Of a stretch of 64,000 nucleotides of DNA, positions 1-64,000 are shown piece after piece. The DNA lies in the NCBI GenBank assembly GCA_052103595.1, contig JBQEKC010000002.1, positions 56,131 to 120,130 of the forward strand, written 5' to 3'. Each line of letters opens with the position of its first letter. The first letter of the stretch is position 1. The notes below the pieces were generated by a model, which ran no database searches, was not told where the DNA came from, and saw only the letters and a program-made list of their open reading frames with translations. Position numbers and translations under genes: made by a program. The DNA is from Candidatus Saccharimonadales bacterium. Its GTDB lineage: Bacteria; Patescibacteriota; Saccharimonadia; Saccharimonadales; Saccharimonadaceae.

Positions 1-1805
1 GGGACGTTAGCTTTAATCAACCCAGTAATAACATCTACACTTGGGCGCTGTGTTGCCAGCACCAAGTGAATACCCACCGCACGCGCTTTCTGTGCCAAGC
101 GCACAATCAGCGCCTCGACATCACGAGCCGCCAGCATCATCAAATCGGCCAACTCATCAATCACCACTACGATATATGGCATTGTGCCCTCTTCGTGCTG
201 CTGTACATTGCCATCTTCGTCTTCAACCGAGATTTTGTGACCACGCTGGCGCAAACGCTTGTTGTAGCTTTCAATTTCACGCACCTTTTCTTCGGCGAGC
301 AATTTATAGCGACGCTCCATCTCGTTGACGGCCCATTTTAGGGCACTGATGGTTTTTTCTGGTTCATTAATCACCGGTGTTAATAAGTGTGGAATATCTT
401 CGTATGGCGCCATTTCTACCTGCTTTGGATCCACCAAAATCAGCTTCATCTCGCTTGGGCTATTGCGATAGAGCAAGCTGGTTAATAGTGTGTTAATCAT
501 CACCGACTTACCCGAACCAGTCTGCCCTGCAATCAAAAGGTGCGGCATTTTATTCAACTCACCAATCGTTGCGTGTCCAGAAATATCCTTCCCGATCGCA
601 AAGCTCAGTGGCTGTTTACCACCTTTCCATTGCGACGAATCAAGAATTGCTCGCAAGCGCACATCAGCCGCACGCACGTTTGGCACTTCAATACCAACCG
701 CTTTTTGCCCTGGAATTGGCGCCTCAATACGCAAACTTTGAGCTGCCAAGTTTAGTGCAATATTTGTTTCAAGCGCCGTAATACGCGTCAACTTCACGCC
801 ACTTGGCGGGCGCAATGTGTATTGCGTGACCTTTGGCCCCACATTAGCGTCTTCCATCTCAACGTCAATATTAAATTCGCTGAGCGTATCTTTAATTGTA
901 AGGGCATTTTGCTGTACATCGCCCGCATCAGGTGGATTCTCTTTCTTTTCAAGTAACTCTAGGCTTGGCGATTTCCAGTTTGGATCACTCACCGCAACCA
1001 GGGCTTGCTGATTTTCCGCTTGTTTATCTTGCTGCATACTGCCACGTAAACTTGCCAAGCGCGGTTTTGCCTTTTCTTCAGCCTCTGTTTGTGTTGGCAT
1101 GTTAACATTTAGCTTAATACCAACATCTTTTGCGGCGGCATCAGCCTTATCTTTTTTACCCGTCTTTTCGTCATCTTTCTCGCTGCCACCAAACTTCAAA
1201 CGAATACCGCTAGCTGGTTTTTCAGCCTTGTTTGCTTCTTGCATTACTTTTTTATTTGAGCGCTCTTCTTCTTTTAGACTTGACTGCATCCAGCCCCAAA
1301 TACTACTAATTACCGTAAACGGCGAGACTCGTAGTACAAACAGCGCGGTAATAAGAATGAGCAAAATATAGATAAAGCCAGCCACGGTAGTGTTGACCAT
1401 CGGCAGCATAATATACATATTAAGCGAATCACCAAACCAGCCACCCGTCGTTTGCCCTGCTTTGTCGTGTAGTAAGCCAAAAAGACCCGCAAACCACAAC
1501 ACCATCAAGCCGGTAGCAAACTTCATCACTAAGGGTAATTTGTTGTTTTCTGCGCGGAAAATTTCGACCGCCATATACACAAACAATACAGGCACGACAT
1601 ACACCGCGTAGCCAATCAGTTGCAAACTCACCTGCTGTAGCCACTCAAGCACCGGCCCGCCCGCATCAAACCAGGCCACCACATACAACACCGACACAGC
1701 AATCAGTACAACAGCGCCAACTTGCGCCCAAAACCCTGCCGGCAGTTGATGCTGCGGCTTGGCTGGTGCTTTTTTACCCCGAGTAGCTTTTTTCTTTTTT
1801 GCCAT
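1..1805 (-). CDS. ftsK: DNA translocase FtsK/SpoIIIE (C-terminal end runs off the window edge)
   Basis: Not in ORF track because it leaves the window. Revcomp of 3-119 reads VEALIVRLAQKARAVGIHLVLATQRPSVDVITGLIKANV (FtsK motor motif). N-terminus MAKKKKATRGKK followed by TM helices from ATG at 1805. Confidence 0.9.
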   Translation of the reverse strand, partial: MAKKKKATRGKKAPAKPQHQLPAGFWAQVGAVVLIAVSVLYVVAWFDAGGPVLEWLQQVSLQLIGYAVYVVPVLFVYMAVEIFRAENNKLPLVMKFATGLMVLWFAGLFGLLHDKAGQTTGGWFGDSLNMYIMLPMVNTTVAGFIYILLILITALFVLRVSPFTVISSIWGWMQSSLKEEERSNKKVMQEANKAEKPASGIRLKFGGSEKDDEKTGKKDKADAAAKDVGIKLNVNMPTQTEAEEKAKPRLASLRGSMQQDKQAENQQALVAVSDPNWKSPSLELLEKKENPPDAGDVQQNALTIKDTLSEFNIDVEMEDANVGPKVTQYTLRPPSGVKLTRITALETNIALNLAAQSLRIEAPIPGQKAVGIEVPNVRAADVRLRAILDSSQWKGGKQPLSFAIGKDISGHATIGELNKMPHLLIAGQTGSGKSVMINTLLTSLLYRNSPSEMKLILVDPKQVEMAPYEDIPHLLTPVINEPEKTISALKWAVNEMERRYKLLAEEKVREIESYNKRLRQRGHKISVEDEDGNVQQHEEGTMPYIVVVIDELADLMMLAARDVEALIVRLAQKARAVGIHLVLATQRPSVDVITGLIKANV

Positions 1806-1894
1806 ATCTTCTTTAGTATACGCTATATTTGTTATGGTTTATATACTCGTATTGTAGCATATTTTGCAACGTTTTGCAAGAGTTGGGTACAGCT

Positions 1895-2092
1895 TTAGCG
1901 TGATTCAGGCGTTTGCGCTTCAATCGGTACAGGCACTGCTGCCATTTTGCGCGGGCGGTAATACACGATAAGCACCGCCATCGAACCATAAAAAAGCATC
2001 CAAGCAGTGTTCACACCAATCAGCATCGCATCGCCAATCGTAGTTGCATACGAGATATGGCGATCACTTGCCCTACCATCCACATTACCCAA
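1895..2092 (-). CDS. hypothetical small membrane protein (weak call)
   Basis: 65-codon ORF with TTG start and one hydrophobic helix (AWMLFYGSMAVLIVYY). No recognisable family. Confidence 0.25.
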   Translation of the reverse strand: MGNVDGRASDRHISYATTIGDAMLIGVNTAWMLFYGSMAVLIVYYRPRKMAAVPVPIEAQTPESR

Positions 2093-2141
2093 GTGCTAAG
2101 ATTAAACTCGTCCGAGTTTTTTATGCGGATCAGGTTAATAT

Positions 2142-2173
2142 AAAACACCCTCGGCTTTCACTGAGGGTGTTTT
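2142..2173 (-). terminator. Rho-independent terminator after rnj
   Basis: 11-bp perfect stem aaaacaccctc/gagggtgtttt with a 10-nt loop. T-run on the minus-strand reading, 14 nt past the rnj stop. Confidence 0.7.
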
Positions 2174-2186
2174 CATAAGCGCGATA

Positions 2187-4328
2187 TTAATAAGCGCGTG
2201 GTTCTTCCCGATTTTTTGGCATTGTCACCTCTGTATCAGGCACTTGTTTTTCGGGGAATTTCTTTGGCGCAGGGCGTTTAAATTCGCCTTCAGAGCCGTC
2301 TTTCTTGCCGTTATGACGACGGTCATTATTGCGGTCGTTATTCCCCCCGCCGCGATTGCCGCCAATTTCGTTAATCACAGGGATGACAATTGGCGTGCGA
2401 CGTGTTTGGTCGTAAAGCAAGTGGGTAATTTCGTCTTTGAGTTCTTTTTTCAAAACATCCATATCCACTTTTTTGCCGCCAAAGCTACGAGCAACTTTTT
2501 GCTTCAAGTATTGGCGAATGAGGTTCATCAACTCTTCGCTGTCACGCAGGTAGATAAACCCACGACTGATGATATCTGGGCTGGTCATCAAGCGACCACT
2601 GCCCTTTTGTACCGTCAACACCACCACAAACATTCCTTCTTGGCTCATATGGATGCGGTCTTTCAAGACTACTTCACTTACCGTTGCACCAGAATCATCG
2701 TACATAATACCGCCAACAGGGACGCGGCCGTTCTTGCGAGCGCTGTCTGACGTAATTTCAATCACGTCACCGCTATCACAGACAAAAATGTTATTACGTG
2801 GAATTGCACATTCGCGTTCAGCAAGCTCGGCGTTATGCACCAACATGTGGAATTCACCATGAATTGGCATGTAATATGTTGGATTGAGCGCGTTAATCAA
2901 CTTAACGTGATCGTCGTAGTAACCGTGCCCTGAAAGGTGCAGCGGGCCAATACCAGTCAAGTGCGTTTTGCCGTTTTGAATCACCTCAGAACCTTCACGC
3001 ATCAAACCATCAACCGTACGCACGACATACTTTTCGTTTCCCGGAATTGGGTTCGAACTAAAGACCACGACGTCGCTGTTTTTGATCTTGATATGGCGGT
3101 GTGAACCTGTCGCCATGCGGTTGAGCACCGCGTTCAGCTCGCCCTGGCTACCAGTCGAAACAATTGTCACCTTTCCATCAGGCAACTTAATGATGTCTTC
3201 CATCTTCATAATGACATCTTTAGGTACATTAATCGTACCAGTGCGCAGTGCCACTTCGAGGTTTTGCAACATACTGTATCCTGCCAGCGCCACTTTGCGG
3301 CCATGCTTTTTGGCTTCGTCCATAATGCCTTGAATACGGTGAATTTGTGAGCTAAACGCACTAATCACCAGGCGACTTTGTTGGTACTTGTCCATCACTT
3401 CACCAATACTGTGTTGGATCTCTGGCTCGCCGTGTGAGTGCGTACCTTCGCTTTCACAGTTAGTACTTTCGTTCATCAGCATTAAGATGCCTTCTTTGGC
3501 GCTAATTTCGGTTAGGCGCTCAAGGTCAAATTTTTTGCCGTCAACCGGATTGTCTTCAAAACGCCAGTCACCGGTATCTACCAACACACCAAGTGGCGTA
3601 CGAATCACGACCGCAGTACTGTCTGGAATTGAGTGGTTCACGCGCACCAATTCAATATTAAAGTGTTCACCAAGCTGCGCACGTTCGTGTGCTTCTGGGT
3701 TCAGCTCGTGATACTCTGGCTCGTATGTTCCATCGCTATCATCCATGTTGCGCTTGAGCATACCAATCGTAAACTTACTAGCATAGACTGGCGCTGGAAT
3801 TTGCGGAATCAGGTGGCGGAAAGCGCCAATGTGGTCGAGGTGGCCGTGCGTAAACACCACACCCTTAATCATGTGCTTGCGTTCAAGCAAGTAGCTAATA
3901 TCTGGCGTAATGTAGTTGATGCCTGGGTAGTCTGCACCGGGGAACAAAAAGCCCATATCAACAATCACGATTTCTTTATCGTATTCGATCGCCATCATGT
4001 TTTTGCCGATACCCATTTCACCAAGGCCGCCGATTGGCATCACCTTTAGTTTTGGACCATTTGTACGTGGCTGCTTTTTCCATTCTGCCATGCTAAATTG
4101 GCGACCTTCATAGCCGTTGTAAATGCTTTTGTTGACCGGGATATCGATCATGTGCTGGCTCGCGCGCAGATTCACGTTTTCGCTGGTGCGGCGCTGTGCA
4201 CGAAACACTTCGCCTTTGCGGGTATTGGTTTGGTTCAGCGCAGCAATGTTTGATTTACGCTTCTGTTGGCTTTGTGGCCGTTTGCTCATGTCATCTGACT
4301 GAGTATTACCGAGTCTTCGTTGACCCAT
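2187..4328 (-). CDS. rnj: ribonuclease J (metallo-beta-lactamase/beta-CASP) with basic low-complexity N- and C-terminal extensions
   Basis: 713-aa ORF with THGHLDHIG motif and core starting KVMPIGGLGEMG. SD AAGGAG about 9 nt upstream of ATG 4328. Confidence 0.92.
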   Translation of the reverse strand: MGQRRLGNTQSDDMSKRPQSQQKRKSNIAALNQTNTRKGEVFRAQRRTSENVNLRASQHMIDIPVNKSIYNGYEGRQFSMAEWKKQPRTNGPKLKVMPIGGLGEMGIGKNMMAIEYDKEIVIVDMGFLFPGADYPGINYITPDISYLLERKHMIKGVVFTHGHLDHIGAFRHLIPQIPAPVYASKFTIGMLKRNMDDSDGTYEPEYHELNPEAHERAQLGEHFNIELVRVNHSIPDSTAVVIRTPLGVLVDTGDWRFEDNPVDGKKFDLERLTEISAKEGILMLMNESTNCESEGTHSHGEPEIQHSIGEVMDKYQQSRLVISAFSSQIHRIQGIMDEAKKHGRKVALAGYSMLQNLEVALRTGTINVPKDVIMKMEDIIKLPDGKVTIVSTGSQGELNAVLNRMATGSHRHIKIKNSDVVVFSSNPIPGNEKYVVRTVDGLMREGSEVIQNGKTHLTGIGPLHLSGHGYYDDHVKLINALNPTYYMPIHGEFHMLVHNAELAERECAIPRNNIFVCDSGDVIEITSDSARKNGRVPVGGIMYDDSGATVSEVVLKDRIHMSQEGMFVVVLTVQKGSGRLMTSPDIISRGFIYLRDSEELMNLIRQYLKQKVARSFGGKKVDMDVLKKELKDEITHLLYDQTRRTPIVIPVINEIGGNRGGGNNDRNNDRRHNGKKDGSEGEFKRPAPKKFPEKQVPDTEVTMPKNREEPRAY

Positions 4329-4460
4329 ATCGTTTCTTCTCCTTTATTTTGAGTACATTTGTATAAAAACGTTAGATTTTGCAAGTAGTATACAGGGGAT
4401 TGTTTGATGGCGAGTTATTTGTTGATAGTTGCCGACAAGTATCCCTCGTAAGTGCTCTTT

Positions 4461-4489
4461 ATTATAGCGATCCGGCAAACTGTTGTCAA
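4461..4489 (-). promoter_or_regulatory. sigma70-type promoter of rnj (TTGACA-17-TATAAT), about 125-nt leader
   Basis: Minus strand reads TTGACA acagtttgccggatcgc TATAAT. Both hexamers are consensus with a 17-nt spacer. Confidence 0.6.
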
Positions 4490-4509
4490 TTATCCCTTTT
4501 TCTAGCAAG

Positions 4510-5082
4510 TTATGACTGGCGTGCCACCTCTGCCGCCGCCAAAAAATCATCAATCAACGTTTGACGCATGCTGCCATTATAGAGTGCTGCTGCCGGGTGA
4601 TATAACGGAATCACTAAGAACTCGTGATTATGGTACACCACGGGACGTGCCTTGCCGTGCTCCTGCGAAATCTTTAGCTTTGGAATAAAACACGCGCCAC
4701 TGTGCCGCCCCAAGGTAATCACTACACGCGGGTTAATAAGTTCAAGTTGGCGCATGAGATACGGCCAAAATGCCCGCTTTTCTGCGTCTGACGGGTCACG
4801 ATTATGTGGCGGACGATATTTTACTATGTTTGTAATATAGACATCCGAGCGCTCCATACCAGCCGCTCGCAACATTTCGTCTAAAAATTTGCCGCTAGCG
4901 CCAACAAACGGCTTACCCTGCAAATCTTCGTTTTTTCCGGGTGCCTCGCCGATGAACACAATATCGGCCTGCGGATTGCCATCGCCCATTACCAATTGCG
5001 TCGCCTGCGCGGCAAGTTCTGGGCAAATGTTTTTTGCGATAATATCGTGTTGCAATTCATCAAGAGAAGCGAGTTGATCCAT
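4510..5082 (-). CDS. udg: uracil-DNA glycosylase, family 4-like
   Basis: Motifs GDGNPQADIVFIGEAPGKNEDLQGKPFVGASGKFL and ITNIVKYRPP. Start moved to MDQLASL (5082) because an extended -10 box lies inside the longer ORF. Confidence 0.85.
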   Translation of the reverse strand: MDQLASLDELQHDIIAKNICPELAAQATQLVMGDGNPQADIVFIGEAPGKNEDLQGKPFVGASGKFLDEMLRAAGMERSDVYITNIVKYRPPHNRDPSDAEKRAFWPYLMRQLELINPRVVITLGRHSGACFIPKLKISQEHGKARPVVYHNHEFLVIPLYHPAAALYNGSMRQTLIDDFLAAAEVARQS

Positions 5083-5088
5083 GACTCT

Positions 5089-5097
5089 ATTATAGCA
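5089..5097 (-). promoter_or_regulatory. extended -10 box abutting start codon (leaderless-type)
   Basis: Minus strand reads TGcTATAAT agagtc ATG (N=6). Confidence 0.55.
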
Positions 5098-5164
5098 CCC
5101 TAGCAAAAACATCCTCGCCGAGAAGCGCCCCCGACGAGAATGTTTTGCATAAATAGAAGTGACG

Positions 5165-5824
5165 TTACTTTTTGCCGTTTGCTTTGTCGGTCACGAGCCG
5201 ACCAAGGTCATTCAGCTGATCGTTCACCTCAAGATCTTGCAAACCGTCTTGCGTCTTCTTCAAAGAGTCAGTTGCTTCAGATGCTTGATCCCGCACGTCG
5301 CGCGCCACGCTCATCATCTTGCTTGAATCGCGTGCGATGTAAGCTGCCTGCAGTTGCTTCATTGGATCTTTCAAGCCTTCATATGCTTTACCCATTTCAT
5401 TACCAAGCGCTGCGAGTGATTCGTTGTCAGATTCTGACAGTGTCTTGAGCGCCGTCAAACATGGGCCAATTTCTTCACTGTACGTATCACCTACCTTATC
5501 GTAACCAGCGCGCAAAATACCGTTCACCTTCGAAGCGCTACATTCTTCGCCAACCTGCAACACTGTGTCGCCAGAATTCACAAATCCGTCCATAAACCCA
5601 ACGAATTTTTCGTTTTGCTCAGCAAAAGTATCGTACTTTTCTTTCACTTCTTCATCGCGAAGCGCTTTCATGCCAGAAAGCTCGTCGACTGATGTTTTGT
5701 ACGAATCAAGTGACGATTTCATGTCGTCAATGTTCACTGAGTCGGTGTTTCCCGAGTTCATAGCACGCACAAGGTTGCGACCTTCGGTACTCAAGCTACG
5801 ATATGAGTTGTTGACGTCGCTCAT
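5165..5824 (-). CDS. hypothetical helical protein
   Basis: 219-aa ORF with clean codon periodicity, charged/helical composition, no TM or signal peptide. No family recognised. Confidence 0.6.
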   Translation of the reverse strand: MSDVNNSYRSLSTEGRNLVRAMNSGNTDSVNIDDMKSSLDSYKTSVDELSGMKALRDEEVKEKYDTFAEQNEKFVGFMDGFVNSGDTVLQVGEECSASKVNGILRAGYDKVGDTYSEEIGPCLTALKTLSESDNESLAALGNEMGKAYEGLKDPMKQLQAAYIARDSSKMMSVARDVRDQASEATDSLKKTQDGLQDLEVNDQLNDLGRLVTDKANGKK

Positions 5825-5927
5825 TTTTTCGTGCGCTTCTTTGTAATCAGCCTGCGTTGGGCCACTTAAGAAATCTCCTCCTGTGTAGTGCTTCTATCAT
5901 ACCTTGTTTTGATACATTATGCGAAAA

Positions 5928-5961
5928 AAGAACCCCGTTGCTACCTGCAAACGGAGTTCTT
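5928..5961 (-). terminator. Rho-independent terminator after pnp
   Basis: 12-bp stem aagaaccccgtt/aacggagttctt (1 mismatch). Minus-strand reading is followed by TTTTTT. Confidence 0.65.
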
Positions 5962-5983
5962 TTTGTGGATAAACAGCTGCGGT

Positions 5984-8098
5984 TTATTCCATATCACGCA
6001 TGGTCAGCGCTAAGCGACCACGGTCGTCAATGCTGGCGAGTTTCACTCGCACCATCTGACCTTCACTCAACACATCAGTCACGTTTTCAATACGTTCGTT
6101 GCTGATCTGGCTAATGTGCAGCATGCCATCAATCCCTGGCATAATGTTCACAAAGGCCCCAAAGTCTTTAATCGTTACCACTTTTCCTTCGTAGATTTTG
6201 CCGACTTCTGGCTCTTCGGTAAGATCTTTAATCCACTGCAAAGCGCGCTCGATGCTTGGGCCGTTGGCGCTCGCAACCGTAATCAAACCGTCTTCTTTAA
6301 TGTCGATTTCGGCACCAGTTTCAGAGGTGATTTTATTGATCATCTCGCCGCCTTTACCAATCACGGCACCAATTTTGTCTGGGTTGATTTTGATCTTTTC
6401 GATACGTGGCGCAAATGGGCTGAGTGCGTCTTTTGGCGCGGCCAAAATGCTCTTCATGTGATCCATAATATGCATGCGGCCTGGACGCGATTGCTCGACA
6501 GCTTGGCGCAAAATGTCCACCGAAAGGCCGTGCACCTTCATGTCCATTTGGATAGCCGTGACGCCCTTTTCGGTACCAGTTACCTTAAAGTCCATGTCGC
6601 CAGCGAAGTCTTCCGCGTCAGCAATATCGCTCAGCACGTATGGCGTATCACCATCCATCATAAGCCCCATAGCGATTCCGCTCACTGGCGCCTTCAGTGG
6701 CACACCCGCGTCCATCAATGCCAAACAGCTTGAACAGGTTGCTGCCATCGATGTTGAACCGTTCTGGCTCATGATTTCTGTCACGCTACGAATCGCGTAC
6801 GGGAACTCTTCCGCAGTTGGCAACACTGGTGTGAGCGCGCGTTCTGCTAAGTAGCCGTGGCCAATTTCACGGCGACCTGGGCTGCCAAGGCGGCGCACTT
6901 CGCCCACGGTATAGCCTGGCGCGTTGTAATGGTGCATGTAGCGGCGCTCGCCGTCGGTCACTTCCATCGTATCAACAATTTGTGCGTAGCTCAGTGGCGC
7001 CAATGTAACAATGTTCATCGCCTGCGTTACCCCGCGAGTAAACAAGCTCGATCCGTGCGTGCGTGGCAAAATACCAACTTCGCTCGAAAGCGGACGGATT
7101 TCGTCCAGACGGCGACCGTCGGGGCGCAAATTATCTTCAACGATGCCGCGGCGCACATCAAGATGCAATGCCATCGTAAAGGCTTCGTCGTATTCATCAT
7201 GGATTTCTTCGTAGCGATCATTGCCAAATTTTTCTCGCATCGCGTTATGGAATTCCCAACGGATTTCGTTTACAACATTGTTGCGTTCTGGATATTCTTT
7301 ACGGATATTAGAGCCGAACTTTCCATCCACCCAATGATTGACCTCTTCTTGGATGTCAGGGTTTGGCAAAACAAGTTCGTATTCCTGCGCAGCTGGCTGT
7401 ACCTTTTCAACCAGTTCTCTTTGTAGGGCAATGGCTGGCTGCATGTGTTCGTGCGCCCAGGCCATTGCTTCTACGACATCGGCTTCTGGCACTTCGTTGG
7501 CGGCAGCTTCTACCATCGTAATACCGCTTTCAATACCAGCAACTACCAAATCAAGGTCGCTTTGCTCGCGTTCTTCTGGCGTCAAAAAGGCTTTGAATTC
7601 ACCGTTCACACGGCCAACGCGCAAGCCTGCAACTGGACCGTCAAATGGTGCACCGCTCAACATCAGTGCAGTTGACGCAGCAATCATCGCTACCATATCC
7701 GGGCGGAAATCTGGATCCATCGAAAGCACGCTTGAAACCACCTGCACTTCTTGGCGGTAGCCCTTCGGAAACAGTGGGCGGATTGGGCGGTCAATCAAAC
7801 GGCCAATCAAAATTGCTTCATCGCTTGGGCGACCTTCGCGCTTAATAAAACGGCTGCCGCTGATTTTACCCGCTGCATACATTTTTTCTTCGTAATCAAC
7901 ACTGAGCGGGAAATAATCTAGCTGAATTGGCTTCGTGCCAACTTGCGTCGTGCCAAGCACTACGGTGTCACCGTAACGCACCAACACACTTGCCGTCGTA
8001 CGAAAACCAACGCGGTTTACTTCCAGTGTCAATGTTTTGCCGGCAAGCTCTGTGCTGACAGAAATAACGTCCTTGCCGTTTGGATTAATAATAGACAT
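5984..8098 (-). CDS. pnp: polynucleotide phosphorylase
   Basis: Two RNase PH domains plus KH (GKGGEMINKI) and S1 (GKVVTIKDFGAFV). Start at MSIINPNG preceded by AAGGAGG. Confidence 0.95.
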   Translation of the reverse strand: MSIINPNGKDVISVSTELAGKTLTLEVNRVGFRTTASVLVRYGDTVVLGTTQVGTKPIQLDYFPLSVDYEEKMYAAGKISGSRFIKREGRPSDEAILIGRLIDRPIRPLFPKGYRQEVQVVSSVLSMDPDFRPDMVAMIAASTALMLSGAPFDGPVAGLRVGRVNGEFKAFLTPEEREQSDLDLVVAGIESGITMVEAAANEVPEADVVEAMAWAHEHMQPAIALQRELVEKVQPAAQEYELVLPNPDIQEEVNHWVDGKFGSNIRKEYPERNNVVNEIRWEFHNAMREKFGNDRYEEIHDEYDEAFTMALHLDVRRGIVEDNLRPDGRRLDEIRPLSSEVGILPRTHGSSLFTRGVTQAMNIVTLAPLSYAQIVDTMEVTDGERRYMHHYNAPGYTVGEVRRLGSPGRREIGHGYLAERALTPVLPTAEEFPYAIRSVTEIMSQNGSTSMAATCSSCLALMDAGVPLKAPVSGIAMGLMMDGDTPYVLSDIADAEDFAGDMDFKVTGTEKGVTAIQMDMKVHGLSVDILRQAVEQSRPGRMHIMDHMKSILAAPKDALSPFAPRIEKIKINPDKIGAVIGKGGEMINKITSETGAEIDIKEDGLITVASANGPSIERALQWIKDLTEEPEVGKIYEGKVVTIKDFGAFVNIMPGIDGMLHISQISNERIENVTDVLSEGQMVRVKLASIDDRGRLALTMRDME

Positions 8099-8193
8099 TG
8101 TGTCCTCCTTTGTTTCGTAGATAAGTAACAGGGGCAAAAGTTTACGAATAAAACGCTTGTCGCCATCACCAATCTACGACTATTTACCCTTTT

Positions 8194-8202
8194 AGTATAC
8201 CA
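8194..8202 (-). promoter_or_regulatory. extended -10 box upstream of pnp (leadered, about 90 nt)
   Basis: Minus strand reads TGgTATACT. Located between the rpsO terminator and the pnp SD. Confidence 0.4.
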
Positions 8203-8258
8203 TAAACGCGTCAATAACCATGTAGATAGCCCTGCAACCCGCGGCTTCCCGTAAAACA

Positions 8259-8286
8259 AAACACCCTCTCGTTCGAGAAGGTGTTT
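8259..8286 (-). terminator. terminator/attenuator between rpsO and pnp
   Basis: Stem acaccctctc/gagaaggtgt (1 mismatch) with 4-nt loop. Minus-strand reading is followed by TTTTGTTTT. Confidence 0.6.
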
Positions 8287-8304
8287 TGGCGCTAATTTAC
8301 GTAA

Positions 8305-8571
8305 TTATTTACGCAAACCAAGCTTTTCAAGTGTTGCTTTGTACGCGTCAAAGTCGGTTCGTTCAAGATACTTCAAGAGGCGCTTACGCTTACCTACCAT
8401 CTGTACGAGTCCACGACGAGCCATGAAGTCGTGCTTATTCGCCTTCAAGTGCTCTGTAACCTCTTTGATACGAGCCGTCAAAACCGATACCTGTGCCTGT
8501 GGGCTACCAACATCGTTTTTGTTGACCTGAGTCAAAGCAATCGCTTTTTCCTTGTTCTCCTTAGTGATCAT
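8305..8571 (-). CDS. rpsO: 30S ribosomal protein S15
   Basis: MITKENKEKAI...GSPQAQVSVLTARIKEVTEHLKANKHDFMARRGLVQMVGKRKRLLKYL. Classic rpsO-pnp order. Confidence 0.93.
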   Translation of the reverse strand: MITKENKEKAIALTQVNKNDVGSPQAQVSVLTARIKEVTEHLKANKHDFMARRGLVQMVGKRKRLLKYLERTDFDAYKATLEKLGLRK

Positions 8572-8578
8572 CCTTTGT

Positions 8579-8587
8579 AGAATAGCA
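8579..8587 (-). promoter_or_regulatory. extended -10 box abutting rpsO start
   Basis: Minus strand reads TGcTATTCT acaaagg ATG (N=7). The aaagg could alternatively act as a weak SD. Confidence 0.45.
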
Positions 8588-8633
8588 GATTTTGCGCATG
8601 ATTGCAACCGGGCGCGTGCGCTATACTATACAT

Positions 8634-9407
8634 ATGCTACAAATTTTGCTTCATTCGTCCAAAACAATGCGCCACGAACCTGCGGAATATGCGCCGTTCG
8701 ATACGCCACGCTTTTTACCTAAAGCTACTACACTGGCGGATATATGGAAGTCAGCGCCAGCCGAAATCGTTGCCACGCACATGAAGCTTTCCCCTGCTAA
8801 AACCGCCGAAACGCAGCAGCTTTTTGCCAACTGGAGCGCGACGCCGCAGCACCCTATTCCCGCCATTGATGCCTTCAAAGGCGATATCTACAGCGGCCTG
8901 CAAGTTCCCAGCTGGGCAGAAGCGGACCGCCGCTACGCTCACGCACATTTGCTGATTTTATCAGGGCTGTACGGCGCGCTGCGGGCGTGCGATGGTATTG
9001 CGCCGTATCGCCTAGAAATGGGCTACAAATTGCCTGATGGCGCGTCGATGTACGCGTTTTGGGGCGATACGATTGCGCAGGCATTGCCGGCCATCACCTC
9101 TGTTATTATCAATCTTTCGGCGGTTGAATATACCAAGGCACTGCTGCCGCACGTATCGGCGCGCGTCATTACGCCAAAGTTCCTTACCATCAGCCCAAAA
9201 ACCGGTGAACCTACGTTTGTTACCGTGCACGCCAAAATCGCCCGCGGTGCCTTTGCGCGCTGGCTAATTACGCAGAGGGTCGAAGACATATCAGAGTTGC
9301 CTACATTTGCAGAACTTGGCTACCGCTACAACGCCGCGCTCAGTTCGTCAGAACAGCCAGTGTTTGTGTGCGAAATGTTTGCAGGGTTGGGATTGAGCGT
9401 ACGCTGA
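8634..9407 (+). CDS. yaaA: YaaA/UPF0246 (DUF328) peroxide-stress family protein
   Basis: MLQILLHSSKTM start, then FKGDIYSGL, LILSGLYGALRACDGIAPYRLEM, FWGD and HAKIARGAFARW, which match my recollection of the YaaA family pattern. Confidence 0.85.
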   Translation: MLQILLHSSKTMRHEPAEYAPFDTPRFLPKATTLADIWKSAPAEIVATHMKLSPAKTAETQQLFANWSATPQHPIPAIDAFKGDIYSGLQVPSWAEADRRYAHAHLLILSGLYGALRACDGIAPYRLEMGYKLPDGASMYAFWGDTIAQALPAITSVIINLSAVEYTKALLPHVSARVITPKFLTISPKTGEPTFVTVHAKIARGAFARWLITQRVEDISELPTFAELGYRYNAALSSSEQPVFVCEMFAGLGLSVR

Positions 9408-9408
9408 G

Positions 9409-10404
9409 TTAGCGCACTAAATCGTAGTCGTTTTGCGCACCAGGGTGTTGATTTGCCGTATCAAAAGCAGCAAATACATCATTTCGGGCGTGATTAATAG
9501 CCGCCGCTTTTTCGTTCGTTTGGCCATGTTGCGGTGATAACAGATCATGGGCCTCCGGTACTGTTTCTGCTGAACCTGCAGTATCTCCTTCGACAAATTG
9601 TTCGCCATCAGGCTCGGCAATTTCGCTCAGTTCTTGCTGATTCTGTTCACTTTCCTGCAAAACATCATCAAGCGTTTCGGGCGCGTCTTCTGCAGGATCA
9701 CCTTCGCCAACTGGCACCGCCAAATCATACTGCCGAATATTTCGGCCAAGTTCAGCCAGCGTTTCGTTATCTAAACGGTTTGCACCACCCGCTTCTTTCG
9801 CATTCTGAAAGTAGGCGCGCGCAGCCGGGCTTTGAGCCAACAACTGTTGCACATTCGCCAGTGCGTCCGGGTCACCTTCGTCGGCCGCAGCAATCATTTT
9901 TTCCGCAATCGCCACGTTTGCCACATCATTCTGGCTTTCTTGATCCAAAAATTCAGCCTTTCCGACTACCTCTTCACCATCAGCTGCGTTTTCTAATTTT
10001 TCGCCCAAGACGCGCTTTTGCACATCGGTATGGTCCACTTCGCCCACCGCCGTTGGCGACAACGCCGCGTTCGCCTCTTGCGTGGCAATCTCTACACTAT
10101 GCCCAAACGTATGCGCATCCACCGAGTGCGTTTGCGTTAACGCCCCATATGCCTCGGCTACACCTTCAGAGAGCGCCTCTGTGTCACCACTCGAATCTAC
10201 GCCAAGGTGCGCTTTTGCATCAACACTCAATCTATCCACAACTTCTTGCGCATTAAAATCATGCGCCTGCACTTCGCTTACGCCAAATACACCGTTAAGA
10301 TATTCGTTGTACAATTGATTTTGCTCAGCGATTTCTTCCGGTGTTCGTTCGCGCTCCTCGCGCGGTTTTTCTTGTTTTTCGAATGATGCTTGGTCGGGAA
10401 ACAT
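9409..10404 (-). CDS. hypothetical, extremely acidic soluble protein
   Basis: 331-aa ORF, D/E/Q/A-rich, no TM, no recognisable domain. Its stop lies 1 nt from the yaaA stop. Confidence 0.6.
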   Translation of the reverse strand: MFPDQASFEKQEKPREERERTPEEIAEQNQLYNEYLNGVFGVSEVQAHDFNAQEVVDRLSVDAKAHLGVDSSGDTEALSEGVAEAYGALTQTHSVDAHTFGHSVEIATQEANAALSPTAVGEVDHTDVQKRVLGEKLENAADGEEVVGKAEFLDQESQNDVANVAIAEKMIAAADEGDPDALANVQQLLAQSPAARAYFQNAKEAGGANRLDNETLAELGRNIRQYDLAVPVGEGDPAEDAPETLDDVLQESEQNQQELSEIAEPDGEQFVEGDTAGSAETVPEAHDLLSPQHGQTNEKAAAINHARNDVFAAFDTANQHPGAQNDYDLVR

Positions 10405-10504
10405 AGTTTTTTGTTTTTTATGAAATTCTTTTATATATTAGCATAAGTTTTATGAAAAGTCAATGTCTACGCACTAGCCCTTTCTCCGTTTTACGCTATG
10501 ATAA

Positions 10505-10837
10505 ATGCATATGAAAAATCACAATAACGATATCCTCGCCCTCATACGCTTATCAGAAGTAGTCTCACTTGCTGAGTTCTTGTCCGTGGGCATAATTTCT
10601 GTGCGAAATACCGAGCCAATGTATCCAGTCACTGTTGGCGAAAAAATTGCTTGTTACGCTCTCGATATTGTACTTCTTCACGAATGGTCATCCGATGAAA
10701 CCAAGCAAGCTGTCGCACCCCTCGAAGAGGCTCTGCAACAGCTTGACACAGGAGTTGACAAACCTGCCGTATGGAATGATCTTTTTATTGCAAATTCAGC
10801 ACTCAAAGCCTACCTACAGTCGAAACCGCAGAAATAA
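10505..10837 (+). CDS. hypothetical protein
   Basis: 110-aa ORF, no recognised family. Its stop codon abuts the truB stop (TAATTA). Confidence 0.45.
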   Translation: MHMKNHNNDILALIRLSEVVSLAEFLSVGIISVRNTEPMYPVTVGEKIACYALDIVLLHEWSSDETKQAVAPLEEALQQLDTGVDKPAVWNDLFIANSALKAYLQSKPQK

Positions 10838-11497
10838 TTAGCTATCAATCCCAAAATCCGCCAATGTCTGTGCATCGGCCACATTCCATTCGCGAATCTG
10901 CGTTCGGCGTAGCTCGTTACAGTACGCGCCCGTTCCCAGCGCTTGGCCAATATCCACCGCTAAGCTACGAATATACGTCCCGCTCGAAACGTGCGTGCGG
11001 ATTTTGAGCGTTGGGTAGGAATATTCCACCAACTCAAGCGAGTGCACGGTGATGGTGCGCAGCGGTAATTCCACTTCTTTACCATCTCGCGCGAGTTTGT
11101 AAGCGCGCTGACCATCAATTTTAATGGCGCTAAAAATTGGCGGGCGTTGCTGAATATCACCAGTAAATTTTGCGAGTGCACTACTTACTTCTTCTAGCGA
11201 AGGTTGCGCGCCATCTACCCCTGTTATTTCGCCTTCTGGGTCACCTGTTGTACTGGTTTTGCCGAGCGTAATGGTCGCTTCGTACACCTTGTCGAGCTTG
11301 GTGTATTCGCCGGCTTTTTTGCATTCTTTGCCGATGACTAAAATCATCAATCCAGTCGCAAATGGATCAAGCGTGCCGGTATGCCCCACTTTCACTTTTT
11401 TGCCAGCTTGCTGGCTTAATACGCGCCGAATCCGCGCCACTACACCAAAACTTGTCAGCCCCGCAGGCTTGTCAATTAAAAGAATCCCATCTGTCAT
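10838..11497 (-). CDS. truB: tRNA pseudouridine(55) synthase
   Basis: GILLIDKPAGLTSFGVV and KVGHTGTLDPFATGLMILVIG (catalytic Asp motif). Second ATG chosen because the -10 box sits 2 nt from the first ATG. Confidence 0.9.
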   Translation of the reverse strand: MTDGILLIDKPAGLTSFGVVARIRRVLSQQAGKKVKVGHTGTLDPFATGLMILVIGKECKKAGEYTKLDKVYEATITLGKTSTTGDPEGEITGVDGAQPSLEEVSSALAKFTGDIQQRPPIFSAIKIDGQRAYKLARDGKEVELPLRTITVHSLELVEYSYPTLKIRTHVSSGTYIRSLAVDIGQALGTGAYCNELRRTQIREWNVADAQTLADFGIDS

Positions 11498-11505
11498 CGC
11501 CATTT

Positions 11506-11514
11506 ATTGTAGCA
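11506..11514 (-). promoter_or_regulatory. extended -10 box abutting start codon (leaderless-type)
   Basis: Minus strand reads TGcTACAAT aaATGgcg ATG (N=8 to the second ATG). Confidence 0.55.
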
Positions 11515-11563
11515 TACAAAACACGCGCCCTTCTTCATGCGAGGGCGCGCGGTGTTTACGCAA

Positions 11564-13486
11564 TTACTGCTGGCCAGGAATCTTGAACTGCCCTGGGTCG
11601 GACGATGTTGGCGCCTGCGTTTCGGCTGGCGGTGGTAACATTTGGCCGAGTGGCTCTTCTGGCGCCAGTGGTGCGTTGCTTTCTGGAGCTGCTGGTGGCA
11701 ACTGACCAAAGTCAGGCATCTGCGGTGGCATTGGTGGCAACTGCGAGAAGTCTGGCGTTGGTGGTGGCGGTGGCGTAGCTGGTGTTTCTGGTTGCTCAGC
11801 TGGCAACTCTGGCACAGCCGCGGGTGCCATTGTTTCAAGTGGCGTCAGCGGTGGTGCTGAAAAGGTCGGCATTGATGGCGCAGCGAGTGGATCAACTGAA
11901 GCTGGTTCGGCTTTTATATTCGCACCATTCAACGGAGACTCGAACATTGGCTGACTGTCACCAACATACTTACCGCTACCATGCGAAAGAATTGCTTTAT
12001 TCTGTTCACTATCAGCGTTACGACGCTTGTCGTCAGCGGCTTGCTGAGTGGTGGCATTAAGCGTTCCACCAAAAGAAGGGCCGTTACCTTGCTGTGATGG
12101 CGGTGTTTTTACCGTGTTAATTTCTGGCATTGCCGGCGTTTCAAATGGCGGCATGTTGGCACTTTCTGTCGCAAGGTCGCTGGCAAGTTGCGAGGCGTCG
12201 TTTGCGCTATTCGTTGGCGCACCAACCAGTTGATCAAGCTGTGCAAGCGCATCGCTCGTGCTTTCTTCTGGCGCTGCATCTAACCCAGGAATTGATGGTA
12301 AGGCAGCTGGCGCATCTGTTTGTGGCAGCGTGGCTGAAGTATCCTTTGGCGCGTCTTGTGGGCTAGCTGGCTGTGGCGTTTCCATAGGAGCAACCGGTGG
12401 CAAAGTAGCGCTTTCTACTTCCTCTGTTGGCTGAGGAGTTGGCGTTTCAGGCGGTTGCTGTAGAGCTTCTGTTTCCGGTGGCGTGGACTCTTTTGGCTGT
12501 GGCGTTTCTTTTGGTGCTACATCGCTATCCTTCTCGCCCTTTTTGTCATCTTCGTTAGAGGTGTCGTCTGCTTTTTTAGCTGCTGCGTCGTTCTTGTCGT
12601 TGCCGCTATGTGTAATACTCAGACTTTCTTTGTTGTCTTGTTTTCTCTTTTTATCGTTGCCTGACTTTTTTGACTGATCCTGCGGTTTTCGGTCGATTTT
12701 TGCTGAACCTTTGCCATCAGCAAAATCAAGCTTGCTGCCTTCGCGGAGCTTAGCGGCAATCAGCTGCTGATTAGCGCCAAGTGCCATCAATTTCGCTGAA
12801 ATCGTCATGGCATTAGCGGTCGTTTTATCGTTACTAAAGCGATCAGTCGCCGCGACAACACCGGTCAAAAGCGCGCTAGCGACGCGTTCTGCCATTGGCT
12901 TTGTTTCGTCTTTTAGGCCATCAAGCAAATCAAACGACAGTTCACTTAAGCTACTTGCTTCTGCATTGCTCCAATCCATTGAGCCTAGCTTGCTTGGTTT
13001 GATACCAATCGTTGCCACAGAAGCGTCATGCAAAATTCGGCCGTGTGACGCCAATGCTTTATCAAGGTGATCTTTATCTTTCACACCAATAGCAACTACC
13101 ATCTCTACGTTGTAATCACCCTGGCTGTAATCCAAATCTTTTTGCGTAATAACCGTGCGGTACGGCGTAATAAAGATTTTTACAACATCGCCCTCTACCT
13201 TGTAGCGAAGATGATCGGCCTTATCTTTATCAAGTGCAATCACAAAATCGCGCAAACTATCAACGCTATTTTCAAAGGTTTTTTCTGGCTTCAAAAACGT
13301 AATTGCTGGCGGAATATTACCGCTCACCACTGCTGTAGCATGCTTTCCAATATCATTGAGGTACAACGTCACGCCGAGCGCGGCAGACAATTCATCAACA
13401 CTTGGATTTTGCCCAACTGTTACAAGAATAGTATCTGCGCTTTTGATACCTTCGACGATTTGTTGCTTCACACCAGTGTCGTTCAT
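11564..13486 (-). CDS. DHH/NrnA-like N-terminal domain protein with a roughly 350-aa Pro/Thr/Ala-rich tail
   Basis: N-terminal roughly 280 aa resemble NrnA-type DHH proteins, and the gene sits next to truB as nrnA often does. Canonical DHH/DxD motifs are not evident; the C-terminal half is low-complexity. Confidence 0.6.
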   Translation of the reverse strand: MNDTGVKQQIVEGIKSADTILVTVGQNPSVDELSAALGVTLYLNDIGKHATAVVSGNIPPAITFLKPEKTFENSVDSLRDFVIALDKDKADHLRYKVEGDVVKIFITPYRTVITQKDLDYSQGDYNVEMVVAIGVKDKDHLDKALASHGRILHDASVATIGIKPSKLGSMDWSNAEASSLSELSFDLLDGLKDETKPMAERVASALLTGVVAATDRFSNDKTTANAMTISAKLMALGANQQLIAAKLREGSKLDFADGKGSAKIDRKPQDQSKKSGNDKKRKQDNKESLSITHSGNDKNDAAAKKADDTSNEDDKKGEKDSDVAPKETPQPKESTPPETEALQQPPETPTPQPTEEVESATLPPVAPMETPQPASPQDAPKDTSATLPQTDAPAALPSIPGLDAAPEESTSDALAQLDQLVGAPTNSANDASQLASDLATESANMPPFETPAMPEINTVKTPPSQQGNGPSFGGTLNATTQQAADDKRRNADSEQNKAILSHGSGKYVGDSQPMFESPLNGANIKAEPASVDPLAAPSMPTFSAPPLTPLETMAPAAVPELPAEQPETPATPPPPPTPDFSQLPPMPPQMPDFGQLPPAAPESNAPLAPEEPLGQMLPPPAETQAPTSSDPGQFKIPGQQ

Positions 13487-13661
13487 GTTATTTTGTACCT
13501 TTTTTGTTTATGTTATAAGACTTTTCCTTGACTATACCATAAGCGTAACAATTGTGTCAACAATCTTCCCTTTCGATGGTCGCTTTACTTTTTTTGCGAA
13601 AACCTGTATAATTCATAGCTGATTGTAAGTACAAATTACTAGAGAGAATTAAAGGAGTAAC

Positions 13662-14072
13662 ATGCCAATCATCAAATCCGCTATCAAGCGCGTAAAACAA
13701 GCCAACCAGCGCCGCGAACGCAACATTGGCCTTAAAAAAGACATTAAAGCTGCCACAAAAGCTTTCATGGCAAAGCCAAGCGCCGACAGCCTTTCAAAGG
13801 TACAAAGCACGCTTGATACTGCTGTAAAGAAGAACTTGCTTGAAAAGAACACTGTTGCTCGTAAAAAAGCACAATTTTCAAAGATTGCAAAAGAAGCCGG
13901 CGTAAAGCTCGGCGCAGCAAAAAAGGCTCCAGCAAAGAAGCCAGCCGCCAAGAAAACAACAGCCGCAAAGGCAACAACCGCTGCCAAAAAACCAGCTGCC
14001 AAGAAGACAACAACAAAAACTGCCGCAAAAGCTCCAGCAAAGAAGTCGACTGCAAAGAAGACAACAAAGTAG
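13662..14072 (+). CDS. rpsT: 30S ribosomal protein S20 with Lys/Ala-rich C-terminal extension
   Basis: MPIIKSAIKRVKQANQRRERN start, SD AAAGGAG upstream. Last roughly 55 aa are AKKPAAKKTT-type repeats. Confidence 0.9.
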   Translation: MPIIKSAIKRVKQANQRRERNIGLKKDIKAATKAFMAKPSADSLSKVQSTLDTAVKKNLLEKNTVARKKAQFSKIAKEAGVKLGAAKKAPAKKPAAKKTTAAKATTAAKKPAAKKTTTKTAAKAPAKKSTAKKTTK

Positions 14073-14119
14073 TCACTCTCTCTTTCTACAAAAACTCGCC
14101 CTATTATCTGGGCGAGTTT

Positions 14120-15031
14120 TTAGTGCGCGGCGCGTTCAGCAATATTTGTGAGGGCAATTTCTATCGCCAACCACGGATCGTTGCTTGAAGATTTCAGCTG
14201 CATATCAACCAACGCCAACTCGTTTATTGCATAGCGTACCGTCGCTTCAGTACTTGTACGCGCTACTGTTTGCAAGCGACTCAATACAAAGGGATGCACG
14301 CCAAGCTCCGCGGCAACTGCTTCACCTCCCCCAGTGACGCTTCCCGCTAATGCGTATAGCTGCGACACTAATAAACCAAGTGTCATATACGCATCTTCGC
14401 TTGCCTGCAAATGATAGATTTTTTGTTGCACCTTTCCTGTTTCGCCTTTGAGCGCCAGCGTTAGTAAATCAAACGCTGTATCGTGCGTGGTTTCTTCTGT
14501 GTAAGATTGCACGGTGGATAGTGTAATCGACCCTAGACTAGAAAGACGTTGCACTTCGTGTAAAAGCGTGTACTGGTCCACTCCTAGGCGGCGTACCAAT
14601 TCGTTTGCAGCAGGGCGTTCGAGCGAAATGTTTTGCGCGGCGGCGTACGCTTCCAGCCAAGCTGCTGCTTTGGTAGTGTCACGTTCGCCAAATGGTTTAC
14701 ATTCAATCAAGCGAGCCTTTTTTTGCAGTGTTTTAAAGGTTTTTGTCCGCTTGTCGGGTTTTGCTTCAACCAGAATAAGCGACACTGTTTCCATATCGAT
14801 CGTTTCGAGATATTCCCCAAGTGCCGTCCATACAGGCTTGTTATCGCCAAGTTGCGTAATAACAGGCGTATGCTGCGCAGAAAAAAGCGATAATCCCTGC
14901 AGTAACTGCGGAATATCAGCAGTCGTCAACCGCTCGCCTTCGTGCCGCTCTGAAGCGTCAATATCAGCAAGCATCGTGGCCAATTGCTGGTCGCGTTCGT
15001 AGGCGTTCTCTCCGTAGATGAGGGTGATCAT
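14120..15031 (-). CDS. holA: DNA polymerase III delta subunit
   Basis: MITLIYGENAYERDQQL start and about 300 aa helical clamp-loader delta architecture. Start set by the adjacent -10 box; the longer ORF-track N-terminus is rejected. Confidence 0.75.
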   Translation of the reverse strand: MITLIYGENAYERDQQLATMLADIDASERHEGERLTTADIPQLLQGLSLFSAQHTPVITQLGDNKPVWTALGEYLETIDMETVSLILVEAKPDKRTKTFKTLQKKARLIECKPFGERDTTKAAAWLEAYAAAQNISLERPAANELVRRLGVDQYTLLHEVQRLSSLGSITLSTVQSYTEETTHDTAFDLLTLALKGETGKVQQKIYHLQASEDAYMTLGLLVSQLYALAGSVTGGGEAVAAELGVHPFVLSRLQTVARTSTEATVRYAINELALVDMQLKSSSNDPWLAIEIALTNIAERAAH

Positions 15032-15038
15032 TGTTTTT

Positions 15039-15047
15039 AGTATAGCA
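15039..15047 (-). promoter_or_regulatory. extended -10 box abutting start codon (leaderless-type)
   Basis: Minus strand reads TGcTATACT aaaaaca ATG (N=7). Confidence 0.55.
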
Positions 15048-15212
15048 TTTTTGCCTCTATCACATTGAGGAAGTAAAGTGTTTTTACGAAAAAAATGACA
15101 AACTAAACTGATATATGTATAGTTACTAGCTATGCAAACACCGTTTGCCAAAGTACGAGGGGTTTCCTCGACTTTTTATTATGAAGCTAGCAGTAGCTTC
15201 GTGTGACACTTC

Positions 15213-15446
15213 TTGAAAGGAAGTGGTTGCGATGGGAGCAACCAGTCTCGCAATTCCAATGCGTCTGTGCGTGTCAGCGGTGGATATGATCGCCGCACTC
15301 ACGGCAACTATGACCCGTCTGCTCAGCGTACCGATCTTGAAATTTTCGATAAGACCGGCTCAGGCGATATCGAAAAAACCCACTTGTCAATTGACTCTGA
15401 GGGAAACCACACCGTCTGGAAGGGAAATACATCCTTCGGCGAGTAG
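15213..15446 (+). CDS. hypothetical small Gly/Asp/Asn-rich protein, or orphan 3' fragment of a larger gene
   Basis: Strong G-first codon periodicity in this frame. The only in-frame starts are TTG 15213 or an internal GTG, with an in-frame TGA 7 nt upstream. Followed by a hairpin plus T-run. Confidence 0.35.
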   Translation: MKGSGCDGSNQSRNSNASVRVSGGYDRRTHGNYDPSAQRTDLEIFDKTGSGDIEKTHLSIDSEGNHTVWKGNTSFGE

Positions 15447-15457
15447 GTTTACGACCT

Positions 15458-15486
15458 GAACCAAGTCGAAAAACTGGTTCATTTTT
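15458..15486 (+). terminator. candidate Rho-independent terminator
   Basis: Stem gaacca(a)g/ctggttc (7 bp, 1 bulge) followed by ATTTTT. Confidence 0.45.
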
Positions 15487-15488
15487 AC

Positions 15489-15494
15489 TATAAT
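15489..15494 (+). promoter_or_regulatory. -10 box abutting start codon (leaderless-type)
   Basis: TATAAT aagatc ATG (N=6), with no SD possible. Confidence 0.45.
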
Positions 15495-15500
15495 AAGATC

Positions 15501-15776
15501 ATGAACAAGAAAAGCTCAAAAGACATACTCGAAGAATCTACCCAGACCCTCCCAGACCGCCCAAGCACTATTCAGTTTGTTTACACTTTTCTTAACTACG
15601 TAGGTGCAGCAGATTTTGATACTATTGAAGAAGATGAGTACCCTGAACTGAATGTATTGTTTGATCTCTGCGTTCAATTTCTCGACCCTACTCATATCTC
15701 CGAAACATATACGATTGCTAAAAAAATAAGGACAGCGGTTACAATGGTAAGTGAAGGAGAGATAGAGCTAAAATAG
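15501..15776 (+). CDS. hypothetical small acidic protein
   Basis: 91-aa ORF in an AT-rich islet (by eye), helical/acidic, no family recognised. Confidence 0.5.
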   Translation: MNKKSSKDILEESTQTLPDRPSTIQFVYTFLNYVGAADFDTIEEDEYPELNVLFDLCVQFLDPTHISETYTIAKKIRTAVTMVSEGEIELK

Positions 15777-15785
15777 CAATTATTA

Positions 15786-16139
15786 ATGAACATACAAACC
15801 CCTTCTCATCTTAGGCTGTTTTACGAAACAACAATCCTTCCATACTTCCTCTTACCCGATGGGGTTATCAATTGGCAGGGCGATAGTGAACTTGATTCAG
15901 ATTCGTACGCCTCTTACTTTTCCATTAAATCCATAAATTATCTACTCGTACTCAGTACTGTACACAACTCAAAAGACATAGTAGAAGGTGCTGCTATCGC
16001 GCCCCACGAGTCTGCCATTACGATCTATCCGAAAGTCGGCACGTATCGCGATGTATATATAGACGACTCTTCGTCCTCACCTCGTGAAACAGGATACTTC
16101 TCTCTTTATGAAATTCGCAGCCCTATAACCCAAAGGTAA
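15786..16139 (+). CDS. hypothetical small protein
   Basis: 117-aa ORF starting 9 nt after the previous stop, in the same AT-rich islet. No family recognised. Confidence 0.5.
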   Translation: MNIQTPSHLRLFYETTILPYFLLPDGVINWQGDSELDSDSYASYFSIKSINYLLVLSTVHNSKDIVEGAAIAPHESAITIYPKVGTYRDVYIDDSSSSPRETGYFSLYEIRSPITQR

Positions 16140-16205
16140 CGACTTTAGATGTACCATAAACTAGCTCATTTTCCATGAAGAATATCTTTAGGTATAATTA
16201 TCATA

Positions 16206-16505
16206 GTGAACTACAACCAACTATCTGCAAAGCTTAACACAGAACAATCGCCCGAAAATCGCGATATAGTTATCTCATTTTTGCAGCACTGCAGTACAGC
16301 ACTCAAGGCAGATACCGCCCAATCCTCAGAAATTGCCCACTCTATAACAGGCTTAATGGCAACTGACTACACTAAAACTCTACCCGAGAATGATCCAATA
16401 AACACTGTTCTTACTATCGCAGGTGAGCTCGAAATTGATGATCCAAAAGATAGGGATATACTAAAAGATGAGCTGATCGATGCCATCGATCAGCTTCAGC
16501 GGTAA
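16206..16505 (+). CDS. hypothetical small acidic protein
   Basis: 99-aa ORF with GTG start 7 nt after a TATAAT box (16193-16198). No family recognised. Confidence 0.5.
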   Translation: MNYNQLSAKLNTEQSPENRDIVISFLQHCSTALKADTAQSSEIAHSITGLMATDYTKTLPENDPINTVLTIAGELEIDDPKDRDILKDELIDAIDQLQR

Positions 16506-16510
16506 ATATC

Positions 16511-17377
16511 TTACTTTTGGCAATCTGGGCAAAAATGCGTCCCGCGTCCAGCGTGTTTGATCTTTTCGATTGTGGCGCCACAGCGTGGACAAGCCTGCCC
16601 TTCTCGCCGAAAGACGCGGGCGAAATCCATGTAGCTGCCGCGTTTTCCTTCAGCATTGACGTAGTTTTTATCGGTACTGCCACCCTTTTCGATCGCCAAG
16701 TTCATCACGTCGCGTAGCTCTTTATGCAGCAGTGAAAATTCTTGCGGCGAGACATCTTTTACTTTACGGCGCGGATCGATACGCGCGCTCCACAAGCTTT
16801 CATCGGCATAAATATTCCCTACACCCGCCACCACTGTTTGGTCAAGCAGCGCTGCCTTGATTGATGTATTTGCCCGGCGAGTAAAACGTTCGGTGAATTG
16901 CTCGGCGGTAAAATCAGCTTCGAGCGGTTCAGGGCCAACTTTTTGCATAAATGGTAGCTGTGGCACCTCGGTAGTTGGTAATAATTTCATCCAACCAAAT
17001 TTGCGCTGGTCATTAAAAAAGAGTCGCGAATCATCAGTAAACGTCAACGTGACGCGGGTTGATCGATCTGGAAGCGACCCAATCAGCGAATCAGTCGGAT
17101 GACCTGCTCCAAAACGTTCTTTGCCAACAAATACAAGCTGGCCTGTCATTTTCAAATGCACTACCAGGGTATACTGCGTGGAAAGATCAATCAGTAGCAC
17201 TTTGGCACGGCGGCGCACTTCTGTTACCGTAGCGCCAAGCAAAAATGCGTTAACGTCAGCTGGCGCGTTTGGAAAGCTTTTTGGGGAATCGTGCGCTTCA
17301 GCTCGCTGCACTGTGCGCCCAATAAGTAGTTCGTGCAAGCCGCGGCGAACTGTTTCGACTTCAGGAAGTTCAGGCAT
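16511..17377 (-). CDS. mutM: formamidopyrimidine-DNA glycosylase
   Basis: MPELPEVETVRRGL N-terminus and intact C-terminal zinc finger CPRCGATIEKIKHAGRGTHFCPDCQK. The longer ORF-track N-terminus overlaps the HAD gene and is rejected. Confidence 0.92.
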   Translation of the reverse strand: MPELPEVETVRRGLHELLIGRTVQRAEAHDSPKSFPNAPADVNAFLLGATVTEVRRRAKVLLIDLSTQYTLVVHLKMTGQLVFVGKERFGAGHPTDSLIGSLPDRSTRVTLTFTDDSRLFFNDQRKFGWMKLLPTTEVPQLPFMQKVGPEPLEADFTAEQFTERFTRRANTSIKAALLDQTVVAGVGNIYADESLWSARIDPRRKVKDVSPQEFSLLHKELRDVMNLAIEKGGSTDKNYVNAEGKRGSYMDFARVFRREGQACPRCGATIEKIKHAGRGTHFCPDCQK

Positions 17378-17942
17378 AAACACCTCGCTGAAGAAGCTCA
17401 CGTTGATACTGTGCTCGGTTTTCAAACACAATGCCGTCCATATCAGCACGCTGGGCACCTTCGATATTGCTCGCCAGGTCGTCAATCATTACGCATTCTT
17501 CGGGCAATACGCCAAGGCGTGTCGCGGCAAGCGAAAAAAGTTCTTTTTGCGGCTTTACCATGCCAACATCGCTTGAAATAATTACGGCATCAAACAACTC
17601 AGTGCGCTCTTCAGGTGTAAAAAGTTCGTTAATTACCGTATCGTTTGCATTCGAAAGAAGCGCCGTGCGGCACGTTTGCTTCACGCGGCGGATGCTTGCG
17701 AGCATCTCATCATCACGTGCGTATTGGCGCTGCGTCAGTGCTTGAAACGCATCAGGTGAAAGTGAAAGAAGTTCTGCCGCTTGCGCACTAAACTCTGCAG
17801 CGGTCAAAAAACCGTAATCAGCCTGCTGGAACAGTTCTTGCATGCGCTCGCGAGATACCTCGGGTGTGCGGCTCACAATCAGTCCGCGCGACCCAACACA
17901 TAAAACGCCAAAGAAATCGTAAATGACTGCTGCTACCGCCAC
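17370..17942 (-). CDS. HAD-superfamily hydrolase (subfamily IA-like)
   Basis: Motifs IYDFFGVL, LLSNAN and MIDDLASNIEGAQRADMDGIVF. GTG start; overlaps the mutM start by 8 nt. Confidence 0.8.
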   Translation of the reverse strand: MAVAAVIYDFFGVLCVGSRGLIVSRTPEVSRERMQELFQQADYGFLTAAEFSAQAAELLSLSPDAFQALTQRQYARDDEMLASIRRVKQTCRTALLSNANDTVINELFTPEERTELFDAVIISSDVGMVKPQKELFSLAATRLGVLPEECVMIDDLASNIEGAQRADMDGIVFENRAQYQRELLQRGVYA

Positions 17943-17948
17943 AACATT

Positions 17949-18566
17949 CTACCGTTTGTTAATATTTTTGATCAGTTCTTGACCTTGCGGAATTTGCTCA
18001 AGGAACATGGCACTTAGCTGTGAATCGTTCGCTTCAAGCGATCCAGGCGCTTGTTTTTTACAGGTTGTTGTCCACAAACGTTTTACACTTTGGTCGTTTT
18101 GAATCGTTTCGAACACGAGAATTTTTCCGTTATAGCACAAGCCGCGCATATCGTCTGCTTCTCCTTTAAGCGGTTCACCGACAATCATGCCAGCACGATT
18201 GAGTGCATAGACAAATTCTTCATATGCTTTGGTGTTATTATCAAGCGACACGGTATCGAGTGGCTTATCAAGATAGCCTTCGTAGGTCGTCATACTTCGA
18301 TTGCTTGGCGTCACCACAATTTGGTACGAACGGAATTTTTCGTCTGCGGTAATTTCGCCACGAACCGACATTCGCACGCCGCGATCTGCGCTAGTACTTA
18401 AGAGAGCTTCTTCATCAACATTCAACTGCTGAACAGTATCTTGGCTCGCTTCACCACTGTTCAGAATGAAGGTTCGTACAAGTGCAACGATAGCGGCGAC
18501 ACTCACGACGATAATAATGACGATGAGGATCACTGGAAGCAATTGTGAGTTTCTGCCTTGTTTCAT
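17949..18566 (-). CDS. hypothetical membrane-anchored protein
   Basis: MKQGRNSQ plus one TM helix (LLPVILIVIIIVVSVAAIVALV), then a roughly 170-aa extracytoplasmic domain. Start limited by the polA stop at 18613. Confidence 0.65.
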   Translation of the reverse strand: MKQGRNSQLLPVILIVIIIVVSVAAIVALVRTFILNSGEASQDTVQQLNVDEEALLSTSADRGVRMSVRGEITADEKFRSYQIVVTPSNRSMTTYEGYLDKPLDTVSLDNNTKAYEEFVYALNRAGMIVGEPLKGEADDMRGLCYNGKILVFETIQNDQSVKRLWTTTCKKQAPGSLEANDSQLSAMFLEQIPQGQELIKNINKR

Positions 18567-18572
18567 GCTGTT

Positions 18573-18581
18573 ATTGTGGCA
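18573..18581 (-). promoter_or_regulatory. extended -10 box abutting start codon (leaderless-type)
   Basis: Minus strand reads TGcCACAAT aacagc ATG (N=6). Confidence 0.45.
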
Positions 18582-18612
18582 CTGACCCCTTAAAATGTCA
18601 AGAAAAGTGCTA

Positions 18613-21150
18613 TTATAGCGTACCCCAAGTTTCGCCGGTCGATACATCAACCTTCAGCCGAATAGCAAGTTCTGGCGCAACTGCTTCCATTTCATGCTGT
18701 AAAATTGCGCTAATTTCTGCGGCGTTTTCGGCTGGGCATTCTACCAAAATCGAATCGTGAATTTGCAAAATTTGCATGCCAAGCGTACCAATTTTTTGCT
18801 CAACTCGCAGCATGGCGCGCTTCATTAAATCAGCTTCTGTCCCCTGAATTGGCATGTTGGCAGCAGCGCGCTTGGCACCTTCGCGCACCATGTAATTACT
18901 GCTTTTAATATCTGGCGTTGGGCGACGGCGGCCGTAGTACGTTTCTACGTAGCCATCTTCCTCGGCCTTAGCCAGCGTCGCATCAATAAAATCACGAATT
19001 GGTTTTCGCACCGTAAAATATTGGTCGATAAACTGTTTCGCTTCATATAAACTCATGTTTGCCGCCACGCTTAAGCCGTGCGGGCTCATGCCATACAGCA
19101 CGCCAAAGTTAATTACCTTCGCAGCGCGGCGTTGGTCTTTTGTCACCGCCTCCATAGGGATTCCCCAGACATCACTGGCAGTCTTCACGTGAATGTCGAG
19201 GTCGCTGTTGAAGTCTTCGATCATTTTGGTATCGCCTGCTAAAATGGCCGCTAAACGCAGTTCAAACTGGCTGTAATCGGCGCTCACCAGTACGTTGCCC
19301 GGTTCAGCAATAAACGCTTCGCGCACGCGTTTGCCGAGCTCGCTTCGAGTGGGAATATTTTGTAGATTTGGCTGCGTGCTCGACAGCCGCCCCGTTGCCG
19401 CTACATCCTGATGGAAGGTGGTGTGTAAACGCCCGTTCTCATCAACCAATTTTGGCAGCGCATCGATATATGTGCTGCGCATTTTGGCAATTTCGCGCGT
19501 GCGTTCAATCAGTTCAATGATTGGGTGCTGGCCGCGTAGTTTATCAAGCTCTTTTTGGCCAGTGCTATAGCCAGTTTTGCCTTTTTTGATGCCTGTAGTT
19601 GGGAGTTGTAATTTGGTAAATAATACTTCAGAAAGCTGCATCGGGCTACCAATATTAAATTCGTAGCCAACAACATTGTAGATCTCTTGCTGCAGTTTTG
19701 CGTACTCAGCTTCGAGTTCAGTACTTAAACTTGCTAAGTAGTCGCTATCGATTTTAACGCCACGCTGTTCAATATCAAACAGTAAGCGCACCAACGGGAA
19801 ATCAAGTTCCGTCGCAATACGAGCGATGGTCGGTCGCGCCGCAAACATTTCCTGCTGCGAGCGATACACACTCCACAATGCAGCCATCACGCTGCCCGGA
19901 TCAGTTTCGTCAACTTCGGCACCCAGCAGCCCGGCAATCGAGCGGTCGCGCTGCAATGGATCAAGCAAAAAGGCAGCTTGGCGAATATCGTGCACTTCGT
20001 CGATAGCGGTTTGCACGCCCGCCTCTGCCAGTGTATGAAGCAAGGTTTTTACGTCGTAGCCCACCACGCGGCTCATGCCGAGCGTTTGCCACACCTGCGC
20101 CGACACCTCGGCGAGCGGCCGTCGCATTACCGTTGAATCTTTCAACGAAAGCCACACCTCTGCTTCATACACGTGCAATACCACCGCTTCATCAATCGAT
20201 ACTTCATCCGTCCATGACACCACATCAAGCGGCTCCATTTTTTGTTCAACAAACAGCCCGTTCGTTCCGCCGTCATCGAGCATATGCTCTGGCAAGCGGC
20301 GCACCAACGAATGAAACTCAAGTTCCGCCAGCATCTTTTTCAGCCGTGGCGCGTCCACATCGTGCACATTCATATCATCAAGATCAAGCGGTACGGGTGC
20401 GTCACACATAAGTTCGGCAACTTTCTTGCTCATATAGGCAGAGTCTTTGCCGGCAACTAATTTTTTACTCACGGCTGGTTTAATATCATCAAGATGCTCG
20501 TAAATTGCATCAAGCGTGCCGTATTCTTGCAGTAACGTGGTGGCTGTTTTTTCGCCCACGCCCGGCACGCCAGGGATGTTGTCGCTCGTATCACCTTTCA
20601 GCGCTTTTAAGTCCAAAAATTGTTCCACCTGAATACCGTATTTTTCTTCAAACGACTCAGGATTGTAGAGTTCAATATTTGCCAATCCCTTTTTCATGGC
20701 GTACATGTGCGTCAGTGGGCTCACCAATTGCAGCATATCCAGGTCGCTGCTAATAAGGCAAGTTTCGATGCCTTCTTTTTCGGCTTTTTTAGCCAGCGTC
20801 CCCATAATGTCGTCAGCTTCGTAATCATCGCATTCGTACAGCGGCCAGCTAAACGCATCTAGTAATTCGTGCAAAATCGGGATTTGTTCAAAAAAATCTT
20901 GCGGCGGTGTTTTACGCCCAGCTTTGTACGTTGGTAAAATTTCTAGGCGCTTACGAATGCTCGTTCCCTTTTTATCCCACGCCACGCACACATAATCTGG
21001 GTCAAGCTTTTTGATAATTTCAATCGCTAAAGAGGCAAATCCAAACACGCCACCCGTCGGTGTACCATCTTTTGTGCTCAATCCTGGCATAGCAAAATAG
21101 CCCCGATAAAAGATTGATTTTCCGTCGATAATTACTAGGCGCTTGGTCAT
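18613..21150 (-). CDS. polA: DNA polymerase I
   Basis: 5'-nuclease N-terminus (MTKRLVIIDGKSIFYRGYF), polymerase motifs LVSADYSQFELRLAA, RRAAKVINFGVLYGMS and QIHDSILVE. No DxE in the proofreading-domain region, so probably exo-inactive. Confidence 0.95.
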   Translation of the reverse strand: MTKRLVIIDGKSIFYRGYFAMPGLSTKDGTPTGGVFGFASLAIEIIKKLDPDYVCVAWDKKGTSIRKRLEILPTYKAGRKTPPQDFFEQIPILHELLDAFSWPLYECDDYEADDIMGTLAKKAEKEGIETCLISSDLDMLQLVSPLTHMYAMKKGLANIELYNPESFEEKYGIQVEQFLDLKALKGDTSDNIPGVPGVGEKTATTLLQEYGTLDAIYEHLDDIKPAVSKKLVAGKDSAYMSKKVAELMCDAPVPLDLDDMNVHDVDAPRLKKMLAELEFHSLVRRLPEHMLDDGGTNGLFVEQKMEPLDVVSWTDEVSIDEAVVLHVYEAEVWLSLKDSTVMRRPLAEVSAQVWQTLGMSRVVGYDVKTLLHTLAEAGVQTAIDEVHDIRQAAFLLDPLQRDRSIAGLLGAEVDETDPGSVMAALWSVYRSQQEMFAARPTIARIATELDFPLVRLLFDIEQRGVKIDSDYLASLSTELEAEYAKLQQEIYNVVGYEFNIGSPMQLSEVLFTKLQLPTTGIKKGKTGYSTGQKELDKLRGQHPIIELIERTREIAKMRSTYIDALPKLVDENGRLHTTFHQDVAATGRLSSTQPNLQNIPTRSELGKRVREAFIAEPGNVLVSADYSQFELRLAAILAGDTKMIEDFNSDLDIHVKTASDVWGIPMEAVTKDQRRAAKVINFGVLYGMSPHGLSVAANMSLYEAKQFIDQYFTVRKPIRDFIDATLAKAEEDGYVETYYGRRRPTPDIKSSNYMVREGAKRAAANMPIQGTEADLMKRAMLRVEQKIGTLGMQILQIHDSILVECPAENAAEISAILQHEMEAVAPELAIRLKVDVSTGETWGTL

Positions 21151-21156
21151 CTTTCT

Positions 21157-21165
21157 AGTATACCA
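21157..21165 (-). promoter_or_regulatory. extended -10 box abutting start codon (leaderless-type)
   Basis: Minus strand reads TGgTATACT agaaag ATG (N=6). Confidence 0.55.
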
Positions 21166-21198
21166 CTTTGTTTGCGCGCACTTTTTGTGCAAAAAATA

Positions 21199-21227
21199 TT
21201 GACCAGCAAAAAACACAGGAGTACAGT
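21199..21227 (+). promoter_or_regulatory. promoter abutting antiporter start (TTGACC-17-TACAGT-N7-ATG)
   Basis: Hexamers at 21199-21204 and 21222-21227 with ATG at 21235. An AGGAG lies inside the spacer, so a leadered alternative cannot be excluded. Confidence 0.45.
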
Positions 21228-21234
21228 TATTTTT

Positions 21235-23319
21235 ATGGTCTTAAATATAACAACAACACTATCTCTCTTTTTGCTGATCGCTCTCTCGACAGCAATCTTT
21301 TTTGCCGCGCGACGCCTGAAGGTGCCCTACACGGTGTTATTAACCTTAGTGGGGCTCCTCCTTGTCCCGATCGTCAACTTGCCATGGCTGCAAGATTCAA
21401 TCGGCTTTTTGGGTGATATGGTACTCACACCAGAGCTCCTCTTCTTCATCTTCTTGCCGATTCTGATTTTTGAATCTGGCTTTAATATGAATATTCGGCG
21501 TATGCTCGACAATGTGTGGTCGATTAGCTTGCTGTCGGTCGTAGGATTGCTCATTTCTACGCTTGTTATCGCTACGTTACTAACACTCGTACTGCCACTT
21601 GTTGGTATCGACATACCGTTTATTTTGGCGCTGCTTTTTGGTGCAGTGATCTCTGCCACCGACCCAGCTGCCGCTCTAACGCTCTTTAAAGAAGCTAAAG
21701 CGCCGCGCCGTCTTGGCATGATTTTTGAAGGCGAAAGCTTGTTCAACGATGGTACCGCGGTGGCACTTTTCTTGGTTGTCCTTGCTATTGCCACCGACGG
21801 CTTCCATGGTAGCAGTACTATTTTCCACGGTATCCTCGACTTTAGTGTGATGGTACTCGCTGGTATCGCCTTTGGTCTTGTAATGGCAGCCCTGTTTTCA
21901 CGCGCCCTTCGTTTTACGCGCAAAAACGAATTTGTTACCGTTACCCTTATTACCATTTCAGCGCACATTGTCTTCATTTTGACCGAGCTTATTAACGAAT
22001 CAGGCGTGATGCACGTTTCGTCAATTATCGCGACAGCTGTTTCTTCACTCTTCTTGGGCAACTATTCCCGCCACATCATGACACCAAAAACCAACGAATA
22101 TCTCCAAAAACTCATCGAACACGTGGCCTTTGTCGTCAACTCGCTCGTGTTCTTGCTTGCTGGCTTGTTGTTTGCAAATTCTGGCGTCGACTTTGGCCAA
22201 CTATGGCTGCCAATTCTTGTCACCGTACTTGTGGTGATGATTGCGCGTGTCATATCGGTCTATGGGATTACTATTCCGCTTAATGCCGCAAAACTAGAAG
22301 CACGTATTCCAGCTGCCTGGCAAGGATTGCTCGCATGGGGAAGCTTACGTGGTGCGCTGGCTATCATCTTTGTGTTGATGATTCCAGACAATTTTACACT
22401 TGAAGGCTGGAACTACGCCTATTCGCCACGTGACTTCTTGTTGGCGCTCACGATTGGCTGTATCCTTGCAACGCTCTTTATTAAAGCACCGCTCATCGGT
22501 CCAATGATTCGCCGCTTCAAACTTGATAAACCCGCACCACTCGATGAAGCCCACGAAGCCGACCTTGGCGTGTACTACGTTATGACGGAACGCGCTCGCC
22601 TGCTTGCCCACAAAACCAAAGGCTTTATTAGTCCCGAAGAGTACAAAACGCTCATGACGAACGTTGATCTACAGGTTGCCGATCTTCACAACGAACGTCG
22701 TGATCTTATTAAAACTCATGGCGAATCACTGTTTGAACAATCACTTCACCTCGCGATGATCGACCTTGAACGCACCACACTCGAACGGCTCTTCATCAAT
22801 CACGAAATTAGCGAACGACCCTACCGCAAAATCTTCAGCAAGCTTAATTTGCAAAAAGAAGAAATTGAACGGGCACGCCATAACGAAATTGACCCAAGCC
22901 GTCACACCGATCGTAAAGACATTTTCGATCATATGGTGACGCGAGTTGTGACGCTGTTTGATAAAAAATCAAAAGACGTTCAACTTGAAGAACAACTACA
23001 ATACTACCGCGCCCAAATGATTATTGCGCGAAAAGCCGTGCAAGGAATTGAGCGTATGCAAACCGAATATGACAGCGATATCTTCTTGGCAGAACCATAC
23101 AAAAAGGTAGTGAATCGTTACGAAACCTATCGCAAACAATCTGCTAAAAAGGTAGACGACCTTGTTGCAAAACATCGCGGCGAACTTGAGCCCTACCTTG
23201 CAGAACTCGCCAAATCCTCACTGTCTGCTTCTGGTGCACGAGCGATCACCTACTTGAGCGACAACGGGCTTGTCGATGAAGAAACCGAAGCCGCCATCGA
23301 ACGACGATTTGCTGCGTAA
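21235..23319 (+). CDS. Na+/H+ (cation/proton) antiporter, CPA1/NhaP-type, with long cytoplasmic C-terminal domain
   Basis: About 400-aa polytopic domain (ISATDPAA, FEGESLFNDGTAVALF) followed by a roughly 290-aa charged helical tail. Confidence 0.88.
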   Translation: MVLNITTTLSLFLLIALSTAIFFAARRLKVPYTVLLTLVGLLLVPIVNLPWLQDSIGFLGDMVLTPELLFFIFLPILIFESGFNMNIRRMLDNVWSISLLSVVGLLISTLVIATLLTLVLPLVGIDIPFILALLFGAVISATDPAAALTLFKEAKAPRRLGMIFEGESLFNDGTAVALFLVVLAIATDGFHGSSTIFHGILDFSVMVLAGIAFGLVMAALFSRALRFTRKNEFVTVTLITISAHIVFILTELINESGVMHVSSIIATAVSSLFLGNYSRHIMTPKTNEYLQKLIEHVAFVVNSLVFLLAGLLFANSGVDFGQLWLPILVTVLVVMIARVISVYGITIPLNAAKLEARIPAAWQGLLAWGSLRGALAIIFVLMIPDNFTLEGWNYAYSPRDFLLALTIGCILATLFIKAPLIGPMIRRFKLDKPAPLDEAHEADLGVYYVMTERARLLAHKTKGFISPEEYKTLMTNVDLQVADLHNERRDLIKTHGESLFEQSLHLAMIDLERTTLERLFINHEISERPYRKIFSKLNLQKEEIERARHNEIDPSRHTDRKDIFDHMVTRVVTLFDKKSKDVQLEEQLQYYRAQMIIARKAVQGIERMQTEYDSDIFLAEPYKKVVNRYETYRKQSAKKVDDLVAKHRGELEPYLAELAKSSLSASGARAITYLSDNGLVDEETEAAIERRFAA

Positions 23320-23354
23320 AATCGTCTCGGCTAGTGGGGAAACTTCTCCACCTC

Positions 23355-23363
23355 TGCTACAAT
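23355..23363 (+). promoter_or_regulatory. extended -10 box abutting start codon (leaderless-type)
   Basis: TGcTACAAT agaatct ATG (N=7). Confidence 0.5.
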
Positions 23364-23370
23364 AGAATCT

Positions 23371-23949
23371 ATGAGTGAAGCAAAACAAGCAAAAATCCTT
23401 GCCTTTGTAGGGATGCCAGGCGCAGGAAAAAGTTCTGCCGTCGACTACGTAACAGAAAAAGAAATCCCAAAAGTCTACTTTGGCGGCGTCATTCTGCAAG
23501 CCGTGAAAGATGCCGGTCTTGAGCCAACTCCGGCAAATGAACAGATGATGCGCGAAAAACTACGTGCCGAAGAAGGTAATGACGTTGTTGTGAAGCGCAT
23601 CGCCAAACAAATCCACGATTTAATTAACGCTGGTCAACGCCACATTATTGCTGACGGCCTTTATAGTTGGACAGAGTACAAATATCTCAAGCACGAATTC
23701 CCCGGTGAAATGAACGTCGTTGCCATCATTGCCCCACGGAGCGTACGCCACAAACGCCTTAGTCAGCGCCCCGTTCGCCCCCTTACGAAGGATGAAGCCC
23801 TTAAACGTGACTGGGCAGAAATTGAAAACCTTGAAAAAGGTGGTCCGATCGCCATTGCAGATCACTACATCAACAACACCGGCTCGCTTGAAACATTGCA
23901 CGCCGATATCGATCGCGAGCTTGAAAGCCTTTCTTTCTTTGAAGGATAA
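23371..23949 (+). CDS. P-loop nucleotide kinase-like protein (UPF0200/archaeal dephospho-CoA-kinase-like family)
   Basis: GMPGAGKSS P-loop, IADGLYSWTEYKYL, RHKRLSQRPVRPLT and IAIADHYINNTGSLE resemble the UPF0200 pattern as I recall it. Confidence 0.65.
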   Translation: MSEAKQAKILAFVGMPGAGKSSAVDYVTEKEIPKVYFGGVILQAVKDAGLEPTPANEQMMREKLRAEEGNDVVVKRIAKQIHDLINAGQRHIIADGLYSWTEYKYLKHEFPGEMNVVAIIAPRSVRHKRLSQRPVRPLTKDEALKRDWAEIENLEKGGPIAIADHYINNTGSLETLHADIDRELESLSFFEG

Positions 23950-23962
23950 GTGCCGAGCATAG

Positions 23963-23995
23963 AAAAACACCGCTTACTTGAGAAGCGGTGTTTTT
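23963..23995. terminator. bidirectional Rho-independent terminator
   Basis: 13-bp perfect stem aaaaacaccgctt/aagcggtgttttt. A-run and T-run serve both convergent genes (the kinase-like gene and rpoD). Confidence 0.75.
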
Positions 23996-24009
23996 ATGTT
24001 GCGAACGAC

Positions 24010-25076
<1,067 letters not shown>

Positions 25077-25080
<4 letters not shown>

Positions 25081-26795
25081 GAGTGAATCTCCCTATTTAA
25101 TGCCTGAATTTTTTGCAAAAGTTCACGCATCAGCCCTTCGTCACCGTTTTGCTCGGCATCACGAAGCGCCTCTGTTAACGCGTCTTTCTGTTGTTTCTTG
25201 TGTCCATCTTTTATGCGGCGGAGCAAGCGCGCGGCTTCATGGTAGCGATCTTGGTCGTTCCACCCGGCGTATCGTGCATCGGCCCGTAATGATAGTATTT
25301 TTACATAGTCCGGCTGATTTTGCAAGCTTTCAGGGGCGGTTTTAAGGTAGTTGAGGGCGGTTTTTCGCTCATCGGTGGTAAGTTGTTCGGGCGAGACATC
25401 TGCCAACAACGCGCGCGACGACACATCGAGCACAGTCAACGCCAAGAAGTCGTCTTCGTAACTATGATCGTCGGCGTCAGGTTCTGTCGTAGCAGAGCGA
25501 GCAATTGGCTTGAGGTGTTTTTCAGGGGTGTCAACTTGCGTCATTTTAGCTTTCACTGCCTGTACACTGCTGCCGCTCACCTCTGCGGCTTTTTTGAGAT
25601 AATGTTCTTGTTCAACTGGATCCTTCAGCGAGCGAATCACCGCCACTGCCGCAGTCGTAAACGCACGTTTGCCCGCTGCCGTCGCAAGGTCGTTACGCTG
25701 CGCGTACTGGCGCAACACCCATTCCAGCACCGGCTCGGCCGCATCAATCGCCGATTGCCATAACGTAACATCTTTTTGAATCAGTTCATCTGGGTCTTTT
25801 GCGCCATCCGGTAGCGACACAATCGAAAGTTCCACGCCTGCTTCTTGCGCAATGGGAATGGCGCGTTCGGTAGCTTTCAAACCTGCTGCGTCGCCATCAA
25901 ACGCCAAACGGATCATCGGCGTAATGCGGCCAATGGTTTTCAGGTGATGCAACGTCATTGCGGTACCAGCCGTTGCCACCACCTGCTGTACGCCGGCCTG
26001 CCAACTACTGATGACATCCAAATTGCCTTCTACGACGACCGCATAGTCGCGCTGGCGCAGCGCCTCTTTCGCCTGCGAAAAGCCAAACACGTGCCAACTT
26101 TTGTCGTAGAGCAGCGTGGCTGGCGTGTTCAGGTATTTTGGTGCATTCGGGTCATCGGCAATAATGCGGCCCGTAAAGCCAATCACGCGCCCACCGCCGT
26201 CCATTAGCGGTACCATCATGCGGCCTTTAAACAAATCGCCACCAAAACGGTTGGTGACGCCACCATCTTTCATGTCTTGCTTGGAGAAGCCTTTTTTCTG
26301 CAAAAAACGCACCAGCTCGTTGCCACCTTCTGGCGCATATCCAATCCGAAATGCCGTCGCGGTTTCGCGGTTGATGCCACGTGTTTTAAAAATGTATTCA
26401 AGCGCGGTTTTGTTGCGCACCATATGATGCTGAAAAAAGTGCGCAGCCGCTTCGTTTACCTCGTAGAGGCGCTTCTTTTTAGTGGCAATACTTTTTGATT
26501 TGGCAGATTCATATAGTGAAAGATCGACGTTAGCTTTGCGTGCCAGCAATTCAAGCGTTTCACGAAAGCCCAAGCCTTCCACTTGCATCACAAAACTAAA
26601 AATATCGCCGCCTTTATTGCTGCTAAAATCATGCCAGATATTTTTTTCTGGACTGACAATAAAACTCGGGGTACGTTCACTCGTAAACGGGCTCAGCCCC
26701 TTAAAGTTCCGACCAGCACGCTTGAGCTCGACGTATTCGCCAATCACGTCTTCAATTGCCAGCCGCGCGCGCACTTCTTCTTTTGCATCCTGCAT
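25077..26795 (-). CDS. dnaG: DNA primase
   Basis: TOPRIM motifs [11 protein letters not shown] and AFDGDAAG. The N-terminal zinc-binding-domain sequence is present but lacks its Cys/His ligands (see findings). Confidence 0.93.
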
Positions 26796-26802
26796 ACTCT
26801 TT

Positions 26803-26811
26803 AGTATAGCA
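26803..26811 (-). promoter_or_regulatory. extended -10 box abutting start codon (leaderless-type)
   Basis: Minus strand reads TGcTATACT aaagagt ATG (N=7). Confidence 0.55.
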
Positions 26812-26859
26812 CTCTCCCCTTGTATTTACCCTAGTGCTTGTGCTTAAATAAAGACAATT

Positions 26860-27807
26860 ATGAACCCAAATCAACCGCAACCAGGCCAGCCACAAACTCC
26901 ACCACCAAACAATAGTGGCTATCCACCGCAGTATGGGTCACCACAACAACAGCCACAGCAGCAATATTCGCAGCCACAGGGTTACAACACCGCCGCTCCG
27001 CAAAATCCTTACGCACAGCCAGCCCCACCACAACAGGCGCCCGAAAACTGGTACACACCAACGCCAAAACCAAATGACTCTAAGCCTGGTGACGTAAGCC
27101 AATACTTGCAGCAATCTAGCCCATCAACAGCGCAAACCAATCCAGTTAACGCTCAAAACCCTGCTACCGGCCAAACAATTAACGGGCAATACGCGGTTGA
27201 TTACCTTGGTGGTATTGCACCAGCTGCGCCAAATAACACCGTTTCAGTGGCAGGTTTTCAGCTGACAAAAAAGATAATCGCAATCATCGTGAGCGGTATT
27301 GTCGCCCTTATTATGGCGCTCGTCGTGTTCTTCTCGATGCAAACACCTCAAGGCCCTACAACACTCAACGAGTCATCACTCTACGCAAGTTTTATTGATA
27401 CCGCTGACGTCACAAAAGATTCCAGCAAAAATATCAACGATAGCCAACTCCGCTCACTCAACGGAAGTTTCCAAACTTTCTTACTCAACTCTGCCACGCA
27501 AATGGAAGAGCCGCTCACAAAATCTGGTATCGATCATACAAAATTAAAGACCGCTGCCAAAAAACCGCCCTATCATGATGATAAAATGGCTGCCAAGCTA
27601 GAAGATGCCCGCCTACTTGACACTTATGACCGTGTCTATGCCAGCGAAGTTAGCTTTAAACTTCAAACAATGGACGCCACTATTCAAAAAATTAAAAAAA
27701 CCAACACGCGCGAATCAATGCAATCATACCTTACAGAAACAGAAAAGAGCCTCACTGTCTTGCAAGAGGCTCTCAAAAAGTACGAAAACGGCGAAGAAGA
27801 ATCTTAA
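26860..27807 (+). CDS. hypothetical single-pass membrane protein with Pro/Gln-rich N-terminus
   Basis: About 125-aa PQ-rich low-complexity region, a TM helix (IIAIIVSGIVALIMALVVFF), then a roughly 165-aa helical domain. Confidence 0.6.
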   Translation: MNPNQPQPGQPQTPPPNNSGYPPQYGSPQQQPQQQYSQPQGYNTAAPQNPYAQPAPPQQAPENWYTPTPKPNDSKPGDVSQYLQQSSPSTAQTNPVNAQNPATGQTINGQYAVDYLGGIAPAAPNNTVSVAGFQLTKKIIAIIVSGIVALIMALVVFFSMQTPQGPTTLNESSLYASFIDTADVTKDSSKNINDSQLRSLNGSFQTFLLNSATQMEEPLTKSGIDHTKLKTAAKKPPYHDDKMAAKLEDARLLDTYDRVYASEVSFKLQTMDATIQKIKKTNTRESMQSYLTETEKSLTVLQEALKKYENGEEES

Positions 27808-28139
27808 CGGCGGACGAGCTCATAGCTAAGACGCGCTAAATCAAGTACTTCTTGCGTATCTAATTGGCCGGTGCACAGAATCGTGTTCCAGTGTCGTTTG
27901 TTCAAATGGTAGCCGGGTAATACCGTCTCGTATTCACTGCGGAGGTGTTCTGCAAGCTGCGGATCACACTTCAGGCTCACACGAAGCGGTTTACTTTCAA
28001 GTTCAACCAGTGCAACGATTTTTCCTTCTGGTTTTTCGCCAAATTTAAACACGGCCGTTTTTTCATCAAACGGAAAATCGAGCCAGATGCTGTCATCAAG
28101 GCCGGTGATAAATGTTTCAAATTCTGCGTACGTAAGCAT
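27804..28139 (-). CDS. MmcQ/YjbR-family protein
   Basis: 111 aa with LPGYHLNKRHWNTI, which I recall as characteristic of the YjbR family. Its start overlaps the orn stop by 1 nt. Confidence 0.8.
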   Translation of the reverse strand: MLTYAEFETFITGLDDSIWLDFPFDEKTAVFKFGEKPEGKIVALVELESKPLRVSLKCDPQLAEHLRSEYETVLPGYHLNKRHWNTILCTGQLDTQEVLDLARLSYELVRR

Positions 28140-28675
28140 TACAATTGCACCTTCTTCAAGTAATATTCTAGCTCTTCAATACTCCCTTTGATATCATCGA
28201 GCGCACGATGGGCGTTTGGCTTTGCAAACTTTTTGCCATATTTCCCATCAAACACTACTTTCCAAGCGCTTACATCCAACATGCGGTAATGCAATGTTTC
28301 GTTCAGATGTGGCCATTCGTTTTCAATAAACTTACGGTCTTGGTGGATGGAATTCCCCGCCAGCAAGATTTTGTCACTAGTGTCAAAGTGCGTCTGCACA
28401 AATTCGAGTAATTCATTTTCTACCGTACGACCATTTTTACCAGTCTTGTTTTGCGCCATCAGTGCATCACGTACGCTACTAAATTTTTCCCAAAAATCGC
28501 CCACCATACGCTTTTTCATCAACGCAGGACCAACTTTTTTGACCGCTTCATAACGAGCGATTTCGGTAAAATCCCAATCAGTTGCAATAGCGGCAACTTC
28601 TAAAATACGGTCATGAGCGGGATCAAGCCCGGTCATTTCTAAATCAATCCACAGAAGTGTTGCTTTTTTCGTCAT
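28139..28675 (-). CDS. orn: oligoribonuclease
   Basis: LLWIDLEMTGLDPAHDRILEVAAI (DEDD exonuclease motif I), GNSIHQDRKF and HRALDDIKGSIEEL. Confidence 0.9.
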   Translation of the reverse strand: MTKKATLLWIDLEMTGLDPAHDRILEVAAIATDWDFTEIARYEAVKKVGPALMKKRMVGDFWEKFSSVRDALMAQNKTGKNGRTVENELLEFVQTHFDTSDKILLAGNSIHQDRKFIENEWPHLNETLHYRMLDVSAWKVVFDGKYGKKFAKPNAHRALDDIKGSIEELEYYLKKVQL

Positions 28676-28690
28676 ATCTTCTATTTTACA

Positions 28691-31636
28691 CTACTGCTGG
28701 GCAAGGCGCTTAAATTCGGCCGCAGTCAGGTATTGTTCGTGACCTTCATCGTAGCGATAACGGAACATCACCTCGCGACCGTCTGGAATTGTGATGTGAT
28801 CAGGCAATTGCTTAGCATTCTCGAGCGAGAAGTTAGAAATAAAGGGAACGATCGCAGGCAGTGTGTCTTTGCCAGATGACAAGCGCGTATCTGGCCCATC
28901 ATATTCCTGATATGAAACATCACACCATTGCTCGCCCACAGCAAGAACGTCTGGCATATTCTTGCGAATATCCTCTTGCTTTTCTGGCGTTACGAACGCA
29001 TTAAGATAGATTGCTCGCTTTCCATACATCATCGTTCGTAGTTCGCTATCAAGCTCGCCGGTGCTAGCAACACCTTGCGCAGCATGGTATATCAATGCTT
29101 CAAAATCTCTATCGGTTAAGATTGGTTTTTCTTGGTAGTACGAACGATACTCGTGCGGAATACGGCCAACAAGCGATTCGAGCTCTTTCTTGGTCTTGCG
29201 GAGTTCGCGCTGCGCAGAACCAGGGCGTGCTAAGGCTGCTTCAACCAGTTGCTCAACTCGTTCACCGGTCGTAGCAGAGGCGCGTTCTACCTGCTGACCA
29301 GTTGTCAACGAGCCGATTCGTCGTGAAGTAGTTGAGCGCAAACGTCCATCTGGGCCAACTGCTGCGCTTTTTTGTACTGACAATGCAACATCACCAAGCG
29401 CCACTTCAGCAACACGCTTATCAATCGGGAATCCTTTTTCCACCACGTTATGGAGATTGTCTTCATCGTCGTAATACCAGCGTGGATATCCAGCGATCAA
29501 GTCACTATTTTTGAGCGCAATTTGCGCCAAGCGGCTACGATTGCTTATTTTACGGTCATAGTCGTATTCGGGTTGCACTTCTTTTGGCGGTGCAAGCACA
29601 TTGCGATACGTTGTGATATCTTTTCGCGCTTCCTTTTTGCCATTTGGCAATTTTTTGCGTCGCCCACGATGACGATATCGCCCAACTTCTTCATACAGCA
29701 AATGTGGCATACCTTTGACTAACATGTTGCGCAGTTCTGCTACGTCTTCTGCGTGAATATGCCCCTCGCGCAACGCGTCGGCGCTCTCGTCTAACCCAAG
29801 TCGATAGCACATTTTACGGTATTGTTTGAGGGCACGTTTAGCGTTCACGTGGTCAAAATCGAACACCGGCACCTCATTATCGTCTTCTGATTCATCGACC
29901 CGTAATAATTCTTGAAAGTACACTAGCTCTGCAATAAAATCATCATTCGCCCATAGCGGCAATTCCTTGTTATTTTTTTCGATTTTTTTCGGGTCACCAT
30001 CGCCCAAGCCACCCGCTTCAACAGCAGTGGCAATTGCAGCCATGCGGCGCTTTTGCTCGTCGGTTGCAGTTTGCATTGCGGCAACCATCGCCCGTGATAG
30101 CTCTGGTCGTAGCGGAAACATATCCATCTGCTTACCGATTGGCGTACATTGATTGTCTTTATTAACCGCACCAAGCATCTTCAGTACTTCATATGCCTCA
30201 CGGATAGTACCGTGCGAGACCGAGTTAATAAGGTAGCTGTTCAGGTTGTAGAAATCCCGATCCATCGCAGCTGCACTAAGTACATTGCGTGTAATAACAG
30301 TGTGGTAAATGTCCGCCGGCGAATGGTCAATTCGCTCATGGAACGGCACAAACCCTTCGGGTGTTTCATCTTGGCTTCCGCGCTTAAAAGGCAGTTGCGT
30401 AGCTAAAAAGAAGTGTGCACCTTCAATATCACGTCCACCGCGCCCCATCTGCTGCGTGATCTCCGCTTTGCTGCACAGACGGCTTGGCAAACCAGATGCA
30501 CTTTCATCATCAAGTTCAGGGCTTTTTGTCATACCATCGCTAATCACACGATCAACGCCAGGAATTGTCAGCCCCGACTGCCCTGCCGATGTCGACACGA
30601 TCACCGTATGCTGGTCCTCCACATCTTCATGGAAAATAGCGTGACGTTCTTCGTCAGTAATTTTTGAATGTAGCTTCAAAATGCGCAGATCAGGGTGCTC
30701 GCGACGCAACGCGTTTTCAATCGCTCCGAGCGAACGTTTTCCTTCAGTAAAAATAAGTGTTTTGTTGCCCTGTTCGTAGCACGATTCGCCAAAGACATCG
30801 ATGACATTTTTGTCCGGTTCTTCATGATAGGCAATTTCATGTGGGCGACCTTCAACTTCAACATTTGGAATTGGACCACCGTTAATTGGTGCGTAGGCTT
30901 GTTGAATGTCATCTTCATTCATCGTCGCACTCATCAGTACCATATTCCAGTTTGGCTGTTCGGTCATCATTTCGGCCGACATAGCTACAGCAAATTCTGT
31001 TTCGATATTTGCTTCGTGAATTTCGTCTGCAACAATCATCACCTTTTTGTCGCGCCATTCGTCTTGCAATTCTGGACCGCGCTTTTTAAAGACGGCCGAG
31101 GTCATCACTTGAATCACACTGTCGTCCGTCATGGTTGCGCGCTCAGAGTGTGCCATACCCACCAAATCTTCAGGCTTTTCGAGCCCTTTTTGCGCAAATT
31201 GTTCGCTCAATTCTTCGTCAATACGTTCAGAGATATTATCAACCGTCACTCGGCGTGGCTGCAAATAAACAATATGGTCATAGCCCATCTCAAGCCCGTA
31301 CTGCGCAAGTTGCGTTGACTTACCACTTCCTGTTTCCCCTTTTAGCAGCGAAATTCGGTTCGAATCAACCATTTTCATAATGTCATGTTTGTAATTATCG
31401 ATCGGCAGTTCTTTGTTGCCAAATTTCTCCCAACCGTGGCGCCCACGTGCGGCATTTTCGTCTTTCCATGTTTTTTCAAGACGATCAAAGCGGATCTTAT
31501 CAAGTAAGTCCTGGCGATCGCGCTGCCCTTGTTCATACGGATACAGTCCTGTCTCCACGCGAGTGGCCGGGGTCGGCCGATAGCCAAAACGGTCCAGACC
31601 AAGACGGTTTTGCTGTGGGATCTTCTTGCGATTCAT
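28691..31636 (-). CDS. DEAH/RHA-box ATP-dependent helicase (HrpA-like)
   Basis: GETGSGKSTQ, QPRRV, ADEIHE, MSAT, TSAGQSGLTIPGVDRVISDG and QMGRGGR. Start at MNRKKIP, preceded by TGgTATGGT-N9. Confidence 0.85.
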   Translation of the reverse strand: MNRKKIPQQNRLGLDRFGYRPTPATRVETGLYPYEQGQRDRQDLLDKIRFDRLEKTWKDENAARGRHGWEKFGNKELPIDNYKHDIMKMVDSNRISLLKGETGSGKSTQLAQYGLEMGYDHIVYLQPRRVTVDNISERIDEELSEQFAQKGLEKPEDLVGMAHSERATMTDDSVIQVMTSAVFKKRGPELQDEWRDKKVMIVADEIHEANIETEFAVAMSAEMMTEQPNWNMVLMSATMNEDDIQQAYAPINGGPIPNVEVEGRPHEIAYHEEPDKNVIDVFGESCYEQGNKTLIFTEGKRSLGAIENALRREHPDLRILKLHSKITDEERHAIFHEDVEDQHTVIVSTSAGQSGLTIPGVDRVISDGMTKSPELDDESASGLPSRLCSKAEITQQMGRGGRDIEGAHFFLATQLPFKRGSQDETPEGFVPFHERIDHSPADIYHTVITRNVLSAAAMDRDFYNLNSYLINSVSHGTIREAYEVLKMLGAVNKDNQCTPIGKQMDMFPLRPELSRAMVAAMQTATDEQKRRMAAIATAVEAGGLGDGDPKKIEKNNKELPLWANDDFIAELVYFQELLRVDESEDDNEVPVFDFDHVNAKRALKQYRKMCYRLGLDESADALREGHIHAEDVAELRNMLVKGMPHLLYEEVGRYRHRGRRKKLPNGKKEARKDITTYRNVLAPPKEVQPEYDYDRKISNRSRLAQIALKNSDLIAGYPRWYYDDEDNLHNVVEKGFPIDKRVAEVALGDVALSVQKSAAVGPDGRLRSTTSRRIGSLTTGQQVERASATTGERVEQLVEAALARPGSAQRELRKTKKELESLVGRIPHEYRSYYQEKPILTDRDFEALIYHAAQGVASTGELDSELRTMMYGKRAIYLNAFVTPEKQEDIRKNMPDVLAVGEQWCDVSYQEYDGPDTRLSSGKDTLPAIVPFISNFSLENAKQLPDHITIPDGREVMFRYRYDEGHEQYLTAAEFKRLAQQ

Positions 31637-31730
31637 AGTACGTTCACCATACCATGATAGTGATAAAAATGAAATCATAAGCATAATAAAAACCACCCGT
31701 CAAGCGGGTGGTCGTAAAAAAGACGCTAAA

Positions 31731-32180
31731 TTAGTCTTCTTTTTTGCGGTCAATACGGTCGAGTTTTGCGAAGTGAATAATCAAGTAAATGACAAACGCT
31801 GTCGCGGCAAGCGTAATAAATGACGATACGAAAGCACCCCATTTAAAGTCGCCCGTTCGCCCTGCAATTTCTACATGCCACGTAGCAGCTTCCAGGCCTT
31901 TTTGTGAACCAATTAGCAGCTGTACGATTGGGGTAATGAACCCTTCAACCAGTTTTTTTACCGTATCACCGGCGGCGGTACCAATTGCCAAACCAACGGC
32001 AAGTCCAACCACGCCTTGTTCGCGAATGAAATTCACAAAACCGATCGTACGACCTTTGGCGACGCGGTCTTTTACTACCTCTGCCTTCGCTTTTGCCTTT
32101 GCACGTGATGCGGCTGCAGCCTTCTTGGCTTTTGCTGCTGATGCCGTCACTTTCTTTTTGGCTGATGTCTTTTTTGCCAT
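31731..32180 (-). CDS. mscL: large-conductance mechanosensitive channel with Lys/Ala-rich N-terminal extension
   Basis: FVNFIREQGVVGLAVGLAIGTAAGDTVKKLVEGFITPIV matches the MscL TM1 region. The first roughly 40 aa are AKK/AKA repeats. Confidence 0.88.
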   Translation of the reverse strand: MAKKTSAKKKVTASAAKAKKAAAASRAKAKAKAEVVKDRVAKGRTIGFVNFIREQGVVGLAVGLAIGTAAGDTVKKLVEGFITPIVQLLIGSQKGLEAATWHVEIAGRTGDFKWGAFVSSFITLAATAFVIYLIIHFAKLDRIDRKKED

Positions 32181-32228
32181 TTGTCTTACTCCACTGTATT
32201 AGCTTTGAATATCGTTATTGTATCACAA

Positions 32229-33869
32229 CTACATACTGTCTGGTGCGTGGATACCTAGTATCGCTAACCCTGCTTGTAAGATGTCAGCATAGAGCCGAAC
32301 AATGGCCGCACGGTGCGCTTCGTGCTCACTACCAACAACTTGATGTACTTCGTAATAGCGATTAAATTCTTGGGCAAGCTCAAAAAGGTATGTACACAAA
32401 TGGTGCGCTTCGAGTGTGCGCATCGCCAATTGAGCGATTTCGTGATATTCGCCAAGCTTGCGAATAAGTAAGCGGTCTTCTTCTCTTACTTCTGTAAGTG
32501 GCGCAGCGGCAGCGGTCGTTTTTTGCAACATTCGGCGCGCTCGTGCATGAGCGTATTGCAAGTAACTGCCAGTATTACCCGTTAAGCTCACCGCTTCGTT
32601 AATATCAAACACCACATCACCACCGACTTTTACCTTCAAAAACTGATAGCGCAGCGCACCTGCAATAATAGCATCGGTCACCTCGCCTTCGCGCTCAGCA
32701 ATCGCAGCGCCAAAGGCATCAAACAACCAATCAATCGTAATTACGTCACCGGTTCGGCTACTCATTTTACCAGTGGTTAGCTTTACTAAACCAGTAGGAA
32801 TGTTGCGCAGCTTTCCTTTTGTCTCAGGAATTGCTTGCTCTGCTGCAGCAATCACTCCCTTAAAATACGCGGCTTGCTCGCCGCCTGTTACCACGATACA
32901 TTCTGTCATGGTAGGATAATCGCGATATTTTAATTGCAGCAACCCTAGGTCGCGCGCCGCATACAATCCGCGCCCGTTTGAACCAACAAACGCATTATCA
33001 AACGACCCATATTTGCTGCCTTCAAAAATAAACGCACCGTCTGACTCTTTAAAGACATCTGGCGTATGATCCAATACGGTTTTTACGCCAATTGGGTCAG
33101 ACTGACTTTCAAGGTATCGTTTTTCGATTGGCTGATTACCAAGACGACGCACAATTGCATCAATTTCCTGAAAACTCCATGCTTTTACTGTGTCATACAC
33201 CGCAGCATACACTGGGTCTTCGCGTGTAAATGATTGCTTAGCGAGTGTGTCAATTTCTTCCTTCGCAACCTCGTCTTCTTTTGCAGCGGCCGCGCCTTCT
33301 GCATACATTTTGTTCATAAATGCATTGCGTTCTTCTGGCGCAATCGCCGCAAGTTTTGCCGGGTCACCATCGCAAAATCGTAGCAGCGACCACATACTTT
33401 TGCCGACGTGTGCTCCAACGTCGCCGTGATAACTCACACGGTGCGTTCGTGCGCCGCTTACTGCTAAAAGGTTCGCCATCGTATCTGCCACAATAGCATT
33501 ATATGCATGGCCAATATGCATCGCCTTGAATGGATTTGGATTATTGGTTTCAATCACCACATCTTGACCCGCACGAGCTGGCAATGGATCGCGCGTGGTA
33601 AGTTCTAGCAAGCCATCACTCGTCAGCCAAAGGTTAATAAAGCCAGGGCCAGCCACGTCCACACGGTGATACGCGCCAGACGCAGTCAGCTTTGCGGCAA
33701 TGCGCTCGGCAATTGCACGTGGTGGTTGCTGCAGACGCCCCGCTAGCTGCATAGCAACGTTTGTCGTATAATCGCCAAATTGCGGCTCAGGGCGTGTTAA
33801 TACAGGCTCGACATCAATGTCGAACAACTCTTTTATACTGTCAATTAGGGTAACGGTAGTTGTGCTCAT
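32229..33869 (-). CDS. argS: arginine--tRNA ligase
   Basis: Class I motifs HIGH (KAMHIGHAYN) and KMSK-like (GKMSSRTG), 546 aa. Confidence 0.95.
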   Translation of the reverse strand: MSTTTVTLIDSIKELFDIDVEPVLTRPEPQFGDYTTNVAMQLAGRLQQPPRAIAERIAAKLTASGAYHRVDVAGPGFINLWLTSDGLLELTTRDPLPARAGQDVVIETNNPNPFKAMHIGHAYNAIVADTMANLLAVSGARTHRVSYHGDVGAHVGKSMWSLLRFCDGDPAKLAAIAPEERNAFMNKMYAEGAAAAKEDEVAKEEIDTLAKQSFTREDPVYAAVYDTVKAWSFQEIDAIVRRLGNQPIEKRYLESQSDPIGVKTVLDHTPDVFKESDGAFIFEGSKYGSFDNAFVGSNGRGLYAARDLGLLQLKYRDYPTMTECIVVTGGEQAAYFKGVIAAAEQAIPETKGKLRNIPTGLVKLTTGKMSSRTGDVITIDWLFDAFGAAIAEREGEVTDAIIAGALRYQFLKVKVGGDVVFDINEAVSLTGNTGSYLQYAHARARRMLQKTTAAAAPLTEVREEDRLLIRKLGEYHEIAQLAMRTLEAHHLCTYLFELAQEFNRYYEVHQVVGSEHEAHRAAIVRLYADILQAGLAILGIHAPDSM

Positions 33870-33877
33870 TACCCTTT

Positions 33878-33886
33878 AGTGTATCA
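33878..33886 (-). promoter_or_regulatory. extended -10 box abutting start codon (leaderless-type)
   Basis: Minus strand reads TGaTACACT aaagggta ATG (N=8). Confidence 0.5.
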
Positions 33887-33896
33887 TAATTGAACG

Positions 33897-34052
33897 CTAG
33901 AAATCGTTCTCGTCGCTTTGCTCGGAAAGCGAAAGTTCAAAAGCAGAGCCAGATACGGGGCGCAATCCTTTGATGTTTTCAACCAAGTACGTGAGCACTT
34001 GCATGTCATCAACCGTGTCAGTGTGAAGTAGTGAGTGATGTATTTTTTCCAT
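33897..34052 (-). CDS. hypothetical 51-aa acidic protein (below ORF-track cutoff)
   Basis: Revcomp reads MEKIHHSLLHTDTVDDMQVLTYLVENIKGLRPVSGSAFELSLSEQSDENDF*. It sits downstream of a consensus promoter, but no SD is visible. Confidence 0.3.
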   Translation of the reverse strand: MEKIHHSLLHTDTVDDMQVLTYLVENIKGLRPVSGSAFELSLSEQSDENDF

Positions 34053-34085
34053 AGGTATTTTTATTTTTGAGTTATATCGATACTT

Positions 34086-34114
34086 ATATTAGCATAAGAA
34101 TTATTTTTTGTCAA
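34086..34114 (-). promoter_or_regulatory. sigma70-type promoter TTGACA-17-(TGc)TAATAT
   Basis: Minus strand reads TTGACA aaaaataattcttaTGc TAATAT. The -35 overlaps the last pyrG codons. Confidence 0.55.
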
Positions 34115-35705
34115 TAATTGCTTGAATAAATCCTTCAAACAGCGGGTGCGGATGCAATGGTCGTGACCGAAATTCTGGATGTGCCTGCGTGGCGACAAAG
34201 TAATCGGCGTCGCTCGCTTCGACAAATTCAACTAATTCGCCATTTGGGCTTGTACCGGCAATCGCAAGTCCGCCCGCTTCAATCGCATCTCGGTATGTAT
34301 TGTTCACCTCATAGCGATGACGATGACGTTCGACAACTTCTGTCGCACCATACAGCGCCGCAATGCGCGAACCTTCTGTGAGCTGTGCCGTATAATTACC
34401 GAGTCGAAGTGTTCCGCCGGTACTTTCCTGTCCAGCTTGTCCGTCCATGATCGCCACGACAGAGTGCTCACCCTGCGGCTCGATTTCTGCAGTATTCGCA
34501 GTTACAAGACCTGAACGACGCGCCGCAGCAATCACCGCCACCTGCATCCCGAGACAAATCCCCAAATACGGCACGTTATGTTCAAGTGCGTAGGTTGCGG
34601 CAGCAATTTTTCCTTCAACACCACGAGTACCGAAGCCGCCGGGCACCAAAATGCCGTCCACCGTTGCTATATCTTCGGCGGTTGCCGTTTCGGCATTAAG
34701 CCACACGATATCAAGTTGTGCATGTTTGCTCCAGGCAGCTGCTTTGAGCGCCTCAATCACCGAAATATATGTGTCATCATTGTGCATATATTTTGCCACT
34801 AACCCTACTCGAACGGTTGGCGCTGTCGTATCTTGCTGGCGTGCAGCAATGCGCTTCCATGGCGCAAGATCTGGCTCGGTGGTATTGCCAACAAATCGAG
34901 ACAACACATCATTAATGCCACTTTTAGCAACAATCAGCGGCACTTCGTAGACCGTACTTGCATTTGGCAACATAATCACGTGATCACGCTCTAGCCCACC
35001 AAACATCGCAATTTTATCACCCACGCTTTCAGGTGCTGGATCGTCGGTACGTACCACCACGCAATCTGGCGTAATGCCAAATCCACGGAGGTCATTGAGA
35101 GCGTTTTGAGCCGGTTTTGTTTTAAATTCGTTACTCGTATTAATGTGTGGCACATACACCACATGGATATAAAAACAATTTTCGCGGCCCACGCGGTGGG
35201 AAAACTCACGAATTGCCTCAATAAAGCTAAGGCCTTCGTAGTCACCTACGGTGCCGCCAATTTCCACAAAATGCACCTGGCTCCCAGCGCCAGATGCTTC
35301 GATTTCGTCTTGAATTGCGTTCGTTAGATGTGGCACCAACTGCACTGTTTTACCGCCAAATTTGCCAGCGCGCTCATCATCAATCAGCTGGCGCAACAAA
35401 CGTCCGCTGAGGGTTGATGCCTCGCGGGTCAGTTCGATATCTAAAAATCGTTCATAGTGCCCTAGATCAAGATCGGTTTCGGCACCGTCTCGGGTAACAA
35501 AACACTCACCATGCTCTACCGGATTGAGCAATCCTGCATCGACATTAAGGTACGGGTCGCATTTTTGTACCGATACAGTTGTACCTTTTGCCTGCAATAC
35601 CGCGCCCATTGCCGCGGCAGTAATTCCTTTGCCAACGCCCGAAAGGACGCCGCCTGTGACAAAGATGTATTTTCGTGATTGCTCCATAGTAGTGTTTCTA
35701 TCCAT
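34101..35705 (-). CDS. pyrG: CTP synthase
   Basis: KYIFVTGGVLSGVGKG N-terminus and glutaminase GICLGMQ. The first ATG (35705) is favoured by the adjacent -10 box. Confidence 0.95.
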   Translation of the reverse strand: MDRNTTMEQSRKYIFVTGGVLSGVGKGITAAAMGAVLQAKGTTVSVQKCDPYLNVDAGLLNPVEHGECFVTRDGAETDLDLGHYERFLDIELTREASTLSGRLLRQLIDDERAGKFGGKTVQLVPHLTNAIQDEIEASGAGSQVHFVEIGGTVGDYEGLSFIEAIREFSHRVGRENCFYIHVVYVPHINTSNEFKTKPAQNALNDLRGFGITPDCVVVRTDDPAPESVGDKIAMFGGLERDHVIMLPNASTVYEVPLIVAKSGINDVLSRFVGNTTEPDLAPWKRIAARQQDTTAPTVRVGLVAKYMHNDDTYISVIEALKAAAWSKHAQLDIVWLNAETATAEDIATVDGILVPGGFGTRGVEGKIAAATYALEHNVPYLGICLGMQVAVIAAARRSGLVTANTAEIEPQGEHSVVAIMDGQAGQESTGGTLRLGNYTAQLTEGSRIAALYGATEVVERHRHRYEVNNTYRDAIEAGGLAIAGTSPNGELVEFVEASDADYFVATQAHPEFRSRPLHPHPLFEGFIQAIIDKK

Positions 35706-35713
35706 GGAAGTAT

Positions 35714-35722
35714 ATTATAGCA
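35714..35722 (-). promoter_or_regulatory. extended -10 box abutting start codon (leaderless-type)
   Basis: Minus strand reads TGcTATAAT atacttcc ATG (N=8). Confidence 0.55.
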
Positions 35723-35748
35723 CGAAACGCTAATGCTTTTTGTCTGTG

Positions 35749-37077
35749 TTAACGCAGAGCAAAGCGCGCCAAACGCTGGCAAATCACCGTGCGACCGCGC
35801 TCTGGCCACTCTCGCAAGATGATATCTTCGGCCGATTCACCTTTTTCGTATGGAGCAATATACGGTGGGCACATGTTCCAGTTTTCAACAATCGGCTGCA
35901 AAATTTCCCACGAACGAACAATTTCATCGCTTGAGGTAAACAAGCTTTTTCGCGTACGAATTGCATCAACAATTACCTGTTCGTATGCATCAGGGAGCGC
36001 CACGTCTTCTGGGTAGGTAAAGTTAAGGTGCTGTTCGGTCAGCTTATTATCATAGCCAGGGCTTTTTGCGTTTAAGGCAATTTCAATTCCTTCGTGCGGT
36101 TGAATCTTGAAAGTAAGGTAGTCGGTTTGTGAAGAACTTTGACGCTTAAAATACACCTTGATTTCGGTACATTTTTTATCAAGCGCTTTACCGGTCGTCA
36201 GTTGTAGCGGCACACCTTTCCAACGAGCGCTCCGCGACGACAACACGACCGACACGAACGTTTCTACACACGAATTTGGCACGCCAACTTCATCTGTATA
36301 CCCTTTATATTGCGCACGAAAACTTTGTTCTGGCACAGCAGGCTCAATGGCCGCTAGCGCACCTAAGCGATATGATGGCAATTTATCCCAGTTAATGTTT
36401 GACGGCGTATCCATCAATACGAGCGCCAGCAGCTGCATTAAATGCCCCTGCAACACATCACGAAGCGCGCCTGTCTGTTCGTAAAATTGTGCACGACCTT
36501 CGATATCGATGGTTTCGAAGGCGTTTACCTCAATACGCTCGATCGCGTCTTTATGCCAAACGTGCGAGAATAGCGCGTTATGCGCACGAAACGCCACAAT
36601 ATTTTGTGCCATTTCTTTTGCCATATAATGATCAATACGATAAATCTGTTCTTCTTGAAAAAAGCGCTCCGTGCGCTCCACCATTTCGCGAGCTCCCGAT
36701 AAGTCGAGCCCGAATGGCTTTTCAAAGAGCACCTTCACGCGTGCATCATTCAAGCCAGCTTCACCTAGAAAGTCGACAATTTGCGTCGCAGCACGTGGCG
36801 GCACCGATAAATAGATAAGCAGCTGGTCGTCGTCCGCCAGTGCGAGCGTATCTTTGAGCGTGTGGTAATCATCCAGCTGGGCGATATTCATCGTAATGAT
36901 GGTGGTCTTTTCTGCCAAGTCACCGAGAAGCGCCGTTTTATCAACATCACGACGACTCACGCCATACAGCTCGAGTGAACGAAATTCATCCACCTGTGTA
37001 ATTTGGCGCAACGCCGGCAAAAGTTTGCGCGTGCTTAAATCGCCGGTAATCCCAAAAATCAAGAGTTTTGTCGCCAT
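35749..37077 (-). CDS. zwf: glucose-6-phosphate 1-dehydrogenase
   Basis: LLIFGITGDLSTRKLLPAL (NADP site), FEKPFG, and RIDHYMAKE (variant of RIDHYLGKE). Confidence 0.92.
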   Translation of the reverse strand: MATKLLIFGITGDLSTRKLLPALRQITQVDEFRSLELYGVSRRDVDKTALLGDLAEKTTIITMNIAQLDDYHTLKDTLALADDDQLLIYLSVPPRAATQIVDFLGEAGLNDARVKVLFEKPFGLDLSGAREMVERTERFFQEEQIYRIDHYMAKEMAQNIVAFRAHNALFSHVWHKDAIERIEVNAFETIDIEGRAQFYEQTGALRDVLQGHLMQLLALVLMDTPSNINWDKLPSYRLGALAAIEPAVPEQSFRAQYKGYTDEVGVPNSCVETFVSVVLSSRSARWKGVPLQLTTGKALDKKCTEIKVYFKRQSSSQTDYLTFKIQPHEGIEIALNAKSPGYDNKLTEQHLNFTYPEDVALPDAYEQVIVDAIRTRKSLFTSSDEIVRSWEILQPIVENWNMCPPYIAPYEKGESAEDIILREWPERGRTVICQRLARFALR

Positions 37078-37083
37078 AACCTT

Positions 37084-37092
37084 AGTATATCA
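37084..37092 (-). promoter_or_regulatory. extended -10 box abutting start codon (leaderless-type)
   Basis: Minus strand reads TGaTATACT aaggtt ATG (N=6). It overlaps the stop of the upstream membrane gene. Confidence 0.55.
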
Positions 37093-39981
37093 CTCCTTTT
37101 GGTTCAGCTTCAACAATCGCCATATCACAAAGACGATCAGTAAGAAGCCGAGGAAAAGGAGAAGTACCACTGTAAAGCTGCGCAAGAAGTATAGCACTGC
37201 CACCACGACCGCGATAATTCCCCACCAAAGCGCCCACTGCGCGCGGAGTAGTCCAGCCACAACCACCAACACCAAATGCTCAACCAAGAAGAAGAACGAA
37301 TAGCCAGCCTGCCCGTCAAGTGCGTACAGCCCACTTGAACCTGTTACAAACGCCAACGCCACCACCATGCGGTGAAGATAAGCTTTTCGCCAAAGCGCCA
37401 TAACAGCAATCGTGAGCGCCCACCAGTGCGCATATACTACCATATTTGCCTCTGGGAGCAGCAATGACACCATCCATTGCAGTGCAAGCGTACCGCCGTA
37501 GACTGCCGCTTCTTGAACGTCGCGCTGCTTCTTTAGCGCACCATGTATACCAACAACCGCCGCCAGCACTAGGAGCGACCCTGCCGAAGCAAGCGCCAAC
37601 TGCGTACCTGCTTCTACGACACCATACAACGCTGCATAGCCCAGCAATAGTATCACCGACCCAAGCTGAATTGGCTCGCGTTCTTCGTCGTGCTGAGAAC
37701 GAAGCAACCAGTATGCGCCGTAAAATACCGCTGCGCCAAGCCAAGCAACGCCATGCACGAGCCAGGTTGCTGAAAAGTCGAGCCATGACCACAACGACAC
37801 GAGCCCTGCAATAAACAATATATTGCCAATTGCTGCGCCAGCTGGTCGCGATTCAACATATGACCCCGCCCAAAGAAGCGCACCGTACACAAAGAGTGTC
37901 AATGTTTGCCAACCACCATCAAGCGCACTCGCGCCAAGCAGCGCCAAAAACGGATACAACACATACGCAACAAGAAGCATTGTCGCAAGTCGTGGTGAAC
38001 GCGCACCAAGCAACTGCCGTGCCACAATTGCCACTACACTGGCCACAAGCAACACCACCACTGCAATGCGTGACACGACCACTCCATACGTAAATACAAA
38101 CGCAACGCTTGCCAGCACTGCCGCAGCCAGCATTGCCAGCGCATCTCGTCGACGTTTTTGGCCATATTGTTGATGAAGTGAGGCGCCAATCAACAACAAC
38201 ATCGTCGAAACAAGCACAGTTAAGAGCCACCACCAGCGCGTTTCATCAAGCGCCCATTGTAGCCACGCACTGACCGACACCACACCAAGTACTGCGCCAA
38301 TCACTTCGAAGCTCACACGCGATACAATCAACGACAACCCAATCAACACGCCTGCTGCCACAAGACTTGTCCAGCCAAGTGCCGTTGCCGATAGTTCCGC
38401 TGCACCGCATAACACTAATACGCCAGCACTGACCGCGACACTCGTCATACAAAGCGTGCGGAGCTGCACGCTCGCTTTCGTCGACGTGAGGCGCTCGATC
38501 GTCACAAGGCTCACTACGCCAAGCGCCGCAAAGAACACGGCAATTAATTCAAAGGAAAGCGCTGGTTCAAATACACCACGCCCAATCACAAATGGCAACA
38601 CAATCACTGCTACCAGTACGCCGTACAGTGGCTCTACTTTCTTAAAAGCGTGTGCCGACCATCCGCAGATTCCCGCCATCAAGGCAATCGTTACTGCGAT
38701 CCAATGATATGGGTGCGACACACCGCCCCATAATAGGAGCGTCCACCCCATCATTGCCAGTGCAACGCCAATCCAAGCAGCTTCGTGGCGAACACTTTTT
38801 GTGTTCTTTCGCTGCACTCGTAGTAAGCTGTAGAGCGCCTGCGCAAAAGCTAGACCAAACCAACCAAGATTATGGATCAATAAAGCTTCTTGTTCGCTTG
38901 TTCGCCCAGCTGCGTCAGCTACCACAATCAGCCCTGTTATGTGCGCGATAATACGCACCACCACTTCGTAGCGCCAGTTTTTTGTCAGTGCCCATATCAC
39001 CAGGTAATGTGCCGTTGCGAGCCCAAAGAGTACTTCATACATCCATATACTCATCGCATCCATCACCAGCACGCTTCCTGCGAGCGCCACTGGCGTCACT
39101 ATAAGTCCGGTATGTTCAAGTGGCTTTCGCACTACGCGTGGCACTGCTTTTGGATACAACAATAATGCTAAATTACACAACAACGATACGCCAATAATCA
39201 CCACGAAATACCACAGCACAGCAAGGCCAATCGTCGACACTGCCGATAGCGCCAATGACAACATAAACGCCATCATTGCATACGAAATAAATTCGCTTTG
39301 CAAACGCAGTGCAGCCACGCCGTATGCCACCAAGCCAAGCAATGACGTTAAGAACCAGGCCATCTCAGCCGAGACACCACCGAGCAGATGGAATGCAAAT
39401 CCTAAGAAAGGAATAATCGCTAAACCCGTACCGGTAAAAGCGGTTGCCGCTGAACGCAGTCGCGTCGACTTTTCATGCAGCACTAAACCTGTTACATAGA
39501 ACGCCAGCGTGACCACAATCATCGAACCTAAGCGCACCGCTGCTGGCATAGTAAGATTCACAAATAGTGCGGTTGCCGCCACAATTAAAAAGCTGCCCAC
39601 ATAGAGCATAATGTTCAAGTTACGCACGGTGCGACGCGCTTTTTCTGCCGCAAGTAGTTCTTCGCTTGGTGGAGCAATATCATCTGCTATTACTCTTGCA
39701 GGCACGGCAGTAGCAGCAAAAGTAGTCGGATGCACCTTTTGCGCATCACTTGGAAGTGGAATAGCAAGCTCCTCATCGTCACTAGGTGTCACACCAAGGA
39801 GCTCGTCAAGTTTCTGGGGCGACACTACTCCGTCAGTCCGTAGTTCTTCAATTTCTTGGCGAAGCGCAGCTCGTCCATCAGTCACACCACGCTGATATTC
39901 ATCTGTACGGGGCGCTGGCTGATCGGCGCGCATTCGCAATATGATAATAAACAAAATGACCGCTACGATAAACCAAAACAT
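37090..39981 (-). CDS. very large polytopic membrane protein (possibly DUF2339-like)
   Basis: 963 aa: N-terminal TM helix, a roughly 100-aa charged linker, then more than 20 predicted TM helices by eye. The family assignment is tentative. Confidence 0.75.
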   Translation of the reverse strand: MFWFIVAVILFIIILRMRADQPAPRTDEYQRGVTDGRAALRQEIEELRTDGVVSPQKLDELLGVTPSDDEELAIPLPSDAQKVHPTTFAATAVPARVIADDIAPPSEELLAAEKARRTVRNLNIMLYVGSFLIVAATALFVNLTMPAAVRLGSMIVVTLAFYVTGLVLHEKSTRLRSAATAFTGTGLAIIPFLGFAFHLLGGVSAEMAWFLTSLLGLVAYGVAALRLQSEFISYAMMAFMLSLALSAVSTIGLAVLWYFVVIIGVSLLCNLALLLYPKAVPRVVRKPLEHTGLIVTPVALAGSVLVMDAMSIWMYEVLFGLATAHYLVIWALTKNWRYEVVVRIIAHITGLIVVADAAGRTSEQEALLIHNLGWFGLAFAQALYSLLRVQRKNTKSVRHEAAWIGVALAMMGWTLLLWGGVSHPYHWIAVTIALMAGICGWSAHAFKKVEPLYGVLVAVIVLPFVIGRGVFEPALSFELIAVFFAALGVVSLVTIERLTSTKASVQLRTLCMTSVAVSAGVLVLCGAAELSATALGWTSLVAAGVLIGLSLIVSRVSFEVIGAVLGVVSVSAWLQWALDETRWWWLLTVLVSTMLLLIGASLHQQYGQKRRRDALAMLAAAVLASVAFVFTYGVVVSRIAVVVLLVASVVAIVARQLLGARSPRLATMLLVAYVLYPFLALLGASALDGGWQTLTLFVYGALLWAGSYVESRPAGAAIGNILFIAGLVSLWSWLDFSATWLVHGVAWLGAAVFYGAYWLLRSQHDEEREPIQLGSVILLLGYAALYGVVEAGTQLALASAGSLLVLAAVVGIHGALKKQRDVQEAAVYGGTLALQWMVSLLLPEANMVVYAHWWALTIAVMALWRKAYLHRMVVALAFVTGSSGLYALDGQAGYSFFFLVEHLVLVVVAGLLRAQWALWWGIIAVVVAVLYFLRSFTVVLLLFLGFLLIVFVIWRLLKLNQKE

Positions 39982-40086
39982 TAGCTTCTACTCCCCTACG
40001 CTTACGTATGCTTTTATCTTACCATATTGCGTCACGAAAAAAGCGCCTCCTTTTTACAGGAAGCACTTTTTAGCTGAAGACGGTTT

Positions 40087-40260
40087 TTATTGGCAGCCTT
40101 CGCACATTGTCAGCTCTGCTGGATCGAGTGGCGCAAAGGCGGTTCCCTCTGCTGAAGCTTTCGCTTGTGCGTCAGCTTGGGCGTTCGCCATCGCTTGATC
40201 AATTGCAGAAAGTTTTTCTTCTAGTGTCATGTCGTCTGTGATAAGTTGTGTTGCGTTCAT
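40087..40260 (-). CDS. 57-aa acidic microprotein ending in CEGCQ
   Basis: Has its own promoter, and SD AGGGGG precedes the MNATQ start. Ends ...PLDPAELTMCEGCQ*. Sits directly downstream of nrdB. Confidence 0.5.
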   Translation of the reverse strand: MNATQLITDDMTLEEKLSAIDQAMANAQADAQAKASAEGTAFAPLDPAELTMCEGCQ

Positions 40261-40308
40261 GTCCATCCCCCTATGAAACAATGTTATTTTTAGTGGCGCT
40301 TATGGTTA

Positions 40309-40336
40309 ATTATACGCTAGATATGGTGCTTGTCTA
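40309..40336 (-). promoter_or_regulatory. promoter TAGACA-16-TATAAT for the microprotein gene
   Basis: Minus strand reads TAGACA agcaccatatctagcg TATAAT, about 45 nt upstream of the SD and ATG. Confidence 0.5.
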
Positions 40337-40381
40337 GAAATTTTGCGTGTAAAAATACCAACAGGCCTGTGGAATACTTTT

Positions 40382-41383
40382 TTATTTTGTTGTGTTTACT
40401 TCGTAACTGGTGTTCGTGCTTTCAAAGAAGTTTACGAGCTCTAGCGTATCATTGGCAGCCGCCATCCATTTCGCTGGATTTGGCACGTTATATTCAGGTT
40501 CAAAGCCAAGCTCAACCAAACGACGATCGGTCATATGCATCACGTACTGATTGACGTAGTCCGCGTTCAAGCCCAAAATGCCCTTTGGCAGCATATCTTT
40601 GTTATATTCTTTTTCGAGTTCAACCGCTTGCAAAATCAATTGGCGGATTTCTTCGGCGAATTCTTCGGTCTGAAGCTCTGGATTTTCGTCTAGGATAGTC
40701 AGCAGCAAATTGATACCAAAGGTCAGGTGGAGGTTCTCGTCGCGGGTGATCCAGTCCAGCAGCGAACCAACGTTGCGGAGCAAGTTGCGCTGGCGGAAGC
40801 TCATACCCACCATAAAGCCACTGTAGAACCAAATGCCTTCGAGCACAATATTGTATGCCACGAGCGAGCGAACAAAATCTTTCTTACCTTCAAGGCTGTA
40901 GATGTCGAGGTTTGGGTCGAGCATGACATCGAGGTGCTTGTTTTGGAAGTCGGCTTTGTCGGCCAAACTCTTCTTACCAAAACCGGCTTCGTAGATTTCT
41001 TCGCGATTGAACGGGAACGTTTCAATAATGTATTCAAACGTCATGAAGTGGTTGGCTTCTTCCCACATTTGCTTGCTCAAATACAGCTGGGCTTCCGCTG
41101 AGTTAACGTACGGGTAAATGCCGAACGCCAACGACTTGTTGATCAGCAACTCGTTTGGGTTGAGGTAGCTAATCACGGTTTTGAGCGCGTGCTTTTCGTC
41201 GTCGGTCATTTTTTCGAAGTCGCCAAGGTCTTGCACAAGCTGGATTTCATTTGGAAACCACGTATTTGCCACGGCCTGGTTGTACAAATCATACGCCCAT
41301 TGATATCGAATTGGACGTAAATTCAGTCCATCACGGAGTCCCGATCCGAGAATGCCGCCTTTTGGATGTTGATAATCTGCCAT
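40382..41383 (-). CDS. nrdB: ribonucleotide reductase small subunit, class Ic-like (R2c)
   Basis: Ferritin-like R2 with EEANH and RDENLHL metal motifs. Phe occupies the radical-Tyr position and Glu the first ligand position (see findings). Confidence 0.93.
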   Translation of the reverse strand: MADYQHPKGGILGSGLRDGLNLRPIRYQWAYDLYNQAVANTWFPNEIQLVQDLGDFEKMTDDEKHALKTVISYLNPNELLINKSLAFGIYPYVNSAEAQLYLSKQMWEEANHFMTFEYIIETFPFNREEIYEAGFGKKSLADKADFQNKHLDVMLDPNLDIYSLEGKKDFVRSLVAYNIVLEGIWFYSGFMVGMSFRQRNLLRNVGSLLDWITRDENLHLTFGINLLLTILDENPELQTEEFAEEIRQLILQAVELEKEYNKDMLPKGILGLNADYVNQYVMHMTDRRLVELGFEPEYNVPNPAKWMAAANDTLELVNFFESTNTSYEVNTTK

Positions 41384-41404
41384 AAGATTCCCCTCTCTGA
41401 CTGC

Positions 41405-41626
41405 TTAAAATAACGTTTCTTCTTGTGACATTGTCGGCGCTTCCAGCTGATCACCACGACTAGCTGGTACTTCGTACGCATCACGATCAACCGTAAAAAG
41501 TGCAAGTCCGCCAAGTTCCGTATCAAGCCGATGCAGCTCATCGAGCCGCTCTTGCTGCCACTCACTCGAGTGGTCTTCCTGTGTTAATTCTGTGATAAGT
41601 GCCTCACGTTGTGCAAATTCGTGCAT
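41405..41626 (-). CDS. hypothetical 73-aa acidic protein between nrdA and nrdB
   Basis: ATG lies 3 nt after the nrdA stop with AAGGAAGGGG just upstream (translational coupling). No Cys and no recognised family. Confidence 0.5.
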   Translation of the reverse strand: MHEFAQREALITELTQEDHSSEWQQERLDELHRLDTELGGLALFTVDRDAYEVPASRGDQLEAPTMSQEETLF

Positions 41627-41629
41627 ATG

Positions 41630-44038
41630 CTACCCCTTCCTTTTTGCAAAGCCAAAGCCACGACTTGCTCCGCCTTGCGTCTTTACTTTTTGTGCGGCTA
41701 ATTTCTCTACCGACACCGTCGTTTGTTCTGACTGATGACGCGGCTTTACGTGCAAATAGTACGTGGTTTTCAAGCCGCGCTTCCACGCTTCGGTGTAGAT
41801 TTTCACGTACTCGTCGATATCGCGCGTATCAAGATACATGTTACGGCTAATCGCTTGGTCGACCCATTTTTGGGCACGCGCTGCTACTTCGATAAACGAA
41901 TATGGGCTCAGCTGGAAGCTGGTTTTGTAAACCGCTTTAATTTCATCTGGAATGCCGTCGATATTTTGGATGTCGCCTTGGTTAGCAAAGACTTCTTCTT
42001 TGAGCGATTCCCACAAATCAAGTTCTTTTAGGTCGCGAACAAGATTTGCATTCACTTCCAAGAATTTTCCGTTCAAGGTTGAGCGACTAAAGATTTGCGC
42101 AAATTGCGGATCAAGCCCTGGTGTCGTACCAGCAATATGGCCGATGTTAGCGGTTGGTGCAATTGCCATCAAGGTGGCGTTTCGCATACCCTTTTTCACT
42201 TTCGTGCGCAGCGCTTCCCAATCAAGCTTGGCTTTTTTATTGACGTTCACTTTTACTTTGCGATCAGTCGCCAGCGTATCGATTGTATCGATTGGCAAAA
42301 TACCTTTACTCCAGCCGCTACCCTTAAATGCTGGGTAACTGCCGAGCGTTTTGGCAAGCTCAGCCGATTCATCAATCGCGTGATAACTAATATATTCGGT
42401 AACTTGATCAATCAAGCCTGCCGCTTCTTCTGAATCGTAGCTAAGGTGCAGTTTTTCAAGTACATCAGTAAAGCCCATCAACCCAAGGCCGAGCGCGCGC
42501 GTTTGGCTATTAGCGTGCATCGCTTCTGGCACTGGCAAATTCGTTATGTCAACCAAGTTGTCCAGCTGGCGAATTGCGCTGCGAGCGCTACTTGCCAAAC
42601 GATCCCAATCCCACGATTTGTCATCGTTCAGGTGCGCCGAAAGGTTAATGCTCACCAAGTTACACACCGCAATATTGTCTTTGTCTTGCGGCAGCGTAAT
42701 TTCGGTACACAAGTTTGAGAGGTGGATTGTACCAGTGTTATTGTTCAAGGCGCGGACGTTGATCGTGTCCTTCCAGGTCAGCCATGGGTGGCTGGTTGCC
42801 TGCAACTGAATCAAAATCGAGCGGAACTGCTGACGAGCTGAAATCTTCTCAAATTTACGCAATTTTCCGGCATCCGCTAGCTTCACATATTCTTTATAAC
42901 GCTTGCTAAATTCCGCACCATAGAGTTCTGTCAAATCCATCACTTCGGCTGGGTCAAACAAATACCAGTCGTCGTCTTTTTCGACGCGCTTCATAAATTC
43001 GTCGCTAATAAATACGGCCGTGTTTGCAAAACGAGTACGCAGGTACGGGTCACCCGAGTTTTGCTTCAAGTCCAAAAACTGTGCAAAATTGAGGTGCCAG
43101 TTTTCCATGTAGATCGCAGCAGCGCCGGCTTTTTTACCCTTTCGGCTGACCGCGAACAATGCTGTATCGATCATTTTCATGAACGGAATTGGGCCGGTAC
43201 TTTCCGTGTTTGTCGTCTTCACCGGAGAACCAGCTGCGCGTAGTTTCGTAAAGCCAATGCCAATACCGCCGGTGCCTTTCGCGATAAACGCCGTGTCGCG
43301 CACCGATTTTACAATCGATTCCATATCGTCATCAACATTCATCAAAAAACAATTCGAAAGCTGCGGATGCGCGCCGCCAGCATTTACACGAGTTGAGCCA
43401 CCCGGCACATAATCCAGGCTCGACATGTGTTCATAAAAATCAAGCGCCGATTCGGTAGGGTTTTTAGCATTGTAGCTGAGGCCCATCGCAATACGCATGT
43501 GCGTAAATTGCGGCACTTCCATCGGTTCACTGCTACCTTTTCGCAACGCATAGCGGTTACGGTTGGTAATGACGCCCAAATATTTTGAAAGGTCGTCTTT
43601 TGATGGATCGAGCGCTTTGGCAAGCTTCTTAATATCAAAAACTTTTTTGTCGTTCATGCGTGGATCAAGCAACCCAAGCTCCACCGCTTCTTTCAAATAC
43701 GTTGGAAATGCCTTCTCGTGCATGGCTTTTAGTTCATCGTTCTTTTTGTAGTTGCCCAGCACCTTCTTGTAGATAGTCTTAAGCAACAAACGTGCCGCAA
43801 TCTTGTCATAGTCTGGATCATCTTTTACGTTTTGCAGCGTTGCATTAATCACCGCTTCATCTAATTGTTCGGTGGTAATACCATCAAACAATGTCAGCTG
43901 TAGCTGGCTGGCTACCTCAACAACTTTACTAATTTGATCCGGCAAACCTTCACTTGCTTCTACCAATGCAAGATTAATTTTGTTTGCATCAAATGGTTCG
44001 CGTGTGCCATCGCGTTTTACCACATGAATTTGACTCAT
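41630..44038 (-). CDS. nrdA: ribonucleotide reductase large subunit, class I, with one N-terminal ATP-cone
   Basis: ATP-cone VVKRDGTREPFDANKI; active-site contexts SNCFLM, SNLCTEI and AVCNLVSINL; TTYYLH radical-transfer pair. No Cys in the last roughly 40 aa. Confidence 0.95.
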   Translation of the reverse strand: MSQIHVVKRDGTREPFDANKINLALVEASEGLPDQISKVVEVASQLQLTLFDGITTEQLDEAVINATLQNVKDDPDYDKIAARLLLKTIYKKVLGNYKKNDELKAMHEKAFPTYLKEAVELGLLDPRMNDKKVFDIKKLAKALDPSKDDLSKYLGVITNRNRYALRKGSSEPMEVPQFTHMRIAMGLSYNAKNPTESALDFYEHMSSLDYVPGGSTRVNAGGAHPQLSNCFLMNVDDDMESIVKSVRDTAFIAKGTGGIGIGFTKLRAAGSPVKTTNTESTGPIPFMKMIDTALFAVSRKGKKAGAAAIYMENWHLNFAQFLDLKQNSGDPYLRTRFANTAVFISDEFMKRVEKDDDWYLFDPAEVMDLTELYGAEFSKRYKEYVKLADAGKLRKFEKISARQQFRSILIQLQATSHPWLTWKDTINVRALNNNTGTIHLSNLCTEITLPQDKDNIAVCNLVSINLSAHLNDDKSWDWDRLASSARSAIRQLDNLVDITNLPVPEAMHANSQTRALGLGLMGFTDVLEKLHLSYDSEEAAGLIDQVTEYISYHAIDESAELAKTLGSYPAFKGSGWSKGILPIDTIDTLATDRKVKVNVNKKAKLDWEALRTKVKKGMRNATLMAIAPTANIGHIAGTTPGLDPQFAQIFSRSTLNGKFLEVNANLVRDLKELDLWESLKEEVFANQGDIQNIDGIPDEIKAVYKTSFQLSPYSFIEVAARAQKWVDQAISRNMYLDTRDIDEYVKIYTEAWKRGLKTTYYLHVKPRHQSEQTTVSVEKLAAQKVKTQGGASRGFGFAKRKG

Positions 44039-44295
44039 CTTATACCCTCTTTGCTACGTCTATATGTTTTATGTTATACACCTCCCCGTGCAAAGCTCCC
44101 TCAAACTTTTTACAAGGTACAGAAAAGAACTCGGCGTAGCCGACCGAAGTAAACCTCCCTGTATTCTGTTTGTTTTACCACTTGCTAAATGTAGCGGTCT
44201 ATCTAAGACTATAGCCGCTAGATATAGCTTATGCAAGGCTTTTACCTGATTAAATGTTGTATATTTTAACCTTTCACTAAATGACCTCTGTTGTG

Positions 44296-44336
44296 TACAT
44301 ATAGTGTTGTAAGTTGCTATAGCGCCACTATATGTG
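44296..44336 (-). promoter_or_regulatory. two inverted copies of an AT-centred near-palindrome (NrdR-box-like) upstream of nrdA
   Basis: Plus strand reads tacatatagtg (44296-44306) and cactatatgtg (44326-44336). The centres are 30 bp apart, resembling tandem NrdR boxes. Confidence 0.35.
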
Positions 44337-44342
44337 GGTATT

Positions 44343-45788
44343 TTACGCTTGACACCGCTGCTGCAGCGCTTCTGCTGGCATAAAATTATCAGTGTAGCGC
44401 TGCTGTGAATTGGTATGCACTTTTGCATACTCCGGAAGTGCAAAAGGTGTCTTGCTGTACGCTAAAATCATATTCCCTCGTGTTGAAGCGTCATTTTGAA
44501 AACGCTCATAATGCAAGGTACTGACATCGCTGTAGGCACCATTAATTGCATCATAGAGTGGCTGACAAGCACCTTTGGCTGCAGCAATCGCATTTACCGC
44601 CACGACGCCATCTTTCGCCAGCAATTTCTTTACGCGTTGGCCGTATTCGTGCGTTAGTAACGAAAACGGTACGCTTGCATCGTTGTACACATCCACCAGA
44701 ATGACGTCATACTGTGCTGTCACCTCGTTCACAAACACGCGCGCATCAGTATAATGCAGTGTTATGTTTGTCGGGTCGTCATACAAAAAGTGCTGTCGCG
44801 CAATATCTGTCATCGCTGGGTCAATTTCTACCACATCAATTTGTGAAGTGGGATATGTCGCTGCTAGATGGCGCGGCAAAGTATAGGTGCCGCCACCAAG
44901 TACTAACATGCGCTCTTTCTTTGGCGCCGCAGCTACCACACGAGCAAGCTCTTTCGTATACCAAAAAACAAGTTCGTTCGGCTGATCTGGGTAAATGCCC
45001 GACTGCACACCATTTGGACCTGCCAAAATACCACGAACCGTTCGTGTGTCGTCATTTTGATATGTCACAATTCGGTATGAAGCCGTTGGCGTATCGACAA
45101 CCTGCTGCGATGAATGAAACAGCGATAATACCATCACACCGCCAAGCACGACTGTTGCTGTAATCTTTTCGCGCAGACGCTCTTTTGAAGGAAGCAGCCA
45201 CCCCGACACCACTAAAACCCCAATCAATACAACCAACGTCTCACGAGACCCAATCATGCCAAACAACAAAAACCCTGCCACAAAGGTTCCCGCAATGCTG
45301 CCAATAGAATTAATAGCACTCAGCGTGGCGACAGTTTGCCCACTTGTTTGTAGCGAAGTAATCGACAACTTTGCCAAATACGGGCTCATCATTCCTAGTA
45401 ACACGCTAGTCGGCGCAAATAACACTAACGCTACGACAATGCCTTGAAGGCGCTGATCGCCAAACCATGACGTCACCACAGACATAACTGGCGCAAATAA
45501 ATACATAACGCTCGCCATACAAAGCGCAGCCACAAAGCAAAGCATCGCAACATCGGTGCGGCTATGGCGACGGTCAGCCATCTTACCACCAAGGTAGTAG
45601 CCAAGGCTTAACGCTACCATAATTACCCCAATCACGCTCGTCCACACATACACCGAATTGCCAATACTTGGCGCCAACATGCGCGCCGCAACCAATTCAA
45701 ATGCCATCAATACAAACCCCGACGTAAACGCAATTACTTCAAGTGAATAAACAGAACGCCAAAGGTGTTTTTGAAGATATTTTTGCAT
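44343..45788 (-). CDS. fused polytopic membrane / spermidine-synthase-like methyltransferase-fold protein
   Basis: N-terminal roughly 200 aa carry TM helices. The C-terminal part has LVLGGGTYTLPR, IDVVEIDP and YDVILVDVYND (spermidine synthase-like). Second ATG chosen from -10 spacing. Confidence 0.8.
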   Translation of the reverse strand: MQKYLQKHLWRSVYSLEVIAFTSGFVLMAFELVAARMLAPSIGNSVYVWTSVIGVIMVALSLGYYLGGKMADRRHSRTDVAMLCFVAALCMASVMYLFAPVMSVVTSWFGDQRLQGIVVALVLFAPTSVLLGMMSPYLAKLSITSLQTSGQTVATLSAINSIGSIAGTFVAGFLLFGMIGSRETLVVLIGVLVVSGWLLPSKERLREKITATVVLGGVMVLSLFHSSQQVVDTPTASYRIVTYQNDDTRTVRGILAGPNGVQSGIYPDQPNELVFWYTKELARVVAAAPKKERMLVLGGGTYTLPRHLAATYPTSQIDVVEIDPAMTDIARQHFLYDDPTNITLHYTDARVFVNEVTAQYDVILVDVYNDASVPFSLLTHEYGQRVKKLLAKDGVVAVNAIAAAKGACQPLYDAINGAYSDVSTLHYERFQNDASTRGNMILAYSKTPFALPEYAKVHTNSQQRYTDNFMPAEALQQRCQA

Positions 45789-45795
45789 CATAGTC

Positions 45796-45804
45796 AGTAT
45801 AGCA
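45796..45804 (-). promoter_or_regulatory. extended -10 box abutting start codon (leaderless-type)
   Basis: Minus strand reads TGcTATACT gact ATG ATG (N=7 to the second ATG). Confidence 0.55.
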
Positions 45805-45854
45805 CGCTGATTTTTGCCAAGAAAAATGACGCCGTAGATAGGCGTCAGTTTTCT

Positions 45855-45947
45855 TGGCGGAGGATGGGAGATTCGAACTCCCGCTCCAGGTTTCCCCGGA
45901 CTAACGATTTAGCAAACCGTCCCCTTCAGCCACTTGGGTAATCCTCC
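45855..45947 (-). tRNA. tRNA-Ser (anticodon GCU), CCA encoded
   Basis: Revcomp reads GGAGGATTACCCAAGTGG...TTGCTAA loop...long variable arm...GGGAGTTCGAATCTCCCATCCTCCGCCA. Cloverleaf folded by hand. Confidence 0.9.
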
Positions 45948-46001
45948 AGATGTTTTCACCTCTGGTGTAATACTAAGTAAGTATAACACAGGCAAAAACA
46001 C

Positions 46002-46030
46002 TAGACAAGCGCCCCTATATTTGCTATAAT
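46002..46030 (+). promoter_or_regulatory. promoter TAGACA-17-(TGc)TATAAT for the pilin-like gene
   Basis: Hexamers at 46002-46007 and 46025-46030. A 31-nt leader carries AGGAG. Confidence 0.55.
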
Positions 46031-46061
46031 AATTTATATATTGTATAGCTATAGGAGACCT

Positions 46062-46490
46062 ATGAAACAAAAAATTGCTATCATCTCTAGTCTCGTTGTC
46101 AGTGGAGGTATCGCTCTTCTGGCAGCAACCGCTCCGGTCGCGGCTCTTGATGCAACGATAGGTGGCGGTGCTGAAGCCGCTCGTGGCGCCGATCAACCAG
46201 CCGATTTGTTTGGCAGCGCTGGTGTTCTTTCGACCATCACTAACGTCTTGCTCTTTATCATCGGAGCTGTCAGCGTCATCATGATTATTATTGGTGGCCT
46301 GCGCTACATTCTTTCTGGCGGCGACAGCTCAAACGTTTCAGCAGCAAAAAATACCATTTTGTATGCAATTGTAGGTATTATTGTGGCGCTTCTTGCCTAT
46401 GCGATTGTTAACTTCGTACTTGGCGCGCTGTTGGATGGTACCGGCGGCGGTGGTGGCATGAGCGGTGGTGGCGGCGCGACAAACTTCTAG
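46062..46490 (+). CDS. TrbC/VirB2-like (type IV secretion-type) pilin family protein
   Basis: Signal peptide (MKQKIAIISSLVVSGGIALLAATAPVAA), two TM helices around GGLRYILSGGDSSNVSAAKNTILYAIVG, and a Gly-rich tail. SD AGGAG upstream. Confidence 0.7.
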   Translation: MKQKIAIISSLVVSGGIALLAATAPVAALDATIGGGAEAARGADQPADLFGSAGVLSTITNVLLFIIGAVSVIMIIIGGLRYILSGGDSSNVSAAKNTILYAIVGIIVALLAYAIVNFVLGALLDGTGGGGGMSGGGGATNF

Positions 46491-46508
46491 CCTCATCTCG
46501 AAAAGAAA

Positions 46509-46542
46509 AAAGACGTCTCTCGATTCGTAGGACGTCTTTTTT
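46509..46542 (+). terminator. Rho-independent terminator after the pilin gene
   Basis: Stem aaagacgtc/gacgtcttt followed by a T-run. Confidence 0.65.
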
Positions 46543-46545
46543 CTC

Positions 46546-46635
46546 TGGCGGAGAGAGAGGGATTCGAACCCTCGGAACCGTTGCCGGCTCACTTGTTTTC
46601 GAGACAAGCCAGTTCAACCACTCCTGCACCTCTCC
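46546..46635 (-). tRNA. tRNA-Ser (anticodon CGA), CCA encoded
   Basis: Revcomp reads GGAGAGGTGCAGGAGTGG...CTCGAAA loop...long variable arm...GAGGGTTCGAATCCCTCTCTCTCCGCCA. Confidence 0.9.
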
Positions 46636-46650
46636 GTAACTTTTCTTATT

Positions 46651-47244
46651 CTACCACGGTTGCACAAACCACGCGAGCACAACGAACAGCACCACAGCAG
46701 CCATAATGCCAGCAACAATCATCCCTGCTGTTTTATATGGATGGCGCTCGCCATACGATAGATATTCAGGAAATTGCTTGGCGATATGTACACTCGCCAG
46801 TTGCTCTTTTTGTTTAGCTACCTGCTTTGCTGGAAGCGCCTGGTAGGCAGCGGCGACCGCTTCGTCTCCCCAATACAGCCCATTGAGTGAAATCTTCGCA
46901 CCCGTTTGCTCATCACGCAAAAGTAACCGTTGAAACTGACCAAAGTTTGGTTCTACGTAGGCTGGTACATATATCCCTTTCAGCGAAGCACGCTGAATCG
47001 TCTTTTTTGGCAACAATCCGCCTCGTACCGTTATGTCACGCTCAGTAATTGTTACCTTACGCCGCGCCACATGGTAAAACACACCAGCCAGCACTAATAC
47101 AACCGCACTCGCCATCAACACCCCATACGACGGGTTTGCATAACAATACATTGCAACAATGCTCCCAGCAATAAGAAACCGCACAATACCTAAATGCGCT
47201 AGGTAGGCTTTTATATTGGCAGTAATTGTTGTGGGCTGATTCAT
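46651..47244 (-). CDS. hypothetical membrane protein (2 N-terminal TM helices, PH-like middle, C-terminal TM)
   Basis: 197-aa ORF. Its architecture resembles bacterial PH-domain (YdbS/YdbT-like) membrane proteins; the family is not certain. Confidence 0.6.
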   Translation of the reverse strand: MNQPTTITANIKAYLAHLGIVRFLIAGSIVAMYCYANPSYGVLMASAVVLVLAGVFYHVARRKVTITERDITVRGGLLPKKTIQRASLKGIYVPAYVEPNFGQFQRLLLRDEQTGAKISLNGLYWGDEAVAAAYQALPAKQVAKQKEQLASVHIAKQFPEYLSYGERHPYKTAGMIVAGIMAAVVLFVVLAWFVQPW

Positions 47245-47250
47245 ATAGCT

Positions 47251-47259
47251 AGTATAGCA
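47251..47259 (-). promoter_or_regulatory. extended -10 box abutting start codon (leaderless-type)
   Basis: Minus strand reads TGcTATACT agctat ATG (N=6). Confidence 0.55.
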
Positions 47260-47289
47260 AAGCTCGCCGGCAAGCGATTACATAATAAA

Positions 47290-47317
47290 AAAGAAACTCT
47301 TTCAGAAGAGTTTCTTT
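47290..47317 (-). terminator. Rho-independent terminator after tRNA-Arg
   Basis: 12-bp perfect stem aaagaaactctt/aagagtttcttt with 4-nt loop. Minus-strand reading is followed by TTTTTTATT. Confidence 0.7.
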
Positions 47318-47329
47318 ATAGTCAATTCA

Positions 47330-47406
47330 TGGTACACCCGACAGGATTTGAACCTATGGCCTTCGGCTCCGCAAGCCGACGCTCTATCCAGCTGAGCTAC
47401 GGGTGC
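47330..47406 (-). tRNA. tRNA-Arg (anticodon GCG by hand folding), CCA encoded
   Basis: Revcomp reads GCACCCGTAGCTCAGCTGGATAGAGCGTCGGCTTGCGGAGCCGAAGGCCATAGGTTCAAATCCTGTCGGGTGTACCA. Anticodon stem TCGGC/GCCGA, loop TTGCGGA. Confidence 0.85.
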
Positions 47407-47457
47407 TCATCACATAACTTATCGTATTATAACAGAGATACCCGCCGCAATCAAGCG

Positions 47458-48063
47458 CTACAGTCGAAGCATTTTTACTAATTTATCAACAAAATCGAGC
47501 TTGATTTCTTGCATTGGCAAATACTGCCCCACTAGGTCAACAATTTCTTCGCCAGATTCTACTGGGAAGTAAACTGAAAGACCCGGGCGAAAACGCTTCA
47601 CCGGGATTAAGAAGATGGAGTTTTCTTTACCGTCATGCATCACCCCAAAGGCTTTGTAATCAGTAAAGTCGTAAAATTGCTCACCAACATACAACCCTTT
47701 TTGCGTTAAACGATATTGAATATCGCGTGATGGGCGAACCGACATTGCAACCAGCACGGCAGCAATCGCCAAAATTAAGAACGATACCGTCCACGCTTTC
47801 AATAAAAAGACATCAAGCAAAATAACCGCAACCACGACCACCGCCAAACCAACGTACCACATAGTGTTTTTCTCGGCGGCAATGTATTCTTTAGCTGTCC
47901 AGTCGACAGCTTCTGGAATCGCTTCCTCTTCCCTGCTAGTATCCACCGAAACAGCGCCGGCATTGATCGTTACACGCGGCATCGCCTGCTGACCTTCCAT
48001 CCCCGCTGCCACCCCTGGTTCTGTTGCAACAGGCTGAGGTGTTTGATTGCTCTCTTGATCCAT
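47458..48063 (-). CDS. hypothetical membrane protein (disordered N-terminus, 2 TM helices, PH-like C-terminal domain)
   Basis: 201-aa ORF with a TM pair (MWYVGLAVVVVAVILLDVFLL, TVSFLILAIAAVLVAM). No family recognised. Confidence 0.6.
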   Translation of the reverse strand: MDQESNQTPQPVATEPGVAAGMEGQQAMPRVTINAGAVSVDTSREEEAIPEAVDWTAKEYIAAEKNTMWYVGLAVVVVAVILLDVFLLKAWTVSFLILAIAAVLVAMSVRPSRDIQYRLTQKGLYVGEQFYDFTDYKAFGVMHDGKENSIFLIPVKRFRPGLSVYFPVESGEEIVDLVGQYLPMQEIKLDFVDKLVKMLRL

Positions 48064-48069
48064 AGGTTT

Positions 48070-48078
48070 AGTATAGCA
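48070..48078 (-). promoter_or_regulatory. extended -10 box abutting start codon (leaderless-type)
   Basis: Minus strand reads TGcTATACT aaacct ATG (N=6). Confidence 0.55.
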
Positions 48079-48095
48079 TACTGCTTTTGGTTGAG

Positions 48096-48395
48096 TTAAT
48101 TTTCTTGATTTCGAGCGTACAGCTCCTTGGCAATGGCAAAAAAGTCAGGCTCTTGACCCTGCTCGCGTTGGATAGCGGCCGTCTTGCCGATTTCGTAGAG
48201 CATAAAAGCCTCCTGACGACCTTCCACCTTAGATAATCCCGGGTTTTCATATGGCGGCTTTTGCAAAACTTCAGCATCGTGCTGGCCTCTCTGTAGCATG
48301 GCCTCATCCCATGCCTTTGCCTCTTCGTGTTTCCCATACGAGAGTAGGTTCACCATTTTCGTGATAGTGTTGTTACTATTGTCATCACCGACCAT
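48096..48395 (-). CDS. hypothetical protein
   Basis: 99-aa ORF, soluble and helical. The start is uncertain (internal Met at codon 14 is possible). No family recognised. Confidence 0.45.
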   Translation of the reverse strand: MVGDDNSNNTITKMVNLLSYGKHEEAKAWDEAMLQRGQHDAEVLQKPPYENPGLSKVEGRQEAFMLYEIGKTAAIQREQGQEPDFFAIAKELYARNQEN

Positions 48396-48539
48396 CTATC
48401 CGACCGCTCCATCTGAGATTATTTGTACATCTTCCCAGTCGCCACGCATAAGCGCAGTTTGCGCAGCATGATGGAGATAGGGCCACTTAGCAGTACGAAG
48501 CCATCCTCGCTCTTGCATCTTATCTACGTCTTCTTTTTC

Positions 48540-48629
48540 TGGCGGAGAGACAGGGATTCGAACCCTGGGTACGGTTGCCCGCACACACGCGTTCCAGGCG
48601 TGCACCTTCAACCACTCGGTCACCTCTCC
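48540..48629 (-). tRNA. tRNA-Ser (anticodon GGA), CCA encoded
   Basis: Revcomp reads GGAGAGGTGACCGAGTGG...CTGGAAC loop...long variable arm...CAGGGTTCGAATCCCTGTCTCTCCGCCA. Confidence 0.9.
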
Positions 48630-48742
48630 ACACTCTTTTAGTGTAGCAAATGTGCGACCTTCACAGCCAAACATAATTCACAACATTTTGCACCCCGCTT
48701 ATGGTTGCGCAGTTTTGCATTTTCACACTATAATAAGGAGTA

Positions 48743-49597
48743 ATGACAACTGCGAGCCAAACACCGGTTATTTCACTGCGGTCGCTTACGAAGCGCTATG
48801 GTGTTGGTGATGCCGAACATACGGTGCTCAACGCCATTGATCTAGAAGTAAAAAAGGGTGAATTTATCGCCATTATGGGTCCCAGCGGTTGCGGTAAAAC
48901 GACACTTCTTAATGTGCTCGGTTTACTTGATATGCCGGATGATGGTGAGTACGACCTTGACGGCACCTCTGTTGCTAAAATTTCAAGCCTCAAACGCGCC
49001 GATATTCGCAGCCAACAAATTGGTTTTGTGTTCCAAAACTTCAACCTTGTACCACGCCTGACAGTGATTGAAAATGTCGCGTTACCACTCACCTACACTG
49101 GCTACAACCGAACACGCGGCTTAAAACTGGCAAGTAAAATGCTTTCTACCTTCCACTTAAACGAACGTGAATACTACATGCCATACCAACTTTCTGGCGG
49201 GCAAACCCAGCGCGTAGCAATTGCCCGAGCTTTAGTGAACGATCCATCAATCATCCTGGCAGATGAACCAACCGGTAACCTTGATTCAAAATCAAGCCAT
49301 GTCATTATGGAGGAACTTTCTGACATCCATAAGCGCGGTAACACCATTATTATGGTGACCCACAACCCTGCCATGACCACTTATGCCGACCGTGTTATTA
49401 CCATGCTTGATGGTGCTATCGACACCGATACTGGCGCCACAACTATCAAAAATTCTCGCTCTATTCCGGTTGAAAAAACAGCGTCACTTGGTGATCGCTC
49501 ACAACCAGCAAAAAAAGAGCGCTCAGAAAAAGAAGAAACACCAAAGGAAAAAAAGAAGAAATCATCTAGCACTAAAACGAAGAAGAAAAAGGCCTAA
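48743..49597 (+). CDS. ABC transporter ATP-binding protein (MacB/LolD/FtsE-like) with Lys-rich C-terminal tail
   Basis: Walker [10 protein letters not shown], signature [15 protein letters not shown], Walker [12 protein letters not shown]. Tail is [28 protein letters not shown]. Confidence 0.92.
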
Positions 49598-49602
49598 CCC
49601 GC

Positions 49603-50838
49603 ATGAGAATCCTGCTCCTCAACCACATCGAAAATGCCCGCGAATCATTGCGTTCAAACAAAATGCGCACTCGTTTAACGGTGCTTGGTATCACCCTTGG
49701 TGTTGCCTGCATGACCACAATTATGGCGTTAAGCCTTGGTGCAATTAAGCTTATCGAGAACCAAGTACACGCGCTTGATGGCAATATTATCGTAGTGCGT
49801 CCAGGTGCGCCAGAAAATCGCAATATACTCCACGACATCACCAACCCTTCAAGTAGCGACTCGTTTAGCGTCAGTTCTCTTACCGAAAAAGACCTTAAAG
49901 CAGTTGAAAAAATTGATGGCGTCGCAAAAGCTGCCCCACTCATGTCGGTGACCGGTCGCGTCACCTCGCAAGACGAGACGGTCAACGATGCCACTATCGT
50001 CGCTACAACACCAGAACTCGCTAGCGTATCAGAATTTGCTATTCGCGACGGTCAATTTATCGATCCGATCACCAACGCCAATACTGCTGTGATTGGCAAT
50101 CAATTATCAGTTGATTTATTTGGTACTAATCAATCAATTGGTCAAACCTTTAAGATTCGTAATCGTACTTATACGGTGATTGGTATTCTTAAGCCAGTCG
50201 ACACTACCGTTAACTACAATAATTTCGATCTCAACAAAACTGCAATCATCAACCTCGAAAGTGGCAAAAAATTTAACGAAGGTGTGGCGCACATTCGACA
50301 AATCAATATCCGTGCCGAAGATAAAGAAAAGCTCCCCGAACTGACAAAAACCATTTCGGCTGCCATAAAAAAAGAGCATGACAATGAAGAAGATTTCCGT
50401 ATTTTAACTGGGGACGAAATTTCTCAACCAACTTCACAACTCTTTACTGCCGTTGCAGCTGCGACCACAACCGTAGCGATTGTCTCCCTCGTAATTGGTG
50501 GTATTGGTATTATGAATATTATGCTCGTGAGCGTTGCTGAACGTACCCGCGAAATTGGTATTCGAAAAGCCGTAGGTGCAAGCAACTTACACATTACCAT
50601 GCAGTTTATGATTGAAGCGCTCGCCATGAGTCTAACTGGCGGACTGGCTGGCTTTATTCTTGGGTACGCCGTCGCTTTCCTTGCATCAACCGTGTTGCCA
50701 TTTACCCCTGGATTCGTGTGGTACATTCCGGCACTAGCCTTGGCAATCTCAGTTATTATTGGCACGCTCTTTGGTATGTATCCAGCCTTGCGTGCTGCAC
50801 GTAAAAACCCTATCGACGCGCTACGGCAATACCATTGA
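49603..50838 (+). CDS. ABC transporter permease, MacB/FtsX family
   Basis: N-terminal TM helix, large periplasmic domain, then an FtsX-type 3-TM C-terminus (GIMNIMLVSVAERTREIGIRKAVGA). Starts 5 nt after the ATPase stop. Confidence 0.9.
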   Translation: MRILLLNHIENARESLRSNKMRTRLTVLGITLGVACMTTIMALSLGAIKLIENQVHALDGNIIVVRPGAPENRNILHDITNPSSSDSFSVSSLTEKDLKAVEKIDGVAKAAPLMSVTGRVTSQDETVNDATIVATTPELASVSEFAIRDGQFIDPITNANTAVIGNQLSVDLFGTNQSIGQTFKIRNRTYTVIGILKPVDTTVNYNNFDLNKTAIINLESGKKFNEGVAHIRQINIRAEDKEKLPELTKTISAAIKKEHDNEEDFRILTGDEISQPTSQLFTAVAAATTTVAIVSLVIGGIGIMNIMLVSVAERTREIGIRKAVGASNLHITMQFMIEALAMSLTGGLAGFILGYAVAFLASTVLPFTPGFVWYIPALALAISVIIGTLFGMYPALRAARKNPIDALRQYH

Positions 50839-50907
50839 TAATTAATTAAATTTATGATATAATAGAATGGTGGAAAGTCCACAACGTCCTTACGAGAGGA
50901 GAGCGTC

Positions 50908-51378
50908 ATGCTCGCCGTTTCTAACGAAAATCGCGAACTGAAGGAGTTGGCAAAAGCGCTTGAGTGCTTTAATCTAAGCTTACCGAATAAGCAGAGCAGC
51001 ACCGTATTTTCTTTCGCAAAAATTCCGAAGAGTCGCGTACACCCAAAGGTTCGACGCGGCAATCAGCTTGCAATGGGAATGCCAGAAGTTGAGGTTTCCA
51101 GCGCAAACGACCTCGTTTACATGGTCGATGACCTTGCAGACAATGAAGAGGCCCGGATCGAATGGATTAACGATTCTGTCTGGGTTCGGGTACGAATCTC
51201 TCCATTCAATAACGCACGACGCGTAATTAACGGAGATCTTTACGTCAGAGGCTATGTCATAAGTGGCATTAACGGCCGAACCTATGTAAGTGAACGAATG
51301 TTCGTCACCCTTGAAGGAGCGCCTTTCATGGTCCCCTGTGAAGTTATCGAATACGTTCGCAAAATGACGCACGATTAA
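50908..51378 (+). CDS. hypothetical protein (orphan cassette)
   Basis: 156-aa ORF with its own TGaTATAAT box (50855-50863), SD GAGAGGAG and terminator. Uses CGA/AGA/CTA/ATA codons that look rare in flanking genes, by eye. Confidence 0.5.
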   Translation: MLAVSNENRELKELAKALECFNLSLPNKQSSTVFSFAKIPKSRVHPKVRRGNQLAMGMPEVEVSSANDLVYMVDDLADNEEARIEWINDSVWVRVRISPFNNARRVINGDLYVRGYVISGINGRTYVSERMFVTLEGAPFMVPCEVIEYVRKMTHD

Positions 51379-51414
51379 CAAATCGCCTTACAGCGAGGAA
51401 GGACTTTACCACTT

Positions 51415-51444
51415 CCGCTCAGACATGATGTTTGAGCGGTTTTT
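51415..51444 (+). terminator. Rho-independent terminator
   Basis: Stem ccgctcaga/tttgagcgg (1 mismatch) followed by TTTTT. Confidence 0.6.
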
Positions 51445-52485
51445 CTATTGTAGCTCTATTTTAAATTTTTCAATTAGTTTTACGGGCGTTGGATCAACAC
51501 CGTTCAAAATCGCTACGTAGATACTGACGAAGTCAGCCAAGATGCAGCCCCATAACATTTGTGCGACAGGTGTTACCCCTTGCAAGCTTACAATGTGCGA
51601 CTTTGGCCGCAGACCGCTCAACAAGCGATCAGTTACCTCGAATCGTTTCAAGATCCGCTCATGTTCAAAATTACTGATAAGGTCAAATACAGCGTACGGT
51701 TTTTCAACTGGATGGCTTGCCCATCCCATAAATTCATTGTGGTTAAATTCTGGCAATTCATTATAAAACGCGACATTTTTGGCGTTTTCGTTCCAACTAA
51801 TTTTCCATTTGTACGCCACTGGCGCCATCATGTGGCCTGCGTAAAAAACAGCTGTTTTGCCAACACTCATCAATGCAAGTTGTTTTGCAATGTTTTGATC
51901 GGTAGTTACAGCAGCACCCCACTCGCTTGATGCGCGCTTGAGCCAATCAGCATGTTCGGCAAGCTGTTCAAAATACAGCCCGTCGAGCATCGAGAAATGT
52001 GTCAACATTTTTAGCAACGCACGTAGATTGTATAACATCGCCATGCGCGGCTGCAGACCGCTCGGCATTGGGATAAACACCATATTGTGTTGGTGGGCTT
52101 CATCAGCTAGCGCACCTCCAGCCGCTAGCACCCCCACCTCAGCACCACGTTCGCGAGCATCACGCAAACACGCCACAGTTTCTTCGGTGTTACCAGAATA
52201 ACTACTGCAAATAACCAGCGTATCTTTATCAACATAATGTGGCAGTTGATATGTACGAACGATTTCAATCTGAAGCGACGTCTCGGTTTCGAGCCAGTTT
52301 TTTGCAATAAGCGCCGCCAGCGCCGAACCGCCCATACCGGCCACAACAACCCGCTTTAGTACACGACCATCATGCTCAGGATAGAGCACCTCAGGATCGT
52401 ACGTTACCTGCTCCCACTGTGATGCGGCCACGCCAAGTGCATCTGAAGCATCCCGCTGTGCCACTACCTGTAAATCATCTAACAT
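51445..52485 (-). CDS. bifunctional phosphoglucose/phosphomannose isomerase (SIS-domain PGI/PMI family)
   Basis: VVVAGMGGSALAALIAKNW, ICSSYSGNTEETV and a second SIS-like half. SD GGGGGA upstream. Confidence 0.85.
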   Translation of the reverse strand: MLDDLQVVAQRDASDALGVAASQWEQVTYDPEVLYPEHDGRVLKRVVVAGMGGSALAALIAKNWLETETSLQIEIVRTYQLPHYVDKDTLVICSSYSGNTEETVACLRDARERGAEVGVLAAGGALADEAHQHNMVFIPMPSGLQPRMAMLYNLRALLKMLTHFSMLDGLYFEQLAEHADWLKRASSEWGAAVTTDQNIAKQLALMSVGKTAVFYAGHMMAPVAYKWKISWNENAKNVAFYNELPEFNHNEFMGWASHPVEKPYAVFDLISNFEHERILKRFEVTDRLLSGLRPKSHIVSLQGVTPVAQMLWGCILADFVSIYVAILNGVDPTPVKLIEKFKIELQ

Positions 52486-52573
52486 TCTTCCCCCACGTAG
52501 ATATTGCTTATGTCTATGTATCTATGATACAGTATTTAGTAAAGAAAAGTAATAACTTTTAGAGGTGGGAAAT

Positions 52574-53095
52574 ATGCAATTGAACAACACAACCAACATC
52601 AGCGACGACCAAGAGCTTGCGCAAGCGCTTGCTGGCGTCAATAAAGATACACTCCCGTTTGAAGAGACGCAGCCAGAAACAATCTCGCCAGTTGAAAAAG
52701 CTGAGCAAACCGTTGAAGAAGAGCCGACACCAGCCCAAGAAGAGCCAGCATCAACACCAGAACCCGAGCAAACTCCAGAGCCGGCTGGTCCTTCACCAGT
52801 GGTCGAAGAGCCGCTTGACCTTGGTACACTACCAAACCGTGAAGGTCTTGATAGTGTCAAGATTGAAGCAATCAACGAACTACGCCCACTTATTGACAAA
52901 CTCACTATTCCTGCAGAAGAAAAGTTTGACACGTACCTTCTCTTGATCCGCACAACCGACGATCAAGAACTGGTTGCGCCAGCTCACGAAGTTGCCAAGC
53001 AAATCGAAGATGAATCACGCCGTGCAATGGCTCTGCTTGATATCATTAAAGAAATTGACTACCTTTCAAACAAAACAACAACTGCAACCGAATAA
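52574..53095 (+). CDS. hypothetical acidic protein with Pro/Glu/Thr-rich linker
   Basis: ATG preceded by GAGGTGG. Motif DDQELAQALAG at the N-terminus recurs as DDQELVAPAHE in the C-terminal part. No family recognised. Confidence 0.55.
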   Translation: MQLNNTTNISDDQELAQALAGVNKDTLPFEETQPETISPVEKAEQTVEEEPTPAQEEPASTPEPEQTPEPAGPSPVVEEPLDLGTLPNREGLDSVKIEAINELRPLIDKLTIPAEEKFDTYLLLIRTTDDQELVAPAHEVAKQIEDESRRAMALLDIIKEIDYLSNKTTTATE

Positions 53096-53114
53096 GCAGT
53101 TCACCACCTCTTTT

Positions 53115-53147
53115 AAAAAAGCACAGCCGTTCTAGCTGTGCTTTTTT
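53115..53147. terminator. bidirectional Rho-independent terminator
   Basis: 13-bp perfect stem aaaaaagcacagc/gctgtgctttttt. It overlaps the stop of the convergent glycosyltransferase gene. Confidence 0.7.
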
Positions 53148-54109
53148 GGTGGAATTGCCGATTTACGCCACGCATCATCTCGTGCGATCGGCACCTCTGG
53201 CACGTCATTTGTTTGTGGATGGACAGCTTTAGCATCGTAATCAAACCCTGCAAAGTTTTCAAACAAGCGAACGGTTGCGAGCGGAATACCAGCTTCGCCA
53301 GCAAAATAACGATCAACTGTGTCGTAACTTGCTTGGTTCATGGCGTGATACACCGGTGTGAGTGCCTCATCAGCCAAAAAGTCTTTCCAAAAATGGTGTG
53401 CATTCTTTTGGTGCTCCGAACGAATATATAAGTGGTAGATCGGTTGGTCAATTGGCGCAAAAATCGTATAGTCTGCTGCAAATAACCGCAGTGAATGCAC
53501 CAGCTCTTCACCGATAAAACAAATAGTTCGCTCATACGGTACATCTACACAGCGAGCGCCCGGCCCAAACTGCAACCCACCCGCTGCAAACATGGCTTGT
53601 TCGGGCTGGCGCACTGCGCGTGGCAGAGCTTTACCAAAAAACGTTGGAATTTTGTCCATAAACATATCATGAACGATCAGTCGATTTGGGTCGGATAAAA
53701 TCAGCCGCTCGCTGCCATCATCGTTGTAACGGAACGCTGGCGGATACGACGAAAGAATCGCCTTTTCATCACCACACAGCTGCCACTGCTCTTCCAGCCG
53801 AACATCCCATTGTGAAATAAAGCGCATATGTGAATCGATTTGCAGATAAAAATCTTCGCCCGCATACAGCGCATCGCAATCTGCTCGCGCCTCGCCAACG
53901 CCGCGCGCCTCTCGCCAATCACGTTCAATAATCGTAAAACGATCATCATGATGATACTGCGCCAGCTGATCTTGGGTTTCTGGACCGTATTGATGCACGA
54001 TAGCGAATCGCAATCGTTCAGGATCGGTCGCATTTGCTAAACATGAAGTAATTGTTTTTGGTAGTTCGTCATCGCGGTAGGCCGCAATTTCAACCAAGAT
54101 TGTATTCAT
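53132..54109 (-). CDS. glycosyltransferase (GlcNAc-transferase-like GT-A fold)
   Basis: MNTILVEIAAYRDDELPKTI, WREARGVGEARA and YLQIDSHMRF resemble the Glyco_transf_GlcNAc family as I recall it. Start set by the adjacent -10 box. Confidence 0.75.
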   Translation of the reverse strand: MNTILVEIAAYRDDELPKTITSCLANATDPERLRFAIVHQYGPETQDQLAQYHHDDRFTIIERDWREARGVGEARADCDALYAGEDFYLQIDSHMRFISQWDVRLEEQWQLCGDEKAILSSYPPAFRYNDDGSERLILSDPNRLIVHDMFMDKIPTFFGKALPRAVRQPEQAMFAAGGLQFGPGARCVDVPYERTICFIGEELVHSLRLFAADYTIFAPIDQPIYHLYIRSEHQKNAHHFWKDFLADEALTPVYHAMNQASYDTVDRYFAGEAGIPLATVRLFENFAGFDYDAKAVHPQTNDVPEVPIARDDAWRKSAIPPKKHS

Positions 54110-54115
54110 GTTTCC

Positions 54116-54124
54116 ATTGTAACA
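54116..54124 (-). promoter_or_regulatory. extended -10 box abutting start codon (leaderless-type)
   Basis: Minus strand reads TGtTACAAT ggaaac ATG (N=6). Confidence 0.55.
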
Positions 54125-54165
54125 AATATCACCCCGTCTCAATTCACGACGGGGTGATATTTGTT
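54121..54165 (-). terminator. groEL terminator hairpin (18-bp perfect stem)
   Basis: aacaaatatcaccccgtc / 9-nt loop / gacggggtgatatttgtt, located 16 nt past the groEL stop. Confidence 0.7.
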
Positions 54166-54180
54166 AGCTGTGCGATGTAA

Positions 54181-55830
54181 TTACATCATTCCCATTCCAG
54201 GCATGCCACCGCCCATCGCTGGTGCGTCGTTTGCCTCAGTTGGAATGTCCACCACAAGTGCACCCATCGTTGCCGCAGTTGAAGCGATTGAAACAGAGTT
54301 TTGCACTGCTTCTTTGGTTACGCGTGCTGGGTCAATCACGCCAGCTTTTTTCACGTCAACCAAGCCCTTTTCTGGCTCCATCACGTTCACGCCTTGGCCA
54401 GCCTTCGCGGCCTCTACTTGCGCCAGCAACGCCTCGCTATTGAGCCCCGCGTTCTTCATAATTTGCACAAATGGCTGCTTCAGCGCATTCTTCAAAATCA
54501 GCTTCCCGGCACTAATAGAATCTGCACCGTCGGCCGTAATTTTGCCCGAAAGGTTCACCAATGTAACGCCACCGCCGGCCACAATACCCTCTGCAAGCGC
54601 TGCTTTAGTAGAAGCCACAGCATCATCCACGCGGTATTTTTTCTCATCGATTTCGGTTTCAGAAGCACCACCCACTTTAATGACAGCCACCTTGCCACTG
54701 AGTGCTGCGGCGCGTTTTTCGTACTGCTCTTTGTCGTAGCTGCTTGGGGCATTTTTGGCCTGCGCAACAATTTGCGCAATGCGTGCTTCGACTGCTTTTT
54801 TCGTGCCCGCGCCTTCGATAATGGTGGTTTCGTCTTTACCGACAATTACCTTGCGTGCTGCGCCGATTACTTCTAGTCCAACATTGTCGAAGCTCATGCC
54901 GCGCTCTTCGCTGACCACTGTTGCGTCGGTTAATACTGCAATGTCTTCAAACACTTCTTTGCGGCGATCACCAAAGCTTGGTGCCTTGACGGCAACGCTG
55001 TTAAAGACGCCTTTTAGCTTATTGAGGACAAGCACGCTCAGCGCTTCGCCTTCAACTTCTTCGGCGATCAGCACAAGGTCTTTTTTGCCTGCTTGGGCGA
55101 GCTTTTCAAGCAACGGCGCCACATCTTGAATACTCGAAAGTTTTTTATCAGTAATAACCACGGCCGGCTTTTCAAACACCGCTTCTTGGCGGTTTGCATC
55201 AGTAATAAAGAGTGCGCTTGTAAAACCACGATCCAAGCTAAAGCCTTCCACCACCTCTGATTCCATTTCGAGGCCTTGGCCAGCTTCTACCGTTACCACG
55301 CCGTCTTTGCCGATTTTTGCAATCACGTCGGCAATCAATTCGCCAATGTCTCGACTCCCCGCTGAAATAGTCGCGACTTCGGCCACACGGGCGTTTTTGC
55401 CTTCAATTCCTTCCGCGAGCTTATCAAGCTCAGCCACCACTTGGCGGCCAGCTTCTTCGATTCCCTTGCGTAGTTCTTGTGGGTTATGCCCGGCAGCAAT
55501 CAAGCGATTGGCTTCTTTCAAGATATTGTAGGTGAGTACTGTTACGGTAGTGGTGCCGTCGCCAGCAACTTTGTTGAGCTTGGTAGCCGCTTGTTTGATA
55601 AGTTCTGCGCCCACTTTGTAGCCAAGCGTTTCGTCGTCGTTTTCTGGCAGTTCAATACTTTCCGCTACGGTAACACCATCGTGAGTGACAGTTGGGCCGC
55701 CAAAGCTTTTGGCAATAACAACGTTGCCGCCTTTTGGCCCGTAGGTAACGCGCACTGCGTCGTAGAGCGCTTTTGCGCCACCAAGCATTCGCTCGCGCGC
55801 ATCATCATTATAAAATACTTTTTTCGCCAT
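54181..55830 (-). CDS. groEL: chaperonin GroEL
   Basis: AKKVFYNDDARERML, GDGTTTVTVL, and a C-terminal GGMPGMGMM tail. Confidence 0.97.
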   Translation of the reverse strand: MAKKVFYNDDARERMLGGAKALYDAVRVTYGPKGGNVVIAKSFGGPTVTHDGVTVAESIELPENDDETLGYKVGAELIKQAATKLNKVAGDGTTTVTVLTYNILKEANRLIAAGHNPQELRKGIEEAGRQVVAELDKLAEGIEGKNARVAEVATISAGSRDIGELIADVIAKIGKDGVVTVEAGQGLEMESEVVEGFSLDRGFTSALFITDANRQEAVFEKPAVVITDKKLSSIQDVAPLLEKLAQAGKKDLVLIAEEVEGEALSVLVLNKLKGVFNSVAVKAPSFGDRRKEVFEDIAVLTDATVVSEERGMSFDNVGLEVIGAARKVIVGKDETTIIEGAGTKKAVEARIAQIVAQAKNAPSSYDKEQYEKRAAALSGKVAVIKVGGASETEIDEKKYRVDDAVASTKAALAEGIVAGGGVTLVNLSGKITADGADSISAGKLILKNALKQPFVQIMKNAGLNSEALLAQVEAAKAGQGVNVMEPEKGLVDVKKAGVIDPARVTKEAVQNSVSIASTAATMGALVVDIPTEANDAPAMGGGMPGMGMM

Positions 55831-55850
55831 GATTTCCTCCTCGATTACGA

Positions 55851-56114
55851 CTACACCGTCGCTAAAATATCCTCTTCCTTTACAATCAAATATTCCACAT
55901 CGTTAATTTTAAGTTCCGTGGTTGAATATTCTTTATATACGATTTTGTCGCCCTTTTTCACCTGCGTCGCACCTGGGCCAACCGCCACTACTTCGGCCGT
56001 CACTGGCTTTTCTTTTGAACTATCTGGTAAATATAGACCGCTCGCTGTTTTTTCTTGTGCTTTTTCACGCACTGCAACGACACGATCCCCTAGTGGATTG
56101 ATCACTGAACTCAT
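55851..56114 (-). CDS. groES: co-chaperonin GroES
   Basis: MSSVINPLGDRVVAV...TASGLYLPDSSKEKP...AEVVAVGPG. SD GGAGG upstream; the ORF-track N-terminal extension is rejected. Confidence 0.95.
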   Translation of the reverse strand: MSSVINPLGDRVVAVREKAQEKTASGLYLPDSSKEKPVTAEVVAVGPGATQVKKGDKIVYKEYSTTELKINDVEYLIVKEEDILATV

Positions 56115-56145
56115 GTTTCCTCCGTTCGTTACTGTTTGTGTTTTT

Positions 56146-56174
56146 ATTATAATCAAACTAATTAGCACTTGCAA
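56146..56174 (-). promoter_or_regulatory. groES-groEL promoter TTGCAA-17-TATAAT
   Basis: The -35 (56169-56174) lies inside the CIRCE spacer and the -10 is at 56146-56151, leaving a leader of about 25 nt to the SD. Confidence 0.6.
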
Positions 56175-56188
56175 GCATGGAGTGCCAA
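56162..56188. promoter_or_regulatory. CIRCE operator (HrcA-binding inverted repeat)
   Basis: TTAGCACTT-gcaagcatg-GAGTGCCAA versus consensus TTAGCACTC-N9-GAGTGCTAA (8/9 plus 8/9), 48-74 nt upstream of groES. Confidence 0.8.
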
Positions 56189-56276
56189 TAAGCGCTCTCT
56201 TCTATTGACTTTTATACATAATCATGTTAGCATAAAAATATACATATCCTACAAAAAACAAAAAAGAAACAACATC

Positions 56277-57146
56277 ATGGAAAAAAATAATCTCGAATCC
56301 ACACTAAAAGTCACACGGCTTGTTGAAGGAGTACACGATAAACTACGGCGAACAGCTCAACGGCAACTTGGTGCCGAGGCGTTAAAAGGCGCGACTGCTG
56401 AAGAAGTAAATCAGCACATTGCCGAGACTGCTCAAACTGTCAGTAATACATTTATTCAAAACAACCGAGAGCAACATATAGATTTTCCTGTTCTGCAATT
56501 AACAGGGGTTGTGTCAGACACGATTCGTGAGCTTCCAGCGCTTGAAAAAGGTTCGAAAGACGCCAAAGATCAAATGATCGAATTTAACACCGCGCTCAAA
56601 ACTATCATTCGCAATCAAACCGGCATTCCTCCCGAGCAGTTGATTTACATGGTGCGCGGCGTTGCTAAGAGTCTCGGGCACAATCACCGTGAAATAGCAG
56701 CCTTGAGTGCCCGCACACATGAGACGGTTCGTGGTATGAAGCACGAACTTGCCGCTGAATCAGTATTCATGAATTTGCCAGAAGAATACAACTATCGTGA
56801 AGGGACTGCCAAAGAAGATCGCAAAGGTATTGACTACGTCGTAACAGCACCGAACGGTATAGACGTGCTAATCGACGTGAAAGCTTCGGAACGAGCCGCT
56901 CGCGATGCCTGGGATAAGCAAGACGACTACTACGCACGTCGTGGTCAAAAAGTACCACAGAACCATCTGATTATGGCATCGGGGTATCGTGAAGATGATT
57001 TCCTGCCAAAATCATGGAACGTCAATTACGAGGCCACCAAAGAATTAACTCCAGGGTGGAAACAGGTTATCGATCATGCCGCTGGCTATGTTGACCTTGA
57101 TGAAGTGTACGCCCCACAGAGCGCTCACGACAGAGAACTTGTATAA
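56277..57146 (+). CDS. hypothetical protein with C-terminal PD-(D/E)xK nuclease-like motif
   Basis: 289 aa. ...MKHELAAE...GIDYVVTAPNGIDVLIDVKASE... fits an E / D / (D/E)xK arrangement. Helical N-terminal roughly 160 aa. A-rich leader without SD after TTGACT-17-TGtTAGCAT. Confidence 0.5.
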   Translation: MEKNNLESTLKVTRLVEGVHDKLRRTAQRQLGAEALKGATAEEVNQHIAETAQTVSNTFIQNNREQHIDFPVLQLTGVVSDTIRELPALEKGSKDAKDQMIEFNTALKTIIRNQTGIPPEQLIYMVRGVAKSLGHNHREIAALSARTHETVRGMKHELAAESVFMNLPEEYNYREGTAKEDRKGIDYVVTAPNGIDVLIDVKASERAARDAWDKQDDYYARRGQKVPQNHLIMASGYREDDFLPKSWNVNYEATKELTPGWKQVIDHAAGYVDLDEVYAPQSAHDRELV

Positions 57147-57209
57147 ATATATAGAATGTGCTATTATATCTTTGTTTAGGTGGTCATCACTTTTGAAAGG
57201 GGTGTCCAG

Positions 57210-57506
57210 ATGAATGAACTGTACGATTATAGCGATCATCCGCCGCGCGAGCACGTCATTGTACTTCCAAAAGAAGGAAAACAGGCGCTCCTTAAAGAGC
57301 TTCTTGTGGCGGTTGCCAGCGACGACCCTGTTGCTATCATCTACATCGAACAAGACACACACTTGCGTAAATCGCTTCGTTTTTTCGCAAAACACAGTGC
57401 CCAGATTGACGATTATGTCGATATCGACGGCTACGTTGAGAATAGCGATCACATCGCCACCATCCGTACCGAAGCTAACGGCCTCGTCCTCATCACCGAC
57501 CACTAA
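57210..57506 (+). CDS. hypothetical small acidic protein
   Basis: 98 aa from MNELYDY, SD GAAAGGGG upstream, and its own TGcTATTAT box at 57159-57167. No family recognised. Confidence 0.5.
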   Translation: MNELYDYSDHPPREHVIVLPKEGKQALLKELLVAVASDDPVAIIYIEQDTHLRKSLRFFAKHSAQIDDYVDIDGYVENSDHIATIRTEANGLVLITDH

Positions 57507-57510
57507 ACAC

Positions 57511-57541
57511 CCGGCATGACCTTCTGGTCTGCCGGTTTTTT
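57511..57541 (+). terminator. Rho-independent terminator
   Basis: Stem ccggca(t)gacc/ggtctgccgg with loop ttct, followed by TTTTTT. Confidence 0.7.
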
Positions 57542-57574
57542 CTTTTCTAGGCGGCAATAGTGTAAGCTAGAAGC

Positions 57575-58174
57575 ATGGACACAATAGCGCAAAAACAGCA
57601 GTTTTATCAATCACTTCATCACACACTTGAAGCCTACCTTCAGCAATTCCCTGACGAAAAAGATCGTCTTCGCGAGCTCACTACGCATGCAAACAACCCT
57701 GATATTGACCTTCGTCTTCGCAGTACCATTCCGCAAGGACACCTTTGCGCCAGCGGCATTTTAGTTTTGCCAAATAAAAAGATTTTGATGTTAAAGCATA
57801 AAGCGCTCGGTATTTGGGTAGTGCCTGGCGGCCACTATGACCTTACCGATCAAACGTTGGCCGATACTGCCATTCGCGAAACGACTGAAGAAACGTCTCT
57901 ACGGGGAGTCCGCCTCCACCCCTGGCACGAAGCCTCTGGCATTCCACTTGATATCGACACGCACCCTATTCCAGAACGAAAAGAAAAAAACGAAGGCCCG
58001 CACCAACATTTTGATTTTCGCTACCTGCTAACGCTCGACAACCCCGACGAGTTGCTGTCGCAACTTACCCTCGATACGAATGAAGTGCTTGATTTTAAGC
58101 TTTTTTCACCAGAAGAAATCGACCCAAATAGCAGTATTGCGCCAGCCTTACGCAAACTAACTATAGCCCTATAG
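57575..58174 (+). CDS. Nudix-fold hydrolase with divergent Nudix box
   Basis: PGGHYDLTDQTLADTAIRETTEETSL approximates GX5EX7REUXEEXGU, but with Asp for the first Glu, one extra residue, and Ser for Gly. Confidence 0.75.
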   Translation: MDTIAQKQQFYQSLHHTLEAYLQQFPDEKDRLRELTTHANNPDIDLRLRSTIPQGHLCASGILVLPNKKILMLKHKALGIWVVPGGHYDLTDQTLADTAIRETTEETSLRGVRLHPWHEASGIPLDIDTHPIPERKEKNEGPHQHFDFRYLLTLDNPDELLSQLTLDTNEVLDFKLFSPEEIDPNSSIAPALRKLTIAL

Positions 58175-59476
58175 CGCTTTCGCCTCTTCGTAATATTGAG
58201 CAAAATGCTCTTTCAAGAACTTTGGAAAGAGCGCATTAGCCGGACAAACTACTTTATAGATAGAATGTAATTCAGCAGTACCTTGCGTTGCATCATAATT
58301 TTTAAACTGTCCAATATTTGCGTTAAACAGTTTGAAGTCCTTGGATGCTTTGTCGATACCATCGTTAATCATCTCACTATTCAGCTCTTCAATATTTGCG
58401 CCTGTTTCAATCAGATTTGCCGCTACGCCAGGTAGCACATTATTCGCCATAGCGCGCAAAAGTTTAGGATTTGGCGCCAACTCAACTTCTCCCCCTTCCT
58501 TGTAAAGTGGGACAAATATCTCGCTAAAATTCCTCAAATCGCCACCCGCTCTCTCTGGGTGTGCTTCAAGGTATTTTTCTGAAAAAGCGACGAGTGACTC
58601 TTGCGTACGAATCATCGCTGCCTGAATAGCCGGATCTTCCACGATATCACCCGCCAAAGATAACTCTTGTTCACTATACGGGCGACTTTGTATATCATAC
58701 ACTCGAACGAGCCCTTCAATATCTTCCTGTTGAAGCTCGATTGCGACGTCATTTTGATCATCGGTCAAAAAATCTGGATAAAAGCTCTTTTTTGCCATAT
58801 GAGGCTTCACAGCCTCGTCACCACGTTTGTCGCTCATATAATGTTCGTCTATATATTGTATATGTGCTGGAACCTCAGTATTGATAAACTCAGCAAAAGC
58901 ATACCTCGCCGCCTCTGAGGGTGAAATAGCTTCTTTTACAGCTGTCGCTCTCGCTTTACTATCAATAGACGCGAGACCCTTGCTTAACAGTTCAGTTACA
59001 ATCGTGGTGGCATGCGCAGGGTTTAGGCCAAGCTCTTGATGATACGCGTCAATAGCATCCAAAACACTTCGCGGTATCGATTCAGGCGTATACTCTTGTT
59101 CGATTCTATTCTTAATCTCTTCGTAGCTTCTTTCAGGGCTAATCGCAAAGTAATCCTCTAATTCAAAGCCAGGCTTTGCGCCATATTCTGGGGTGACATA
59201 CTGCGCCCTCTCCCAATAACGATCTTTCATTTCGATCAGTGCACTATTATCATGAGCTTGCTCTGTGTCGCCTGTAAAAACCGGAGAAATATCCTTACGA
59301 ATCGCAGCAGTTGCAAGCTTCACCTCTTTTGGATCAGGCGAGTGCCTCCCCTCTTCCGAGGCGTGGCGCGCCGTCCTCTTGTCCCCTAGCTCCTTGAAAT
59401 ACTCAGAATTTGGCTCACGAACTGCTTGTTCGCTAGGGCATGTCTTAGTGTGCTCGAAGTGTTTCACTTTTGTCAT
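58169..59476 (-). CDS. hypothetical protein (435 aa, orphan)
   Basis: Long clean ORF, soluble, helical and acidic, with no recognisable motif. Its stop overlaps the Nudix stop (CTATAG). Confidence 0.6.
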   Translation of the reverse strand: MTKVKHFEHTKTCPSEQAVREPNSEYFKELGDKRTARHASEEGRHSPDPKEVKLATAAIRKDISPVFTGDTEQAHDNSALIEMKDRYWERAQYVTPEYGAKPGFELEDYFAISPERSYEEIKNRIEQEYTPESIPRSVLDAIDAYHQELGLNPAHATTIVTELLSKGLASIDSKARATAVKEAISPSEAARYAFAEFINTEVPAHIQYIDEHYMSDKRGDEAVKPHMAKKSFYPDFLTDDQNDVAIELQQEDIEGLVRVYDIQSRPYSEQELSLAGDIVEDPAIQAAMIRTQESLVAFSEKYLEAHPERAGGDLRNFSEIFVPLYKEGGEVELAPNPKLLRAMANNVLPGVAANLIETGANIEELNSEMINDGIDKASKDFKLFNANIGQFKNYDATQGTAELHSIYKVVCPANALFPKFLKEHFAQYYEEAKAL

Positions 59477-59548
59477 TCTTGGTTTTTATTTTATTCAGGT
59501 TTTTATAATATTAATATAACATGTGATTTGCATTTTGTCAATATAGAA

Positions 59549-59581
59549 AATATCCGACAAGAGTCTTTCTTGTCGGATATT
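59549..59581 (-). terminator. Rho-independent terminator
   Basis: 14-bp perfect stem aatatccgacaaga/tcttgtcggatatt with 5-nt loop. T-rich on the minus-strand reading. Confidence 0.65.
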
Positions 59582-59603
59582 CGGTAAGTCTTGTTTGCAC
59601 AGC

Positions 59604-59858
59604 TTATGAGTTCATCGAGTCAAAAAAAGCTTGACGCTTCTTCTCTGTGTCATCTTTCGCTTTGCGCAAAGCATCGTTTGCTCTTTCTGCACGTTGCTCA
59701 AGTTCACTTTCCGTCTCCTTAGCTTCAAGCCAGGCGCGCTGACGAGCTACTGAAGCGGATTCTCGACCATCTCGGTGCGTTGCTGACATCTTAGACATCA
59801 ACCCTTTCATAATAGATTTGAGTACCGAATACACATGAGTGCTTTCTAATTCTCTCAC
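59604..59858 (-). CDS. hypothetical small coiled-coil protein
   Basis: 84 codons from GTG; an ATG alternative (MKGLMSKM) is at 59810. Charged helical sequence followed by a strong terminator. Confidence 0.4.
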   Translation of the reverse strand: MRELESTHVYSVLKSIMKGLMSKMSATHRDGRESASVARQRAWLEAKETESELEQRAERANDALRKAKDDTEKKRQAFFDSMNS

Positions 59859-59976
59859 AAAACGACGCTTTTGTCAATACAAAGAACATTGACCGTGTAC
59901 ATTATTTATAATATTGTTGTATTGTTATCTTTCCCCGAGATCGCTGCTATACCGGCAGACGAAGGAAGAGTACCTC

Positions 59977-60249
59977 ATGAAGCACACGTATTGTTTGGTC
60001 GGCGATTTCGTATCGTGGCCAACATTCAAGGAGTATCATGCAACACAGCAGCAAAGAGGCGGCGTCGTTTCCCTGGTGGCACGACGAAAAGGTGCCCCAA
60101 AAGACGCGCTCTACCAGTTTAACTTCTGGCCTCACCAGACTGTCCATCCCGCTACTCGCGTCGTTAGCTTGCAGGTTGTGGGGTCGCTACAGATGGTAGA
60201 AATTCATCATCCGCACAGAGGAACACCCTTCTTCAGATTCGAGGAGTGA
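59977..60249 (+). CDS. hypothetical small protein
   Basis: 90 aa from MKHTYCLVGDF, with GAAGGAAGAG upstream, followed by a terminator. No family recognised. Confidence 0.4.
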   Translation: MKHTYCLVGDFVSWPTFKEYHATQQQRGGVVSLVARRKGAPKDALYQFNFWPHQTVHPATRVVSLQVVGSLQMVEIHHPHRGTPFFRFEE

Positions 60250-60259
60250 TAAAACAAAC

Positions 60260-60290
60260 GCCCAGGCATCTTGCCTGGGCTTCTTCTTTT
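60260..60290. terminator. Rho-independent terminator (usable in both directions)
   Basis: Stem gcccaggca/tgcctgggc with 3-nt loop, T-rich tail downstream and A-rich tract upstream. Sits between convergent genes. Confidence 0.6.
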
Positions 60291-60291
60291 T

Positions 60292-61587
60292 CTACGACTG
60301 TTGAGTAAGTTCTCGCACTACGTCGCTATCGTTCCACGGTAGCTTCTCACCCTTCACAATGCGAAATTGTTCGTGCCCCATACCTGTGATCAGGATAATA
60401 TCCCCTTTTACTGCCACATCGAGTGCTTTTTTGATAGCTTCTTTTCGATCGGGCACTTCGGTAGTTTTTGCGCTACCACCAGCTTTTTCAATCCCTTCGT
60501 AGATATGGCGACGAATCGCGTTTGGATCTTCGTTGTAACTTTCTTCATCGGTCAGAACGATACGATCTGCCAAGCGAGCAGCAATTTCACCCATAATTGG
60601 GCGCTTAATCGCATCGCGATCACCACAAGCGCCAAAGACCAAAATAACACGGTTTTTTGAAAGTTCTTTTGCCGTTGTGAGCAGCTTTTCAAGCGCATCA
60701 GGCGTGTGAGCGTAATCTACCACGACGTCATAAGCAAGCCCTTCGGCGACACGCTCAAAGCGACCAGGAATCGCCTCTACATCAGCGGCGCCGGCAATAA
60801 TATCTTGTGTGTTAACGCCAAGCAAGTAGCAAACACTCGCAGCCGCGGTCATGTTGGCGATGTTAAATTCACCTGGAAGGTGTGTTGCCATCTCGAGTTC
60901 CGTTTGGTGATCAAACACAACCGTGGCTTCGCTCCCCTTCTTGAACAGCTTAGTTTTTGTAATTTTTGCCTCGGCTTCGTCGTGTGTACCATAGGTCATT
61001 TTTTGTTCGCTGGCAGTGAATTTGTCGAAGTACTCAAACCACTCATCGTCTCGGTTAAGTACAATGTAGCGTGGTTCCTGTGAAAACAACTTACCCTTCG
61101 CAGCAGCGTAATTTTCCATTGTCTTGTGGTAATCGAGGTGATCTTGTGTAAGGTTTGTCATCACCGCAGCTTCAATTGGTACACCATCAAGCTTATGTTG
61201 ATGAAGCGCGTGGCTGGTAATTTCTAGCACCACAAAATCAACCTTAGCCTTGCGAGCATCAGCAAAGAATTGCTGCATACGAGCAGTCGTTGCCACGGTA
61301 GCATTAAGGTCGTTCAGTTTTGTTTCGCCAACCACTTCAATCAACGCGGTTGTGAACATAGCAGTTTTGTGGCCAGCCTGCTTTAAGATTTGGTTAATAT
61401 AGCAACAGGTAGTAGTTTTGCCGTTTGTTCCTGTAACGGCGATGACACGAAGGCCTTTTGCCGGATTACCATATCGTGCTGACACCGCTTTCACGCGAGT
61501 TTTTCGATATGATTCCTCGATTGAACGAACCGCTCCAGACGGAAGCGTTTCTCTTACCCCTTTTGCCAACTTTTGCTTTATACCCAT
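60292..61587 (-). CDS. Mur ligase family protein, MurE-like with shortened N-terminal domain
   Basis: VIAVTGTNGKTTT, EITSHAL, MTNLTQDHLDYH, VFGACGDRDAIKRPIMG and LTDEESYNEDP. The P-loop is at about residue 53, versus roughly 110 in canonical MurE. Confidence 0.85.
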   Translation of the reverse strand: MGIKQKLAKGVRETLPSGAVRSIEESYRKTRVKAVSARYGNPAKGLRVIAVTGTNGKTTTCCYINQILKQAGHKTAMFTTALIEVVGETKLNDLNATVATTARMQQFFADARKAKVDFVVLEITSHALHQHKLDGVPIEAAVMTNLTQDHLDYHKTMENYAAAKGKLFSQEPRYIVLNRDDEWFEYFDKFTASEQKMTYGTHDEAEAKITKTKLFKKGSEATVVFDHQTELEMATHLPGEFNIANMTAAASVCYLLGVNTQDIIAGAADVEAIPGRFERVAEGLAYDVVVDYAHTPDALEKLLTTAKELSKNRVILVFGACGDRDAIKRPIMGEIAARLADRIVLTDEESYNEDPNAIRRHIYEGIEKAGGSAKTTEVPDRKEAIKKALDVAVKGDIILITGMGHEQFRIVKGEKLPWNDSDVVRELTQQS

Positions 61588-61788
61588 AGTAGTTCTATAG
61601 TACCACTAAACCGCTTCGTTGAGTACCATGCCAGTCTCAAAACCGACGAAGTTGCATGCAAGGTAGTATTGACTTAAGAATGATTATATAGTAAGATATG
61701 TCTATTCTGTGTCATCAATGATGCTCTATCGAACTGTGACCAGATACACCTTCTTTCACCGTTTGACCTACCGCAAGGAGTTAATGGT

Positions 61789-62202
61789 ATGTCCGAAAAT
61801 GCAGCTTTTCCAGCAGCCCTCTTGATGTGTGCAGCCGCCTTCGTCATGGTTATAGGAGGCTTGGATGCCGAACCAGTCGATCTGACGCCTGACAAAAGCT
61901 TCGCCGCCAACCCAGACGGATGCCCGAAGGACTACGACACGACTCCGGTCTACTCGAGCGATTCTGCCGACGTCGGCCAAAGTTGGGTCTCCGTTGAGAC
62001 CGACCGTCCCAATGACAAAGATAATGGCAGCATCACGTTGAACACCTCTGATGCCCCGAGCGAAATTAAGGAAGTCATGGTCTACAACGTGGCGAACGAA
62101 ATGCTGTTCGATACCTCTGTCGAAGCCGGCGATTCGTATCGACTCTACATGAAGGACTGGCTCGAAATCAGAGATATTTACCTCTGCACCAAGCCTGCCT
62201 AG
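61789..62202 (+). CDS. hypothetical small secreted or membrane-anchored protein
   Basis: AAGGAG 8 nt upstream. N-terminal hydrophobic segment AAFPAALLMCAAAFVMVIGG followed by a beta-rich acidic domain. Confidence 0.5.
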   Translation: MSENAAFPAALLMCAAAFVMVIGGLDAEPVDLTPDKSFAANPDGCPKDYDTTPVYSSDSADVGQSWVSVETDRPNDKDNGSITLNTSDAPSEIKEVMVYNVANEMLFDTSVEAGDSYRLYMKDWLEIRDIYLCTKPA

Positions 62203-62266
62203 CAACCCGGGAAGGAGGGTGTGGGGAGAAAGTTTTTATGCTTTCCCCCACTATCCCAGCTCACTC

Positions 62267-62296
62267 ACTCTCACCAATGCGTGAGAGTTTTCATTT
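62267..62296 (+). terminator. Rho-independent terminator
   Basis: Stem actctcac/gtgagagt followed by TTTTCATTT. Confidence 0.55.
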
Positions 62297-62319
62297 GGCA
62301 CGACGCAGTACCGTTAAAG

Positions 62320-62328
62320 TGGTATAAT
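62320..62328 (+). promoter_or_regulatory. extended -10 box close to tsaD start
   Basis: TGgTATAAT aaaactactc ATG (N=10), with no SD. Confidence 0.5.
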
Positions 62329-62338
62329 AAAACTACTC

Positions 62339-63406
62339 ATGAAGATTTTGGGAATCGAGAGCAGTTGTGACGAAACAGCCGCCGCTATCGTTGAAGATGG
62401 CGAGCGTTTGCTGAGCAATGTCGTACATACACAAATTGATATCCACGCACAATACGGAGGTGTCGTGCCAGAAGTTGCCGCACGCAGCCACGTTGAAGTG
62501 GTCAATCCTGTTGTTGCAAAAGCGCTCGAACAGGCCAACCTTACTTGGGATGATATTGACGCCATTGCCGTCACCTATGCGCCGGGGCTATCTGGTTCGC
62601 TGTTAATTGGCGCGCTCACTGCTAAAACGCTGGCGTATTTGTTTGATAAGCCACTCTATGCAATTCATCATGTTGAAGCGCATGTGTATGCAAATTTTAT
62701 TACGAGGCAAGACGCCAATCTAAGCCTAAAGCTTCCTTCAAAACAGCCCACCTTCCCCCTCCTCGCCCTCATTGTCTCTGGTGGCCACACGCAACTCGTC
62801 CTTTTCCGTGATCATGGTGATTACGAACTACTCGGACATACGCAAGATGACGCTGTTGGTGAAGCCTTCGATAAAGTAGCAAAAGTTATCGGTCTCCCCT
62901 ACCCCGGCGGTCCGTCAATCGCTAAAGCCGCCTTATATGGCGATGCGCACAAATACCCGCTACCGAAAGCCAAGCTCAAAGACCCGTACAACTTTTCGTT
63001 CAGTGGCCTTAAAACAGCCGTTCTGCGCGCCGTACAGCACGAAGTAGGTGTGGACTTTACTTTTCCCTCTCACGAGCTCCCAGCACGTTTAGAAGACGTC
63101 ACACGCAATGATTTTGCCGCCAGCTTTCAACGTACTGCCATTGAAACGTTAGTGGATAAAACTAAAAAGGCCTACGACGCCTATCACCCAGCTTCCGTTG
63201 TGATTGCTGGTGGCGTCGCGGCCAACCAGGAGTTGCGCCGGCAACTACAGGAGCGCCTTCCGCTCGATATCGAATATGCGCCGATGCAACTCTGCACCGA
63301 CAACGCCGCTATGATTGCCACACTCGCCTATTTCCAGTCGCAGCAGCAACCCCCGATCAGCCCGTTCGAGCTCGATATTCAACCAAGTTTGAGTATGGTG
63401 CGTTAA
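62339..63406 (+). CDS. tsaD: tRNA N6-adenosine threonylcarbamoyltransferase
   Basis: MKILGIESSCDETAAAIV, HHVEAHVYA and GGVAANQELR. Confidence 0.95.
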   Translation: MKILGIESSCDETAAAIVEDGERLLSNVVHTQIDIHAQYGGVVPEVAARSHVEVVNPVVAKALEQANLTWDDIDAIAVTYAPGLSGSLLIGALTAKTLAYLFDKPLYAIHHVEAHVYANFITRQDANLSLKLPSKQPTFPLLALIVSGGHTQLVLFRDHGDYELLGHTQDDAVGEAFDKVAKVIGLPYPGGPSIAKAALYGDAHKYPLPKAKLKDPYNFSFSGLKTAVLRAVQHEVGVDFTFPSHELPARLEDVTRNDFAASFQRTAIETLVDKTKKAYDAYHPASVVIAGGVAANQELRRQLQERLPLDIEYAPMQLCTDNAAMIATLAYFQSQQQPPISPFELDIQPSLSMVR

Positions 63407-63424
63407 TACATTTCAAGGAGTTTT

Positions 63425-64000
63425 ATGGATATTCATTTTTTACAATCAGCCAATTGGCAAGCGTTTCAGGAAGCTTTGGGTCGCAAAGTATTCTTTCGCG
63501 AAGGTGAAGGGTGGCAATATCGCGCAATTTTAGAGCCCGGGAGCCGTTTAGCGCCACCACGTTTATACTGCCCGTACGGCCCAACCGCTACGAGTCAACG
63601 AGCACTCGCCACCGCCCTTGAATCGCTCAAAGCACTCGCAAAAAGCCTCGATGTTGCTTTTGTGCGTGTCCAGCCACTTGGCAACGAAGAAGGCACCTTT
63701 TCACATGAAAAGCTTGGACTCAAGCAGATTGAATACAGCCAGCCAAGCGATACATGGTGTATCGATCTTACGCCGGATGCCGACGATATTGTGGCGCAGA
63801 TGAAACAAAATAACCGCAGTATTTATCGTAATTATCAAAAGAAAGACCTCACCTATCGCACAAGTGTTGATACGAGTGAAATCGATCACCTTCTAACACT
63901 TCTTCATGAAACGGCAGAGCGCAATCACATTACCGCCCACAGCGATGATTATTTGCGCACACAGGCGCAAACACTTCTTCCGCTCGATGCGGCCACCTTG
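63425..64000 (+). CDS. FemAB-family peptidoglycan bridge-formation (aminoacyl)transferase-like protein (runs off the window edge)
   Basis: Not in ORF track (no stop within the window). AAGGAG upstream. Reads MDIHFLQSANWQAFQEALGRKVFF...MKQNNRSIYRNYQKKDL, resembling FemX/FemAB N-terminal halves. Confidence 0.65.
   Translation, partial: MDIHFLQSANWQAFQEALGRKVFFREGEGWQYRAILEPGSRLAPPRLYCPYGPTATSQRALATALESLKALAKSLDVAFVRVQPLGNEEGTFSHEKLGLKQIEYSQPSDTWCIDLTPDADDIVAQMKQNNRSIYRNYQKKDLTYRTSVDTSEIDHLLTLLHETAERNHITAHSDDYLRTQAQTLLPLDAATL

Follow-up and report, generated by a model that had tools for sequence, protein, structure and literature searches.

Extended -10 boxes next to start codons and putative leaderless mRNAs in a Saccharibacteria genome

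In a 64,000-nt stretch of DNA from a Candidatus Saccharimonadales bacterium (Saccharibacteria, TM7, candidate phyla radiation), called the window in the following, a -10 hexamer is located 6 to 10 nt before the start codon in 25 of 53 genes (about 45%, curated starts). This motif-at-start pattern is real and far beyond chance. It is likely that leaderless mRNAs are produced from about these 25 genes, beside genes led by an SD and a less numerous group whose A-rich leaders are devoid of an SD. The recurrent motif, TGnTAnnnT, is best explained as the extended -10 element recognized by a housekeeping sigma-70-type factor, encoded at 24010-25080, in promoters that hardly depend on a -35 box. Since the hexamer ends 6 to 10 nt, mostly 6 or 7 nt, before the ATG, transcription would begin with the A of the AUG or 1 to 4 nt upstream. 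The resulting mRNAs would have leaders of 0 to 4 nt, without space for a Shine-Dalgarno sequence (SD), and ribosomes would presumably bind directly to the AUG at the 5' end. The remaining genes are SD-led, with a promoter 25 to 126 nt upstream or a position inside an operon, or have SD-less, A-rich leaders. The predicted transcriptional start site (TSS) and the leaderless mode of translation are inferred from the observed motif, its position, the statistics, its association with tRNA genes and terminators, its conservation, and its restriction to this lineage.

Position of the box at gene starts

In a preliminary description of this DNA, the same box-to-ATG geometry had been reported for at least 23 genes. 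Each gene named there was checked, and 25 genes were counted. Nine of them have a spacer of 6 nt between box and start codon: udg (TGCTATAAT, 5080..5097, minus strand, ATG 5082), yaaA (CGCTATACT, 8619..8636, plus strand, ATG 8634), orf15501 (TACTATAAT, 15486..15503, plus strand, ATG), orf18566 (18564..18601, minus strand, ATG), polA (TGGTATACT, 21148..21165, minus strand, ATG 21150), zwf (TGATATACT, 37075..37092, minus strand, ATG 37077), where the TGA of the box doubles as stop codon of the preceding gene, orf47244 and orf48063 (both TGCTATACT and ATG, 47242..47259 and 48061..48078, minus strand), and the GlcNAc glycosyltransferase gene (TGTTACAAT, 54107..54124, minus strand, ATG 54109). A spacer of 7 nt is found in eight genes: rpsO (TGCTATTCT, 8569..8587, minus strand, ATG 8571, a corrected start), holA (TGCTATACT, 15029..15047, minus strand, ATG 15031), orf16206 (AGGTATAAT, 16190..16208, plus strand, GTG), the Na+/H+ exchanger gene (TACAGT, 17 nt behind TTGACC, 21219..21237, plus strand, ATG 21235), the AAA kinase-like gene (TGCTACAAT, 23355..23373, plus strand, ATG 23371), dnaG (TGCTATACT, 26793..26811, minus strand, ATG 26795), orn (GTGTAAAAT, 28673..28691, minus strand, ATG 28675), whose box reaches into the end of the helicase gene, and the spermine-synthase-like (speE-like) gene (TGCTATACT, 45786..45804, minus strand, ATG 45788). 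The spacer is 8 nt in four genes, truB (TGCTACAAT, 11495..11514, minus strand, ATG 11497), argS (TGATACACT, 33867..33886, minus strand, ATG 33869), pyrG (TGCTATAAT, 35703..35722, minus strand, ATG 35705), and the ABC ATPase gene ABC1 (CACTATAAT, 48726..48745, plus strand, ATG 48743), the 25th case and absent from the preliminary description. It is 9 nt in three, ftsK (GCGTATACT, 1803..1823, minus strand, ATG 1805), the DEAD/DEAH helicase gene (TGGTATGGT, 31634..31654, minus strand, ATG 31636, corrected start), and the Mur ligase gene (TGGTACTAT, 61585..61605, minus strand, ATG 61587), and 10 nt in tsaD (TGGTATAAT, 62320..62341, plus strand, ATG 62339). The names ftsK, udg, rpsO, truB, holA, polA, dnaG, orn, DEAD/DEAH helicase, argS, pyrG, and zwf are backed by Pfam, as are the spermine-synthase-like protein, the GlcNAc glycosyltransferase, the Mur ligase, tsaD, and others.

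The consensus of the 25 genes is T-G-C/G-T-A-T/C-A-A/C-T-A-A/G-A, and 17 contain the TGn extension. The geometry is present at the named genes, but TGn is missing at ftsK, orf15501, orf16206, the exchanger gene, and orn, and the box of orf18566 is TGCCACAAT, (TGC)CACAAT, rather than TANNNT, with a perfect TTGACA 17 nt upstream. The yaaA gene also lacks TGn. In seven genes, a spacer of 9 to 10 nt or a missing TGn would mean leaders of 2 to 4 nt or weaker promoters. For ftsK, the assignment is ambiguous because a second, distal TGCTACAAT at 1851-1859 is likewise conserved, and this gene may be leadered instead. A strong preference for AUG is apparent in the class, ATG being the start codon in 24 of 25 genes with orf16206 as the sole exception.

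For statistical evaluation, starts were chosen blindly, without using the motif, as the first in-frame ATG of long ORFs in 48 window genes. TGNTANNNT at a spacer of 6 to 10 nt was detected before 13 of the 48 starts, compared to a mean of 0.31 and a maximum of three in 500 dinucleotide shuffles, and before four of 391 internal ATGs (1%). TANNNT at 6 to 8 nt precedes 17 of the 48 starts versus 3.7 in shuffles. The TANNNT-to-start distances form a positional peak, located at -12/-13 in the window and at -12 to -14 with relatives included. TGNTAYAMT occurs at 25 sites in the window, 6.6 being expected, and 25 sites were reached in none of 100 shuffles. Fourteen of these sites are placed 6 to 10 nt before the ATG of a gene, three before tRNAs, five before leadered genes, and three are intragenic; 22 of the 25 precede a gene or tRNA and have the correct orientation.

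Four ambiguous starts had been set with the help of the geometry. The udg start at 5082 is well supported, because the alternative ATG at 5112 lies within a terminator stem and the orthologue in the relative L008, called independently, shows the same layout. The starts of truB (11497) and of the speE-like gene (45788) appear reasonable, with the geometry as their sole basis. For pyrG, the start at 35705 is supported by L005, where a second Met is absent, but in L002 and L006 GGGAG is present 7 nt upstream of Met7, and a short SD-containing pyrG leader is conceivable in these two relatives.

Promoter features and SD-led genes

To judge from its context, the motif belongs to sigma-70 extended -10 promoters and is no ribosome signal, because it precedes all four tRNA genes, occurs upstream of SD-led genes, and abuts intrinsic terminators, and because SigA retains the sequence IRIPVHMVE. 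The 9-mer box was detected 10 to 32 nt from the mature 5' end of every tRNA gene of the window, all on the minus strand: TGCTACACT at 48640..48648, 10 nt before tRNA-Ser(gga), TGTTATAAT at 47426..47434, 19 nt upstream of tRNA-Arg(gcg), TGGTAGAAT at 46648..46656, 12 nt upstream of tRNA-Ser(cga), and TGTTATACT at 45980..45988, 32 nt upstream of tRNA-Ser(gct).

A second class, with leaders and AGGAG-type SDs, had been proposed for rnj, pnp, rpsT, groES, groEL, mscL, nrdA, and the pilin gene, and was recovered for all of these; nrdB, sigA, and fpg are further members. Clear AGGAG or GGAGG sequences are found at pnp, groES, groEL, rpsT, the pilin gene, sigA, fpg, and others. The promoters of SD-led genes are located 25 to 126 nt upstream, as in pnp (TGGTATACT, 8194..8202, minus strand, predicted leader of about 89 nt), rnj (a perfect TTGACA-17-TATAAT, 4461..4489, minus strand, about 126 nt), the type IV secretion pilin gene (TGCTATAAT, 46022..46030, plus strand, about 25 nt), and mscL (TGATACAAT, 32217..32225, minus strand, about 30 nt). 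Among the 25 short-spacer genes, no properly spaced SD-like core was found in 24. The exception is ABC1 with AAGGAG within its spacer, and its orthologue in L003 has no SD. Matches to AGGAG, GGAG, or AAGGA at the exchanger gene, dnaG, and zwf are 13 to 18 nt away from the ATG, too distant for an SD. The coexistence of SD-less and SD-led genes agrees with the earlier notion of two initiation regimes in one genome, but two is a simplification, as a third, smaller group (10404, 13486, 59476) is leadered and SD-less, with A-rich leaders and canonical TTGACA-17-TAnnnT promoters.

At three genes, stable hairpins stop 17 to 26 nt before the ATG, and the -10 box takes up most of the gap. These are a terminator hairpin with T-tract at 5109..5143 (minus strand, -20.9 kcal/mol), which adjoins the udg box and includes ATG 5112, a hairpin at 11522..11551 (minus strand, -19.1 kcal/mol), whose T-tract continues into the truB box, and a hairpin at 54127..54159 (minus strand, -21.4 kcal/mol), whose tail ATTTGTTACAAT includes the box of the glycosyltransferase gene. 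Terminators just upstream of the helicase gene (31691-31713), the speE-like gene (45827-45847), orf47244 (47290-47317), and tsaD (62267-62288) stop 38 to 54 nt before the ATG. Such terminators would force short leaders, and those ending 17 to 26 nt before the ATG lend geometric support to the predicted TSS at the start codon or within about 5 nt of it.

TG at -15/-14, one base 5' of the hexamer as in extended -10 promoters, is well represented, with T in 19 and G in 20 of 24 sequences. No conserved -35 columns were found across the alignment of the class. Canonical -35/-10 pairs in three scanned segments numbered 29, 26, and 34, compared to shuffle means of 25.0, 23.7, and 22.0; the third value is about 2.4 standard deviations above its mean (sd 5.1), the other two are at shuffle level. 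Such a weak or absent -35 signal, without clear enrichment, is typical of extended -10 promoters. The SD-led gene of the primary sigma factor, sigA (24010..25080, minus strand), has GTG as its start codon, overlaps with the stop codon of dnaG, and encodes regions 1.2, 2, 3, and 4. Its product retains IRIPVHMVE plus a 22-residue stretch, and a region 3.0 motif that could contact the TG is present; IRIPVHMVE is taken by us to be the TG-reading motif matching H455/E458 of E. coli sigma-70. Sigma-70 reads TG at -15/-14 and T at -7.

Conservation in relatives and RNA contigs

In related Saccharibacteria, box and 6- to 8-nt spacer are retained at conserved orthologues, while the flanks have diverged. 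Box and spacing are kept at argS in seven of seven genomes (window plus six relatives), at zwf in six of six (window plus five relatives), and at dnaG in six of six, and also among relatives at orn, polA, and the helicase gene. All orthologues of the short-spacer class start with ATG, and SD-led genes remain SD-led; the SD-led sigA has GTG in four of five genomes (window and three of four relatives), and appears to have ATG in L002. In L008, independent JGI gene calls revealed the same layout at non-orthologous genes, too. Eighty metagenome loci were surveyed with the same pipeline throughout and grouped by PyrG identity. The signature was detected in 21.5% of 261 ORFs from close relatives (identity of at least 60%), in 8.1% of 160 ORFs from distant ones (53-59%), and in 0.9% of 228 ORFs from unrelated phyla (48% or less), AT-rich ones included, which serve as a negative control. 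Among close relatives, 25 ORFs have the hexamer start at -12 and 17 have it at -14, compared to 0-2 elsewhere. In this survey, the motif geometry is restricted to this lineage.

Public metatranscriptome contigs for rpsO (three shallow runs, 8265-8550) end 21 to 34 nt within the coding region, without any extending across the ATG, as would be expected of a leaderless mRNA; these ends do not discriminate, because contigs of the leadered control, groES, likewise end before reaching the predicted TSS. Two low-depth X14 contigs, one spanning the zwf start (37053-37491), the other the region upstream of argS (33651-34082), indicate that read-through transcripts, or DNA contamination, exist.

Alternative explanations and known systems

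The boxes could be real but secondary promoters, with main expression from polycistronic or read-through RNA, termination-reinitiation or 70S scanning, and with leaderless RNAs as a minor fraction. The two X14 contigs and the arrangement of many class genes, such as zwf, pyrG, and orn, 12 to 45 nt behind a gene on the same strand with the box in or overlapping its end, would fit this possibility, but the X14 library may contain DNA, and several class genes, namely udg, truB, dnaG, tsaD, the glycosyltransferase and the helicase gene, are preceded by strong terminators or by divergent intergenic regions, where transcripts coming from upstream are not expected. An internal promoter with arbitrary leaders would also not need the exact 6- to 8-nt spacing kept at orthologues, and we regard this explanation as unlikely. 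A chance pattern, a compositional bias, or an artefact of start choice was tested and rejected, and its probability is negligible: intergenic DNA is AT-rich, and the udg, truB, and speE-like starts had been picked with the motif in view, but blind starts, internal ATGs, the unrelated phyla, and the independent calls in L008 all speak against it.

It is very improbable that the motif is a translation signal, namely a non-SD, AU-rich element binding ribosomes or S1 in a longer 5' UTR, even if 6 to 10 nt from the ATG is also the usual SD spacing and non-SD initiation signals are known from Bacteroidetes (GeneMarkS-2 group B, PMC6028130). The same 9-mer is found before the four untranslated tRNA genes and far upstream of genes with their own SD, it shows no complementarity to an anti-SD, its conserved TG and final T are at positions read by sigma-70, and the terminators 17 to 26 nt before the ATG leave no space for a promoter further upstream. 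Leaderless-type gene starts, as put forward originally, are supported by the promoter behaviour, the spacing peak at 6 to 7 nt, which equals the usual distance between -10 box and TSS, the missing SDs, ATG in 24 of 25 genes, the conservation in relatives, and the absence from unrelated phyla.

Bacterial genes that are leaderless, with TANNNT located about 12 nt before the start of translation, have been termed TA-led (Zheng et al. 2011, PMC3160421), and GeneMarkS-2 group C is characterized by a Pribnow box 6 to 8 nt from the start (PMC6028130); in both surveys, this type is reported mainly from Actinobacteria and Deinococcus-Thermus. As described there, the window shares the first T of TANNNT at about -12, the 6- to 8-nt spacer, coexisting SD-led genes, and a proportion of tens of percent of genes or operons. 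It differs from high-GC genomes with their degenerate TAnnnT in that its box, TGnTA(T/C)A(A/C)T, is fully informative, at a genomic GC content of 48%. No statement on Saccharibacteria or CPR was found in the text of these surveys (PMC6028130, PMC3160421), and searches of open-access PMC and bioRxiv papers yielded no report of leaderless architecture in Saccharibacteria. The arrangement is best read as the known group C/TA-led architecture in a lineage for which these searches gave no earlier description.

In Mycobacterium tuberculosis, M. smegmatis, and Deinococcus deserti, a large share of mRNAs likewise starts at AUG or GUG with a -10 box directly upstream, and two initiation modes exist side by side in one cell (PMC3898074, PMC4633059, PMC4007540). 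There, this was established by TSS mapping, ribosome profiling, and proteogenomics (same sources), whereas our reading derives from sequence and comparison. The genome described here differs by its very small size and compactness, with terminator, promoter, and AUG fitted into 20 to 55 nt. As in extended -10 (TGn) promoters from E. coli and Firmicutes, TG is positioned one base 5' of the hexamer, the -35 is weak or absent, and sigma carries the H/E motif of region 3.0; those promoters normally drive leadered mRNAs, whereas here the TSS would coincide with the start codon. Leaderless genes of archaea (GeneMarkS-2 group D) likewise combine a constant promoter-to-start distance with the lack of an SD, but the archaeal signal, a TATA box or BRE, lies about 26 nt upstream and is read by a different transcription machinery.

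Recurrence of the box before gene starts

The preliminary description had claimed that an extended -10 motif, TGnTAnnnT (the box), recurs a few nucleotides before the start codons of at least 23 genes. Gene-by-gene inspection showed that this recurrence is real. The -10 hexamer is separated from the start codon by a spacer of 6-10 nt in 25 of 53 genes of the window (6 nt in nine genes, 7 nt in eight, 8 nt in four, 9 nt in three, and 10 nt in one). When TGNTANNNT was listed on both strands, many copies were TGCTATACT, TGCTATAAT or TGCTACAAT, followed after 6-8 nt by the ATG of a long ORF. Aligning the upstream sequences yielded the consensus T-G-(C/G)-T-A-(T/C)-A-(A/C)-T-A-(A/G)-A and no conserved -35 region. 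The list of genes drawn up earlier held for the most part, with starts corrected to 8571 for rpsO and 31636 for the helicase gene, and an ABC ATPase gene, ABC1 (ATG 48743), was found as a further case. The TGn extension is present in 17 of the 25 genes; six of those named as having it do not. The hexamer of orf18566 is CACAAT, accompanied by a perfect TTGACA at a distance of 17 nt, and at ftsK a second, distal TGCTACAAT is conserved, so that this gene may be leadered. Boxes can be merged with coding sequence: translation of the gene before zwf ends at the TGA within TGATATACT, and the box of orn overlaps the end of the helicase gene. An atypical variant, TGnTTAAAT, with T for A at hexamer position 2, is located 10 nt before ATG 26860 of the gene divergent from dnaG (window 26812-26859) and is conserved in the window and in two related Saccharibacteria loci, L002 and L003.

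Such an arrangement could be obtained by chance, or it could be an artefact of the way in which starts are chosen. To avoid circularity, starts were set blindly, at the first ATG in frame of each long ORF that looked coding. With these starts, TANNNT peaks at -12 and -13, and TGNTANNNT is found at a spacer of 6-10 nt in 13 of 48 genes. When the 60 nt upstream were dinucleotide-shuffled, such genes numbered 0.31 on average and at most 3 in 500 shuffles, and only 4 of 391 internal in-frame ATGs are preceded in this way. For TANNNT at a spacer of 6-8 nt, 17 of 48 genes compare with 3.7 in shuffles. The more specific pattern TGNTAYAMT occurs 25 times in the window versus 6.6 expected, a number reached in none of 100 shuffles. 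Fourteen copies lie 6-10 nt before the ATG of a gene. Another three precede tRNA genes, five precede leadered genes, and the last three are intragenic. These intragenic copies are perfect matches without a start codon behind them, located in a 963-aa ORF (37188-37196, minus strand), in nrdA (42726-42734, minus strand) and in the ORF at 52574 (52822-52830, plus strand); zwf begins about 100 nt downstream of the one at 37188, which may act as a second promoter. The shuffles, the internal ATGs and a survey of 80 loci led to the rejection of chance, and the blind starts together with the same survey to that of a start-choice artefact.

Conservation in Saccharibacteria

For this survey, 80 metagenome loci were recovered by PyrG alignment and analyzed by the same blind rule, serving also as a negative control. 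At PyrG identities of at least 60%, TGNTANNNT is present at a spacer of 6-10 nt in 56 of 261 ORFs (21.5%). Hexamers start at -12 in 25, at -14 in 17 and at -13 in six ORFs of this group, and in 0-2 at most other positions. More distant relatives with 53-59% identity show the arrangement in 13 of 160 ORFs (8.1%), and loci with 48% identity or less, from other phyla and with GC contents of 27-72%, in 2 of 228 (0.9%) with a flat histogram. The positional peak on which the preliminary description had made its proposal depend is thus present beyond the window. In seven named Saccharibacteria loci, the blind test detected TGNTANNNT at a spacer of 6-10 nt in 25 of 94 ORFs vs 0.85 in shuffles.

Comparison of orthologues revealed that the box and a spacer of 6-8 nt persist though the upstream flanks are unalignable. 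Both are kept at argS in 7/7 genomes, at zwf and dnaG in 6/6 each, and also at orn, polA, an AAA kinase gene and the helicase gene, and the start codon is ATG in all these orthologues. The genes sigA (GTG start), nrdA, nrdB, mscL, the pilin gene and pgi are preceded by a Shine-Dalgarno sequence (SD) in the relatives as well. For pyrG, TGnTATAaT-N8-10-ATG was found in six genomes; in L003 (about 9950-10020) and L007 (about 230-300) this gene has a leader of 18-25 nt with GGGAG or GGAGAG. In L004 (about 7860-7920), an SD (GGAGGAATGATG) precedes the speE-like gene. By sequence, orthologues occasionally switch between the leaderless type and SD-led starts. L008, a JGI contig whose genes were called independently, shows the box in the same layout at non-orthologous genes for a Zeta toxin, His_Phos_1 and an aldose epimerase.

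Promoter function of the box and its surroundings

Several independent lines of evidence identify the box as a -10 element of promoters rather than a translation signal. Although tRNA genes are untranslated, each of the four in the window has its own TGnTAnnnT, 10, 19, 12 and 32 nt before the mature 5' end. At pnp, rnj, mscL, the pilin gene and rpsT, all with evident SDs of the AGGAG type, the same box is found 25-126 nt upstream. The conserved columns, TG at -15/-14, A at -11 and T at -7, are positions read by sigma-70. SigA of the window retains the sequences of regions 2.4 and 3.0, and H and E of the region 3.0 motif presumably contact TG, as judged by E. coli sigma-70. Scanning the window for canonical -35/-10 pairs did not recover the leaderless-type promoters; counts were at shuffle level in two of three segments and modestly above in the third (34 vs 22.0, sd 5.1). 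Together with the missing -35 consensus, this is as expected for extended -10 promoters.

A number of boxes directly follow terminators. Hairpins of -20.9, -19.1 and -21.4 kcal/mol precede udg, truB and the glycosyltransferase gene, respectively. Counted from the end of the T-tract, they leave 26, 24 and 17 nt up to the ATG, most of which is taken up by the 9-nt box. Terminator end and ATG are 38-54 nt apart at the helicase gene, the speE-like gene, orf47244 and tsaD. If upstream transcription is halted at these hairpins, the genes' own transcripts can start only in the last few nucleotides before the ATG.

RNA data were sparse. Two pig metatranscriptome runs, X14 and X25, cover the region only at a depth of 2-5 with short contigs that gave no informative 5' ends, and a search for RNA runs with the related locus L006 found none. 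X14 has two contigs that run across the zwf start and the sequence preceding argS, indicating that read-through RNA, or DNA in the library, exists. In four other runs, rpsO contigs with a depth of up to 46 span 8265-8550; they reach 40 nt beyond the stop codon and never cross ATG 8571 or the box. Contigs over the SD-led groES, which served as control, likewise stop at or before the ATG region, so that the rpsO contig ends are at best weakly consistent with a leaderless start.

The window, with a GC content of about 48%, carries most genes on the minus strand. The closest relatives of its PyrG, at 55-84% identity, are from seven genomes, all labelled Candidatus Saccharibacteria, and the matches listed for PNPase homologues comprise close uncultured relatives only. 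Essentially all gene names given previously are backed by Pfam: ftsK, rnj, udg, pnp, rpsO, yaaA, truB, rpsT, holA, fpg, polA, the primary sigma factor gene downstream of dnaG, orn, the DEAD/DEAH helicase gene, mscL, argS, pyrG, zwf, nrdAB, pgi, groES/EL, tsaD, femAB, and genes for a spermine-synthase-like protein, a type IV secretion pilin, an ABC transporter, a GlcNAc glycosyltransferase, a NUDIX protein and a Mur ligase. Large minus-strand ORFs of 963 aa (37090-39981), 640 aa (11564-13486) and 435 aa (58169-59476) have no Pfam domain, and no recognisable gene is present in 59486-60291 and 61606-62317. An Rfam scan of the whole window at gathering thresholds detected nothing beyond the four tRNAs, and permissive scans of 50800-51480 and 33800-34120 gave no credible match.

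Other starts are organized differently. The genes at 10404, 13486 and 59476 (all minus strand) are neither leaderless nor SD-led; canonical TTGACT/TTGACA-17/18-TAnnnT promoters are followed by A-rich, SD-less leaders of 24-38 nt, e.g. aaaaccaagaATG. The longest ORF of fpg (16511-17485, minus strand) is over-extended; the true start must be ATG 17377, from which the protein begins MPELPEV with the catalytic Pro2. GAGG lies before this ATG, and fpg shares 8 nt with the end of a HAD hydrolase gene; it is an SD-led gene internal to an operon. The GTG start of sigA (25077-25080, minus strand) forms a GTGA overlap with the dnaG stop codon behind a GGGAG/AGGAG SD, a layout that fits translational coupling of dnaG and sigA. 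GTG, SD and preceding sequence are conserved in L001, L003 and L005, and L002 appears to use ATG. Upstream of groES, a CIRCE-like inverted repeat, TTGGCACTC-N9-AAGTGCTAA (56162-56188, minus strand), is located between two candidate promoters, TGCTAACAT (56224-56232) and TTGCAA-17-TATAAT (56146-56174), which suggests HrcA-type heat-shock control. Besides its leaderless-type box, argS has a strong predicted promoter, TTGACA-17-(TGC)TAATAT (34086-34114, minus strand), located just past the end of pyrG, with 215 nt between it and argS downstream; one X14 contig ends at 34082, within a few nucleotides of its predicted transcription start site. No Rfam family was found in the leader (33870-34085), which could regulate argS or contain a small gene that has escaped annotation (51-aa ORF, 33897-34052). 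A self-contained unit at 50835-51439 (plus strand) consists of a TTGATA-17-(TGA)TATAAT promoter, a 38-nt leader with the SD GAGAGGAGAG, a 156-aa ORF (50908-51378) without Pfam match and a strong terminator (51415-51439). Its RNA folds unusually well (z = -3.6). RNase P RNA, considered for 50860-51440, was rejected for want of Rfam support; the region is the SD-led ORF.

Probable leaderless mRNAs and comparison with known systems

Very probably, then, -35-independent extended -10 promoters give rise to leaderless mRNAs at these genes, the transcription start position and leaderless translation being deduced from the layout. With a 6-nt spacer (nine genes), the A of the ATG would coincide with the canonical start position, base 7 after the hexamer, and with a 7-nt spacer (eight genes) it would be base 8; spacers of 8-10 nt would add 1-4 bases to the transcript. 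Leaderless genes would coexist with SD-led genes and a smaller group with SD-less, A-rich leaders.

Tentatively, Saccharibacteria, or at least this clade, could join Actinobacteria and Deinococcus-Thermus as a third major bacterial lineage with about 40-50% leaderless-mRNA genes. The -35-independent extended -10 promoters of these genes would be fused to the terminator or gene end that precedes them. If so, terminator, promoter and AUG within 20-55 nt would be a solution to genome compaction, and there would be a parallel to the leaderless-rich Actinobacteria, hosts of cultivated Saccharibacteria. Starts in many metagenome-assembled CPR genomes (MAGs) derived from SD-centred gene finders would need revision. 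Where a promoter and not an SD marks nearly half of the starts, as in this genome, SD-based prediction misplaces starts, e.g. at udg, truB and the speE-like gene. To our knowledge, nearly all Saccharibacteria and CPR genomes are MAGs with automatic annotation. Saccharibacteria have become transformable only recently, and a 9-nt box 6-7 nt before the ATG would be a minimal, portable expression signal, useful for expression-cassette design as well as for start-codon annotation in CPR MAGs. Leaderless initiation is often discussed as ancestral; its pervasive use would be extended to an ultrasmall episymbiont lineage with reduced ribosomes, which is of modest interest with regard to how translation initiation evolves in reduced genomes and illustrates how a compact genome packs its promoters, terminators and start codons.

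The open-access full-text literature (PMC, bioRxiv) yielded no paper tying leaderless mRNAs to Saccharibacteria, Patescibacteria or CPR, with mentions in reference lists only. Genetic tools for Saccharibacteria reuse the tuf and rpsJ upstream regions in expression cassettes, with promoters and leaders undefined (PMC10633639). Experiments have confirmed leaderless architecture in M. tuberculosis, M. smegmatis and D. deserti. Since it is described and verified elsewhere, the mechanism itself is not new, and the value lies in the lineage and in practical use. In the TA-led leaderless genes of Zheng et al., TANNNT is located about 12 nt upstream of the start (PMC3160421), exactly the layout of the window, where the transcription start is read from sequence. 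The layout also matches group C of GeneMarkS-2, mostly Actinobacteria and Deinococcus-Thermus, in which a Pribnow box lies 6-8 nt from the start in 25-50% of operons (PMC6028130).

Follow-up and report, generated by a model that had tools for sequence, protein, structure and literature searches.

A 57-residue protein encoded in Saccharibacteria nrd loci as a candidate detached redox-shuttle tail of class I ribonucleotide reductase

In E. coli the redox-active tail cysteines of NrdA are C754 and C759, and most class I enzymes carry a CxxC motif in this tail. The fused class I tail can act on a neighbouring subunit, and the tail of yeast R1 is said to do so in trans (a result reportedly obtained by Zhang et al. 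in 2007); small reductants can bypass the tail in vitro. All or almost all class I ribonucleotide reductases (RNRs) carry a C-terminal cysteine pair on NrdA (PMC6187632, PMC9669993), the terminal dithiol of which reduces the disulfide formed in the active site, thioredoxin, glutaredoxin or NrdH in turn restoring the dithiol (PMC6187632, PMC9669993, PMC4520616, and in part general background). How, then, would a class I NrdA lacking this pair be re-reduced? The question is raised by a locus within a 64-kb stretch of DNA of Candidatus Saccharimonadales bacterium (assembly GCA_052103595.1, contig JBQEKC010000002.1, positions 56,131-120,130 of the forward strand), the whole of which is referred to here as the window. 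An original prediction, made from the letters of this DNA, proposed that a stand-alone microprotein encoded in the same locus may supply the missing cysteines, either as a detached, trans-acting shuttle tail or as a minimal dedicated reductant. Our analysis points to the same answer: we estimate a probability of roughly three in four that this 57-aa protein is the C-terminal redox-shuttle tail of a class I NrdA, split off by gene fission and acting in trans.

The nrd locus and its tail-less NrdA

The ORF listing and translations gave the minus-strand order nrdA (802 aa), a 246-nt spacer, nrdB (333 aa) and the 57-aa ORF, the last being a separate reading frame 1.1 kb downstream of nrdA and past nrdB. 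The features of the locus are as follows.

40038..40071, minus strand: intrinsic terminator hairpin with U-tract, directly past the microprotein stop (-23.1 kcal/mol, z = -5.3)
40087..40260, minus strand: microprotein gene, 57 aa plus stop (ORF listing, homologue search, AF2, HMM alignment)
40266..40272, minus strand: Shine-Dalgarno-like AGGGGGA, 5 nt upstream of the ATG (read from the sequence)
40309..40336, minus strand: predicted sigma-70-like promoter, TAGACA, 16-nt spacer, TATAAT (11/12)
40315..40328, no strand: NrdR-box-like palindrome in the -35/-10 spacer, family consensus CGCTATATATAGCG, here CACCATATCTAGCG
40382..41383, minus strand: nrdB, radical-generating subunit (domain and PDB matches)
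41630..44038, minus strand: nrdA, catalytic subunit with ATP-cone and barrel (ORF, Pfam, NCBIfam)
41633..41752, minus strand: Cys-free C-terminal stub of NrdA (translation, comparison of Saccharibacteria tails)
41648-41659, minus strand: GFGF motif of the NrdA stub
44183-44196 and 44216-44229, no strand: two palindromic boxes upstream of nrdA, 33 bp apart

Pfam assigned RNR barrel, all-alpha and ATP-cone domains to NrdA. The whole protein contains three cysteines, C230 (in SNCFLM), C444 (SNLCTEI) and C459 (AVCNLVSINL), which constitute the catalytic trio, together with the YY pair in TTYYLH, and it has no C-terminal cysteine pair. The claim that NrdA retains its active-site contexts was thus borne out by the translation, as was the claim that its last 40 or so residues (41633-41752) are devoid of cysteine: everything that follows TTYYLH, VKPRHQSEQTTVSVEKLAAQKVKTQGGASRGFGFAKRKG, is Cys-free, and the last 40 residues (VKPRHQSEQ...GFGFAKRKG) count none. 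In agreement with this, NCBIfam model NF005101 aligned to NrdA at model positions 2-788 of 822, leaving the C-terminal 34 positions unmatched. The best PDB match of NrdB was the R2 protein of C. trachomatis (1SYY, E = 1.7e-72). Its EEANHFMTF segment aligned to EEAVHTHTF of that protein, which suggests a class Ic-like NrdB with a Phe at the tyrosyl-radical position and a Glu as the first metal ligand.

The 57-aa ORF was said to have its own promoter and Shine-Dalgarno sequence. We found TAGACA-16-TATAAT and AGGGGGA as described and, in addition, a terminator hairpin that was equalled in folding by 0 of 200 shuffles; with promoter, ribosome-binding site and terminator, the ORF is predicted to form a complete transcription unit in the window. 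A search of positions 39000-45000 against Rfam gave no match. A 73-aa ORF at 41405-41626, between nrdA and nrdB, was considered as a further part of the system and rejected, being unconserved and returning one weak tblastn match.

Conservation of the microprotein, linkage to nrd genes and a common palindrome

The microprotein reads MNATQ...PLDPAELTMCEGCQ* (in full, MNATQLITDDMTLEEKLSAIDQAMANAQADAQAKASAEGTAFAPLDPAELTMCEGCQ) and can be divided into three parts, a conserved helix at the N-terminus (MTLEEKLxAIDxAM), a linker rich in Ala and Gln, and a flexible P-x-D-P-x5-C-x-G-C-Q end, its cysteine pair lying within the last residues (C53-E-G-C56-Q). Searching 5.8 billion proteins returned at least 255 homologous clusters at 90% identity, nearly all of exactly 57 aa and labelled, where a label was given, as ‘hypothetical protein’ of Saccharimonadales or Patescibacteria. 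Among 26 diverse aligned members the residues M11-T-L-E-E-K-L17, A19, I20, G39, P44, D46, P47, T51, C53, G55 and C56 were invariant, so that the conservation of both cysteines, on which the original prediction depended, held throughout this set; the pair was also in register in 119 of 120 cluster representatives. The ending C..C[QE] is rare, occurring in 82 of 22,016 six-frame ORFs from 90 related loci, and 78 of these 82 were the microprotein itself. Given the number of homologous clusters, their nearly constant length, the invariance of C53, G55 and C56 and the rarity of this ending, the 57-aa ORF is no chance reading frame.

AF2 modelled the microprotein as one helix (residues 13-38), followed over residues 39-57 by no regular structure save one short turn, with pLDDT below 50 at residues 52-57. 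A single helix with the CxxC at a disordered C-terminus is not the thioredoxin fold, in which CxxC starts helix 1, and searches of Pfam, NCBIfam, PHROGs and PDB sequences with the microprotein gave no meaningful match. It holds two cysteines, against the three usual in the tails of the related NrdA clade.

In order to examine the linkage between the microprotein and RNR genes, loci were collected from either side. A scan seeded with NrdA, taking one genome per species, yielded 80 Saccharibacteria loci with NrdA at 77-97% identity. The microprotein HMM matched in 73, in each case on the same strand as nrdA, and the contigs of the remaining seven end less than 2 kb past nrdA, giving 73/73 where flanking sequence is present. 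With earlier loci included, all 86 Saccharibacteria NrdA tails contained zero cysteines and ended in GFGF[AS][KR] plus a few residues. In all 79 genome loci with sufficient flank (window included) the microprotein gene was present and had the same orientation as nrdA, the order being nrdA-nrdB-micro in 65 and nrdA-micro-nrdB in 14; a tail-less Saccharibacteria NrdA was thus never found without its partner where the flank suffices.

The reciprocal scan of metagenomes, seeded with the microprotein, also yielded 80 loci. In 62 of these nrdA and/or nrdB adjoin the microprotein gene, which directly follows nrdA in 36 of the 62. The 18 loci without visible nrd genes comprised four matching upstream-truncated cellular loci (L129, L150, L151 and L170), six short fragments and eight phage contigs, so that every non-phage microprotein-seeded locus with flank (62/62) sits in an nrd locus. 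Overall, the microprotein gene lies directly after nrdA in about 30-45% of loci and otherwise after nrdB. In the approximately 150 Saccharibacteria genome and metagenome nrd loci examined, the predicted tail is absent from NrdA and encoded on a separate 57-aa protein. The expected association of homologues with RNR genes was accordingly seen at all flanked cellular loci but failed on 40 phage contigs that have no local RNR, which are discussed below.

Where the two genes are adjacent, the nrdA-micro spacer measures 8-100 nt and each of the three frames is represented (21, 14 and 9 loci), which indicates that the microprotein is translated independently; these spacers likewise exclude a readthrough or programmed frameshift that would rebuild a fused NrdA-tail protein. 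NrdA from nrdA-micro-nrdB loci (KPRHQAEQST.KVNK) looks closer to tailed outgroups than NrdA from nrdA-nrdB-micro loci, and this outgroup-like character would fit a fission in situ with later relocation of the gene, the direction of change that we infer. The locus of a tailed relative (L088) contained no microprotein-like ORF.

The two genes also have a sequence element in common. The exact 10-mer ATATCTAGCG is present in two copies in the 64-kb window (expected 0.13), one in the spacer that separates -35 from -10 in the microprotein promoter, the other upstream of nrdA. Boxes were then counted in dereplicated related loci, allowing at most 2 mismatches, and for the microprotein within 130 nt upstream of the gene. 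In nrdA-nrdB-micro loci a box was found upstream of the microprotein in 51/61 and upstream of nrdA in 23/61, and in nrdA-micro-nrdB loci in 0/12 and 10/12, respectively, with a background rate of 0.064 per kb. The palindrome aCGCTATATATAGCGt is strongly enriched upstream of both genes, and variants with CAC arms exist. The NrdR box is a 16-bp palindrome, acaCwAtATaTwGtgt, found upstream of nrd genes and often in tandem about three helical turns apart. The palindrome of the window resembles this consensus and is a putative operator; no nrdR gene was found in the 64-kb window. Its distribution by gene order suggests that the microprotein gene kept or gained an nrd operator on moving away from nrdA.

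Homology to fused NrdA tails and detached tails in other lineages

With NrdA as the query, HMMER was run over 1.84 billion representative proteins and provided 150 diverse relatives (representatives at 50% identity), 132 of which terminate in C..C, typically in the form C-x(3-9)-C-[ED]-[SA]-C-Q. Among these, the tailed proteins nearest to the NrdA of the window share the ending CP[IT]DPxERxxC[DE]SCQ, in exact register with the microprotein APLDPAELTMCEGCQ. Thus, the tail of P0121 (58% identity) ends in CPIDPAERAQCDSCQ (longer form ...VKVCPIDPAERAQCDSCQ), that of P0122 (53% identity) in CPTDPAERALCESCQ (...ACPTDPAERALCESCQ), that of P0260 (59% identity) in CPIDPQERLQCESCQ (...ACPIDPQERLQCESCQ) and that of P0207 in ...ACPIDPFEKVMCTSCQ, while the microprotein end, ...FAPLDPAELTMCEGCQ, shows the same P-x-D-P, five residues, C-x-x-C-Q and stop.

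A generic HMM built from the 132 diverse NrdA tails placed the microprotein as its top match in the window, at a weak E = 0.58. It was replaced by a register-specific pattern census and by a comparison of the microprotein HMM with the representatives and with reversed decoys. The microprotein HMM matched the extreme C-termini of P0122, P0207, P0121 and P0260 with E = 0.004-0.06, the best reversed decoy scoring E = 2.5; as the homology spans about 16 residues, these E-values refer to the set of 150 sequences and not to a whole database. HMM positions 41-57 fall on the last 16-17 residues of these four proteins. In the census, the pattern P.DP.{5}C..C[QE]$ was run over the 46,627 ORFs given by six-frame translation of all the DNA collected and matched 192 of them, namely 189 microprotein HMM matches, the copy in the window and two second tail peptides of phages (see below), with no background match. 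These comparisons argue that the C-terminus of the microprotein is homologous, residue for residue, to the tails of the nearest tailed NrdA proteins, over a short match.

The same alignments locate the break. In P0121, P0122 and P0260, GFG(F) motifs follow KPRH..EQSTV.VNK and precede a low-complexity linker of 60-130 residues that leads to the CxxCQ end. The Saccharibacteria stub terminates in the conserved GFGF and a few basic residues, at the point where the fused relatives continue into linker and cysteine tail. Since NrdA stops just past GFGF, the break point would lie inside the linker.

We then sampled the contexts of further NrdA representatives with Cys-free tails. In L087, a high-GC locus labelled Naasia sp. 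with an NrdA 65% identical to that of the window, a 39-aa ORF overlaps the nrdA stop (ATGA) and ends in ...VPIDPMESLMCDSCQ (longer form ...IVPIDPMESLMCDSCQ). The NrdA proteins of L212 and L213 (61-62% identical) end in GFGFAVAKN, and an ORF of 31-35 aa about 1 kb upstream of nrdA ends in ...VVDGIVCPVDPMELLNCESCQ (...VDVVDGIVCPVDPMELLNCESCQ), nearly identical to the fused tail of P0260. In the phage-like L221, whose NrdA bears an intein, a 42-aa ORF located 34 nt past nrdA ends in ...KACSIDNPDCEACQ (...PKACSIDNPDCEACQ), which is the commonest fused-tail sequence. A different arrangement was seen in L090 and L091 (NrdA about 38% identical), where a glutaredoxin-domain protein is encoded directly after nrdA and has a C-terminal extension ending in ...YETCASCEG or ...YEVCENCQ. 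The 31-42-aa peptides have no extra domain and no invariant helix. At two further loci with a tail-less NrdA (L222 and L223) the available DNA encoded no detached tail, L089 was without flank, and the control loci with a tailed NrdA (L088 and L214-L218) contained no such ORF besides NrdA itself. Database searches returned four matches for the glutaredoxin-tail protein and three for the 35-aa peptide. Tail detachment therefore looks recurrent across NrdA lineages, and the Saccharibacteria 57-mer is the only predicted detached form found here to be fixed across a large clade.

The microprotein is also encoded by 40 IMG/VR viral contigs, with which the eight microprotein-only phage contigs of the metagenome scan share their phages. 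No nrdA or nrdB lies within 10 kb on any of the 40, and a scan of the microprotein-carrying viral contigs for NrdA, which detects close relatives only, found none. The neighbouring genes are of kinds typical of phages and encode terminase, amidase, RusA, exonucleases, polynucleotide kinase, RNA ligase and methylases, with no redoxin or RNR family among them, and tblastn against GenBank phages gave no microprotein match. Some phage copies comprise about 175 nt of DNA near-identical to the microprotein gene of oral Nanosynbacter-type genomes, pointing to recent exchange between phage and host, and at two phage loci a second tail peptide directly follows the first and ends in ...YIIPIDPMDELQCDSCQ. 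These copies without a nearby RNR imply that the microprotein need not be encoded beside one. The most economical reading, although a speculative one, is that the phage copy is an auxiliary gene that adds shuttle for the tail-less RNR of the host; alternatively, a phage RNR could be encoded outside the 10-kb flanks, or the microprotein could have a broader role.

Proposed mechanism, rival explanations and significance

Sequence homology to the fused tail, complementarity with a tail-less NrdA, operon linkage and common putative operator sequences were all observed, and together they favour the proposal that the microprotein is a detached R1 shuttle tail. Beyond this, we infer what redox chemistry takes place, how the microprotein docks and which reductant acts upstream. 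In the mechanism that we propose, turnover of NrdA would oxidise C230 and C459 to a disulfide, and the C53-x-G-C56 dithiol of the microprotein would enter the active site and reduce it in trans by thiol-disulfide exchange. The oxidised microprotein would then return to the dithiol form through a thioredoxin-type system whose genes lie elsewhere in the genome, a motif search having found no thioredoxin or glutaredoxin in the window or among some 200 related loci. The P-x-D-P-x5 segment, common to the fused tails, probably directs the cysteine end towards the entrance of the active site. The helix at the N-terminus, invariant and peculiar to the form found in Saccharibacteria and phages, probably docks on NrdA, possibly near the GFGF stub, and would substitute for the lost tether.

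Other roles for the microprotein were weighed against this mechanism. It might be a minimal NrdH-like dedicated reductant that takes electrons straight from thioredoxin reductase or from a low-molecular-weight thiol and so replaces both tail and redoxin. Its place in an nrd operon is that of class Ib nrdH (PMC6187632), the lack of a thioredoxin or glutaredoxin gene in the window and related loci would suit such a role, and the tail fused to a glutaredoxin domain in L090 and L091 indicates that tail and redoxin can be combined. We nevertheless regard it as unlikely: the microprotein has no thioredoxin fold (no Pfam or NCBIfam match, a single helix in the AF2 model), its sequence is homologous to the NrdA tail and to no redoxin, and a four-residue CxGC loop at a disordered terminus is no known substrate of thioredoxin reductase. 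This reading differs from that of a shuttle tail solely in the step upstream of the microprotein. A small, partly disordered protein whose invariant helix suits protein binding and whose putative operator is common with nrdA could instead be a regulator of RNR that binds NrdA without delivering electrons, whether a Sml1/Spd1-type inhibitor, a modulator of activity or assembly, or a redox sensor, and phages might use it to manipulate the host enzyme. Such a role would, however, leave the tail-less NrdA without a route of re-reduction by redoxins, and it sits poorly with a cysteine pair that is invariant, as is its terminal position, and homologous to the catalytic shuttle, and with the 31-42-aa detached tails elsewhere that have no extra domain; an inhibitor would also be odd for phages that need dNTPs. 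Taken together, these points make a regulator very improbable.

In E. coli a small ferredoxin, YfaE, is encoded after nrdB. By analogy, and given the unusual class Ic type of NrdB and the position of the microprotein gene directly after nrdB in most loci, the two cysteines might bind a metal or, in a dimer, a cluster, the microprotein then serving in Mn/Fe delivery to NrdB or in maintenance of its cofactor. This proposal seems highly implausible, as the gene lies after nrdA and before nrdB in at least a third of loci, the protein has two cysteines only and no ferredoxin fold, its homology is to the NrdA tail, and analogous detached tails accompany tail-less NrdA proteins in other clades. Finally, the phage copies, which occur in varied contexts without RNR genes, would be expected if the microprotein were functionally unrelated to RNR and merely a conserved small gene of the locus with a role also useful to phages. 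We give this next to no credence, as it requires cellular linkage in two gene orders, a common putative operator and end-to-end similarity to the missing tail all to have arisen by coincidence. The reading as a detached shuttle tail is the one that we carry forward.

Compared with the canonical fused tail of NrdA/R1, the microprotein has the same terminal C-x-x-C-[QE], the same P-x-D-P-x5 register and the same predicted disorder, and it occurs with the same catalytic Cys pair of NrdA. It differs in being a separate gene (in the window with its own predicted promoter, putative operator, ribosome-binding site and terminator), in having two cysteines rather than three and in having gained a conserved N-terminal helix. 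The original prediction knew of no such split. A precedent exists in the split class II RNR of P. aeruginosa, in which NrdJa is catalytic and NrdJb supplies the C-terminal cysteines; thiol-disulfide exchange through these cysteines is the main role of NrdJb, which is required in vivo (PMC4520616). There too, a catalytic chain without C-terminal cysteines receives them from the product of an adjacent gene, and moving the redox cysteines to a separate polypeptide is hence not unprecedented. NrdJa, however, is an AdoCbl-dependent class II enzyme, whereas the microprotein is partnered with a class I NrdA and a class Ic-like NrdB, and NrdJb is a folded IscU-like/zinc-finger protein, unlike the 57-aa microprotein with its two cysteines and no domain match; the two have no sequence similarity. 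As to class I, the claim of novelty stands in so far as the literature, which was incompletely covered, yielded no detached class I tail, no description of the microprotein family and no paper on Saccharibacteria NrdA. Small CxxC proteins dedicated to RNR are known in nrd operons or fused to nrd genes, such as NrdH-redoxin and the glutaredoxin fusions of Facklamia and Francisella (Grx::NrdB) (PMC6187632). These have a thioredoxin fold and reduce the tail of NrdA or NrdE, whereas the microprotein corresponds to the tail itself; the glutaredoxin-tail proteins of L090 and L091 bridge the two ideas.

In a wider and more tentative reading, to which we assign slightly less than even odds, free RNR tail peptides would be a recurrent and hitherto unrecognised third component of class I RNRs, detached several times independently, as the Saccharibacteria 57-mer, as peptides of 31-42 aa in at least three further NrdA lineages and as glutaredoxin-tail fusions. 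Saccharibacteria phages would have acquired the peptide, in some cases as two tandem paralogues, and would use it as an auxiliary gene to raise the turnover of a tail-less host RNR while infection proceeds. If this holds, RNR re-reduction would be a diffusible and separately regulated step that viruses can exploit. The microprotein and its NrdA would offer a natural system for studying the encounter between tail and active site, in which the two partners can each be mutated, trapped or added to the mixture on their own. The results flag a family of genes of 31-57 aa that are often missed by gene callers, and suggest that phages carry a new kind of auxiliary gene whose product acts on dNTP synthesis in the host. 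For the Saccharibacteria themselves, they would assign a probable function to a conserved hypothetical gene in an essential pathway of these ultrasmall, host-dependent bacteria.

NrdA and NrdB features of the window

In the Saccharibacteria window, three features of the ribonucleotide reductase (RNR) genes nrdA and nrdB, besides the microprotein gene itself, were considered:

40382-41383, (-): NrdB gene, class Ic-like
41405-41626, (-): 73-aa ORF filling the nrdA-nrdB spacer
41648-41659, (-): conserved GFGF motif, NrdA residues 794-797

The closest solved structure to NrdB was that of Chlamydia trachomatis R2 (1SYY). Because the tyrosyl-radical position is occupied by Phe (EEANHFMTF) and the first metal ligand is Glu, the sequence implies a Mn/Fe cofactor in Saccharibacteria NrdB. 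Every tail-less Saccharibacteria NrdA, lacking the C-terminal redox cysteine pair, was found to end in the GFGF motif, which is also present in tailed relatives ahead of a long linker, in some cases in two copies; the motif may serve for docking or as a hinge. The spacer ORF, with a single weak relative (L028) and a spacer of just 39 nt in some close relatives, is probably not a gene.

Among the related loci fetched from genomes, metagenomes or IMG/VR (L-numbers, coordinates within each locus), Saccharibacteria-type nrdA was also seen on contigs labelled Acidobacteriota and Dongiaceae (L010 and L023, 84-89% identity), which is probably binning contamination, and on a high-GC contig labelled Naasia sp. 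(L087, 65% identity), possibly reflecting host-epibiont gene transfer.

Phage copies and partial second copies of the microprotein

The microprotein gene was found on 40 phage contigs from IMG/VR (L172-L211) with no RNR genes nearby, and the eight metagenome loci L107, L115, L119-L121, L124, L131 and L164 belong to these same phages. These are presumably Saccharibacteria phages, and near-identical DNA is common to the host microprotein copy and some phage contigs. Features of the phage contigs were:

L191 10156-10305: second, different tail peptide directly 3' of the first
L193 295-477: second, different tail peptide directly 3' of the first
L119 6490-6810 and 8212-9894: tRNA-like gene cluster just upstream of the microprotein gene; LAGLIDADG-domain intein inserted in a DNA polymerase exonuclease subunit

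A partial second microprotein copy just after the first was observed in L061 (4396-4533) and L105.

Other tail-less NrdA proteins and candidate detached tails beside their genes

One phage-like locus encodes an unusual fusion, in which beta-clamp domains of DNA polymerase III are joined to an ATP-cone and a complete RNR large subunit; the protein lacks tail cysteines:

L222 5001-8903: 1300-aa fusion protein

Immediately 3' of two tail-less nrdA genes lie glutaredoxin-domain proteins, the C-terminal extension of which closes with the NrdA tail motif (YETCASCEG, YEVCENCQ):

L090 5387-5686: glutaredoxin-domain protein
L091 2938-3231: glutaredoxin-domain protein

These appear to be redoxin::shuttle-tail fusions, of which a database search returned very few relatives. 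In three other lineages, tail-less nrdA is adjoined by ORFs of 31-42 aa that comprise hardly more than the NrdA Cys tail:

L087 1380-1499: tiny Cys-tail ORF
L212 4832-4996: tiny Cys-tail ORF
L213 4797-5015: tiny Cys-tail ORF
L221 8595-8723: tiny Cys-tail ORF

Genes as short as these are easily overlooked by annotation.
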